From Leucoraja ocellata (lineage: Eukaryota), in assembly GCA_036785375.1 (NCBI GenBank), contig JAWMAR010000471.1, forward strand, positions 682,001-746,000: a stretch of DNA of 64,000 nucleotides, written 5' to 3'. How positions within the stretch are numbered: the stretch's first letter is position 1; each line of letters opens with the position of its first letter. Below the pieces are notes generated by a model. That model was not told the origin of the DNA and searched no databases. It saw only the letters and a list, made by a program, of their open reading frames with translations. This document shows, piece after piece, positions 1 through 64,000 of this stretch. Made by a program: the position numbers and the translations under genes.

Positions 1-352
1 GAATCTATCGGCGGGACTCCGAGTTCAGCAATGTGATAGTGTTCTTGTAGAAGCTCATCCTACTAGTACGAGACCCGAGGCTCCTGTACCGCCTCCCTCA
101 TTGGAGGTGGGCAAACAGTCCATGGTTAGGGTGGGAGGGGTCTTTGATGAACTTCCCGGCCCGTCTCAGACACCGTTTTCGGTGCAGGGCATCCATGGCA
201 GGGAGCGGGGCACCGATGATATACTGAGCGGGTTTCACCACCCGTTGTAGTGCCTTCCTGTCCGCTACGGTGCAACTGCTGTACCATACCGTGAAGCAGG
301 TGATCAGGATGCTTTCGATGGTACAGCGGTAAAAGTTGGTTAGGATCTGACC
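1..352 (-). mobile_element. Rex1/Babar-type LINE RT C-terminal fragment
   Basis: Minus strand translates ILTNFYRCTIESILITCFTVWYSSCTVADRKALQRVVK...IKDPSHPNHGLF, the typical Rex1/Babar post-RT region; contains a stop. Confidence 0.75.
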
Positions 353-645
353 AACTTTACATTACGTTAATGAGAGTTCCATTTTATATTTGTTTCTCGC
401 ACTGAATGTAATGCCTCATTGCCTCTTACAGATGCTTTCGGTTTTCAGTACAATTAGTAATTCAGTACCAGATGCAGCCAAAGGTAGTGAGTGGGTGTTA
501 TTCATACAAGTTGGCATTACTAATTATATTTTTAATGCAAGCAATGAGTAACAAGCGAGTGTCCAGTAGAGGGCGGTAAAGTGAGTAAGTTCACCTGTGT
601 GGTAAAGATATGCTGAATCGATTTGCATTAATGTCCCACCTCCAT
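353..645 (+). repeat. Orphan copy of the GPCR-unit 3' flank
   Basis: ttaatgagagttccattttatatttgtttctcgcactgaatg...ccagtagagggcggtaaagtgagtaag matches ~17640-17910, ~36700-36975 and ~51825-52105, which lie about 450-720 bp after the GPCR stop codons. Confidence 0.9.
563..576 (+). promoter_or_regulatory. CTCF-like site
   Basis: CCAGTAGAGGGCGG fits the CTCF core CCASYAGRKGGCRS. Confidence 0.55.
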
Positions 646-1147
646 TGATGCAGCGCCGACGCTGGAACTCTGCCTAATGGAGATTCTAATGAGTGCTCAC
701 AGTCGGATTTATCTCCTCCTGCAGGGCAAGGAAATGTGAGAAATTCATTAATTTATTTTCTTCACCGATGGCGGCTGAGATTTGTATAGCTCCAAATTTG
801 AGTTGAGTACTCTCTCCCCAAATCGTCCGCTCCCGACGTGGTAACGGTTACATTTTTACATATTCTGATTGACATTTTCCCTCTCGAGGCCGAAAATACC
901 TTCGCTGAACATGTTATGCTTTATTTCTCGCCATTACTGATTAAAGTAAAAAAAAAAATCAAAAGACTGAATTGAAAACGACTAGCTTCAACTGGTGACG
1001 TCACAATGTGTTGGCTAGCAGTGATCAGCTTCACTTACGTTCGGGAACGGCTTGAGTTGGGGGACCACGCCTCCTGTGGGGGCTACGGGTAGGGAACGGG
1101 TGCGTTGGGGGAGCAGACCCTATCGTAGCCTCTCATAACGTTATATA

Positions 1148-1328
1148 CTATATTTAAGAGGGAGTTAGATGTGGCCCTTGTGGCTAAGGGGATCAGGGGG
1201 TATGGAGAGAAGGCAGGTACGGGATACTGAGTTGGATGATCAGCCATGATCATATTGAATGGCCGTGCAGGCTCGAAGGGCCGAATGGCCTACTCATGCA
1301 CCTAATTTCTATGTTTCTATGTTTCTAT
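1148..1328 (+). mobile_element. CR1 LINE (family B) 3' end
   Basis: gggatcagggggtatggagagaagg...gggccgaatggcctact and a (ttctatgt)n tail, shared with longer RT-bearing copies. Confidence 0.85.
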
Positions 1329-1339
1329 ACTTCAACCAG

Positions 1340-1570
1340 ATCTTCCTGCAATCTCCGACATTCCAGTGGGAAAGAATCCAAATATGACCAATCTCTCCCT
1401 GCACCGCTAATCCAGCCACCACTCCGGTAAATGAGCAACTGCGACTCCAAAACACGCTGTTCTTATTAAAGGTGTCCATCTTGCTTAGTTGGCAAAGACA
1501 TTCACTAATGACTTTATTACTGGTCACCAATTAGTACAGCGTGCTAGCTTAGTTAGTTTACATTAGTTCA
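1340..1570 (+). repeat. Diverged copy of an internal GPCR-unit segment
   Basis: Matches ~30895-31120, ~45725-45950 and ~60815-61045 (aatctccgac...gagcaactgcg...ttagtttacattag). Confidence 0.8.
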
Positions 1571-1609
1571 TGATAGGCGTCTACAGGGTAGACTGTCAGA
1601 ACTTTGATT

Positions 1610-2645
1610 TTCCCAACGGTCGGTTCTAACCGGGATGGCTGGTCTGGCAGATGTTGAAATAATGGAGTGACTGGCCTTGTATTTATTAGAATTTAGAAGG
1701 ATGAGAGGGGTTCTTTTTGAAACATATAATGTTATTGAGGGTTTGGACGCGCTCGAGGCAGGAAACATGTTCCCGATGTTGGGAGAGCCCAGAACCAGGT
1801 CCACGGTTTAATAATAAGGGGTAAGCCATTTAGATGGAGATGCCGAAACAAATGTTCACACATGGAGTACTGAGTCTGTGGAGGCCGGTTCTCTGGATAC
1901 TGTCAAGAGAGAACTAGATAGGTCTCTTAAAGATAGTGGAGCCTGGGGAAAAGGGGAGAAGACAGGAACGGGGTACTGATTGTGGATGATCAACCTTGAT
2001 CACATTGAATGGCGGTGGTGGCTCGAAGGGCCGAATGGCGTACTCCTGCACTTATTGTCTATTGAAAAGAAGCTTATCAGCTAATTTCCAACTGTATCAT
2101 ATCTGCAGGACCTTCTCTCTCCGCTTCCAGACCCATAAACTAATTTATTGCACAAACACATGTGTTACTTTTTAAGCTAGGGTGCTCTCTCGATTGCTAA
2201 ATAGCCTACACCTTATACTTAAACTGTGGTCCCTAGGCCTGGACCCTCTCAACATCGAGAACATGGTTCCTGCCTCCAACGTGCCCAATCCCTTAATAAT
2301 ATTTTATGTTTCAAAAAGAGCTAATCTCAGCATACTAAATTCCAGTGTATACAAGCCCAGCCGCTCCGTTATATCCACATATGACAGTCCCGCCATCCCG
2401 GGAATTAACCTCGTGAACCTACGGTGCACTTCTTCAATAGCAAGAATGTCGTTCCTCAAATCTGGAGACCGAAACTGCACACAATACTCCTGGTGTGGCC
2501 TCACTAGGGCCCTGCACAACTGCAGAATGGCTTCTTTACTCCAATACCCAATTCCTCTTGTTATGAAGGCCAACGTGCAATTAGCTTTCTTCACTGCCTG
2601 CTGTACCCGCATGCTTATTTTCAGTGAGTGATGAACAAGGACACC
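1610..2645. mobile_element. Two CR1 3' fragments (+ ~1610-2063; - ~2200-2645)
   Basis: ORF 2304..2612(-) QQAVKKAN...LVRPHQEYCVQF...RLGLYTLE is CR1 RT C-terminus; the plus fragment ends in the CR1 3' UTR. Confidence 0.8.
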
Positions 2646-3029
2646 AAGTGATACCCATCACCTTCTCAAGTGCAAAAGTTTCCCTCCCGTTCCTGTTAAA
2701 CATTTCCCCTCTCACCTTTAACCTAATTCCTCTGGTTCTTGATTCTCCAACTCTGGGTAAAGGACAAGATACAATATGCATTTACTTGTCTCATGTACCA
2801 GTTGGTACAGTGAAATGTGTGGTCAACATACAGCCATACAATAAAATAAAGAACACAACACACGATAGAGTCCAACATAAAACATCCCCACACAGCAGAA
2901 TAAAGTTTCCCACTGTGATTCAGGTGTGATTCACGTTGTCCAATCCGCTAATGACTTCATACACTCTGCCTCGTGCGCCCAAGGAACATAGGCTCAAGAT
3001 ATCAGAGATCCGCTGTGCACGCAGGCCCT

Positions 3030-4025
3030 TCGTCCCACACAATCTGCGCTTACCATCGATCACCCCATACAGTAGCACTCTACTACAAGCTGGAAACAAT
3101 TTACTATTTATAGACGTTAAAAATAAACTATATTTCTGTACGTGCTTCGAGTCTGGGAGGAAACCGGAGCACGCGGAGAAAACCCAGGCAGTCATCAGAA
3201 TCAGAATCGGAATCAGAATTATGTGTATTGTCATTTTAAAGTAGGTTCGGACGAAATTACGTTCCTGCAGACAGAACAACAACAACAAAACACACACAAT
3301 TAGCACAATTCCACACAAACATCCATCACATTGAATCTCCAAACACCTCCTCATTGTGATGGAAGGCAAAGGTCTCATCTCTTCCCTGTTCTCTGTTCTT
3401 TATTCTTGTCCCGCAGTCAAGCAGTCAAACTGCTGCATCAAGCTGATCGAAGCTTTTGATGTTCGAGACCCCGGCGGACCATGGTAAGTCCCGCGTTCGT
3501 TTACGCCGTGCCGGGCGATATAAGGCCCTGCTACCGGTCGATTTAAACCCCTTGATTCGGGCGGGAGAAGTTGCCGTTGCGGGAGCTCCGAAAAGTGGTC
3601 CCCCACAAGGGACCCGCGAGCTCCCGATGTTACCTTCCACGGGGCCTGCAGCCGGAGCCTCCGAAGCGCCGTAGTCGGATCGCAGCCGCGCGCCACCGCA
3701 GCGCTCCGTGCACCGATGTCGGCCAGCTCCGCGATAGCGAGTCCGCAGGCTGTGCGACTGGAGCCCCAGGTCGATTCCGGTTGGAGGCCGCCTGCTGCAC
3801 GATGTTAGGCCCCAACAACAACGGACACTCGAGAGGGAAAAGGTCGAGTCCAGGAACGGGGAAGATATTTAAAAATCCCCCCTGCACCCCCCCCCCCCTC
3901 CTGCCCACATATACACATCTAAAACTAATATAAAACTAAACCAAAACATACATCTAACAAGACAAAAAGAAAGAAAAGAGAGACAGACTGCGGAGGCCAT
4001 TGCCGCGAGGCGCCGCCTTCTTGTC
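3030..4025 (-). mobile_element. HE1-like SINE fragment plus a GC-rich non-autonomous repeat with (agaatc)n tail
   Basis: aaaccggagcacgcggagaaaacccaggcagtca SINE body; agaatc repeats at ~3197-3219; GC-rich body to ~4025; the overlapping ORFs are not credible proteins. Confidence 0.5.
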
Positions 4026-4151
4026 CAACCGTGAGAACTTGCAAAATCGTTGCCGACAGTTACGACACTACGCCGCCTAATTTATTCCTAGCCTGTTCAA
4101 CCTGTCCTTTCAGCGAAGTCCATGGAGGTAGTATAGTAGAGCTATGATCTG

Positions 4152-4565
4152 GAACATAGAAACATAGAAACATAGAAAATAGGTGCTGGAGTAGGCCATT
4201 CGGCCCTTCGAGCCTGCACCGTCATTCGATATGGTCATGGCTGATCATCCAAACTCAGTATCCTGTACCTGTCTCCTCTCAATACCCCCTGATCCCTTTA
4301 GCCACAAGGGCCACATCTAACTGCATCTTAAATATAGCCAATGAACTGGCCTCAACTACCTTCTCTGGCAGAAATTTCCACAGATTCACCACTCTTTGTG
4401 TAAAAAAATGAGTGTCCTAAAAGACTTCCCTCTTATCCTTAAACTGTGACCCCTTGTTCAGGACTTCCCCAACATCGGGAATAATCTTCCTCAATCTAGC
4501 CTGTCCAACCCCTTAAGAATTGTATAAGTTTCCATAAGATCCCCCCTCAATCTACTAAATTCTAC
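4152..4565 (-). mobile_element. CR1 (family B) 3' end
   Basis: (aacataga)n tail and reverse complement of the CR1 3' end. Confidence 0.85.
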
Positions 4566-5407
4566 CGAAGGAACAACCTTCTAGTGGAGGTGTTGTCATG
4601 TTCCTGTTGTGGAGGAATTCCAACACTACAGCGATGTCGAGAAGTAATTCAGTACCGGATCATTGAGCAAAAACAGTAATCACGGCCTTAAGGTATTTGC
4701 ACATTTGTGCAGTCGCCCATTGGGAAAGGCGCCATGCGTATTTAAAGTGTTTAATTTTAATGCCCTCACGTGAATATCCATCAGGGGATTTATTTCAGCA
4801 GTTGCTGTAGCTATGTATCTGGTGTCCAGTGATATATCCTGCGACACAGATGTGGATTACTCAGTAGGGCCCAATGGTGAAATATCCATCTGCATTACAG
4901 CTTATCCGCCATTTGCGGTAAATAGTTTGTTTTATTGACTTCCTATTCTTCCCGCGTCCGGGACGATTTTGCTGCTATTAGTGAAGGTCAATCATCACCT
5001 GAAATTGGAAAGTCTGTCAGGGTGTCTGTGAAGTGGAATTGGGTAACGTAATTGTGACAATTCCGGGCCAGCCCATCCTCCATCCAGAGACACCCTCGTT
5101 TTAATAACTAAAATTGTAAAATCTGCAGTTATTAACCAGGTTATCCAGGACTGAGAGAGAATGAAACAGAACACACGTTTCAGATCTCTGGTCACATGTT
5201 CTATCCCCCTGTCATAAGAGCTCTTGTAATTCTCTGCAGCTAGCGGCTAAAGTTATGGAAACGGATTCCGGAGAAGCAGCTCGCAGTTGGAAACAATAAA
5301 ACCACCAGGACACCTGCACACAATGAAAGCAAACCGCCAAATGAGAGAGAACAGGAAAGCAGGCACATCCAACCGCATCAGCGGAACAGAGAGCAAGACA
5401 AAGGCGA

Positions 5408-5445
5408 TGTTTTTGTAAGGGGCTTAACTTGTTTCCATCACTGTG
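5408..5445 (-). other. Recombination signal sequence (23-class, 22-bp spacer)
   Basis: Minus strand: perfect heptamer CACAGTG (5439-5445) abutting the V exon, 22-nt spacer (5417-5438), nonamer ACAAAAACA (5408-5416; 8/9 consensus). Confidence 0.95.
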
Positions 5446-5916
5446 CGCCTCAGTGCGCAGTAATAGACTGCAGAGTCGCTGAGATCCAGCCCTGAGATAC
5501 TCAAGCTGGTGAACTTAGTCGCGGTATTGAGCTCAATAGAGAAACGAGTGTCAGCGTATTGGGCCTTATCTTCATTGTTGTAGGTGTCTCTGCTCATAGT
5601 AAACTCGGGCTGCATACCTGGATATTGCCGGTACCAGAATAAAGTATATGCTGTCCATGTGGTATCATAGTTACAGGTTAAAGTCACCGCTTCTCCTTTT
5701 GTCTTCGTCGCCGAGGGCAGTGGCTGTGTGACAGATTCTCCGTGAATGGTGACTGTAAAATAAATATATTGAGATAGTAACAGACACCGGAGTGCCATAA
5801 AATTGCACTTCTCAAGCCAAAATCTCACTGAGTAGGGCGAGGGGAACTGAAAATATTGATCCAGAATTACCTGTCAGAAACGCTCCCCACACAACACAGA
5901 TGCCGAGGAAACGCAT
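5446..5916 (-). CDS. T-cell receptor alpha/delta variable gene segment (leader exon 5871-5916, intron 5753-5870, V exon 5446-5752)
   Basis: Leader MRFLGICVVWGAFLT, phase-1 GT..AG 118-bp intron, then VTIHGESVTQP...VTLTC...LFWYRQYPG...RFSIEL...DSAVYYCALR; both Ig cysteines and the Trp present, no stops, 3' RSS. Confidence 0.93.
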
Positions 5917-6033
5917 TTTACCCGTTCACTCTGTACTAGCTGAGTTCCAAACTTGAAGAGACACAAACTGGAGCGTTTTCTCAGTCGAAGGGCGTCTGCT
6001 GGTCTCCCTGTCACTGCCCTGTGCCCCCAGCGA

Positions 6034-6041
6034 TGTCGTCA
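6034..6041 (-). promoter_or_regulatory. CRE-like element upstream of the V leader
   Basis: TGACGACA (one mismatch to TGACGTCA) about 120 bp 5' of the ATG; CRE-like motifs are known in TCR V promoters. Confidence 0.3.
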
Positions 6042-6149
6042 GAGATGTGGGTGGGCAACGGGGTCTCAGCCAATTGAAATACACGTAGCCGGAATCCAGC
6101 TTTCCCCCCCGAGAGTATTCGCATCCGCTTGAATAAACCTTGATTGAGG

Positions 6150-6580
6150 AAGGCATGTGTGTTCTGGTAACCGGTAGTGAAGGTGCGAAGGCTGAGATTG
6201 TTAAGCGAAACAATAATAAGGTGCATATTCACAAATGGAATAGATCGGGTAAACTCACAGAGTCTCTTGGCCAGATTGGGGGGCATCGAGAAACAGAGAA
6301 CATAGATTGAAGTTGAGTGGGGAGGAAGATTTAATAGAGACCAGAAGGGTGACTTTTTCATACAAAGGGGGCGGCGCATGGAACGCGCTGGCGGAGGTAG
6401 TAGTTAAGGCAGGTACAATCGGAACGTTTAAGAAGAATATTGACATGTACATGAATAGAACTGATGTTGAGGGATATGGGCGAAAAGTTGCGGGTAGGAC
6501 TGGTGTGGATGGAACATGTTGGCCGGTGTGGGCATGCTGGGCCGAAGGGTATGTTTCCACGCTGTAAGACTCTATGATGC
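6150..6580 (+). mobile_element. Old CR1 3' fragment
   Basis: ORF 6307..6567 WNALAEVVVKAGTIGTFKKNIDMYM is the CR1 ORF2 end; gggccgaaggg 3' UTR motif. Confidence 0.75.
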
Positions 6581-6879
6581 CTTGATTCTAAAAAGAAAAC
6601 ACCACAGTATTATCGGCATCCGTCTAAAGGTGACAGGCAGTGGTCAGATCTACAGTCGATTCGGCCGTGTTGAGAAAATGGGAGTTATTACGATGTTTTG
6701 ATGTTTTCATTGAGAAATGCACGTGGTTTCTATATGAAGTAAATTACACGCAAAGCCGGAAGAATTTGCAAGGAGCCATTTTCAATCAGTTTTCAGTTCC
6801 ACTCCCCTCCATCTGCCACGTTTTGACCAATGAAATTAATTCCTGAGGACCTCACCCCAACGAGTCCACGACAACCATC

Positions 6880-7130
6880 GATGACCCGATCACTTTCGTT
6901 CCATGTTATTCCACTTTTCCATCTATTCCTTACACACCTGGTGCATGTTTACAGAGGCCAATTCACCTAAAATAACCACACGTATTTTGGATACGGGAGG
7001 AAATCAGAGCACCTGGTCGATACCGACACGGTCACAGCGAGACGGGAAAACTCCACTCAGACATTACCCGAGGACAGGATTGATCCCGGATCTCTGAAGC
7101 TTTGAGGCAGCAGCTGCGCCACTGAACCGA
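6880..7130 (-). mobile_element. tRNA-derived HE1-like SINE (degenerate)
   Basis: Minus strand has a tRNA-like head (gatccgggatcaatcc B-box-like) and a body similar to the 40270 and 58545 copies. Confidence 0.55.
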
Positions 7131-8149
7131 CAAAATGTGTGATTTGTTTTATTATAAAGATTGCAGCTGGGTGATTGTTGAACTTTAACCACAGCTAGCC
7201 GGCAAAATAGGTTTGGAATTTCCATGAGTTTCAGCAATATATCGAGTGGTCTAGTGATCTGCATTCTGCGCACCGACCGCTGCTGCCTGGATTCGGTTCG
7301 TGGTCAGGGAGTAGGGCGGTTTATTTCTGCCTCCAGTGGAACATTATTAGACCGCGCATCGTTCACTCTGTATAGTTTCAGCGTCGCCTCCACCACGTGA
7401 ACAGTCAGCAGCTGATTATCATTAAAATAATGCACTTATGCAAAAAAAACACAAACATTATGGCTACCAACGGCTAACAATACCATAATCCCGACAGGAT
7501 CAGGCGTCCAGGGCTTTCAGATACAAAATCATATTGAGATTCACATTCAAACTATATCTCCAAAATCGAAGAAAATATATGCCAACAATGGCCCACAAAT
7601 CATCTTTTCGAATATGCTAACTATACAACGTGTTGTGCGTCATGTAAACTACATGTAACACTTGCTCGCGGAATGGCGTGGATATCAGGGCAGTTGGGGA
7701 GGAGCAGCCATACATTGAGAAATCGTAACATTTGGCTGGGTCTTTACATGGAAATGGTTCCGCCTTCACAGACCTCGACTATGGGGAAAACAACTGCGAT
7801 TATTGTGAATTGTGGAATTATAGTACGTCACGTTTTTGAATTTCAAAATATACTTTATTCGAGAAATTAATATGTCCAATACATGATCCTTACAAAACCC
7901 CATCCGACATTCACGGAGGCTAAGCATACATCCAATACTGTTTACACAAATCACACAATTTTACCTCCCACCTAAGTGGTCACAAGTAACATTAGCAAAT
8001 TTGCAGATGACACAAAGCTGGGTGACAGTGTGAACAGTGAGGAGGATGCGGTGAGAATGACTTCGACAGGTTGGATGAGTGGGCAGATGCATGGCAGCAA
8101 TTTAATGTGGGTAAATGTAGGATGAGCCACTTAATTAATGTGAGGTTAG

Positions 8150-8610
8150 CCAAGTAATTCCACATCAATGCATTTTCAACGCATTCCGATGATTTTCCCC
8201 TAATATCTGGAATGACGTCACATGCGCCCCCCTGTCTGTTTTATTGGTAAAAACATCGCTCGAAATATAACTTTTTGATCAAGGACATTCCTTGCTGATA
8301 TTTATTCCTGGTCATTTGGCACGTTATACGTTATATTTTCTTATCGTTTTCATCATGAAGTGCCAACAGGTGAAATATATTAATGCCGCTGCTGTATCCA
8401 ATTGTATTCACTACCAACTGGAAAAGTCCATGTGATTTGCATCATTTAAACCGCTGCACAGGAACCATTCTCGTTTGTTTTGAACAGGAGCTCCAAGCGA
8501 AATTCAGGAAAATATTATTACTGGGTAAATGTCAAGTGAATTCAACAGTGTCTGGGAAGAGCAGTAGAAAGGTTGCAAATACAATATTACATCGCAGCAT
8601 GTGTTGATAA
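8150..8610 (+). repeat. Strongly diverged remnant of the GPCR upstream region, with no gene following
   Basis: ccctaatatctggaat...catgaagtgccaacag...tattacatcgcagcatgtg aligns to ~33120-33545, ~47930-48350 and ~62780-63200. Confidence 0.75.
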
Positions 8611-8619
8611 GTGATCACA

Positions 8620-9510
8620 CTGTTATAAGTGATGCGTGCAGAATTAGGCCACTAGGCCCATCAAGTCTACTCTGCCATTTAATCATGGATGATCCAACTC
8701 CCCCTCCCCCCAACCACATTATCCTGCCTTCTCCCTATAACCCCAAACACTCGTACTAATCCGGAATCTGTCTGTCTCTGCCTTAAATATATAAATTAAC
8801 GGCAACCACAGCTTGGTGTGGCAAAGAACTCCACAGATTCACCACCCATTATTTAAAGAAATTCGTCCTCCTTATTGCCAAAGTAACGCCATTCTATTCT
8901 GAGGCTATGGCCTATGGTCGTAGATTCTCCCTCTAATGGAATCATCCTCTCCACGTACATTCTATGCAAACCTTTCACGATTCGGTAAGTTTCAATGTGG
9001 TCCCTCCCCGATGCTTCCAGTCTCCAGCGAGTACTGGCTCAGTGTCTTCAAACGACCAACATATTTTAACTGCCTCATTCCTGAAATCGTTGTTGTAAAC
9101 GTCCTCTGGACCCTCTCCGCAGCTGGCTCATGATTCCTCAGATATGGTACCCACAATTGCTCACAATACTCCAAAGGCGAGCTGACCAGCGCCTTTGTAG
9201 TGCCTCAGTATTACATACCTGTTGTTGTATTCTTTCCCGATTGAAGTAAATGCTAGCATTGCGTTTGCCTTCTTTACTACCAATTCGATTTGCAAATTAC
9301 CTGCTTTGGGAATCCTGCACTAGCCCTCTCATGTCCCTTTGCACCTTCGATTTCTTGATTCTCTCCCGATGTTTTGAAATATTCTACGCCTTCTACCAAA
9401 ATGCTTGACTCCACACTTTGTTACTCAATATTCCATCTGCCACTGCTCTGCCCACTCTCCAAACCTATCCAAGTCCTTATGTAAAGACCCAGCTTTCTCT
9501 CCACCACCTG
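8620..9510 (-). mobile_element. Old CR1 RT 3' fragment
   Basis: EYCEQLWVPYLR and DLDRFGEWAEQWQMEY on the minus strand. Confidence 0.75.
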
Positions 9511-9744
9511 TGTATGGACCATGCTGCCGGTGAAGGTTGTTGAGGCAGGTACTGTCGCAACGTTTAAGAAATATTGCGACAGGGGCATGGATAAGATATG
9601 TTAACATGAATATGGGCCAATCGTAGGCAGGTGGGGGTGTGCAGATGGGGTACATTTTTGATCGTGGGCAGGTTGGGCCGGGGGACTACTTTTCACGCTG
9701 TATGACACTAGAACTCTATGCCAAGATCGAAGAACAACAAGTCA

Positions 9745-12499
9745 TGTTGAGCGTTGCCCCTTGGACAAGAGTGACCATAATATGGTTGAGTTCTTCTTTA
9801 GGATGGAGAGTGACATTTTCAATTCAGAAACAAGGATTCTGAACTTAAAGAAACGTAACTTTGAGGGTATGAAACGTGAATTGGCCGAGGTTGATTTACA
9901 TTTGATTCTTAAAGGGTTGACGGTGGATATGCAATGGAAGGCATTTAAACGCTGCATGGATGAACTACAACAATTGTTCATCCCAGTTTGGCAAAAGAAT
10001 AAATCAGGGAAGGTAGTGCATCCGTGGATAACAAGGGAAATCAGGATAGTATCAAAACAAAAGATGAAGCGTACAAATTAGCAAGAAAAAGCAGCCTACC
10101 AGAGGACTGGGAGAAATTTTCCAGGGCCAGATAGGCCGCATCCCAGAGTACTTAAGGAAGTAGCCCCAGAAATAGTGGATGCATTAGTGATAATTTTTAA
10201 AAACTCCTTAGATTCTGGAGTAGTTCATGTGGATTGGAGGGTAGCTAATTTAACCGCACTTTTAAAAAAGTAGCGAGAGAGAAAACTGGGAATTACACAC
10301 CAGTTAATCTAGCATCGGTAGTGGGGAAACTGCTAGAGTCTGTTATTAAAGATGGGATAGCAGCACATTTGGAAAGTGGTGAAATCATTGGAGAAAGTCA
10401 GCATGGATTTACGAAAGGCAAATCCAGTTGAGCAGAGGAATCTGGAATAACCGTGCATAGTTCCTTGAAGGTGGAGTCTCATATAGATAGGGTGGTAAAG
10501 AAAGCTTTTGATATGCTAGACTTTATAAATCAGAGCATTGAGTATAGAAGCTGGGATGTCATGTTAAAATTGTACAAGGGATTGGTGAGACCAAATCTGG
10601 AGTATGGTGTACAATTTTGGTCGCCCAAGTATAGGAAGGATGTCAACAAAATAGAGAGAGCACAGGGGTGATTTACTAGAATGGTGCCTGGGTTTGAAGA
10701 ACTAAATTACAGAAATAGGTTGAATAGGTTAGGTCTTTATTCTCTGGAGCGCAAGATAATAAGGGAGGACTTGATAGAGGTCTTTAAAATGATGAGAGGG
10801 ATATACAGAGTTGATGTGGACAAGCTTTTACCTTTGAGAATAGGGAAGATTCAAAAAAGAGGACATGATTTCAGAATTAAGGGACAGAAGTTTAGGGGTA
10901 ACATGAGGGGGGACTTCTTTACTCAGAGAGTGGTAGCGGTGTGGAATGAGCTTCCAGTGGAAGTGGTGGAGGCAGGTTCGTTGGTCTCATTTAAAAATAA
11001 ATTGGATAGGCATATGGACGAGAAGGGAATGGAGGGTTATGGTATGAGTGCAGGCAGGTGGGACTAAGGGAAAAAAAGTTGTTCGGCACGGAGTTGTAGG
11101 GCCGAGATGGCCAGTTTCCGTGCTGTAATTGTCATATCGTTATATGGTTATATGTCTGACGAATCTTATGGAATTTAACGAGGATGTAACTAATGGAGTG
11201 GATAAGGGAGAAACAGTGGGTGTGGACTTCCAGAAGGCTTTCGACAAGGTCCCACATAAGAGATTAGTATACAAACTTAAAGCACACGGTATTGGGGTTT
11301 CTGTATTGATGTGGATAGAGAACTGGCTTGCAAACAGGAAGCAAAGAGTAGGAGTAAACGGGTCATTTTCAGAATGGCGGGCAATGACTAGTGGGGTACC
11401 GCAAGGCTCAGTGCTGGGACCTCAGCTATTCACAATATATATTAATGATTTGGACGAGGGAATTGAATGCAACATCTCCAAGTTTGCGATGACACGAAGC
11501 TGGGGGGCAATGTTAGCAGTCAGGAGGATGCTAAGAGGCTGCAGGGTGAATTGGATAGGCTGGGTGAGTGGGCAAATGCACGGCAGTTGTCGTTGTCTTA
11601 ATGCATTTCGTTGTCTCTGTACTGTACACTGACAATGACAATTAACATTGAATCGGAATCGGCAGATGCAATATAATGTGTATACATGTGAGGTTATCCA
11701 CTTTGGTGGCGAAACCAAGAAAGTAGACTATTATCTGAATGGTAGCCGATTAGGAAAAGGGGAGATGCAACGAGACCTGGGTGTCATGGTACACCAGTCA
11801 TTTAAAGTAGACATGCAGGTGCAGCAGGCAGTGAAGAAAGCGAATGGTATGTTAGCTTTCATAGCAAAATGATTTGAGTATAGGAGCAGAGAGGTTCTAC
11901 TGCAGTTGTACAGGGTCTATAGCAGACACCACCAGGAGTATTGCGTACAGTTTGTTCTCCAAATCTGAGGAAAGACATTCTTACCATACAGGGAGTACAG
12001 ATAAGGTTCACCAGACTGATTCCTGGGATGACATGACTTTCAAATGAAGAAAGACTTGATAGACTCGGCTTGTACTCGCTACACTTTAGGAGATTGAGGG
12101 GGTATCTTATAGAAACTTACAAAATTCTTAAGGGGTTGGACAGGCTAGATGCAGGAAGATTGTCCCCGTTGTTGGGGAAGTCCAGGACAAGGGGTGAGAG
12201 TATAACGATAAAGGGGAATTATTTTAGGACCCAGATGAGAAAAACATTTTTTCACACAGAGAGTGGTGAATCTCTGGAACTCTCTGCCACAGAAGGTAGT
12301 TGAGGCCAGTTCATTGGCTATATTTAAGAGGGGGTTTGATGTGGCCCTTGTGGGTAAAGGGATCAGGGGGTATCAAAAGAAAGCAGGAACAGGATACTGA
12401 GTTGGATGATCAGCCATGATCATATTGAATGGTGGTCAGGCTCGAAGGGCCGAATGGCCTACTCCTGCAACTATTATCTATGTTTCTATGTTTCTATGT
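9745..12499 (+). mobile_element. 5'-truncated CR1 (family B) ORF2, degenerate, with nested insertions
   Basis: SDHN endonuclease end, [26 protein letters not shown](D)D, (ttctatgt)n tail. Confidence 0.9.
10425..11151 (+). mobile_element. CR1 (family A) 3' fragment nested in a family-B CR1
   Basis: Interrupts aaatc|atgtctgacgaatc of the host; ends in a (ttatatgg)n tail; near-identical to 43085-43815. Confidence 0.9.
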
Positions 12500-13112
12500 T
12501 AATTGGCTTGATAAAAAAAACGTTAAATTGTCCAACTTGGCGATATGCAGAGTACTGCCCTGCCTACTTCAAAATTCAGAAGGTTCAGTAGGTAATACCT
12601 GAACTGATCATCTTGTCATATTTTAACCCTCCATAACTCATCATGGTTTTGTTCGCTGCAGATGGAAAACAATTCTGCATTATCCAGTCCATCACACAAT
12701 TCACACTGTCCAATACTAGCATCATTCGTGTGAGGAGAGTTGCATACTCCCCAGTTTAAATTGATCCTTAATTCATTATTTCGAAAAATAATATCCCTGT
12801 TCCTGTGCTGTACAGCTCCGTGGAGTTTTTTTTCTGTGAATTCCTTAGGTCGAGTGCAGGAAACATGGCACTTCTTTCTTAGGTCAAATCGTTCTTCAGA
12901 ATGATCTATCCCCAAACATTTACAGCCGATCAGACCCATTCAATTCGTTCTATCATCTTGCACATCAACATTCGTGATATCTCAACAGGATTAATACATT
13001 GAGAAGATTTCGCCCTAATATCTGGAATAACACCAAAAGCTTTTCACCTCTGTGTTTTATGATTTAACACATTCATTTAAAGATAATCTGTTGATCAAGA
13101 ATATTTCTAGCC

Positions 13113-14160
13113 AATCCTTTGGAAGAAGCAATGAATATTAAGGCTGATTCACAAAAAAATAATATCATACTTTTATAATAATATATTAAATAGAGAATCA
13201 CCCTCAACAGAAGCATTAAGGGAAGATTGGGAACATGAGTGAATGATAAAGATCCCGAAGGATAGATGGGAAAAGTATTTGATGAATACACATAACTGTT
13301 CTATTAATGCAAGACATAATTTAATTCAGTTCAAATTATTACATAGACTATATTATTCAAAAACGAGGTTGAATAAATTTTATCCAAACGTCTCTCCCAG
13401 ATGCGATAAATGTTTGTTTCAAAACGCTAATATAACACATTCATTTGTAGGATGTACAAAGTTGAATAAACTCTGGAGTGATATATTTGATATATTTACA
13501 AAGCTTTTCAAGTCAAGAATAGAACCCAAAACGGAATGGATTATATTTGGAATAATAGGAGAAGATACCAATTTAAATAAAGATCAAAATGTTTTTTTTT
13601 AATTATGGGTTAATAATTGGAAAGAAATTGATACTTAAATTTTGGAAAAATACAACCATACCAACTGTTAAAATGTGGATTAGGAATAAGATGGACATAG
13701 AACGCCTTGAAGAAATGAGACTCCGACTAATAGATAAATATGACCAATTCTTAAGGAGTTGGTCTCCTTTCATCGACTTTTTGGAATCATGTGATGCAGC
13801 GGTACCGTAAAGATTGCTGATTTCAGTTCATGACGCGGAAAGATCTACATCTCCGAATACAGATTTGAAAATTTATCTTTTAAGGGGCCTTCACTTCTAT
13901 TTCTACTTTCCACTTTCTCTCTTTCTTTTTTATTTTTTATATACACACTTTACGTTTTTCTACTCTCTACCATCTATTTTTCCACTTTTTCCTCTTTCTA
14001 TTGTTTTCTTTTTCTTGACTTGCTTACTTCCTTCTCATAACATAAAACTAGAGGTTGTACATAGAATGGATTACGGTATTACATAGTTGGCACCTAATAT
14101 TACGTTCCACTGTACTGTTTTGTGCTGTATTAACTTCTAATAAAATAAACAACAAAAAAA
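13113..14160 (+). mobile_element. 5'-truncated L1-clade LINE with 16-bp TSD
   Basis: ORF2 C-terminus (QFKLLHRLY...RCDKC...HSFVGC, CCHC knuckle), AATAAA plus A-rich tail, TSD aagaatatttctagcc at 13097-13112 and 14161-14176; absent from the other units. Confidence 0.93.
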
Positions 14161-14627
14161 AAGAATATTTCTAGCCGTTGTATATTTCCAGTCAGTTGTC
14201 ACATTACACATTATATTCGCCTATTCTTTACTTCATGAAATGCCAACAGTTGCAATACATTAATGCTGCTGTTGTAGCTGAATTGTATACGATGTCGTCT
14301 AGAAGGTTCCCTGTGGTTTACATCATTTAGACCCTGCCACAAAATCATTATCTTTCCTTTTGAAAGGCAGCTCCACGGATAATGCAAGATGAAATTATTA
14401 ATGGGTGCATATTAAATGAAGGGAACGGTGTCTGGAAAATGCATTGCAAATGCTACAAGTAATATACTGTATTACATCGTAGCATGTGTGGATAAATGCT
14501 ACATGACACGAATTTTGCTGCATCTGTGTGCCACGCGTTAAAATTTAAAAATAGAATGTTCACTCGTATTTTACAGTTCCTTAGTTCTGTTGGTGCTCAG
14601 CTGGTGCCGGAGTAGTGAGCGGTCGCA

Positions 14628-14744
14628 TAATGAGTTTGATCGCTTTGCATCACCTGGGAGCAAACTATTTGTTCAACGGTCCACAATAAATGTCCGCGGG
14701 GAGGTGAACGCACGCAGTCCTTAATTTTTTTCTAAGAATATAAA
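14628..14744 (+). promoter_or_regulatory. Putative GPCR promoter: TAATGA, EBF-like TCACCTGGGA, TATAAA
   Basis: TAATGA 14628-14633, TCACCTGGGAG 14650-14660, TATAAA 14739-14744 (~80 bp before ATG); same layout at 33678-33795, 48483-48599 and 63335-63451. Confidence 0.5.
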
Positions 14745-15039
14745 TATAGCGCTGTTTGACTTCTCACTTTGACTCCTATAAGTTTTGCACTGCATAACTG
14801 CGGACGGCTTGAAGGAAAAATGGGTTGGAAGCGGCACTTGGAAGTTGAATATTATTATTATCCAATTCTGGCAGCAATCGGAGTACCCGGTAGGTCAAGG
14901 GAACGCTGTAAGTAGAACTGAGATGTGGGGTGATGTGTTGATAAAGACAATGTCAAAGGTAAAGTGTAAATAGTGTGCGAAACACGGGAATGCTAGACTG
15001 CAATCTTCAGGTTAGGGCGGTATTAACTAGAAAATGTTT

Positions 15040-15203
15040 GTTTAAGAAATTACTGCAGTTGCTGGAGAAATCGAAGCAAGACAAAAATGCTGGAGAATTA
15101 GACAGCGGGTGAAGCGGCATCTAGGAAGCGAAAGAATAGGTGACGTTTCGGGTCGAGACTGATCAGTCTGAAGAAGGGTCTCGACCCGAAACGTCACCTA
15201 TTC
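15040..15203. mobile_element. Penelope-like element terminus with inverted repeat and minimal hammerhead ribozyme core
   Basis: Perfect 26-bp inverted arms 15134-15159 and 15178-15203; CTGAAGA-a-gggt(ctcg)accc-GAAAC-GTC core at 15168-15195. Confidence 0.7.
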
Positions 15204-15419
15204 CTTTGTTAAGCTACTTGATCGTTGGTCGTTTATTGGATCTGGCACAGGTTAATTCTCTTCAGGTTTAGGTGCATTGTTGTCATGTATTTCCGGGAGC
15301 TGCAAAAAGCTATGGTTTGCAAGAAATCAAAATTAGATCAAATAATATTAAATAACAGTACAAACAATTCAATCTCAGTAACAGGTAGTGTAAAAGGGGA
15401 AATCGGAGTGCAGAGCGTA

Positions 15420-16050
15420 GTTCAAGTTTGGGAGCGCACTGCAGCGTATCACATCCACAAAGCCCAATGTCCGCAAGGGGATACAGGTGAAACGGCAATG
15501 CCCTGGCATATGGAAGAGCGGCTCAGAAGCCTGACAACAGAGGGGAAAGAGCTGTTCTGGAGTGTGGTGGAGCGAGCTTTAAGCCTTCTCCATTTTCTGC
15601 CCGACGAGAGCAGGAAGTAGAAGGAGTGAGCGGGGTGAAACATGTCTCCGTTTCCAATGGATTGTGAAGTGCGAACGCAGTCAACAGTGCGGAGTCCATT
15701 TCGTGATATGGACCCGGCGTCTTCCAGAACCCTGTGCAATTTATTCTTTATGGGGCATAGATGGCCCCACAACAAGCTTTGTGCGGCACCGTTGTTGAGA
15801 ATTATTGTGGAAGGGTGTTACCACTAATTCTCTCGGTTTATTCTTTAGGAAGTTGAGTATCCATTCGCAAGCTGGTGCACTGATCGCTGGGCTCTGGAGT
15901 TTATCAATGGGTTTGGATGGGAGTAGTGTTGAAGGCAAGTTCTCCAGCGGAGAAATGGGAATCCGACTTTCGACCCCTTGTTGCCCGGCTGTTCCCGGGA
16001 AGGGTTTAGGTCCAGGACGATGGCGTCTGATGCGGACATGTTGCTGCAAT
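15420..16050 (-). mobile_element. Degenerate Rex1-type LINE in the GPCR intron (also ~34470-35100 and ~49280-50236)
   Basis: HPAHSFYFLLSSGRKWRRLKARSTTLQNSSFPSVVRLL and IDKL...CEWILNFL on the minus strand; copy 3 additionally has NVSVNKTKELVIDFRK. Confidence 0.7.
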
Positions 16051-17835
16051 ATGCAGTCTGCGGTGCATCACGGGTGGCTGGGAGACAGCTCACGCTACCT
16101 GCGTAGACCGCTGCTAATTAATCCGCACAGCTCCTTAGCACGCACACAGGTTTGCATGTGGGCAGTTGTTTTCGAACAAATAAGCAAAACGTAACCCAAG
16201 ATTGACCCCCGCCTCCAAATTTGCATCACGTGTCCCTTACTTGTAAGTACAGCTTTCTCTTTTCTACACCCGCAGTGAACTTGCTGGCAATTGTGATCCT
16301 GGCCCGCAGAAATTGTGGTCTCTCCAAATGCACCACTCGGTACCTGGTGGCCATGGCGACGGCGGACCTCTCTGTGATTGTCTGCGACGTGATATTAAAT
16401 CGGATTGCCGACCTTTACTGGATGAAAACATTCCTCTTCCACAATACTGTGTGCAGGTTCATTATGTTCCTCGCTCCCGCGGCCGTTGCCTGTTCTGTGT
16501 GGCTCACGGTTGCTTTCACATTTGATCGCTTTGTGGCCATTTCCACTCAGACTCTGAGAACCAGATACTGCACTGAGAGAACCGCGCTGGTGGTTATAGT
16601 GACCATAACTGCGTTCTTCTGTTTACAGAACGTCCCCTGGCCTTTTGCGTACAATTATTATTTCAGGGATCGGCAGGGTATACAGTGGGGTTGCCTAATA
16701 CGATATCAGTTGTATAGCCTATCCTCGTGGATAGTTTTTTTCCTGGACTCAACAGCTGCTAGTCCCAGTCATTCCATTTTGTTTGATTATGCTGATGAAC
16801 GTGCTCACAGTCAGACGCATTTTAGTGGCCAGTCGTGTCCGCAGAAAACTCCGCGATCTCAGTAGTGAGGACCCCGAGATCGCAAAGCGCAGACGGTCCG
16901 TAATTTTACTCCTTGCAATCTCCAGCAGTTTTATGCTGCTCTGGGGCACAACTGTGGTATATTTCGTTTTCTATCGAATTACGAATGCATTTTGGGTCAG
17001 GGGGTTTAGGAACCCATATGCAACATTTGATCAAACAGCTATTCTGCTACAACTGTTGAACACCTGCACAAACACGCTCATTTACACCGTGACACAGAGG
17101 AGGTTCAGACAGCATCTGCTCCAGGTACTCATGTACCCCTTCACCCTAACTGTAAGTTTAATAAAATCGAGAAAATCTGGTGTAAAATAACATTACAAAT
17201 CCTTGTGTGAGTAAGTGCAAAAACTAGGTAATGAAGGAGTTTTCGCTGAAATCTTTCTGCATCAATTTTCCAAAAAATAGCTTAGAAATACAAGCTGAAC
17301 GCGCCCCTTGCACTGGAATGCACATTTGGCCATCTATTTAACATACGACACGGGCTCGTTGTTCAAAGTGCCCAATGGGAAGGGCGGCCATGTGGAACCG
17401 AGTGCTATGTTGTACTGGAGCAGACCTCCAATGATTCCGGAATTGAGCCTCGCCGTTAACTGTTTCCACATTCCTTTGAATCCAGCGGCAAAGTCTCCAG
17501 CACGTGATGAAAACAGACATAGTTATGGTCCTAAACATTGCATGCTCCATTACTCTACACTTCTTTGAGACGTTCCATAGTTACTTGTGTAAATGCCCAG
17601 TGCACCACTGTGTTCCATAAAATTACTGCTGCAACATTTACATTAATGAGAGTTCCATTTTATATTTGTTTCTCGCACTGAATGTAATGCCTCGTTGCTT
17701 CTTACTGAGGTTTTCGGTTTCCATTGCAATTCTTAATTCTGCACCAGATGCAGCCAAAGGTAGTGGGTGCCGTTAAAACAATTTGGCATTACTAACTATA
17801 TGTTTTAATGGAAGCAGAGTGTCACAAGCGGGAGT

Positions 17836-17849
17836 CCAGTAGAGGGCGG
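17836..17849 (+). promoter_or_regulatory. CTCF-like site downstream of GPCR copy 1
   Basis: CCAGTAGAGGGCGG; paralogous sites at 36893-36906 (CCAGTAAACGGCTG, degenerate) and 52021-52034 (CCAGTAGATGGCTG). Confidence 0.55.
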
Positions 17850-17920
17850 TAAAGTGAGTAAGTTCGCCTGTGTGGTAAGCCAGAGAATCTGAATCGTTTT
17901 GCATTAATGCCCAACGTCAA

Positions 17921-20900
17921 CTAGCTTATCCTTTGATAATGTTGCATGTTTCTATCAGACCCCCCCCCCCCACCCCCTCATCTTTCTAAACTCCAGTGAA
18001 TCCAAGCCCAGTCTTTTCAATCTTTCCTTATATCACAGTCACGCCATCTCAGGTATCTATCTCGTGAACCTACGCTGAATGCCTCATTCACAAGGATATC
18101 CTTCCTCAATTTAGGACACCAAAACTATGCACAATACTCCAGATGTGGTCTTACCAGCGGTCTATACAACTGCAGAAGAACCCCTTTCCTGCGATACTGA
18201 AATCCTCTTGTTATGAAGGCCAACATTCCATTTGCTCTCTTCACTGCCTCCTGTAGCTGCACGCCAACGTTCAATGACTAGTGTACAAGGACACCCAGGT
18301 CTCGCTGCACCTCCCCCTTACTAAACCCTAACCTCATTGAGATAATAATCTGCTACCTTGTTGTTTCCGGCAAAGTGGATAATCTCACATTTAGTTATAT
18401 TATACTACACCTGCCACGCAACTGCCCATTCACTCAACCTGTCCAGGTCACCCTACAACCTCCTAACATCCTCTTCACAGTTCACACTGCCACGCAGATT
18501 TGTTTCATCCGCAAACTTGCTAGTGTTGCTCCTCATTACCGCTTCCAAATCATTAATATATGTTGAAAATTTGCGGCCCCAACACCGAGCCTTGAGGCAT
18601 CCACTCGCCACTACCTGCCATTCTGAAAATGACCCGTTCACCCCTACTCTCATCTTCATTTCTGCCAACCAATGTTCTATCCATGTCAACACCCTAACCA
18701 CAATACCATGTGCTCTAATTTTAGTCACCAGTCTCCCGTGCTGCACCTTATCAAATACTTTCTGAAAGTCTAGATAATCTACATCCACTGGATCCCCTCC
18801 AACCATTTTACTTGTAACACCGTCAAAAAATTCCCGAAGATTAGTCAAGCATGATTTCCATTCTCATAAATCCATGTAGACTTGGACTAATCCGTTTGCT
18901 ATCCAACTGCCCCATTATTACCTCTTTATTAATTGACTCCAGCATCGTATCAACCATCGAAGTCAGGTCTGTATTTCCCCGTTTTCTCTCTCACTCCTTT
19001 CTTGAAAAGTGGGATAAGGAAGACATATATAATTTACCGGGGGATCGGGGGTCAAATAAGATGGAGGAGCGAAGGGAAATGCATGTTAGTCGAGAAGTGG
19101 TGTTAGGTAAATTGAATGGATTAAAGGCCGATAAATCCCCAGGCTGCATCCCAGAGTGCTTAAGGATGCATCCCCAGAAACAGTTGATGAATTAGTGATA
19201 ATTGTTTTAAACTCGTTAGATTCTGGAGTAGTTGCTGAGGATTGGAGGATAGCTAATGTAACCCCACTTTTTAAAAAGGAACGGAGAGAGAAAACGGGAA
19301 ATTACAGACCAGTTAGTCTCACATCGGTAGTGGGGAAAATGCAAGAGTCAGTTATTAAAGATGGGATAGCAACACATTTGGAAAGTGGTGACATCATTGG
19401 ACAGTCAGCATGGATTTATGAAAGGTAAATCATGTCTGACGAATCTTATATAATGTTTCGAGGATGTAACTAGTAGAGTGGGTAAGGGAGAACCAGTGGA
19501 TGTATTATATCTGGACTTTCAGAAGGCTTTCGACAAGGCCCCATATAAGAGATCAGTATGCAGCCTTAAAGCACACGGTATTGGGGCTTCAGTATTGATG
19601 TGGATAGAGAACTGGCTGGCAGACATTAAGCTAAGTGTTGGAGTAAACGGGACCTTTTCAGAATGGCGGGCACTGACTAGTGAGGTACCACAAGGCTCAG
19701 TGCTGGGACCGCAAATATTTACAGTACATATTAATGATTTGGACGAGGGAATTGAATGCAACATCTCCAACTTTGCGGATGACACGACGCTGCGGGGCAT
19801 TGTTCCCTGTGAGGAGGATGCTAGGTGGCTGCAGTGTGACTTTGACAGGTTGGGTGAGTGGGCAAATGCATGGCAGATGTAGTATAATGTGGATAAATGT
19901 GAGGTTATCCACTTTGGTGGTAAGAACAGGAAAGTAGACTGAATGGTGGCCGATTAGGAAAAGGGGCGATGCAACCAGACCTGGGTGTCATGGTACACCA
20001 GTCATTGAAAGTGGGCATGAAGGTGCAGCAGACAGTGAAGAAAGCGAATGATATGTTAGCATTCATAGCAAAACGGTTTTCAGCATAGGAGCAGAGAGGT
20101 TCTACTGCAGTTGTACAGGGCCTTGGTGAGACCACACCTGGCGTATTGCATACAGTTTGGTCTCCTAAGCTGAGGAAATACATTCTTGCCATGGAGGGAG
20201 TACAGAGAAGGTTCACCAGACTGATTCATGGGATGGCAGGTCTGCCATATGAAGAAATACTGGATAGACTCGGCTTGTACTCGCTAGCATTTAGAAGATT
20301 GAGGGACGATCTTATAGAAACGTACACAATTCTTAAGGGGTTGGACAGGTTAGATGCAGGAAGATTGTTCACGATGTTGGGGGAATCCAGAACAAGGGGT
20401 CAGAGTTTAAGTATAAGGGTGATGTCTTCTAGGACCGAGATGAGAAAAAAGAAATCACACTGAGAGTGGTGAATCTGTGGAATTCTCTGCCACAGAAAGT
20501 AGTTGAGGCCAGTTCATTGGCTATATTTAAGAGGGAGTTGGATGTGGCTCTTGTGGCTAAAGGGATCAGGGGGTATGGAAAGAAGGCACGTACAGGATAC
20601 TGAATTGGATGATCAGCTATGATCATATTGAACGACGGTGCAGGCTCGAAGGGCCGAATGGCCTACTCCTGCACCTATTCTCTATGTTTCTATGTTTCTA
20701 TAACATTACCTATACTTCCATCCGCAAGAACAGACCGTGAATCTATTGAACATTGGACAATGGTCACCAATGCGTCCACTATTTGTAGAGCCACCTCCCT
20801 GCGGACCCTGGGATGCAGACCTTCGGACACAGGGGATTTATTATCCTTACGTATTATTAGCCTACCCAATTCTATTTCTCGCCTAAATAAAAATAATGTC

Positions 20901-22480
20901 AGTTCCTCTACCCCCTTAGATCATCTGTCCTCCAGCACACATGGGAGATTGTTTGTGTCTTCTTCAGTGGAGACAGATCCGAGGTACCAGTTCAACTATT
21001 CTACCATTTCATTATTACCCATAATAATTTCACCCGTGTCTGTCTTCAAGGGACCCACATTTGACGTTGCTACTCTTTTTCCCTTAATATATCTAAAGAA
21101 GCTTTTATAGTCCATCCTGATATTCCTGGCCAGCTTCCCCTCACACTTCATCTTCTCAGCCCTTATTGCCCGTTTTGTTTCCTTCTGTTGTCCTATGAAA
21201 GTTTCCCAATGCTATAGCTTCCCGCCAGTTTAACTCCTGCTGAAAATTACACGCTACATCCGGGCTACTGTTTTGGGAGGTTTGTAGAAAGCACCAATTA
21301 GTGTCTTCTTGTCTTTATAATTCTTCAACTGAAACCACAGTGACTCTGCCACGTAAGTCCCTATGTCTTCCCTCGCAAGGTATTGAATTCCATCCCTCAA
21401 CAGCAGAGATACACACACCCCCCCCCTCCCCACCACCCCCCTCCTCTGCCCACCTGACTGTCCAATCTTTAGGATGTAGAAATTACATTCCTAGGCCCGA
21501 TCCTCCTGCAGACACGTCGCAGTAACCCCCACAACGCCATATCTACCAACCTCTAACTGAGCCTCAACCTCATCTCCTTTACTTCTTATACTTCGCGCAT
21601 TCATATACAATACTTTTAATTCCTTACGCATCTCACCTTTCCCGTCGATCCCTATTACACTTGGCCATAGTCTCCTATCATTTGTGAGCTATCTTTCCCG
21701 TTAATCCTGGGGGTCATTAACTACCCATTTACTCTCTTTCCCTTTTTATCCCATTTGACACCCCACCCCCATTATTCAGTTTGAAACCCACCTGTGTAGC
21801 AGTGGCAAAGCTGCCTGCCAGAATGCTGGTGTCCCACTTGTTAAGGTGCAATCAGTCCCTTTAGTACAGTTGTGCCTTACTCCAAAACAGACCCCAGTGG
21901 TCTAAGAATCTAAATCCCTGCCTCCTGCAACAGGTCCTCAGCCACATATTCAGGTCCTGTATCTCCCTGTTCTTGCTCTCGCCAGCACGAAGAACTGGAA
22001 GCAAACCGGAGTCAAACACCCTGGAGATCCTGCTTTTCCGAGCTTCTAAAGTCCTGCTAAATAATATTCATCCCCTTCTTTCCAACATCGTTTGTGCCGA
22101 CATGCACTACCACTTCCGGCTGTTCACCTACGCCCTTGAGGATTTGCTGTACTCTGTCCGTGACAACCTGGATCCTGGCACCAGGGAGGCGACGCTCCAT
22201 CCTCGAATCCCGTCTGTTGCCGCAGAAACCCCTGTCCGTACCTCTCATAATGGAGTCTCCAACTACCACGGCGTTGCCAGACGTCGGCCTCTTTGGTTTT
22301 GGCTCAACAGCACTTTTTGCTTCGCAAGCCACTCCGCCGATCAGTGTGTTAACGGGATCTGTCCCGACAGCTTCTAAGTGGGTGAGCCTGTTCTCAAGAG
22401 GTAAAACACCCAGGGACGTTTGCAATCCATGTTTCCTTCCCTTTCTCACTGTCACCCACCTTCTCTCTTCAAGTACCTTG
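17921..22480 (-). mobile_element. Long degenerate CR1 (ORF1 esterase to RT) interrupted by a plus-strand CR1
   Basis: RT motifs at 18453-18848(-); ORF1 GDS...HVGTND at 22057-22480(-); host sequence gggataa|...|taacatt resumes at 20701. Confidence 0.85.
19018..20700 (+). mobile_element. 5'-truncated CR1 (family B) nested antisense in the previous element
   Basis: NYRPVSLTS, DFQKAFD, FADD, (ttctatgt)n tail; same junction at ~38062 and 53222. Confidence 0.9.
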
Positions 22481-23604
22481 GAAACACAGAAACATAGAAA
22501 CATAGAACATAGGTGCAGCAGTAGGCCATTCGGTCCTTCGAACCTGCACCGCCATTCAATATGATCATGACTGATCATCCAACTCTGTATCCCATACTTT
22601 CCTTCTCTCCATACCCCCCTGATCCCTTTAGCCACACGGTCCACATCTAAATCCCTCTTAAATCTAGCCAATGAACTGCCCTCAATCATCTTCTGTGGCA
22701 GAGAATTCCACAGATTCACCACTGTGTAAAAAATGATGTTCTCCTCTCGGTCCTAGGTTTAGTTACCTGCAGCAAAAAATGGAGACTGATGAAATCAACT
22801 TTTATAGAAATATAATCTGATAACAAAAGTATTTTGGGGACAACATGTGTTTTCCTTCAGCTGCTTGCGCCAGTTGTGATCTCCATTGGGATCGGTGTCC
22901 ATTTGTGACTGTGGCGCCACTTTCCACAGCAATCTGTTCTGAACTAGATTTACCAACAAACTCTGCATCCATCGTATCCAGCCGCCTCGCCTCCAACTGA
23001 ATGGCAATAGCTCTACTATTCCGGTCCTCGACGCTTCCCCCTGATCACACTATTCTACTCTAAACCCATCTCTGATTGCTCATGTAAGCGCTCATGTTAA
23101 AAATCTGCTTAATATAATTAGTTTACAATGTACATTAAAGATTCACTCTTCACCAGTTGCAGCCAACGGCGGCGGATGGTGTTTATACAATCAAGGGAAT
23201 CTAATTATATTTCAAGGAAGCAGAGTCCAGTAGTCGGGTGCGTTAAAGCGAGAAGGTTCGCGTTTGTGATTGGTCATAGAGCAAATTGGTCTTGCATTTA
23301 TCTCCCAAGCCATTACCCCAGCGCAGACGCTGCAGTTCTGCTGATGCAGAGTGTTGAGAATGAAAACAAGGGGAAACAGCTTGAAAGGATGATTCTCAGA
23401 CTCGTGTGCATCGTGCGTAGAACTCCGCAGTTGGGAAGACATTGAGAATGATAGAGGATGCTTCCAATTAAATTGTAACTGATTACACAAATAAGGAATC
23501 TTTCTGCTGTTAGTGCCAGCTAAGATATTTATGAGGATTATGGTTTGACTTTTGACTTGGCGGAAAATTCTGCACAATCTTTCCATAACATCATTTACAA
23601 TCAA

Positions 23605-24147
23605 CCTACCTTGTAAACCTGTGCTGCACTCCCTCAGTTGCAAGAATGTCCTTCCTCAAATTAGGGGACCAAAACTGCACACAATACTCCAGGTGTGCTC
23701 TCGCTAGGGCTCTGCACAACTGCAGAAGGACCTGTTTGCTCCTATATTCGATTCCTCTTGTTATAAAGGCCAACATGCCATTCGCTTTCTTCACTGTCTG
23801 CTGTTCCTGCATGCTTACTTTCATAGACTGATGTACAAGGACCCCCAGATCCCGTTGCACTTGACGCAATTTAGATAATAATTTGCCTTCCTGTTTTTGC
23901 TACCAAATTGGATAACCTCACATTTATCCGCATTAAACTTCATCTGCCATGCATCTGCCCACTCCCCCAACCTGTGCAAGTCACCCTGCATTCTCGTAGC
24001 ATCTTCCTCACAGTTCACACTGCCATCCAGCTTTGTGTCATCTGTAAATTTGCTAATGTTACTTTGAATCCCTGCATCTAAATCATTGATGTATATTGTA
24101 AATAGCTGCGGTCCCAGCACCGAGCCTTGCGGTATCCCACTAGTCAC
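23605..24147 (-). mobile_element. CR1 RT internal fragment, unit 1 only
   Basis: [10 protein letters not shown]...SKFTDDTKL; replaces the segment containing the SINE seen in units 2 and 3. Confidence 0.85.
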
Positions 24148-24493
24148 TGAAACGAGAAGCTGCGTCGCCTTACCGGCCCTCTATCGGCCTCCTCCCATCG
24201 TGTGCGGGCGAGCCGGGACTACAGGCTGAGTTCCCGCGCGAGGCGCTTGTCCTCCCTCCTCGGTCTGCAGCGGGCGAACCAGGCATACTGGGCCGGTCAT
24301 CATTGATAGGCGATTGAGGTCTGGCCTAGCCGGTGATACTCTGTCGGCGGTGCCCTGCCTACTGCTGGGTTTGGCCGCGGCTATATCACATTTGGCCGCG
24401 CTTTAGCCACATTCGAAACGCATGCAGGTTTGCCGTTTAATTGGTCTCTGTAATTGTTCCTATGTGAAGGAGGGAGGTTGTGTGCGGGTACTT

Positions 24494-25021
24494 CTACAGA
24501 GGCCCAGGGAGCCGTTGGCGAGAGGAGGTCTTACCTGGAGCTGTGAGTATAAAAACAGCGCGGGGCTTGCTTCTACAGAGGCCCGGGGAACCGTTGGCGA
24601 GAGGGGGTCTTACCTGGAGCTGTGAGTATAAAAACAGAGCGGGGCTTGCTTCTACAGAGGCCCGGGGAGCCGTTGGTGCGAGGAGGAGTTACCTGGAGCT
24701 GTGAGTATAAAAACAGCGCGGGGCTTGCTTCTACAGAGGCCCGGGGAGCCGTTGGTGCGAGGTGGAGTTACCTGGAGCTGTGAGTATAAAAACAGCGCGG
24801 GACTTGCTTCTACAGAGGCCCGGGGAGTCGTTGGTGCGAGGTGGAGTTACCTGGAGCTGTGAGTATAAAAACAGCGCGGGGCTTGCTTCTACAGAGGCCC
24901 GGGGAGTCGTTGGTGCGAGGTGGAGTTACCTGGAGCTGTGAGTATAAAAACAGCGCGGGACTTGTTTCTACAGAGGCCCGGGGAGTCGTTGGTGAGAGGA
25001 GGACTTACCTGGAGCTGTGAG
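24494..25021 (+). repeat. 79-bp tandem repeat, ~6.7 copies, CR1 5' UTR
   Basis: Units start at 24494, 24573, 24652, 24731, 24810, 24889 and 24968; each full unit contains TATAAAA. Confidence 0.95.
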
Positions 25022-25189
25022 TTACCCAAATCACCAACGTTCCATCTCACTTCCAGAGAAAGATTCTGATTCTGGTGGAAGCCTCTGATTGGTGGAAGAG
25101 GACCAGCAGAAGCAGCTGATTGGCTGATTGGCTTGTATTGTATTTGCATTGGAATTGTAAGGCTTTATTGTATTTGGATAAGGGGGACA

Positions 25190-26126
25190 ATGAAGGCCAG
25201 GGCAGTTTACTGTTCTGGATGTCAGATGTGGGAGGTCATGGAGTCGGAGTGCCCTCCAGACGTCCACATCTGCGCAAGGTGCGTCGAGATGGAGCTCCTA
25301 AGGGACCGTGTCAGGAACCTGGAACAGCAACTCGATGACCTCTGTCTGCTCAGGGAGAACGAGGAGGTCATAGAAAGGAGTTACAGGGAGGTGGTCACTC
25401 CAAGACCACGGGAGACAGAAAACTGGGTCACAGTTAGGAAGGACAACGGGCAGAGGCAGGGACTGGTGAGTACCCCGGTGGCTGTACACCTTAGAAATAA
25501 GTACTCATGTTTGAGTAAGGGTGGGGGGGGACAGCCTACCTGGGGGCAGCGACAGCGACCGGGTCTCTGGCACAAAGACCGGTCCGGTTGCTCAGAAGGG
25601 TAAGGAAAAGAAGGGGAGGGCAATTGTAATAGGGGACTCTATTGTCAGGGGTTCGGATAGGCGATTCTGTGGACGCAGACAGGAGTCCCGGATGGTAGTT
25701 TGCTTCCCTAGTGCCAGGGTCACGGATGTGTCTGAACGTGTCCAAGAAATCCTGAAATGGGAGGGAGAGGAGCCTGAGGTTGTGGTGCATATAGGTACCA
25801 ATGACATAGGTAAAAAAAGAGAAGAGGTCCTGAAAGAAGAATTTAGGGAGTTAGGTAGAGAGTTAAGGAGAAGGACTGGAAAGGTAACAATCTCAGGATT
25901 ACTGCCTGTGCCACGCGACAGTGCGAGTAGGAATGGAGTGAGGTGGAGGATAAATGCGTGGATGAGGGACTGGTGCAGTGGGTATGGATTCAAGTTTCTG
26001 GATCATTGGGGCCTCTTTTGGGGAAGGTGCGACTTGTACAGAAAGGACGGGTTGCACTTGAACTCAAGGGGGACAAATATCCTGGCGGGGAGATTTGCAA
26101 AGGCTACTGCGGAGACTTTAAACTAG
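25190..26126 (+). pseudogene. CR1 ORF1: zinc finger, coiled coil, SGNH esterase
   Basis: CSGC...CARC; LRDRVRNLEQQLDDL; GDS...HIGTND...DGLH; one frameshift at the G-run ~25523-25530. Confidence 0.88.
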
Positions 26127-26131
26127 TATGA

Positions 26132-29075
26132 TTGGGGGGAGGGACTCAAATTGGGAAAGCTAGCAGTCAGTGTGTGAAGCAGGGGGCAGAGAATGGTAGC
26201 ACTCTGACCCAAAATGTAGGGGAGAGAGAAGAAAAAGAAAATAATCAGAGAATAAGAGAGGGTGGGTTTCTTAAATGTGTATATTTTAATGCTAGGAGCA
26301 TTGTAAGAAAAGTGGATGAACTTAGAACCTGGATTGACACCTGGAAGTATGATGTTGTGGCGATCAGTGAAACATGGTTGCAGGAGGGCTGTGATTGGAA
26401 ATTAAATATTCCAGGATTTCGTTGCTTCAGGTGTGATAGAATTTGAGGGGCAAGAGGTGGAGGTGTTGCATTGCTTATCAGGGAAGATATTACAGCAGTG
26501 CTAGGCAGGATAGATTAGAGGGCTCGTCTAGGGAGACTATTTGGGTGGAACTGAGAAATTGGAAAGGGGTAGCAACACTTATAGGGGTGTATTATAGACC
26601 GCCAAATGGGGAGCGAGAATTGGAAGAACAAATATGTAAGGAAATTGCAGATATTAGTAGTAAGCACAAGGTAGTGATTGTGGGAGATTTCAATTTTCCA
26701 CACATAGACTGGGAAACACATTCTGTAAATGGGCTGGATGGTTTGGAGTCTGTAAAATGTGAGCAGCATAGTTTTTTGCAACACTACATAGAAGTACCTA
26801 CTAGAGAAGGGGCGGTACTGGACCTCCTGTTAGGAAATGAGATGGGTCAGGTGGCAGAGGTATGCGTTGGGGGACAGTTCGGGTCCAGTGAACACAATAC
26901 CATTAGTTTCAATATAAATATGGAGAGGGACAAAACTGGACCTAGGGTTGAGATTTTTGATTGGAGAAAGGCTAACTTTGAGGAGATGCGAAAGGATTTA
27001 AAAGGAGTAAATTGGGACAGTTTGTTTTATGGGAAAGATGTGGAAGAGAAATGGAGTACATTTAAAGGTGACATTTTAAGAGTACAGAATCTTTATGTCC
27101 CTGTTCGGTAGAAAGGAAATCGTAAAAATTGTAAAGAGCCATGGTTTTCAATGGAAATTGGACACTTGGTTCGGACAAAGAGGGAGATCTACAATAATTA
27201 TAGGCAGCATGGAGTGAATGAGATGCTTGAGGAGTATAAAGAATGTAAAAAGAATCTTAAGAAAGAAATTAGAAAAGCTAAAAGAAGATATGAGGTTGCT
27301 TTGGCATGTAAGGTAAAAGTAAATCCGAAGGGTTTCTACCGCTATATTAAAAGCAAAAGGATAACGAGGGATAAATCTGGTCCATTAGAGAGTCAGAGTG
27401 GACAACTATCTGCAGAGCCAAAAGAGATGGGGGAGATATTGAACAGTTTCTTTTCTTCGGTATTCACCAAGGAGAAGGATATTGAATTATGAGAGGTAAG
27501 GGAAACAAGTAGAATAGCTATGGAAACGACGAGGATCCAAGAAGAGGAAGTACTGACACTTTTGAGAAATATAAAAGTGGATAAGTCTCCAGGTCCGGAC
27601 AGGATATTCCCTAGGACATTGAGGGGAGTTAGTGTAGAAATAGCAGGGGCTATGGCAGAAATATTTCAAATGTCATTAGAAACGGGAATAGTGCCGGAGG
27701 ATTAGCGTACTACGCATGTTGTTCCATTGTTTAAACAGGGGTCTAAGTGTAAACCTAGCAATTATAGACCTGTTAGTTTGACGTCAGTGGTGGGCAAATT
27801 AATGGAAAGAATACTTAGAGATAATATATATAAGCATCTGGATAAACAGGGTCTGGTTAGGAACAGTCAACATGGATTTGTGCCTGGAAGGTCTTGTTTA
27901 ACTAATCTTCTTGAATTTTTTGAAGATGTTACACGGGAAATTGATGAGGGTAACGCAGTGGATGTTGTGTATATGGACTTCAGTAAGGCCTTTGACAAGG
28001 TTCCTCATGGAAGGTTGGTTAAGAAGGTTCTATGGTTGGGTATTAATGGTGGAGTAGCAAGATGGATTCAACAGTGGCTGAATGGGAGATGCCAGAGAGT
28101 AATGGTGGATGGTTGTTTGTCAGGTTGGAGGCCAGTGACGAGTGGGGTGCTACAGGGATCTGTGTTGGGTCTACTGTTGTTTGTCATGTACATCAATGAT
28201 CTGGATGATGGTGTGGTAAATTGGATTAGTAAGTATGCAGATGATACTAAGATAGGTGGGGTTGCGGGTAATGAAGTAGAGTTTCAAAGTCTACAGAGAG
28301 ATTTATGCCAGTTGGAAGAGTGGACTGAAAGATGGCAGATAGAGTTTAATGCTGATAAGTGTGAGGTGCTACATCTTGGCAGGACAAATCAAAATAGGAC
28401 GTACATGGTAAATGGTAGGGAATTGAAGAATGTAGGTGAACAGAGGGATCTGGGAATAACTGTGCACAGTTCCCTGAAAGTGGAATCTCATGTAGATAGG
28501 GTGGTAAAAAAAGCTTTTGCTGTGCTGGCTTTATAAATCAGAGCATTGAGTATAGAAGTTGGGATGTAATGTTAAAATTGTACAAGGCATTGGTGAGGCC
28601 AATTCTGGAATATGGTGTACAATTTTGGTCGCCTAATTATAGGAAGGATGTCAACAAAATAGAGAGAGTACAGAGGAGATTTCCTAGAATGTTGCCTGGG
28701 TTTCAGCAACTAAGTTACAGAGAAAGGTTGAACAAGTTAGGGCTTTATTCTTTGGAGCGCGGAAGGTTAAGGGGGGACTTGATACAGGTTTTTAAAATGA
28801 TGAGAGGGATAGACAGAGTTGACGTGGAAAAGCTTTTCCCACTGAGAGTAGGGAAGATTCAAACAAGGCGACATGACATGAGAATTAAGGGACTGAAGTT
28901 TATGGGTAACATGAGGGGGAACTTCTTTACTCAGAGAGTGGTAGCTGTGTGGAATGAGCTTCCAGTGAAGGTGGTGGAGGCAGGTTCGTTTTTATCATTT
29001 AAAAATAAATTGGATAGTTATATGGCTGGGAAGGGAATGGAGGGTTATGGTCTGAGCGCAGGTATATGGGACTAG
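26132..29075 (+). pseudogene. CR1 ORF2: AP endonuclease and reverse transcriptase
   Basis: YFNARS, ISETW, YYRPP, GDFN, QHGF, DFSKAFD, QGSVLG, YADD; 3 in-frame stops (27109, 27490, 27703) and 2 frameshifts (~26450, ~28530). Confidence 0.92.
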
Positions 29076-31219
29076 GGGAGATTATGTGTTCGGCACGGAC
29101 TAGAAGGGTCGAGATGGCCTGTTTCCGTGCTGTAATTGTTTTATGGTTATATGGTGTTATATGGTTACTTGCTGCTCGGTGCGGACGTGATGGAGCGAAG
29201 GGACAGTTTTCACTCTGTAAACTAAATTTAAGAAAACTCGAGCAATAGTTCACTTTATAATTCGCTCTCTTCAGAAATGGCTCGAAGTTAGATTGTTTCC
29301 CTTTCAAAGTCAGTATCGTGTAACTGAAATGTAACTAGCAGATGGATGAGTTGTCACCGGAAGTAAAGATAATGATATGTTTCTGTCTTCCTCTTCACAC
29401 TTCTTTATTCTTCCAAGTACTTTTTAGATATAGGGAACAACCGATGAAAAACTATAGCAGACAGAAATATATGCGGGATTGATTCGAGTTGATCGGAGAG
29501 CACCTTGGTTCGCATTGAATAATTAAAATTATTGAAACAGAATCTCTTGCTTGTTTCATATTGCTCGTGCTGACTGTGGTCCAACAACGAAGACATATTC
29601 ACCTGGTTAACTTGGCCAACACATTCCTAAGTATTCATAAATTGAGTGTTAATAATAAATAGATCTTGGACTAAATCGACTAAACCTGTTTTTTTATTCC
29701 TGTATTGAAAGAAGTTGCGCAACTTCTGGGGGCAGATACATCCACGGTAACCCGTCATTGTCAATGTGTATCTGCAACAACTGAGGTGCAGCTGTAGAAA
29801 CGCTGCCGAATATGACAGTGCCCCAATGCGTTATTTCATCGAACCTGCTTTTTAACATTACGACCGAACTCTCTCTTCAGTACATGAATGTATGTGTATT
29901 GCTAATATTATGCCAATCTCCGCTCAGTCACCATTCAAATACACCTTAGTGGTTGCACCTGACGAATTCCGTTTTGTAGAAAAATAAATAGCCTTGAACA
30001 TTAAACTTATTTTTCCCCTTACAACTGCTGCCTTGCCGCTGGAGATTTATTTTACTTTCTGTGCAATTGTACATGTTCAGTATCTGCGGTAGTTTGTATT
30101 TTATTAAACTACACCCTATTGATGCTGGTCCTAATTCGGCGCATGTTCTGCTGTATAAGCCAAACATGCCGGGTACAGCCATTGCCTGAAATGAAATACT
30201 TCGTTGAACAGCAGGCACAATCACGTTCACAATCACCGCACCTCTTCGGACTTCATGTTAGCCATTGCGAAATTAATATCAAACTTCCTAAACCTGGTCC
30301 AGGCTCTGTCTGTTTTGGAACTTATAACATAGAACATACAGCAAAAGATCGTTCAGTTTAGTTTATTACCTCGTGTACCGAGGTACATTGGAAAGCTTTT
30401 TTTGAGCTATCCAGTCAGCAGAAAGACAACACATGATTGTAATCGAGCCATTCACATTATTAAATATACATGATAATGGAACAAGGTTTAATACAAGGTG
30501 AAGCCAGCATAGCCCTATCAAACATGGTGCTCGGGTCAGCATTTAGATGGATCAGTTGAAGAACAGATTTTTAGTTCACAATGTTCCTGTCAACCCGATA
30601 CCAAGACCAGCTCCGATCTATTTGCGCTTAATCAACATCCTTCCATTCCCTGCAGAATCATATCTCCATCCAAAACTATTTTACATTCTACTATCGTATC
30701 CGCCTTAACCAGCAGCGCGTTATAAACACTCGCCACACTTTTTGTAAAACGTTGCGCCGTACATTTTCTTTAAATGTTCCCCTTCTTAGCATAAAGCTGT
30801 GCCCTCTTCGATACATTTTTTTCCATTCTGGGGAAATCAAAATTCTGACAATCTACCGGGTCTCATAAGTTTACATAACTCAACCAGTTGTCCCCGCAAT
30901 CTCCGACGTTCCAGAGGGATAACAATCCAAATCTGACCAATCTCTCCCTGTATCTAATACCCGCTAATCCAGCCACAATGCGCAACTGAGCAACTGCGGC
31001 TGTAAAACACGCTGTTCTTATTAAGTTTCTCCATCTTGCTGAATTGGCAAAGTCATTCACTAATGGCCTTGATGCCGGTCACCAGTTTGTGCAGAGTTGT
31101 AGTTTAGTTAATTTACATTAGGTTGGTGGAGTTAAAGTAACCTAAACAAATACAATTACAAAAACAATACTAACCAAAAAAACACAAATGAATGACCAGG
31201 TACACTACACCCACTGGCT

Positions 31220-31810
31220 CTCCCTTGTCCATTTTCCTACTACCATCCTTAAACAAAATCCAGAAGATTAGTCAAGTATGATATCCCCTTCGTAAATCCA
31301 TGCTGACTCGGACCGATCCTGTCACTGCTATCCAAATGTGCCGCTATTTCGTCTTTTTATAATTGATTCCAGCATCTTCCCCACCGCCGATGTCAGGCTA
31401 ACTGGTCTATAATTCCCTGTTTTCTCTCTCCCGCCTTTCTTAAAAAGTGCGATAACATTTGCTACCCTCCAATCCACAGGAACTGATCCTGAATCTATGG
31501 AACATTATAAAATTATCACCAATGCAACCACGAATTCTAGTGCCATTTCCTTAAGTACTCTGGGATGCAGACTATCAGGCCTTGGGGCTTTATTAGGCTT
31601 CAGTCCCATCAGTCTACCCAACACCATTTCATGCCTAATGTAGATGTATTTCAGTTCCTTCGTCACCCATATCCTCTGGCCACTACTGCATCAGGAACTG
31701 TGTCTGTGTCCTCCTTAGTGAAGACGGATCCAAAGTACCTGTTCAACTCATCTGCCATTTCCTTGTACCCCATAATAAATTCATCTTTTTCAGTCTTCAA
31801 GGGTCCAGTC
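31220..31810 (-). mobile_element. CR1 ORF2 internal fragment (paralogs ~46040-46635, ~61130-61780)
   Basis: MADELNRYFGSVFTKED; NYRPVS and QHGF in the paralogs. Confidence 0.8.
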
Positions 31811-33870
31811 TTCAAGGATGTAGTTGAGGCAGGTACTGTCGCAACGTTTAAGAAATAATGCGACAAGTACATGGATTAGATATGTTCAGAGGAATATGGG
31901 CCACTCGTAGGCAGGTGGGGTGTGCAGATGGGGTTCATTGGTCATCGTGGGCAGGTTGTGCCGGAGGACTATTTTTCACGATGTATGACACTAGAACTCT
32001 ATGCCAAGATCGAAGAACAACAAGTCACTTTCCGCTTGTGCAAGGCACACGTTTCTGGAGTTAACATCCGAGTCTTCAACGTTACCAAATCTATCTTTCT
32101 GCTAATTTGGAAGAACATTCGGCATATCGACGTCTGTTTTGATTATATTGTCTCTCGTGGTAACGTCCACAACGTGAAATGTCAATTCACCACATCGTTC
32201 GTTTCAGAGAATTGAAATATCCTGACCTATACAGTCTCTCTCGGAATTGAACGTCTCCAGTCCTGCAAAAACGTTGTCGTTAATACGCTGCCACTCCCCA
32301 GATTAATGGTATCAATGCGAACATATTGCGATCTGGAGAACATCGCACGTGCGGTCTCGCCAACGTCCTAGACCAGATTGTTAAACTCCACTTATACACA
32401 ACTGCGTGCGATTCCAGCAGTGAAATAAGCCCACACATCAAGCTGGCTGAGGAGGAAAAAATCCTACCATCCACATTCAAATTGACTCGCATTGGTTGGA
32501 AGCAAATTGTTCATGAACAAGATGGAGAAAAGGCCCTGTTTCTGTGCTGTGTAACATGCAACTACCACTTACAGTGAGAGTTGGTTCAATATACCTGCCC
32601 CCCACCCCCTCCTGAGGGAGAGTATGCGCTGCGTCCCTTTAAATATTTACCGTCTTATTTTATACTCCTGTCCTCTTTTAGAGACCGACGTCCGAGGAAC
32701 ACATTAAAATATTTCAACTGATCACCTTGTCATATTTTAATTCTGCATAACTCCTCATGGTTTTATTCGTTGCTGAGAGATTCAGTTTCTGCATTCTGCA
32801 GTCCATCTCATAATTCACACTGTCCAATAATAGTATCATTCGTGGGAGGAGAGTTGCATACTCGCTCGTTTAAATGGATCCTTAATAAATTATTTCGAAA
32901 AATAATATCCCTCCTCCTGTGGTGTACTGCTCTGTGAAGTTTTTGTCTCTGAATTGCTTAGGTCGAGTGCAGAAAACATGACATTTGTTTCTTTGGTCAA
33001 GACTTTCTTCAGGATGATCTATCCCCAAACATTTACAGCCGGTGAGACTCTCCTTAACCGATTCAATCATCTTGTACATCAACATTCTTGATATCTCCAA
33101 CGGATCATTGAATTGGGAAGTTCTCGCCCTAATATCTGGAATAACATCAAATGCTGTTCACCTCTGTGTTTTATGAATTAACACATTTCTTTAAAGATGA
33201 TCTGTTGATCAAGAATATGTCTAGCCGTTGTATATTTCCAGCCAGTTATCACATTACACATTATATTCGCTTATTCTTTACTTCATGTAGTGGCAACAGT
33301 TGAAATACATTAGTGCTGCTGTTGTAGCTGAATTGTATACGATGTCGTCTAGAAGGTTCCCTGTGGTTTACATCATTTAGACCCTGCCAAAAAACGATTA
33401 TCTTTCCGTTTGAAAGGCAGCTACACGGATAATGCAAGATGAAATTATTAATGGGTGCATATTAAATGATGGGAACGGTGTCTGGAAAATGCATTGCAAA
33501 TTCTACAAGTAATATACTGTATTACATCGTAGCTTGTGTGCATAAATGATACCTGACACGAATTTTGCTGCATCTGTGTGCCACGCGTTAAAAGTTAAAA
33601 ATAGAATGTTCACTCGTATTTTACAGTTCCTTAGTTCTGTTGGTGCTCAGCTGGTGCCTGAGTAGTGAGCGGTCGCATAATGAGTTTGATCGCTTTGCAT
33701 CACCTGGGAGCAAACTATTTGTTCAACGGTCCACAATAAATGTCCGCGGGGAGGTGAACGCACGCAGTCCTTAAGTTTTTTTCTAAGAATATAAATATAG
33801 CGCTGTTTGACTTCTCACTTTGACTCCTATAAGTTTTGCACTGCATAACTGCGGACGGCTTGAAGGAAAA

Positions 33871-36240
33871 ATGAGTTGGAAGCGGCACTTGGAAGTGGAA
33901 TATTATTATTATCCAATTCTGGCAGCAATCGGAGTACCCGGTAGGTCAAGGGAACGCTGTACGTGGGACTGAGATGTGGGGTGATGTGTTGATAAAGACA
34001 ATGTCAAAGGTAAAGTGTAAATAGTGTGCGAAACACGGGAATGCTAGACTGCAATCTTCAGGTTAGGGCGGTATTAACTAGAAAATGTTTGTTTAAGAAA
34101 TTACTGCAGTTGCTGGAGAAATCGAAGCTAGACAAAAATGCTGGAGAATTAGACAGCGGGTGAAGCGGCATCTAGGAAGCGAAAGAATAGGTGACGTTTC
34201 GGGTCGAGACTGATCAGTCTGAAGAAGGGTCTCGACCCGAAACGTCACCTATTCCTTTGTTAAGCTACTTGATCGTTGGCCGTTTATTGGATCTGGCACA
34301 GGTTAATTCTCTTCAGGTTTAGGTGCATTGTTGTCATGTATTTCCGGGAGCTGCAAAAAGCTATGCTTTGCAAGAAATCAAAATTTGATCAAATAATATT
34401 AAATAACAGTACAAACAATTCAATCTCAGTAACAGGTAGTGTAAAAGGGGAAATCGGAGTGCAGAGCGTAGTTCAAGTTTGGGAGCGCACTGCAGCGTAT
34501 CACATCCACAAAGCCCAATGTCCGCAAGGGGATATAGGTGAAACGGCAATGCCCTGGCATATGGAAGAGCGGCTCAGAAGCCTGACAACAGAGGGGAAAG
34601 AGCTGTTCTGGAGTCTGGTGGAGGGAGCTTTAAGCCTTCTCCATTTTCTGCCCGACGAGAGCAGGAAGTAGAAGGAATGAGCAGGGTGAAACATGTCTCC
34701 GTTTCCAATGGATTGTGAAGTGCGAACGCAGTCAACAGTGCGGAGTCCATTTCGTGATATGGACCCGGCGTCTTCCAGAACCCTGTGCAGTTTATTCTTT
34801 ATGGGGCATAGATGGACCCACAACAAGCTTTGTGCGGCACCGTTGTTGAGAATTATTGTGGAAGGGTGTTACCACTAATTCTCTCGGTTTATTCTTTAGG
34901 AAGTTGAGTATCCATTCGCAAGCTGGTGCACTGATCGCTGGGCTCTGGAGTTTATCAATGGGTTTGGATGGGAGTAGTGTTGAAGGCAAGTTCTCCAGCG
35001 GAGAAATGGGAATCCGACTTTCGACTCCTTGTTGGCCGGCTGGTCCCGGGAAGGGTTTAGGTCCAGGACGATGGCGTCTGATGCGGACATGCTGCTGCAA
35101 TATGCAGTCTGCGGTGCATCACGGGTGGCTGGGAGACAGCTCACGCTACCTGCGTAGACCGCTGCTAATTAATCCGCACAGCTCCTTAGCAAGCACCCAG
35201 GTTTGCATGTGGGCAGTTGTTTTCGAACAAATAAGCAAAGCGTAACCCAAGATTGACCCCCGCCTCCAAATTTGCATCACGTGACCCTTACATGTAACTA
35301 CAGTTTCCTCTTTTCTACACCCGCAGTGAACTTGCTGGCAATTGTGATCCTGTCCCGCAGAAATTGTGGTCTCTCCAAATGCACCACTCGGTACCTGGTG
35401 GCCATGGCGACGGCGGACCTCTCTGTGATTGTCTGCGAAGTGATATTAAATCGGATTGCCGACCTTTACTGGATGAAAACATTCCTCTTCCACAATACTG
35501 TGTGCAGGTCCATTATGTTCCTCGCTCCCGCGGCCGTTGCCTGTTCTGTGTGGCTCACGGTTGCTTTCACATTTGATCGCTTTGTGGCCATTTCCACTCA
35601 GACTCTGAGAACCAGATACTGCACTGAGAGAACCGCGCTGGTGGTTATAGTGACCATAACTGCGTTCTTCTGTTTACAGAACGTCCCCTGGCCTTTTGCG
35701 TACAATTATTATTTCAGGGATCTGCAGGGTATACAGTGGGGTTGCCTAATACGATATCAGTTTTATAGCCTATCCTCGTGGATAGCATTTTCCTGGACTC
35801 AACAGCTGCTAGTCCCAGTCATTCCATTTTGTTTAATTATGCTGATGAACGTGCTCACAGTCAGGCGCATTTTAGTGGCCAGTCGTGTCCGCAGAAAACT
35901 CCGCGATCTCAGTAATGAGGACCCCGAGATCGCAAACCGTAGACGGTCCGTAATTTTACTCCTTGCAATCTCCAGCAGTTTTATGGTGCTATGGGGCACA
36001 AATGTAGCATATTTCGTTTTCTATCGAATTACGAATGCATTTTGGGTCAGGGGGTTGAGGAACCAATTTGCAACATTTGAACAAACTGGAATTCTGCTAC
36101 AACTGTTGAACACCTGCACAAACACGCTCATTTACACCGTGACCCAGAGGAGGTTCAGAGAGCAGCTGCTCCAGGTACTCATGTACCCCTTCACCCTAAC
36201 TGTAAGTTTAATAAAATCTAGAAAACCGGGTGTAAAATAA
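33871..36240 (+). CDS. GPR139/142-like class A GPCR copy 2, 327 aa (exon1 33871-33940, exon2 35327-36240)
   Basis: MSWKRHLEVEYYYYPILAAIGVP|VNLLAIVILS; TM2 LVAMATADL, TM3 C..FTFDRFVAI, ECL2 WGC, TM5 IPF, TM6 FMVLW, TM7 NTCTNTLIY; intact GT-AG phase-1 intron of 1386 bp. Confidence 0.92.
34185..34254. mobile_element. Penelope hammerhead inverted repeat, copy 2
   Basis: Identical to 15134-15203. Confidence 0.7.
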
Positions 36241-36975
36241 CATTACGTTACTTATCCCACCGTGAGTCAGTGCAAAAACGAGGTAATGAAGGAGTTTTGT
36301 CTGAAAGCTTTCCGCATTAATTTTCAAAAATATAGCTGAGAAATACAATCTGAACGCGTCCCCTGCACTGGGATGCACATTTGGCCATCTATTTAACATG
36401 CGACATTGGGGCGTTGTTCAAAATGCGCAGTGGGGAGGGCGGCCATGTTGAACCGAGTGCTATGTTGTACTGGAGCAGATCTCCAATGATTCCGGAAATG
36501 AGCCTCGCCGTTAACTGTTTCCATCTTCTTTTGAATTCAGCGGTAACGTCTCCAGTACGTAATGAAAACAGACATAGAGTTATGGTCCTAAACATTGCAT
36601 GCTCCATTACTCTACAATTCTTTGAGACGTTCCATGGTTACGTATGTAAATGCCCAGTGCACCAATGTGTTTAATAAAATTCTTGTTGCAACATTTACAT
36701 TAATGAGAGTTCCATTCTATTTTTGCTTCTCGAACTGAATGTAATGCCTTGTTGCTTCTTACAGAGGCTTTCTGTTGCCAGTACAATTAGTAATTCTGCA
36801 CCAGATGCAGCCAAAGGTAGTGGGTGCCGTTCAAACAAGTTGGCATTACTAACTATATGTTTTAATGGAAGCAGAGTGTCACACGCTAGTGTCCAGTAAA
36901 CGGCTGTAAGGTGAGTAAGTTCGCCTGTGTGGTAAGCCAGAGCTTCTGCATCGTTTTGCATTAATCCCACCTCCA

Positions 36976-39460
36976 TCTAGCTTGTCCATTTATAATTGTA
37001 TATGTTTCTATAAGACCCCCCCCCCCCCCCCATCATCTTTCTAAACTCCAATGAATACAAGCCCAGTCTTTTCAATCTTTCCTCATATGACAGTCCCGCC
37101 ATCTCAGGGATCAATCTCGTGAACCTACGCTGAAATGCCTCAATCACAAGGATATCCTTCCTCAATTTAGGAGACCAAAACTGCACACAATACCCCAGAT
37201 ATGGCCTTACCAGAGCTCTATACAACTGCAGAAGAACCTCTTTACTCCGATACTGAAATCCTCTTGTAATGAAGGCCAACATTCCATTAGCTTTCTTCAC
37301 CGCCTCCTGTACCTGAACGCCAACGTTCAATGACTGGTGTGCAAGGCCGCCCAGGTCTCGATGCACCCCCCCCCCCCCCCCCCCTAACCAAAACCCATTG
37401 AGATAATAATCTGCTCCCTTGCTTTTGCCGGCAAAGTGGATAACCTCATATTTATCTATATTATACTGCATTTGCCACGCAACTGCCGATTCACTCTACC
37501 TGTCCAGGTCACCCTGCAACCTCCTAACATCCTCTTCACAGTTCACACTGCCACACAGCTTTGTGTCATCTGCAAACCTGGTAGTGTTGCTCCTAATTCC
37601 CTCTTCCAAATCATTAATATATATGGTGAAAAGTTGCGGCCCCAACACCGAGACTTGAGGCACTTCACTCGCCACTGCCTGCCATTCTGAAAATGACCCG
37701 TTCACTCCTACTCTTTGCTTCCTGTCTGCCAATCAATTTTCTATCCATGTCAACACCCTATCCCCAATACCATGTGCTCTAATTTTAGTCACCAGTCTCC
37801 CGTGCGGCACCTTATCAAAGGCTTTCTGAAAGTCTAGATACTCTACATCCAATGGATCCCCTCCAACCATTTAACTTGTCACAACCTCAAAAAAATCCCT
37901 TTCATAAATCCATGTATACTTGGACTAATCCTTTTGCTATCCAACTGCCCCATTATTACCTCTTTAGTAATTGACTCAGCATCTTATCCACCACCGAAGT
38001 CAGGCTAACTGGTCTGTAATTCCCCATTTTCTCTCTCGCTCCTTTCTTGAAAAGTGGGATAAGGAAGACATAAATAATTTGCCGGAATAGCAGGGGACCG
38101 GCGATCAAATAAGATGGAGGAGCGGAGTGAAATGCATGTTACTCGGGAAATTGAATGGATTAAAGGCCGATAAATCCCCAGGGCCATATAGGCTGCATCG
38201 TAGAGTGCTAAAGGATGTAGCCCCAGAAATAGTGGATGCATTAGTGATATTTTTTCAAAACTCTTCAGATTCTGGAGTTGTTCCTGAGGATTGGCGGGTA
38301 GCTAATGTAACCCCACATTTTAAAAAGGGAGGGAGCGAGAAAACGGGGAATTACAGACAAGTTAGTCTAACATCGGTAGTGGGGTAAATGCTAGAGTCAA
38401 TTATTAAAGATGGGATAGCAGCACATTTGGAAAGTGGAGAAATCATTGGACAGTCAGCATGGATTTATGAAAGGTAAATCATGTCTGACGAATCTTATAT
38501 AATTTTTCGAGGATGTAACTAGTAGAGTGGATAAGGGAGATCCAGTGAATGTGTCATATCTGGACTTTCAGAAGGCTTTCGACAAGGTCCCACATAAGAG
38601 ATTAGTACGCAAACTTAAAGCACACTGTATTGGGGCTTCAGTATTGATGTGGATAGATAACTTCTTGGCAGACGGGAAGCAAACTGTAGGAGTAAACGGG
38701 TCCTTTTCAGAATGGCAGGCAGTGACTAGTGAGGTACCGCATGGCTCAGTGCTGAGACCCCAGCTATTGACTATATATATACATGTTTTGGACGAGGGAA
38801 CTAAATGCAACTTCTCCAAGTTTGTGGATCACACGACGCTGGGGGCTGTATTACTGTGAGGAGGATGCTAGGACGCTGCAAGGTAACTTGGATAGGCTGG
38901 GCGATTGGGCAAATGCATGGCAGATGCAGTATAATGTGGATAAATGTGAGGTTATCCACTTTAGTGGCAAGAACAGGTAAGTAGACTATTACCTGAATGG
39001 TGGTCGATTAGGAAAAGGGGATATGCAACGAGACCTGGGTGTCATGGTACACCAGTCATTGAAAGTAGGCATGCAGGTGCAGCAGGCAGTGAAGAAGGCG
39101 AATTGTATGTTGGCATTCATAGCAAAAAGATTTTGAGAATAGGAGCAGGGAGGTTCTACCGCAGCTGTACAGGGCCTAGGTGAGACCACACCTGGAGTAT
39201 TCCGTACAGTTTTGGTCTCCTATTCTGAGGAAATACATTCTTGCCATAGAGGGAGTACAGAGAAGGTTCACCACACTGATTCATGGGATGGCAGGACTTC
39301 CATATGAAGCACGACTGGATAGACTCGGCTTGTACTCGCTAGAATTTTGAAGATTGAGGGGGGATCTTATAGAAACTTACAACATCCATAACGGGTTGGA
39401 CAGGCTAGATTGTTCCCGATTTTGGGGGAGTCCAGAACAAGGGGTCACAGTTTAAGGATA
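36976..39460. mobile_element. Head-to-head CR1 pair (- ~36976-38060; + ~38062-39460), unit 2
   Basis: RT motifs on both strands; paralogous to 17921-20420. Confidence 0.85.
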
Positions 39461-39693
39461 AGGGGGAACTTCTTTACTCAGAGAGTGGTAGCGGTGTGGA
39501 ATGAGCTTCCAGTGGAAGTGGTGGAGGCACGTTCGTTGGTATAATTTAAAAATAAATTGGATAGGCATATGGATGAGAAGGGAATGGAGGGTTATGGTAT
39601 GAGTGCAGGCAGGTAAAACTAAGGGAAAATAATTGTTCGGCACGGACTTGTAGGGCCGGGATGGCCTGTTTCCATGCAGTAATTGTTACATGG
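39461..39693 (+). mobile_element. CR1 (family A) 3' tip at a deletion junction
   Basis: Matches the family-A 3' end; followed directly by agaaggttcgcg, which lies at 23251 and 57973 in the other units. Confidence 0.85.
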
Positions 39694-40269
39694 AGAAGGT
39701 TCGCGTTTGTGATTGGTCATAGAGCAAATTGGTCTGGCATTTATCTCCCAAGCCATTACCCCAGGTAAACGCTGAAGTTCTGCAGATGCGAAGTGTTGAG
39801 AATGAAATCAAAGGGAAACAGCTTGAAAGGATGATTCTCGGACTCGTGTGCATCGTGCGTAGAACTCCGCAGTTGGGAAGACATTGAGAATGATGGAAGA
39901 GGCTTCCAATATAAAATGTAACTGATTACGAAAAACAAGGAATCTTTCTGTTGTTAGTGCCAGCTAAGATATTTATGAGGGTCAGGGTTGATTGGTGACT
40001 TTTAACTTGGCGGCAACTTCTGCACAAATCTTTCCATAACATTATTTACAATCAAACCCTCCATACTTTGAATGCAACAGCCAAGCCTTCAGCTCTCAAT
40101 GCCAATAGGTCCACAATTCCGTTCCACAACCGTTCCATGCCCACCACTCTTTTCTATTTGCGGCCATCTATTTTCCATGTAAGTACCCAGACCACAATAC
40201 TTGATTCACATCTTGTAAACAGCTTCTCCTACTATAATTTGTGCAATAATATGCATATAAACACATACA

Positions 40270-40568
40270 TTTCGTTTAGGGATACAGCGCGGAAACAGGC
40301 CCCTCGGCTCATAAAGTCCGCGTTGCTCAGCGATTCCCGCACACTAACACAATTCTGCGCACTGGAGATATTTTACCATTTTACCGAAACTACAAACTGA
40401 TACGTCTTTGGAGTATTCGAAGAGACCAGGACAAAACGCTTCTTGGAGAACGGACAACTCGCCACGCGGATAACGGACAAATTCCGTGCCGGGAACAACC
40501 GTGATCAGGATCAAACCCGGATCTCTGGCTGTTTCGGACAGCAACATTACCGCTGCGGCGCGTGGTCC
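40270..40568 (-). mobile_element. HE1-like tRNA-derived SINE with CR1-type tail (paralog ~58545-58832)
   Basis: Head with ggtttgatcc B-box-like motif; tail gggcctgtttccgcgctgta resembles the CR1 3' end. Confidence 0.7.
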
Positions 40569-41149
40569 CCGTCCCCGTTCTGCAGCGGGCGAAGCAGTCA
40601 TACCGGGCTGGTCATCCTTTTTAGGCGATAGAGGTCTGGCCAAGCCGGTGATACTCTGTCGGCGGTGGGCTGCCTACTGCTGGGTTTGGCTGCGGCTAAA
40701 TCAAATTTGGCCGCGCTTTGGACACATTCGAGACACATGCAGGTTTGCCGTTTAATTGGTCTCTGTAACTGTTCCTGTGTGCAGGAGAGAGGCTGTGTGC
40801 GGATACTTGCCGGACGGCGCGGACGTGATGGAGCGAAGGGACAGTTTTCACTCTGTAAACCAAACTTAAGGAAACTCAAGCAATGTATTATAGTTCACTT
40901 TATAATTCGCTTTCTTCAGAAACGGCTCGAATTAGATTGTTTCCCTTTCAAAGTCAGTATCGTGTAACTGAAATGTAACTAGCAGATGGAAGAGTTGTCA
41001 CCGGAAGTAAAGATAATGATATGTTTCTGTCTTCCTCTTCACAATTCTTTATTCTTCCAAGTACTTTTTAGATTGAAAGAACAAAAGATGAAAAACTAGT
41101 TTGTTCTCAACACAAATCCTATTAAATCGCAGACAGAAATATATGCGGG

Positions 41150-43815
41150 GAGGCTTTGGCATGATAGATTGGAGGGCTCATCTAGGGAGGCTATTTGGGT
41201 GGAATTGAGGTGGGAAAGTTGTAGCAACACTTATAGGGGTGTATTATAGACCGCCAAACGGGGAACGAGAACTGGAAGAGCAAATATGTAAGGAGATAGC
41301 AGAGATTAGTAGTAAGCACAAGGTAGTGATTGTGGGAGATTTCAACTTTCCACACATAGACTGGGAAACACATTCTGTAAATGGGCTGGATGGGTTGGAG
41401 TTTGTAAAATGTGTGCAGGATAGTTTTTTGCAGCAACACATAGAGGTACCTACTAGAGGAGGGGCAGTGCTGGACCTCCTGTTAGGAAATGAGACTGGAC
41501 AGGTGGCGGAGGTATGCGTTGGGGAGCACTTCGGGTCCAGTGATCACAATACCATTAGTTTCAATATAACTATGGAGAGGGTCAGAACTGGACCTAGGGT
41601 TGAGATTTTTGATTGGAGAAAGGCTAACTTTGATGCGATGCGAGATGATTTAAAAGGAGTGAACTGGGACATTTTGTTTTATGGGAAAGATGTAGAAGAG
41701 AAATGGAGGACATTTAAAGGGGAAATTTTAAGAGTACATAATCTTTATGTTCCTGTTCGGTTGAAAGGAAACAGTAAAAATTGGAAAGAGCCCTGGTTTT
41801 CAAGGGAAATTGGACATCTTGTTCGGAAAAAGAGGGAGATCTACAATAATTATAGGCAGCATGAAGTAAATGAGGTGCTTGAGGAGTATAAGGAATGTAA
41901 AAAGAATCTTAAGAAAGAAATTAGAAAAGCTAAAAGAAGATATGAGGTTGCTTTGGCAAGTAAGGTGAAAGTCAATCCAAAGGGTTTCTACAGCTATATT
42001 AATAGCAAAAGGATAAGGAGGGACAAAATTGGTCCATTGGAGAGACAGAGTGGACAGCTATCTGCAGAGCCAAAAGAGATGGGGGAGATATTGAACAATT
42101 TTTTTTCTTCGGTATTAACCAAGGAGAAGGATATTGAATTATGTGAGGTAAGGGAAACTAGTAGAGTAGCTATGGATACTATGAGGTTCAAAGTAAAATA
42201 AGTACTGACACTTTTGAAAAATATAAAAGTGGATAAGTCTCCAGGTCCTGACAGGATATTCCCTAGGACATCGAGGGAAGTTAGTGTAGAAATAGCCGGG
42301 GCTATGACAGAAATATTTCAAATGTCATTAGGAACGGGAATAGTCCCCGAGGATTGGCGTACTGCGCATGTTGTTCCATTGTTTAAAAAGGGTTCTAAGA
42401 GTAAACCTAGCAATTATAGACCTGTTAGTTTGACTTCAGTGGTGGGCAAATTAATGGAAAAGATACTTAGAGATAATATATATAAGCATCTAGATAAACA
42501 GGGTCTGATTAGGAACAGTCAACATGGATTTGTGCCTGGAAGGTCATGTTTGACTAATCTTCTTGAATTTTTTGAAGAGGTTACTAGGGAAATTGACGAG
42601 CGTAAAGCAGTGGATGTTGTCTATATGGACTTTAGTAAGGCCTTTGACAAGGTTCCTCATGGAAGGTTGGTTAAGAAGGTTCAACTGTTGGGTATAAATG
42701 CAGGAATAGCAAGATGGATTCAACAGTGGCTGAATGGGAGAAGCCAGAGGGTAATGGTGGATGGCTGTTTATCGGGTTGGAGGCAGGTGACTAGCGGGGT
42801 GCCTCGGGGATCTGTGTTGGGTCCTTTGTTGTTTGTCATGTACATCAATGATCTGGATGAAGGTGTGGTAAATTGGATTAGTAAGTATGCAGATGATACC
42901 AAGATAGGGGGTGTTGTGGATAATGAAGAGGATTTCCAAAGTCTACAGAGTGATTTAGGCCATTTGGAAAAATGGGCTGAAAGATGGCAGATGGAGTTTA
43001 ATGCTGATAAATGTGAGGTGCTACACCTTGGCAGGACAAATCAAAATAGGAGGTACATGGTAAATGGTAGGGAATTGAAGAATACAGTTGAACAGAGGGA
43101 TCTGGGTATAACCGTGCATAGTTCCTTGAAGGTGGAATCTCATATAGATAGGGTGGTAAAGAAAGCTTTTGGTATGCTAGCCTTTATAAATCAGAGCGTT
43201 GAGTATAGAAGCTGGGATGTAATGTTAAAATTGTACAAGGCATTGGTGAGGCCAAATCTGGAGTATGGTGTACAATTTTGGTCGCCAAATTATAGGAAGG
43301 ATGTCAACAAAATAGAGAGAGTACGGAGGAGATTTACTAGAATGTTGCCTGGGTTTCAGCAACTAAGTTACAGAGAAAGGTTGAACAAGTTAGGGCTTTA
43401 TTCTTTGGAGCGCAGAAGGTTAAGGGGGGACCTGATATAGGTCTTTAAAATGATGAGAGGGATAGACATATTTGATGTGGACAAGCTTTTCCCTTTGAGA
43501 ATAGGGAAGATTCAAACAAGAGGACATGACTTCAGAATTAAGGGACAGAAGTTTAGGGGTAATATGAGGGGGAACTTCTTTACGCAGAGAGTGGTGGCGG
43601 TGTGGAATGAGCTCCCAGTGGAAGTGGTGGAGGCAGGTTCATTGGTATCATTTAAAAATAAATTGGATAGGCATATGGATGAGAAGGGAATGGAGGGTTA
43701 TGGTACGAGTGCAGGCAGGTGGGACTAAGGGGAAAAAAATTGTTCGGCATGGACTTGTAGGGCCGAGATGGCCTGTTTCCGTGCTGTAATTGTTATATGG
43801 TTATATGGTTATATG
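41150..43815 (+). mobile_element. Young 5'-truncated CR1 (family A) ORF2, unit 2 only
   Basis: ORFs 41239-42201, 42214-43440 and 43450-43728 share one frame with only two point stops; (ttatatgg)n tail; empty site atatgcgggattgattcg at ~29470 and ~59393. Confidence 0.95.
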
Positions 43816-44359
43816 GGATTGATTCGAGTTGATCAAGAGCACCTTGGTCACATTGAATAATTAAAATTGTTGAAACAGAATCTCTTGCTTGTTTCATATT
43901 GCTCGTGTTCAGAGTTCTTCAACGACGAAGACATATCCACCTGGTTAACTTCGCCAACACATTCCTAAGTATTCATAATTTGAGTGTTAATAATAAATAG
44001 ATCTTGGACTAAATCGACTAAACCTGGTGTTTTTATTCCTGTATTGAAATAAGTTGCGCAACTTCTGGGGGCTGATAAATCCTCGGTAACCCGTCATGGT
44101 CAATGTGTATCTGCAACAACAGAGGTGCAGCTGTAGAAACGCTGCCGAATATGACAGTGCCCCAAAGCTTTATTTCATCGAATCTGCTTTTTAACATTAG
44201 GACCGAACTCTCTCTTCAGTACATGAATGTATTTGTATTGCTAATATTATGCCAATCTCTGTTCAGTCACCATTCAAATACACTTTACTGATTGCAACTG
44301 GCGAATTCCGTTTTGTAGAAAAATAATTAGCCTTGGACATTAAATGTATTTTTCACCTT

Positions 44360-44845
44360 GCGGGCGGCACTGGATTTCAACACCGCGGGGCCTGGTGTCC
44401 GAGTTCTCCAGTGTCAGATGTCCGGCCAGCGCGGCCTGAGAACTTTGGACATTGCAGTCTTCAGGGAGGAAGCGGCCGCTTCAGCCCAGGCCGCTGAAGA
44501 ATGTTCACCCGACGCCGATGATCCAGCTTCGCGGCAGAGGGCCTGAGAACATCGAGTTGGCTGAGGAGGCCACATATAGACCCCGACCTCGGGTGGACTA
44601 TGAGGGGGAGAACTGGATATTTTTAGTGCCTTCCCTCACAGTGAATTCTGCTGTGGGGGGACGTTTCATGTTGATTACTATAGTGTACTGTTCTGTGTCT
44701 TTTTTTCTTTTTCTCTTTTTTGTTTTGTATGGATTTATTGACATTTGATCTGTTCAATTAATTTAATCAATCTCTGTAAAGCACTTTGGTTCAAATACTG
44801 GTTTTGTTGAAAAGTGCTATATAAATAAACATTATTATTATTATT
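44360..44845 (+). mobile_element. SINE or L2-type 3' fragment with (tta)n tail, unit 2 only
   Basis: tgtaaagcactttg...aaaagtgctatataaat L2-like 3' end; interrupts cctt|acaactgctgcc seen intact at ~30020 and ~59940. Confidence 0.7.
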
Positions 44846-47800
44846 ACAACTGCTGCCTTGCCGTTGGAGATTTCTTTTCTTTTCTGAGCAGTTGTACATG
44901 TTCAGTATCTGTGGTATTTTGTATTTTATTAAACTACGCCCTATTGCAGCTGGTCCAAATTCGGCGCATGTTCTGCTGTATAAGCCAAACATGCAGGGTT
45001 CAGCCATTGCCTGAAAATGAAATACTTCGTTTAATAGCAGGCGCAATCACGTTCACAATCACTGCACCTCTTCGGACTTCCTGTTAGCCATTGCGAAATT
45101 AATACCAAACTTCCTAAACCTGGTCCAGACTCTGTCTGTATTGGAACTTAGAACATAGAACATACAGCAAAAGAACGTTCAGTTTAGTTTATTGCCTCGT
45201 GTACCGAGGTACATTGGAAAGCTTTTGTTGCGTGCTATCCAGACAGCAGAAAGACAGCACATTATTGTAATCGAGCCATTCGCAGTATTAAAGATACATG
45301 ATAAGGGAACAAGGTTTAATGAAAGGTGAAGCCAGCATAGCCCGATCAAACATGGTGCTCGGGTCAGCATTTAGATGGATCAGTTGAAGAACAGATTTTG
45401 AGTCAACAATGTTCCTGTCGACCCGATACCAAGACCAGCTCCGATCCACCTGCGCGTAATCAATATCCTTCCATTCCCTGCAGAATCATATCTCCATCCA
45501 AAACTATTTTACATTCTACTATCGTATCCGCCTTAACCAGCAGCGCGTTATAAACACTCGCCACACTTTGTGTAAAACCTTGCGCCGCACATGTTCTTTA
45601 AATGTTGCCCTTCTTAGCATAAAGCTGTGCCCTCTTCGATACAGTTTTTTCCATTCTGGGAAAATCAACATTCTGACAATCTACCGGGTCTCATAAGTTT
45701 ACATAACTTAAACCAGTTGTACCCGCAATCTCCGACGTTCCAGTGGGATAAAAATCCAAATATGACCAATCTCCCCCTGTATCTAATACCCGCTAATCCA
45801 GCCACCATGCGCAACTGAGCAACTGCGGCTGTAAAACAAGCTGTTCTTATTAATTTCTCCATCTTGCTGAATTGGCAGTCATTCACTAATGGCCTTGTTG
45901 CCGGTCACCAGTCTGTGCAGCGTTGTAGTTTAGTTATTTTACATTAGTTTGGTGTAGTTCAAGTAAACTAAACAAATACAATTACACAAACAATACTATA
46001 CAAAAAACAAAACAAATGAATGACCAGTTACACTACACGCACAGGCTCTCCCTTGTCCATTGTCCTACTACCTTCCTTAAAAAAAATCGAGAACATTAGT
46101 CAAGCGTGATTTCCCCTTCGTAAATCCATGCTGACTCGGACCGATCATGTTACTGCTATCCAAATGTGCGCTATTTAGTCTTTTATAATTGATTCCAGCA
46201 TCTTCCCCACCACCGATGTCAGGCTAACTGGTCTACAATTCCCTGTTTTATCTCTCCCGACTTTCTTAAAAAGTTGGAAAACATTAGCTACGCTCCAATC
46301 CACAGGAACTGATCCTGAATCTATGGAACATTGGAAAATTATCACCAATGCAACCACGATTTCTAGAGCCATTTCCTTAAGTACCCTGGGATGCAGACTA
46401 TCAGGCCTTGGGGCTTTATCAGCCTTCAGTTCCATCAGTCAACCCAACACCATGTCATGCCTGATGTGGATTTCCTTCAGTTCCTTCGTTAACCCAGATC
46501 CTCTGGCTACTACTACATCAGGAACATTGTTTGTGTCCTCCCTAGTGATGACAGATCCAAAGTAACTGTTCAACCCGTCTGCCATTTTCTTGTTCCCCTT
46601 AATAAATTCACTTTTTTCAGTCTTCTTGGACCCAGTCTTCGAGGATGTAGTTGAGGCAGGTACTGTCGCAACGTTTAAGAAATAATGCGACAGGTACATG
46701 GATAAGATATGTTCACAGGAATATGGCCACTCGTAGGCAGGTGGGGTGTGCAGATGGGGTTCATTGGTCATCGTGGGCAGGTTGTGCCGGAGGACTATTT
46801 TTCACGATGTATGACACTAGAACTCTATGCCAAGATGGAAGAACAACAAGTCACTTTCCGCTTGTGCAAAGCATACGTTTCTGGAGTTAACATCCGAGTC
46901 GTCAACGTTACTAAATCTATATTTCTGCTAATTTGGAAGAAAATTCGGCATATCGACGTCTGTCTTGATTATATTGTCTCTCGTGGTAACGTCCACAACG
47001 TGAAATGTCAATTCACCACATCGTTCGCTCCAGAGAATTAAAATATCCTGACCTATACAGTCTCTCTCGGAATTGAACGTCTCCAGTCCTGCAAAAACGT
47101 TGTCGTTAATACGCTGCCACTCCCCAGATTAATGGTATCAATGCGAACATATTGCGATTTGGAGAACATCGCACGTGCGGTCTCGCCAACGTCCCAGACC
47201 AGATTGTTAAACTCCACTTATACCCAACTGCGTACGACTCCTGCAGTGAAATAAGCCCACACATCAAGCTGGCTGAGGAGGAAAGAATCCTACCATCCAC
47301 ATTCAAATTTCAAATTGTTCATGAACAAGATGGAGAAAAGGCCCTGTTTCTGTGCTGTGTGACATGCAACTACCACTTACAATGAGAGTTGGTTCAATAT
47401 ACCTGCCCCTCCCGTGAGGGAGAGTTGGCCCTGCGTGCCCTTTAAATATTTACTTATTTTAGACTCCTGCCTCTTGTAGAGACCTATATCTTAGGAACAA
47501 AATATAACACCTCAATTGATGACCTTGTCATGTTTTAATTCTCCATAATTCCTCCTGTTTTGTTCGCTGCAGAGAGAAAAAGCTTCTGCATTATCCAGTC
47601 CATCTCATAATTCACACTGTCCAATATTAGTAACATTCGTGTGAGGAGAGTTGCATACTCCCTAGTTTAAATGGATCCTTAATGAATTATTTTGAAAAAT
47701 AATATCCCTCTTCCTGTGCTGTACTGCTCTGTGAAGATTTTTTTTCTTTGAATTGCTGAGTTTGAGTGCAGCAAACATGACATTTTCTTCGTAGGTCAAG

Positions 47801-48676
47801 ACTTTCTTCAAAATTATCTATCCCCAAACATGTACAGCCGGCCAGAGTCTCCTTAACGGATTCGATCGGTTCTATCATCTTGCACATCAACATTCTTGAT
47901 ATCTCCAACGGATCTATGCATTGAGAAGATTTCGCCCTAATATCTGGAGTAACATCAAAAGCTGTTCACCTCTGTGTTTCACGAATTAACACGTTTCTTT
48001 AAACATAACCTGTTGATCAAGAATATTTCTAGCCGCTGTTTATTTCCAGTCAGTTGTCACGTTACACATTATATTCGCCTATCCTTTACTTCATGCGGTG
48101 CCAACAGTTGAAAGACATTAATGCTGCTGTTGTATCTGAATGTATACGAAGTCTTCTGGAAGGTTCCATGTGGTTTACATCATTTAGACCCTGCCCAAAA
48201 ATGATAATCTTTCCTTTTGAAAGGCAGCTCCACGAAACGCAAGATCAAATTATTAATGGGTGCATGTTAAATGAATGGAACGGTGTCTGGAAAATGCATT
48301 ACAAATGCTACAAATGAAATACTGTATTACATCGCAGCATGTGTGGACAAATGCTACATCACATGGATTTTGCTGCATCTGTGTGCCACGCGTTAACATT
48401 TAAAAATAGAATGTGCAGTCGTATTTTACAATTCCTTTGTTCTGTTGGTGCTCAGCTGGTGCCTGAGTAGGGAGCGGTCGCATAATGAGTTTGATCGCTT
48501 TGCATCACATGGGAGCAAACTATTTGCTCATCGGTCCAAAATAAATGTCCGCGGGGAGGTGAACGCACGCAGTACTTCACTTTTTTCCAGGAATATAAAG
48601 ATAGCGCTGTTTGACTTCTCACTTTGACTTTCTCACAAATTTTGCACTGCATAACTGCGGACGGCTTGAAGGAACA

Positions 48677-51369
48677 ATGAGTTGGAAGCGGCACTTGACA
48701 GTTGAATATTATTATTATCCAATTCTGGCAGCAATCGGCGTACCCGGTAGGTCAATGGAATGCAGTAAGTGGGACTGAGATGTGGGATGCTGTGTTGATA
48801 AAGACAATGTTAAAGGTAAAGTGAAAATAGTGTGCGAGACACGGGAATGCAAGACTGCATTCTTCAGGTTAGGGCGGTATTAACCAGAACATGTTGATAT
48901 ACTTGCATCAGAAAGAACTGCATTTGCTGGAGAAATCGAAGCCGCACAAAAATGCTGTAGAACCTCAGCGGACGAAGCAGCATCTGAGAAGCGAAGGAAT
49001 AGCTGACGTTTCGGGTCGAGAGCGATCAGTCTGAAGGGTCTCGATCCGAAACGTCACCTATTCCTTTGTTAATATACTTGATCGTTGGTCGTTCATTGGA
49101 TCTGGCACAGGTTAATTCTCTTCAGATTCAGATTTACGTGCATTGTAGTCATGTCTCTCCGGGAGTTGCAAAAAGCTTTGGTTTGCAAACAATCCAATCA
49201 GATCAAATAATATTAAATACCAGTACTAACAATTCAATCTCAGCAACAGGTAATGTAAAGGGTGAAATCGGAATGCAGAGCACAGTTCAAGTATGGTCGC
49301 GCATAAAGCCCAATGTCAGCAAGGGGGTAGAGGTGATACGGCAACACCTTGGTATATGAAAACGCGGCTCAGAAGCCTGACAACAGAGGGGAGGAGGCAG
49401 TTCTGGAATCTGGTGATGTGAGCTTTAAGCCTTCTGTATCTTCTGCCCGACGGGTGCAGGAAGTATAAGGAATGAGCGGGGGTGAGACATGTATTTAAAC
49501 ATGTCGCCTCCGTATCCCAGGCTCAACATCGTGATATGGACCCGGCTTCATCCAGAACCATCTGCAATGTATTGTTTAAAAGGCAGAGATGTCCCCACAA
49601 CAAGCAATGATACACTCAACAGTAAGCGTTCAATGCTAATATGTAGCAGAAGGTTTGAGTCATTAGAGGCAGGTCAGAGTTTCTCAGTTTTCTCAGTAAA
49701 GGTGTTGGTCTGGATATCGGAGATAGATATTAATGAGATATTAACTCCGAGGAACTTGAAATCCTCCACCACCTCCACTTCAGCACCATTGATGGTGACC
49801 GGTGACCCACCGCATTTTCCTGAAATCGATAACTAGCTCCTTCGTCTTGTTGACACTGACGTTGAGATTGTTATTATCTGGAAACCTGTGGGAGCAGTTA
49901 CAGTTGGCCGCGGGGTCGTGAGTGTAGAGGGTGTAGTCGGGGAAGGAGCAGACATCTTTATGTGGCACCGTTGTAGAGAATGATTGTGGAAGGGGTGTTA
50001 TCACTAATTCTCACTGATTAAAGTATGTTCATCAGAAAGTCGAGTATCCACTCGCAAGCTGAGGTGCTGATCGCAAGGTTCAGGAGTTTATCAACGTGTT
50101 TGGATGGGGGCATTGATGAAGGCAAGTACTTCAGCGGATCAATGGGAATCGAACGTTCGACTGCTTGCTGCCCGGCTGTTCCCGAGAAGGGTTTATTACA
50201 AGGACGATTATGTCTGATGCGGACATGCTGCCGCAATATGCAGTCTACGGTGGATCAATGGTGGCTGGGAAACAGCTCACGCTGCCTGCGTATTCCGCTG
50301 CTAAATAATGCGCACATCTCCTTAGCACGCACCCAGGTGTGCATGTGGGCCAGTTGTTTTGGAACAAATAAACAAAGCGTAACCCAAGTTTAACCCCCGC
50401 CGCCTAATGAGCATCGCTCTTCCATTGCATGTAACGACAGTTTTCTCTTTTCCAGTGAACCTGCTGGCGATTGTGATCCTGTCCCGCAGAAATTGTGGTC
50501 TCTCCAAATGCACCACTCGGTACCTGGTGGCCATGGCGACAGTGGACCTCTTCGTGATCGTCTGCGAAGTGATATTACATCGGATTGCCGACCTTTACTG
50601 GATGTACTCTTTCCTCTTTCACAATACTATGTGCAGGTCCATTATGTTCCTCGCTCCCGCGGCCGTTGCCTGTTCTGTTTGGCTCACGGTCGCTTTCACA
50701 TTTGATCGCTTTGTGGCCATTTCCACTCAGAATCTGAGAACCAGATACTGCACCGAGAGAACCGCGCTGGTGGTTATAGTGACCCTAACTGCGTTCTTCT
50801 GTTTACTGAACGTCCCCTGGCCGTTTGCGTACAATTATTATGTCAGGGATAAGCAGGATATACTGTGGGGTTGCCAAATACGATATCACTTCTACAGCCT
50901 ATCCTCGTGGATAGCATTTTCCTGGACTCAACAGCTGCTAGTCCCAGTCATTCCATTTTGTTTGATTATGATGATGAACGTGCTCACTGTCAGGCGCATT
51001 TTAGTGGCCAGTCGTGTCCGCAGAAAACTCCGCGATCTCAGTAATGAGGACCCCGAGATCGCAAACCGCAGACGGTCCGTAATTTTACTCCTTGCAATTT
51101 CCAGCAGTTTTATGCTGCTCTGGGGCACAAATGTAGCATATTTCGTTTTATATCGAATTACGAGTGCATTTATGTCCAGGGGGTTGAAGAACCCATTTCC
51201 AACCTTTGAACAAACTGGAATTCTGCTACAACTGTTGAACACCTGCACAAACACGCTCATTTACACCGTGACCCAGAGGAGGTTCAGAGAGCATCTGCTC
51301 CAGGTACTGATGTACCCCTTCACCCTAACTGTAAGTTTAATAAAATCGAGAACACCAGGTGTAAATTAA
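48677..51369 (+). CDS. GPR139/142-like class A GPCR copy 3, 327 aa (exon1 48677-48746, exon2 50456-51369)
   Basis: MSWKRHLTVEYYYYPILAAIGVP|VNLLAIVILS; all 7TM motifs present; 1709-bp GT-AG intron; no stops. Confidence 0.92.
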
Positions 51370-52106
51370 CATTACAATACTAATCCCTCCGTGAGTGAGT
51401 GAAAAACATAGGTAATGAAGGTGTGTTCTCTGAAAAGTGTGCGCCTCAACTTTCAAAAAAATAGTTTACAAATACAATGTGAACGCGTCCCCTGCACTGG
51501 AATGCACATTTGGCCATCTATATAACACGCGACACGGGCGCGTTGTTCAAAATGCCCAGTGGGAAGGGCGGCCATGTGGAACGAGTGCTATGTTATACTG
51601 GAGCAGACCTCCAATGATTCCGGAATTGAGCCTCGCCGTTTACTGTCTCCACCTTCCGTTGAATCCAGTGGCAACGTCACCAGCACTTAATGAAAACAGA
51701 CATAGAGTTATGGTCCTAAACATTGCATGCTCCATTACCCTACAATTCTTTGAGACGTTCCATGGTTACGTACGTAAATGCCCATGTGCACCAATGTGTT
51801 CCATAAAATTCTTGCTGCAACATTTACGTTAATGAGAGTTCCATTTTATATTTGTTTCTCGCACTGAATGTAATTCCTCATTGCTTCTTACAGAGGTTTT
51901 CGGTTTCCATTGCAAATCTTAATTCTGCACCAGATGCAGCCAAAGGTAATGGGTGCCGCTCAAACAATTTCACGTTACTAACTATATGTTTAATGGAAGC
52001 AGAGTGTCACAAGCTAATGTCCAGTAGATGGCTGTAAGGTGAGTAAGTTCGCCTGTGTGGTAAGACAGAGATTCTGAATCGTTTTGCATTAATGCCCCAC
52101 CTCCAT

Positions 52107-55100
52107 CTAGCTTGTCCATTTATAATTGTATATGTTTCTATAAGACCCCCCTCATCTGTCTAAACTCCAGTGAATACAAACCCAGTCTTTTCAATCTGTC
52201 CTCATATGACATTCCCGCCATCTCAGGGATCAATCTCGTGAACCTACGCTGAAATGCCTCAATCACAAGGATGTCATTCCTCAATTTAGGAGACCAAAAC
52301 TGCACACAATACTCCAGATATGGCCTTACCAGAGCTCTATACAACTGCAGAAGAACATCTTTACTCCGATACGGAATTCCTCTTGTTATGAATGCCAACA
52401 TTCCATTAGCTTTCTTCACTGCCTCCTGTATCTGCACGCCAACGTTCAATGACTGGTGTACAAGGCCGCCCAGGTCTCGATGCACCCCCCCCCCCCCCCC
52501 CCCCCCCCCCCGTTACCTAACCTAAACGCATTGAGATAATAATCTGCTCCCTTGCGTTTGCCGGCAAAGTGGATAACCTCATATTTATCTATATTATATT
52601 GCATCTGCCACGCAACTGCCCATTCACTCTACCTGTCCAGGTCACCTTGCAACCTCCTAACATCCTCTTCAGAGTTCACACTGCCACACAGCTTTGTGTC
52701 ATCTGCAAACCTGGTAGTGTTGCTCCTAATTCCCTCTTCCAAATCATTAATATACATGGTGAAAAGTTGCGGCCCCAACTCCGAGACTTGAGGCACTCCA
52801 CTCCCCACTGCCTGCCATTCTGAAAATGACCCGTTCACTCCTATTCTTTGCTTCCTGTCTGCCAATCAATTTTCTATCCATGTCAACACCCTATCCCCAA
52901 TACCGTGTGCTCTAATTTTAGACACCAGTCTCCCGTGCGGCACCTTATCAAAGGCTTTCTGAAAGTCTAGATACTCTACATCCAATGGATCCCCTCCAAC
53001 CATTTAACTTGTCACAACCTCAAAAAATTCCCGAAGATTAGTCAAGCGTGATTTCCCTTTCATAAATCCATGTATATTTGGACTAATCGTTGTACTATCC
53101 AAATTCCCCAGTATTACCTCTTTATTAATTGACCCCAGCATCTTATCCACCACCGAAGGCAGGCTAACTGGTCTGTAATTCCCCATTTTCTCTCTCGCTC
53201 CTTTCTTGAAAAGTGGGATAAGGAAGACATACATAATTTGCCGGAAATAGCAGGGGACCGGGGATCAAATAAGATGGAGGAGCGGAGTGAAATGCATGTT
53301 AGTCAGGAAGTGGTGTGATGTAAATTGAATGCATTAAAGGCCGTTAAATCCCCAGTGCCAGATAGGCTGCAACATAGAGTGCTAAAGGACGTAGCCCCAG
53401 AAATAGTGGATGCATTAGTGATAATTTTTCAAAACTCTTCAGATTCTGGAGGAGTTCCTGAGGATTGGAGGGTAGCAAATGTAACCCCACTTTTTAAAAA
53501 TGGAGGGAGAGAGAAAACGGGGAATTACAGACCAGTTAGTCTAACATCGGTAGTGGGGAAATGGTAGAGTCAGTTGTTAAAGATGGGATAGCAGCACATT
53601 TGGAAAGTGGTGAAATCATTGGACAGTCAGCATGGATTTATGAAAGGTAAATCATGTCTGACGAATCTTATAGAATGTTTCGAGGATGTAACTCGTAGAG
53701 TGGATAAGGGAGAACCAGTTGATGTATTATATCTGGACTTTCAGAAGGCTTTGGACAAGGTCCCATATAAGAGATTAGTATGCAAACTTAAATCACACGG
53801 TATTGGGGCTTCAGTATTGATGTGGGTAGAGAACTGGCTGGCAGACATTAAGCTAAGTGTTGGAGTAAACGGGTCCTTTTCAGAATGGCTGGCAGTGACT
53901 AGTGAGGTACCACAAGACTCAGTGCTGGGACCGTAGCTATTTACAGTACATATTAATGATTTGGACGAGGGAATTGAATGCAACATCTCCAACTTTGCGG
54001 ATGACACGAAGCTGCGGGGCAGAGTTCGCTGTGAGGAGGATGCTAGGTGGCTGCAGTCTGCCGTTGATAGGTTGGGTGAGTGGTCAAATGCATGGCCGAT
54101 GCAGTATAATGTGGATAAATGTGAGGTTATCCACTTTGTTGGCAAGAACGGGGAAGTAGACTGAATGGTGGCCGATTAGGAAAACGGGCGATGCAACCAG
54201 ACCTGGTTGGCATGGTACACCAGTCATTGAAAGTGGGCATGAAGGTGCAGCAGACAGTGAAGAAATCGAAGGGTATGTTGGCATTCATAGCAAAACGGGT
54301 TTCAGCATAGGAGCAGAGAGGTTCTACTGCAGTTGTACAGGGCCTTGGTGAGACCACACCTGGAGTATTGCATACAGTTTGGTCTTCAAAGCTGAGGAAA
54401 TACATTCTTGCCATGGAGGTAGTACAGAAAAGGTTCACCAGACTGATTCATGGGATGGCAGGTCTTCCATATGAACAAATACTGGATAGACTCGGCTTGT
54501 ACTCTCTAGAATTTAGAAGATTAAGGGAGGATCTTATAGAAACGTATACAATTCTCAAGGGGTTGGACAGGTTAGATGCAGGAAGATTGTTCACGATGTT
54601 GGGGAAGTCCAGAACAAGGGGTCAGAGTTTAAGTATAAGGGAGATGTCTTTTAGGACCGAGATGAGAAAAAAGAAATCACACTGAGAGTGGTGAATCTGT
54701 GGAATTCTCTGCCACAGAAAGTAGTTGAGGCCAGTTCATTGGCTATATTTAAGAGGGAGTTGGATGTGGCTCTTGTGGCTAAAGGGATCAGGGGGTATGG
54801 AGAGAAGGCACGTACAGGATACTGAGTTGGATGATCAGCCATGATCATATTGAATTACGGTGCAGGCTCGAAGGGCCGAATGCCGTACTCCTGCACCTAT
54901 TTTCTATGTGTCTATGTTGCTATAACATTAGCTATACTTCCATCCGCAGGAACTGACCCTGAATCTATTGAACATTGGACAATGATCACCAATGCGTCCA
55001 CTATTTGTAGAGCCACCTCCCTGAGGACCCTGGGATGCAGACCATCGGACCCAGGGGATTTATTATCCGTCCGTATTATTAGCCTACCCAATTCTATTTC

Positions 55101-57495
55101 TCGCCTAAAGAAAATGTATTTCAGTTCCTCTACCCCCTTAGATCATATGTCCTCCAGTACACCTGGGAGATTGTTTGTGTCTTCTTCAGTGAAGACAGAT
55201 CGGAAGTACCAGTTCAACTGTTCTACCATTTCATTATTACCCATAATAATTTCACCGTGTCTGTCTTCAAGGGACCCACATTTGACATTGCTACTCTTTT
55301 TCCCTTAACATATCTAAAGAAGCTTTTATAGTCCCTCCTGATATTCCTGGCCAGCTTCCCCTCACACTTCATCTTCTCAGCCCGTATTGCCGTTTTGTTT
55401 CCTTATGAAAGTGTCCCAATCCTATAGCTTCCGGCTACTTTTTGCTGTGTCATACATATTTTCTTTTAGTTTCATTCAATTCTGAACTTCTATTGTCAGC
55501 CGCGGTTTCCTCCTACTCCGTTTGGAATCGTTCTTCCTTTTTTGTAATGAAATAATCCTGCGTCTTCCGGATTATGCCCAGAAATTCCTGCCATTGCTGT
55601 TCCATCGTCATTCCTGCTGGGATCCCTTTCCAGTCTACCTTGGCCAGCTCCTCTCTCATGCCTTCATAGTCCACTTTGTTCAACGGCATCACTGCCACTA
55701 CCGATTTAACCTTCTCCTTCTCAAATTGCAGATTAAAACTAATCATATTATGATGACTATCTCCAAGCGTTCCTTACCTCGTGTTCTCTTTATCAAATCT
55801 GGTTTATTGGACAACACTAAATCGAGAATTGCCTTTTCTCTGGTCGGCTCCATTCGAAGCTGCTATAAAATCGATATCGGAGGCATTCTACAAACTCGCT
55901 TCCTTGGGGTCCTGAACCAACCTGATTGTCCCAGTCGACCTGCATATTGAAATCCCCCATCACCACAGTGGCATTACCTTTGTTACATGCCAGTTTTAAT
56001 TCCTGCTGCAACTTACACGGTACATCCGGGCTACTATTTGGGGGTCTGTAGATAACGCCAATTAGTGTCTTCTTGCCTTTACAATTCTTCAACTGAAACC
56101 ACAGTGACTCTACCAAGTCTGTCCCCATGTCTTCCATCGCAAGGGGCTGAATGCAATCCTTCACCAGCAGAGTTACCACCTCCTCTGCCCACCTGCCTGT
56201 TCTTTCTATAGGATGCATAAATTAAGTTCCCAGGACCGATCCTCCTGCAGCCTCAGTAATCCCCACAACGTCATATCTACCAACGTCTCACTGAGCCTCA
56301 AGCTCATCTATTTTACTTATACTTCGCGCATTCATATAACATACTTTTAATTCCTTCCGCATCTCACCTTTCCCCATCGATCCCTATTACACTTGGCCAT
56401 AGTCTCCTATCCTTTGTGAGCTATCTTTCCCGTTAATTCTGGGGGTCATTAACTAACCATTTACTCTCTTTCCCTTTAAGAATGTCCTTGACTATCCCAT
56501 TTGACACCCCGCCCCCGTTATTCTGTTTAAAGCCACCTGTGTAGCAGTGGCAAAGCTGCCTGCCAGAATGCTGGTGCCCACTTGTTAAGGTTTAATCCGT
56601 CCCTTTTGTACAGTTCCCCCTAACTCCAAAACAGACCCCAGGGGTCTAGGAATCGAAATCACTGCCTCCCTGTACTAGTTCCTCAGCCACACATTCAGGT
56701 CATGTATCTCCCTGTTCGTGCTCTCGCCAGCACGAGGAACTGGAAGCAAACCGGAGATAAGAACACTGGAGGTCCTACTTTTCAGCATTTTCCGAGCTCT
56801 CTAAAGTCACGCTAAACAATATTCATCCCCTTCTTTCCGCCATCGTTTGTGCCGACGTGCACTACCACTTCCGGCTGTTCACCTACGCCCTTGAGGAGTT
56901 TCTGCACACTGCCCGTGACAACCTGGATCCTGGCACCAGGGAGGCAACGCTCCATCTTCGAATCCCGTCTGTTGCTGCAGAAACCCCTGACCGTACCTCT
57001 CACAATGGAGTCTCCAACTTCCACGGCGTTGCCTGACGTCGGCCTCTTTGGTTTTGGCTCAACAGCACTTTTTGCTTCGCAAGCCAGTCCGCCGATCAGT
57101 GTGTTAACGTGTTCTGTCCCGACAGCTTCTAGGTGAGTGAGGCTGTTCTCAAGAGGGGGGACGTTTGCATTCCATGTTTCCTTCCCTTTCTCACTGTCTC
57201 TCTTCCAGTACCTTAGAAACACAGAAACATAGACACATAGAAAATAGGTGCAGCAGTAGGCCATTCGGTCCTTCGAGCATGCACCACCATTAAATATGTT
57301 CATAGCTGATCATCCAACTCAGTATCCCATACCTGCCTTCTCTCTATACCCACTGGTCCCTTTAGCCACAATGGTCACAGCTAACTCCCACTTAAAAATA
57401 GCCAATTAACTGGCCTCAACTACCTTCTGTGGCAGATAATTCCACAGATTCACCACTCTCTGTGTAAAAAAAGATTTTCTCCTCTCGGTCCTAGG
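52107..57495. mobile_element. Nested CR1 block of unit 3 (- 52107-57212 interrupted by + 53222-54922; small - 3' end 57215-57495)
   Basis: Paralogous to 17921-22755; retains an endonuclease segment (IYRPP, GDFN; 55817-56218) partly deleted in unit 1. Confidence 0.88.
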
Positions 57496-60400
57496 TTTAG
57501 TAACAGCAAAAAATGGAGAATGATGAAATAAACTTTTATAGATATATAAACTGATAACAAAATATTTTGGGGACAACATTTGTTTTCTTTCAGCTGCTTG
57601 CGCCAGTTGTGTTATCCATTAGGATCAATGTCCATTTGTGACATTGCTCCACTTTCCACAGTAATGTTCTGAATTAGATTTACTAACAAACTCTGCATCC
57701 ATCGTGTCCAGCCGTCACACCTCCAACTGAATGGCAATAACTCTACTATTCCGCCCCCCGACGCTTCTCCCTGATCACACTATTCTTCTCTAAACCCATC
57801 TCCATGTAAGTACTCAGGTTACAAATCTGCTTAACATAATGAGTTTACAATGTACATAAAATATTCGCTCTTCACCAGTTGCAACCAACGGCGGCGGATG
57901 GAGTTCATACAAGCAAGGGAATCTAATTATAGTTTAAGGAAGCAGAGTTTAGTAGTCGGGGACGGTAAGGCTAGAAGGTTCGCGTTTGTGATTGGTCATA
58001 GAGAAAATTGGTTTGGCATTCATCTCCCAAGCCATTACCCCTGCGCAGACGCTGCAGTTCTGCAGATGCAAAGTGTTGAGAATGAAAACAAGAGGAAACA
58101 GCTTGAAAGGATGATTCTCAGACTCGTGTGCATCGTGCGTAGAACTCCGCAGTTGGGAAGACATTGAGAATGATGGAGGATGCTTCCAATTAAAATGTAA
58201 CCGATTATGAAAAATACGGAATATTTCTGCTGTTAGTGCCCGCTAAGACATTTATGAGGATTTGAGTTGATTGGTGACTTTTGACTTGGCGGCAACTTCT
58301 GCACAAATCTTTCCATAACATTATTTACAATCAAACCCTCCATACTTTGAATCCAACAGCCAAACCTTCAGCTCTGAATGCCAATAGGTCCACAATTCCG
58401 TTCCTCGGCCGTTCCATGCCCACCACTCTTTTCTTTTTGCGGCCATCTATTTTCCATGTAAGTACCCAGACCACAGTACTTGATTCACATCTTGTAAACT
58501 GCTTCTCCTACCTTTGTGCAATAATATGTATATAAACACATATATTTAGGGATACAGCGCGGAACCAGGCCCATCGGCTCACAAAGTCTGCGTTGATCAG
58601 CGATTCCCGCACACTAACACAATTCTACGCACTGGAGATATTTTACCATTTTACCGAAACTACAAACTGATACGTCTTTGGAGTATTCGGGGAGACCAGG
58701 ATAAAACGCTTCTTGGAGAACGGACAACTCGTCACGCGGATAACGGACAAACGCCGTGCAGGCAACAACCGTGGCCAGGTCAAACCCGGATCTCTGGCTG
58801 TTTCCGACAGCAACGCTACCGCTGCGTCGCGTGGCCTCCGTCCCCGTTCTGCAGCGGGCGAACCAGGCATACCGGGCCAGTCATCAGTTATAGGCGATTG
58901 AGGTCTGGCCTAGCCGGTGATACTTTGTCGGCGGTGGGCTGCCACTGCTGCCTTTGGCCGCGGCTAGATCGCATTTGACCGCGCTAAGGCCACATTCGAA
59001 ACACATGCAGGTTTGCCGTTTAATTGGTCTCTGTAATTGTTCCTGTGTGCAGGAGAGAGGCTGTGTGCGGGTACTTGTTGGACGGCGCGGACGTGATGGA
59101 GCGAATGGACAGTTTTTCACTCTGTAAACTCAACTTAAGAAAACTCAAGCAATGTATTATAGTTCACTTTATAATTCGCTCTCTTCTGAAACGGCTCGAA
59201 GTTAGATTGTTTTCCTTTCAAAGTCATTATCGTGTAACTGAAATGTAACTAGCAGATGGAAGAGTTGTCACCGGAAGTAAAGATAATGATATGTTCTGGC
59301 TTCCTCTTCACAATTCTTTATTCTTCCAAGTACAACAGATGAAAAACTATTTTGTTCTTAACATGAATCCTATTAAATCGCAGACAAAAATATATGCGGG
59401 ATTGATTCGAATTGATCGGAGAGCACCTTGGTTCGCTTTGAATAATTAAAATTGTTGAACAGAATCTCTTGCTTGTTTCATATTGCTCGTGTTCTTCAAC
59501 GACGAAGACATATCCACCTGGTGAACTTGTCCAACACATTTTACCAAAGTATTCATAATTTGAGTGTTAATTATAAATAGATCTTGGACTATATCGACTA
59601 AACCTGGTGTTTTTATTCCTGTATTGAAAGAAGTTGCGCAAATTCTGGGGGCAGATAAATCATCGGTAACCCGTCATTGTCAATGTGTATCTACAACATC
59701 AGAGGTGCAGCTGTAGAAACGTTTCCGAATATGACAGTGCCCCAATGCTTTATTTCATCGAATCTGCTTTTTAACATTAGGTCAGAACTCTCTCTTCAGT
59801 ACATGAATGTATTTGTATTGCAAATATTATGCCAATCTCCGTTCAGTCACCATTCAAATACACTTTACTGATTGCAGCTGGCGAATTCCGTTTTGTAGAA
59901 AAATAAATAGCCTAGAACATTAAACTTATTTTTCGCCTTACAACTGCTGCCTTGCCGCTGGAGATTTAATTTATTTTCTGTGCCTTTGTACATGTTCAGT
60001 ATCTGCGGTATTTTGTATTTTATTAAACTACGCCCTATTGCAGCTGGACCAAATTCGGCGCATGTTCTGCTGTATAAGCCAAACATGCAGGGTTCGGCCA
60101 TTGCCTGAAAATAAAATACTTCGTTTAACAGCAGGCACAATCACTGTTCACAATCACTGAACCTCTTCGGACTTCCTGTAGCCATTGCGAAATTAATACC
60201 AAACTTCCTAAACCTGGTCCGGACTCTGTCTGTTTTGGAACTTAGAAAATAGAACATACAGCAAAAGAACATTCAGTTTAGTTTATTGCCTCGTGTACCC
60301 AGGTACATTGGAAAACTTCTGTTGCGTGCTATACAGTCAGCAGAAAGACAACACATTATTGTAATCTAGCCATTCGCAGTATTATAGATACATGATAAGG

Positions 60401-63400
60401 GAACAAGGTTTAATGCAAGGTGAAGCCAGCATAGCCCGATCAAACATGGTGCTCGGGTCAGCATTTAGATGGATCAGTTGAAGAACAGATTTTTACTTCA
60501 CAATGTTCCTGTCGACCCGATACCAAGACCAGCTCCGATCTACCTGCGCGTAATCAATATCCTTCCATTCCCTGCAGAATCATATCTCCATCCAAAACTA
60601 TTTTACACTCTACTACCGTATCCGCCTTAACCAGCAGCGCGTAATAAACACTCGCCGCACTTTGTGTAAAACGTTGCGCCGCACATTTTCTTTCAATGTT
60701 GCCCTTCTTAGCATAAAGCTGTGCCCTCTTCGATACATTTTTTTCCATTCTGGGAAAATCAAAGTTCTGACAATCTACCGGGTCTCATAAGTTTACATAA
60801 CTCAACTAGTTGTACCCGCAATCTCCGACGTTCCAGAGGGATAAAAATCCAAACATGACCAATCTCTCACTGTATCTAATACCCGCTAATCCAGCCACCA
60901 TGCGCAACTGAGCAACTGCGGCTCTAAAGCTCGCTGTTCTTATTAAGTTTCTCCATCTTGCTGAATTGGCAAAGTCATTCACTAATGGCCTTGTTGCCGG
61001 TCACCAGTTTGTGCAGCGTTGTAGTTTAGTTAGTTTACATTAGTTTGGTGTAGTTCAAGTAATCTAAACAAATACAATTACACAAACAATACTATACAAA
61101 AAAACTAAACAAATGAATGACCAGGTACACTACATGTACAGGCTCACCCTTGTCCATTGCCCTACTACCTTCTTAAAAAAATCCAGAACATTAGTCAAGC
61201 GTGATTTCCCCTTCGTAAATCCATGCTGACTCGGACCGATCCTGTTACTGCGATCCAAATGTGCGGCTATTTCGTCTTTTATAATTGATTCCAGCATCTT
61301 CCCCACCACCGATGTCCGGCTAACTGGTCTATAATTCTCTGTTTTATCTCTCCCGCCTTTCTTAAACTGTGGGAAAACATTAGCTACCCTCCAATCCACA
61401 GGAACTGATCCTGAATCTTTAGAACATTGGAAAATTGTCACCAATGCAACCACGATTTCTAGAGCCATTTACTTAAGTACCATGGGATGCAGACTATCAG
61501 GCCTTAGGGATTTATCAGCCATCAGTCCCTTCAGTCAACCCAACACCATTTCATGCCTGATGTGGATTTCCTTCAGTTCCTTCGTTAACCCAGATCCTCT
61601 GGCCACTACTACATCAGGAAAATTGTTTGTGTCCTCCCTAGTGATGACTCCCCAGATTAATGGTATCAATGCGAACATATTGTTTGTGTCCTCCCAAAGT
61701 AACTGTTCAACTCGTCTGCCATTTTCTTGTTCCCCTTAATAAATTCACTTTTTTCAGTCTTCTTGGACCCAGTCTTCAAGGATGTAGTTGAGGCAGGTAC
61801 TGTTGCAACGTTTAAGACATAATGCGACAGGTACATGAGTAAGATATGTTCAGAGGAATATGGCCACTCGTAGGCAGGTGGGGTGTGCAGATGGGGTACA
61901 TTGGTCATCGTGGGCAGGTTGTGCCTGTCATGATTATATTGTCTCTCGTGGTAACGTCCACAACGTGAAATGTCAATTCACAACATCGTTCGTTCCACAG
62001 TATTAAAATATCCTGACCTATATAGTCTCTCTCGGAATAGAATGTCTCCACTCCTGCCAAAACGTTGTCGTTAATACGCTGCCACTCCCCAGATTAATGA
62101 TATCAATGCGAACATATTGCGATCTGGAGAACATCGCACGTGCGGTCTCGCCAACGCCCCAGGCCAGATGGTGAAAAGGCCCTGTTTCTGTGCTGTGTAA
62201 CATGCAACTACCACTTACAGTGAGAGTTGGTTCAATATACCTGCCCCCCCCCCCCCCCCCCCCCCCCCGTGAGGGAGAGTATCCGCTGCGTCCCTTTAAA
62301 TATTTACCGTCTTATTTTATACTCCTGTCCTCTTTTAGAGACCTACATCAGAGGAACACATTAAAATATTTCAACTGATCACCTTGTTATATTTTAATTC
62401 TGCATAACTCCTCATGGTTTTATTCGCTGCTGAGAGATACAGTTTCTGCATTCTGCAGTCCATCTCATAATTCACACTGTCCAATATTAGTACCATTCGT
62501 GTGAGGAGAGTTGCATACTCCCTAGTTTAAATGGATCCTTAATAAATTATTTCGAAAAATAATATCCCTCCTCCTTTGGTGTACTGCTCTGTGAAGTTTT
62601 TGTCTGTGAATTGCTTAGGTCGAGTGCAGCAAACATGACATTTCTTTCTTTGGTCAAGACTGTCTTCAGGATGATCTATCCCCAAACATTTACAGCCGGT
62701 GAGATTCTCCTTAACCGATTCAATCATCTTGTACATCAACATTCTTGATATCTCCAACGGATCATTGAATTGAGAAGATTTCTCCCTAATATCTGGAATA
62801 ACATCAAATGCTGTTCACCTCTGTGTTTTATGAATTAACACATTTCTTTAAAGATAATCTGTTGGTCAAGAATATTTCTAGCCGTTGTATATTTCCAGTC
62901 AGTTATCACATTACACATTATATTCGCCTATTCTTTACTTCATGAAGTGGCAACAGTTGAAATACATTAATGCTGCTGTTGTAGCTGAACTGTATACGAT
63001 GTCGTCTAGTAGGTTCCCTGTGGTTTACATCATTTAGACCCTGCCAAAAAATGATTATCTTTCCGTTTGAAAGGCAGCTACACGGATAATGCAAGATGAA
63101 ATTATTAATGGGTGCATGTTAAATGAAGGGCACGGTGTCTGGAAAATGCATTGCAAATTCGACAAGTAATATACTGTATTACATCGTAGCATGTGTGGAT
63201 AAATGATACATGACACGAATTTTGCTGCATCTGTGTGCCACGCGTTAACATTTAAAAATAGAATGTTCACTCGTATTTTACAGTTCCTTAGTTCTGTTGG
63301 TGCTCAGCTGGTGCCTGAGTAGTGAGCGGTCGCATAATGAGTTTGATCGCTTTGCATCACATGGGAGCAAACTATTTGTTCAACGGTCCACAATACATTT

Positions 63401-63526
63401 CCGCGGGGAGGTGAACGCACGCAGTCCTTCAGTTTTTTCTAAGAATATAAATATAGCGCTGTTTGACTTCTCACTTTGACTCCTATAAGTTTTGCACTGC
63501 ATAACTGCGGACGGCTTGAAGGAAAA

Positions 63527-63596
63527 ATGGGTTGGAAGCGGCACTTGGAAGTTGAATATTATTATTATCCAATTCTGGCAACAATCGGAGTACCCG
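63527..63596 (+). CDS. GPR139/142-like GPCR copy 4, exon 1 only (exon 2 beyond the window)
   Basis: MGWKRHLEVEYYYYPILATIGVP + G|gtagg donor; TATA at 63446. Confidence 0.85.
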
Positions 63597-63840
63597 GTAG
63601 GTGAAGGGAAAGCAGTAAGTGGGACTGAGACGTGGGATGATGTGTTGATAAAAACATTGTTAAAGGTAAAGTGTAAATAGTGTGCGAAACACGGGGATGC
63701 TAGACTGCATTCTTCAGGTTAGGGCGGTATTAACTAGAAAATGTTTGTTTAAGAAATTACTGCAGTTGCTGGAGAAATCGAAGCTAGACAAAAATGCTGG
63801 AGAATTAGACAGCGGGTGAAGCGGCATCTATGAAGCGAAG

Positions 63841-63910
63841 GAATAGGTGACGTTTCGGGTCGAGACTGATCAGTCTGAAGAAGGGTCTCGACCCGAAACG
63901 TCACCTATTC
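63841..63910. mobile_element. Penelope hammerhead inverted repeat, copy 4
   Basis: Same arms and core as 15134-15203. Confidence 0.7.
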
Positions 63911-64000
63911 CGTTGTTAAGCTATTGGATCGTTCGTCGTTCATAGGATCTGGCACAGGTTAATTCTCTTCAGATTCAGGTTTAGGTGCATTGTTGTCATG

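Follow-up and report, generated by a model that had tools for sequence, protein, structure and literature searches.

On sequence grounds, the tandem array in the 64-kb stretch of DNA analysed here (the window) consists of recently duplicated genes of a large chondrichthyan family that is related to GPR139 yet distinct from it, probably forming a chemosensory repertoire that acts through one G-protein pathway; we put the chances of this reading as a whole at about even. The family, which stems from a peptide-receptor clade, is likely an overlooked sensor set for outside molecules.

The earlier note had described four co-oriented paralogs at 15-19 kb spacing, and mapping of four exon-1 copies confirmed this. 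The array comprises four class A GPCR genes of two exons each, 14.8-19.1 kb apart on the forward strand, with exon 1 starting at 14820, 33871, 48677 and 63527 (spacing 19,051, 14,806 and 14,850). Exon 1 is 70 nt long with a GT donor in all four copies, and exon 2 of copies 1-3 directly follows an AG acceptor. Exon 1 of copy 1 (14820-14889; 23 codons plus 1 nt) covers the short N-terminus and most of TM1, and is followed by a phase 1 GT-AG intron of 1386 nt (14890-16275) and by exon 2 (16276-17190). In this exon the T run at 16735-16741 is longer by one base, which causes a +1 frameshift with a stop at 16865 and a product of 219 aa. In three public DNA runs, from other individuals or species, the contigs listed lack the extra base, and one of these has six T at the site, in frame; copy 1 is either a pseudogene or the result of a homopolymer error. 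Copy 2 (exon 1, 33871-33940; intron of 1386 nt, 33941-35326; exon 2, 35327-36240) and copy 3 (exon 1, 48677-48746; intron of 1709 nt, 48747-50455; exon 2, 50456-51369) are intact and encode 327 aa each. Copy 4 is represented by exon 1 (63527-63596), its exon 2 falling past the end of the window, so its motifs are not visible. A TATA-like hexamer occurs in identical form upstream of all four ATGs (for copy 1 at 14739-14744, a distance of 81 nt) and may act as a promoter element.

The genes lie in units repeated in tandem, each about 15-19 kb long (14161-64000, forward strand), which start near 14161, 33211, 48019 and 62868. Since unit-level alignments extend over 4.7-6.3 kb at 89-92% identity, the array is not due to chance. 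An assembly artefact, with uncollapsed haplotypes or a chimeric consensus posing as separate genes, might be suspected from the introns of copies 1 and 2, which are 98.1% identical. However, the spacers between units differ by 8-16%, the units carry their own LINE insertions, the gene occurs in several variants among the contigs of the three public DNA runs, and comparable single-species, single-contig tandem arrays are annotated in other sharks. The spacer divergence and the unit-specific LINE insertions speak against haplotigs, a caution raised in the earlier note, and we rejected them; an artefact of any kind is extremely improbable. The units are mosaic paralogues: copies 2 and 3 share 299 of 327 residues, and exon 2 of copy 2 resembles copy 1 in its 5' part and is nearer copy 3 in parts of its 3' side, a mosaic that presumably arose by unequal crossing-over or gene conversion. 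A search against Rfam gave no match.

The probable fifth copy previously proposed upstream is indicated by spacer sequence alone. Alignment showed that 362-13112 (forward strand) matches the copy 2-to-3 spacer at 77-92% identity, in the same order though with interruptions, and that the match begins in the 3' flank (+448 to +455 from the stop); tblastn found no fifth coding copy in the 64-kb window. Since the spacer is colinear from the 3' flank onward, a further unit upstream is likely, with its coding part before base 1.

The class A assignment is supported by Pfam 7tm_1 matches of 67.7 and 68.4 bits (cut-off 30.5) and by the presence of N1.50, D2.50, R3.50, P5.50, W6.48, N7.49 and Y7.53; core residues are invariant across 120 family proteins. 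In copies 2 and 3, N1.50 is residue 25, the motifs DRF, LWGT and NTLIY occur, and no N-X-S/T sequon was found anywhere in the 327-aa proteins. The short N-terminus, missing sequon and unusual motifs reported earlier thus hold for these two copies, the motifs being family- or clade-wide traits rather than features of the array itself; the TM6 proline (6.50), for example, is replaced by Thr in 94 of the 120 family proteins.

GPR139 and GPR142 are vertebrate orphan class A GPCRs activated by aromatic amino acids, and the array receptors might be sensors of the same type. NCBI gives the whole family the automatic label 'probable GPR139', among receptors of solved structure GPR139 is the closest to it (73.2 bits in a profile comparison, with CCR5 following at 50.5), and its atlas neighbours are clusters labelled GPR139, FMRFamide-receptor and Srw. 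By its nearest relatives, the family appears to belong to the GPR139/142-MIP-FMRFamide superclade. The likeness extends to the TM1 motif, Asn at 5.58, a TM7 without Pro at 7.50 and the two-exon gene, a structure given for GPR139 and GPR142 in PMC7318219. Against this, identity to human GPR139 is only ~26% (66 identities counted by eye; E 1.4e-6), compared with 70% between human and zebrafish GPR139 (PMC7318219), and at the GPR139 ligand contacts D2.61, E3.32, R6.51 and N7.38/39 (PMC12775434) copies 2 and 3 have N/H, A, N and I, with Thr at 6.50. The family also has TM3 and ECL2 cysteines, Cys occupying 3.25 in 114 of 120 proteins where GPR139 has Asp, and it is multigene with fast turnover, whereas GPR139 and GPR142 are conserved. 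In a fold search, which did not discriminate among class A receptors, a structure model of exon 2 (pLDDT 86.1) reached TM 0.71-0.74 with peptide receptors and 0.61-0.67 with GPR139 structures, a fit to the former no worse than to the latter. GPR139 orthology was rejected on the identity, the replaced contacts and the replaced Pro 6.50; the GPR139/142-like identity claimed earlier survives as nearest solved relative and not as orthologue, the amino-acid-sensor analogy is weak, and sensing of aromatic amino acids by the array receptors is very unlikely.

The family search returned 1212 clusters at E<=0.001. Among the best 120 of these, 119 bore chondrichthyan names (sharks, rays, chimaeras) and one was unnamed; 48 were named for Heptranchias and held 128 member sequences, and in the three of these that were checked all 24 members were from Heptranchias, with each cluster on one contig. 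Ten long-branched or basal family members were checked and all proved chondrichthyan. In trees that included amphioxus and invertebrate relatives and lacked true GPR139 and GPR142, the family formed one clade (99/97; a 188-row FastTree agreed), whose sister was a conserved amphibian/sturgeon gene (P0217 group; 99/95). None of the proteins returned could be identified as a true GPR142. The window's own subfamily includes a chimaera member and spans chimaera to skates, and therefore family and subfamily predate the holocephalan-elasmobranch split. A recent birth-and-death expansion, as the earlier note had it, is upheld as an expansion, with only the local array recent and the family older.

The amphibian/sturgeon 'probable GPR139' (P0217) and a coelacanth-type gene (P0228) share the TM3 and ECL2 cysteines with the family and are 27-29% identical to copy 2; unlike the array family, they give about one match per species, and their pocket hardly varies (95.9%). 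The coelacanth-type gene is separate from the family because it has shark orthologues of its own. These genes may belong to GPR210A/B, the GPR139/142-related sets of PMC6504862, the supplement of which held no text matching that correspondence. In the literature searched, the larger result sets of which were viewed in part, no published description of the family was found, and PMC10620051 and PMC11886862 made no mention of the terms sought. Canonical OR, V1R, V2R or T2R membership was rejected: all 67 members screened matched 7tm_1 and none had an olfactory, vomeronasal or taste-receptor Pfam domain, the other matches being Srx (8), Srw (1, E 1.6e-11) and DUF7535 (1).

At 27 positions, which we take to form the pocket from generic class A numbering and not from a liganded structure, pairwise identity was 39.9% among 120 family proteins (the matches nearest the query, not a census) versus 74.5% among 120 coelacanth-type orthologues. 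Whole-protein identity was matched (59.1 and 61.2, respectively) and the cytoplasmic half was equally conserved (77.3 and 76.9). In the family, the pocket had higher entropy than the outer positions next to it (p=0.015); in both orthologue controls it had lower entropy than they did (p=0.042 and 7e-5). A varied pocket with a conserved cytoplasmic half is what a repertoire of many ligands and one pathway would show. The repertoire proposed earlier is thus matched family-wide but not inside the window's 32-member subfamily, where the pocket is no more variable than its neighbours (65.6 vs 67.3%, p=0.78).

Between copies 2 and 3, 12 of 28 amino-acid differences fall within the 42 residues of ECL2 and ECL3 (Fisher p=3e-5), where pN/pS is 1.28, a value based on 15 and 3 changes that relaxed constraint fits equally, versus 0.24 in the non-extracellular part. 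The array copies share almost one pocket and are therefore likely near-redundant variants of one specificity, around which they would be tuned at ECL2 and ECL3. An alternative is that recombination between the abundant LINEs multiplies the copies, which then drift under little functional demand, most of them being receptors for an internal ligand that are redundant or expressed at a low level. The repeat-rich, mosaically diverging units, the frameshift in copy 1, the nearly uniform pockets of the array and an overall dN/dS of 0.41-0.57 would suit this. We consider this quite unlikely in view of the low non-extracellular pN/pS, the invariant core, the retention of the subfamily from chimaera to skates, and the concentration of divergence in the pocket, which is the conserved part in both orthologue controls.

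In line with a chemosensory repertoire, the multigene family is large, arranged in tandem and subject to lineage-specific turnover, and its many differing pockets would feed one shared G-protein pathway. The pockets are predicted to take peptide-sized molecules from outside the body; peptide-type ligands are suggested because of the TM3 and ECL2 cysteines, the modelled ECL2 hairpin and the MIP/FMRFamide/GPR139 clade ancestry. Expression would be expected in chemosensory cells of the nose, mouth or skin; one RNA run (other organism, tissue not stated, ~6% of reads) gave near-zero exon depth and no spliced joint, a result that counts neither for nor against expression. Tandem arrays, turnover and variable pockets, all seen in the family, likewise characterise expansions of immune GPCRs, and the family could instead be a leukocyte or barrier-tissue repertoire for microbial or damage-derived peptides, like FPRs or MRGPRs. 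In its favour, catshark OR genes are reported to reach their highest expression in spleen or ampullae (PMC11979771) and MAS1-type receptors are reported to be absent from cartilaginous fishes (PMC8455134), which would leave room for such a role. We hold this reading unlikely, as the similarity to FPR, chemokine or MRGPR receptors is no more than generic for class A (CCR5 50.5 vs GPR139 73.2 bits), and the nearest known parallels from the same clade, srw and planarian Srf/w, are called chemoreceptors that arose from FMRFamide-type receptors (PMC8120010 and PMC4862687). If the family were immune, the most ancient lineage of jawed vertebrates would possess a large sensing family that is still uncharacterised.

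Returning to chemosensation, a more specific proposal, tentative and rather unlikely, is a hitherto unrecognised cartilaginous-fish chemoreceptor family of >100 genes in some species, exceeding V2Rs, which would be derived from the GPR139/FMRFamide clade in parallel to nematode srw and would act in olfactory neurons or chemosensory neurons of another kind. PMC10116579 describes chondrichthyan chemosensation as resting on a few dozen receptors, with 8-43 V2Rs and 6-13 ORs per genome in 11 species other than Heptranchias. It also reports catshark olfactory neurons to be microvillous and V2R-dominated, which gives no evident need for another nasal family. PMC8455134 calls cartilaginous fishes poor in GPCRs. 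A repertoire of diversified pockets under one automatic label would change the chondrichthyan receptor count, and the >100-gene reading, if true, would account for odour discrimination by sharks and rays despite their few canonical receptors. The conserved amphibian/sturgeon sister gene offers a handle on the ancestral ligand.

Vertebrate OR, TAAR, V1R, V2R, T2R, FPR and MRGPR repertoires form tandem clusters with birth-and-death turnover, short N-termini and variable pockets. The array family resembles them in all four respects but is of other ancestry. Nematode srw and planarian Srf/w, which offer a precedent for the proposed repertoire, are likewise large lineage-specific expansions, from FMRFamide-type peptide receptors, and one of the 67 family members matches the Srw domain as noted above; these protostome families, themselves mostly orphan, probably expanded independently of the array family.

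The receptor array is real and, as a tandem duplication, ordinary; it marks an old GPCR repertoire of chondrichthyans whose pockets have diversified and which seems to be undescribed. Its four copies lie on the forward strand, each with a first exon of 70 nt followed by a phase-1 GT donor and starting at nucleotides 14820, 33871, 48677 and 63527, respectively. The second exons of copies 1–3, behind AG acceptors, start at 16276, 35327 and 50456, and copy 4 is truncated by the window end. Copies 2 and 3 specify 327 amino acid products with 299 identical residues, and both possess the DRF, LWGT and NTLIY motifs and lack a glycosylation sequon, as an earlier note on this DNA had stated. In copy 1 an additional base within the T run at 16735–16741 leads to a stop after 219 codons; apart from this, the shifted frame reads through to the normal stop. 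This base was absent from all contigs listed over the break from three public DNA runs, one contig showing an in-frame run of six T. Since these runs come from other individuals or species, the frameshift may stem from a homopolymer error or represent a private allele. The closest named protein among the matches listed is from Leucoraja erinacea (90%), which makes a skate the likely source.

Since nucleotides 362–13112 are a colinear repeat of the inter-gene spacer, a fifth unit probably lies upstream of the window; this much of the fifth copy that the earlier note thought probable stands, but no further coding copy was located within the 64 kb. The stretch between 744 and 321 nt ahead of the receptor ATG has a 69–72% copy at nucleotides 8181–8615, which no exon follows and which represents an older duplicate's relic or a low-copy repeat. 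An intronic element (15162–15206), short, of extremely high copy number and abundant in DNA and RNA runs, is probably part of a SINE.

The window DNA is eukaryotic and repeat-rich, with LINE remains which we take to be of the CR1 type. Unit-against-unit alignments extend over kilobases at 84–92% identity, a level of divergence that appears unlike that of two haplotypes and makes an assembly artefact very improbable. The units are set apart by separate LINE insertions. Between copies 1 and 2, 78 of the 2951 sites that precede copy 2 position 36218 are unlike, as are 336 of the 3120 sites that follow it, a break which none of 1000 permutations matched; copy 2 is nearer to copy 3 along some stretches of the 3' side. 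Because the intron (1.9% divergent between copies 1 and 2) and the 3' flank (11%) are both non-coding, we infer that this patchiness arose by unequal crossing-over or gene conversion. Unit 1 contains a decayed, near full-length LINE (24491–29163) carrying an SGNH/GDSL esterase ORF1, an endonuclease and a reverse transcriptase, with 6.7 copies of a 79-bp tandem repeat at its 5' end. A 5'-shortened relative (91%) is found in unit 2 (41158–43816) at a different insertion site, ~350 bp away in unit coordinates.

Of 3424 candidates in a search with exon 2 of copy 2, 1212 clusters reached E≤0.001. The best 120 of these 1212 comprised 119 with chondrichthyan names (sharks, rays, skates and Callorhinchus) and one without a name, nearly all labelled "probable GPR139". 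Among the matches listed, at least 48 clusters (128 member sequences) were named for Heptranchias and at least 25 (59 member sequences) for Heterodontus; in three Heptranchias clusters checked, 24/24 members were from that species, with one contig per cluster. A 67-sequence profile gave 140 representatives at E≤1e-30, and the ten basal or long-branched ones checked were all chondrichthyan. Several database models of family members (P0005–P0025, P0002) have N-termini that look overlong or intron-derived, which suggests that annotation often misses the 70-nt first exon.

The best full-length outsiders are salamander, coelacanth, teleost and amphioxus proteins. The 25 matches returned for the salamander protein included 20 amphibian clusters and one sturgeon cluster, then family members at 32–33%, and no amniote or teleost. 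The best 120 of 145 matches to the coelacanth protein revealed a widely distributed gene, of which sharks have their own orthologues (60–66%). This second conserved GPR139-related orphan gene (P0228 group) occurs in sharks as well as in fishes, amphibians and reptiles; those 120 matches included neither birds nor mammals. In some of its records the name is fused with that of TMEM183A, which suggests that the two genes adjoin.

IQ-TREE, run on 35 rows under LG+G4 without a mixture model, placed the 19 family rows in a single clade (99/97). Its sister (99/95) was the amphibian and sturgeon gene (P0217 group), a conserved orphan receptor with a near-invariant polar pocket, and a Callorhinchus protein fell inside the window's subfamily (96/85). 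A 188-row FastTree, from which fragmentary representatives found with the profile were excluded, was concordant and revealed that Heptranchias, Pristiophorus and skates have each had species-specific bursts; both trees were built without true GPR139 and GPR142. The Callorhinchus placement and the trees indicate that the array is young and the family old, so that the recent expansion proposed earlier holds for the array but not for the family.

Among solved structures the best match was human GPR139, albeit weakly (E 1.4e-6, ~26% identity by manual count), with a profile score of 73.2 bits versus 50.5 for the next receptor. GPR139 orthology was rejected, since human and zebrafish GPR139 share 70% identity (PMC7318219, available part) and the agonist contacts D2.61, E3.32, R6.51 and N7.38 (PMC12775434, likewise in part) are replaced here by N/H, A, N and I, respectively. 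These replacements also render GPR139-like amino-acid sensing improbable. Cysteine occupies 3.25 in 114/120 family proteins, where human GPR139 has Asp, and the ECL2 cysteine is kept in 113/120. In the structure modelled for exon 2 (pLDDT 86.1), ECL2 contains short strands; TM values were 0.71–0.74 with peptide receptors and 0.61–0.67 with GPR139, a small gap. The unusual motifs, which the earlier note had ascribed to the array, are present but family-wide (F3.51, T6.50 and T7.50 in 109, 94 and 118 of 120 proteins). No N-terminal sequon was found in 58 matches starting with Met and of ≤335 amino acids.

Pocket diversity was investigated at 27 generic positions in 120 family proteins and 120 coelacanth-type orthologues. 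Mean pairwise pocket identity was 39.9% in the family versus 74.5% in the orthologues, at matched whole-protein (59.1 and 61.2) and inner-half (77.3 and 76.9) identities. Compared with neighbouring outer positions, the pocket varies more in the family, whereas in both orthologue sets it varies less. We propose that many ligands would act through different pockets upon one G-protein pathway, since this would give a variable pocket with a conserved inner half. The ligands would be peptide-type, because most characterised receptors of the clade bind peptides with aromatic ends (PMC8557429, in the part available), and, from the size and turnover of the repertoire, would come from the outside world. 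We give a chemosensory repertoire an even chance; an immune one is possible, though doubtful, and drift or redundancy rather unlikely. A caution against making too much of the pocket result is that the pocket shows no special variability (p=0.78) among the 32 members of the window's subfamily, and that copies 2 and 3 are unlike at 1/14 core pocket sites. ECL2 and ECL3 hold 12 of the 28 differences between these copies (p=3e-5); pN/pS there is 1.28, from 15 and 3 changes, and 0.24 for the non-extracellular part. In one RNA run (another organism, unstated tissue, ~6% read) exon depth was near zero.

Eleven cartilaginous fish genomes are credited with 6–13 OR, 3–5 TAAR, 2–4 V1R and 8–43 V2R genes (PMC10116579, in part), and these fishes are reported as GPCR-poor (PMC8455134, in part); the 24 supplementary files of the latter mention GPR142 alone, in an orthogroup list. 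Additional GPR139/142-related sets are named in coelacanth, gar and fishes (PMC6504862), the words shark and cartilaginous being absent from the available part. The main text of the catshark paper has no word beginning with GPR, and the accessible portions of PMC12294341 and PMC12208981 add nothing on sharks. No description of the family was found in the literature searched, most subscription papers lying outside its scope. The srw and Srf/w families of worms are likewise described, in the parts available, as expansions out of the same clade as the shark family (PMC8120010, PMC4862687).
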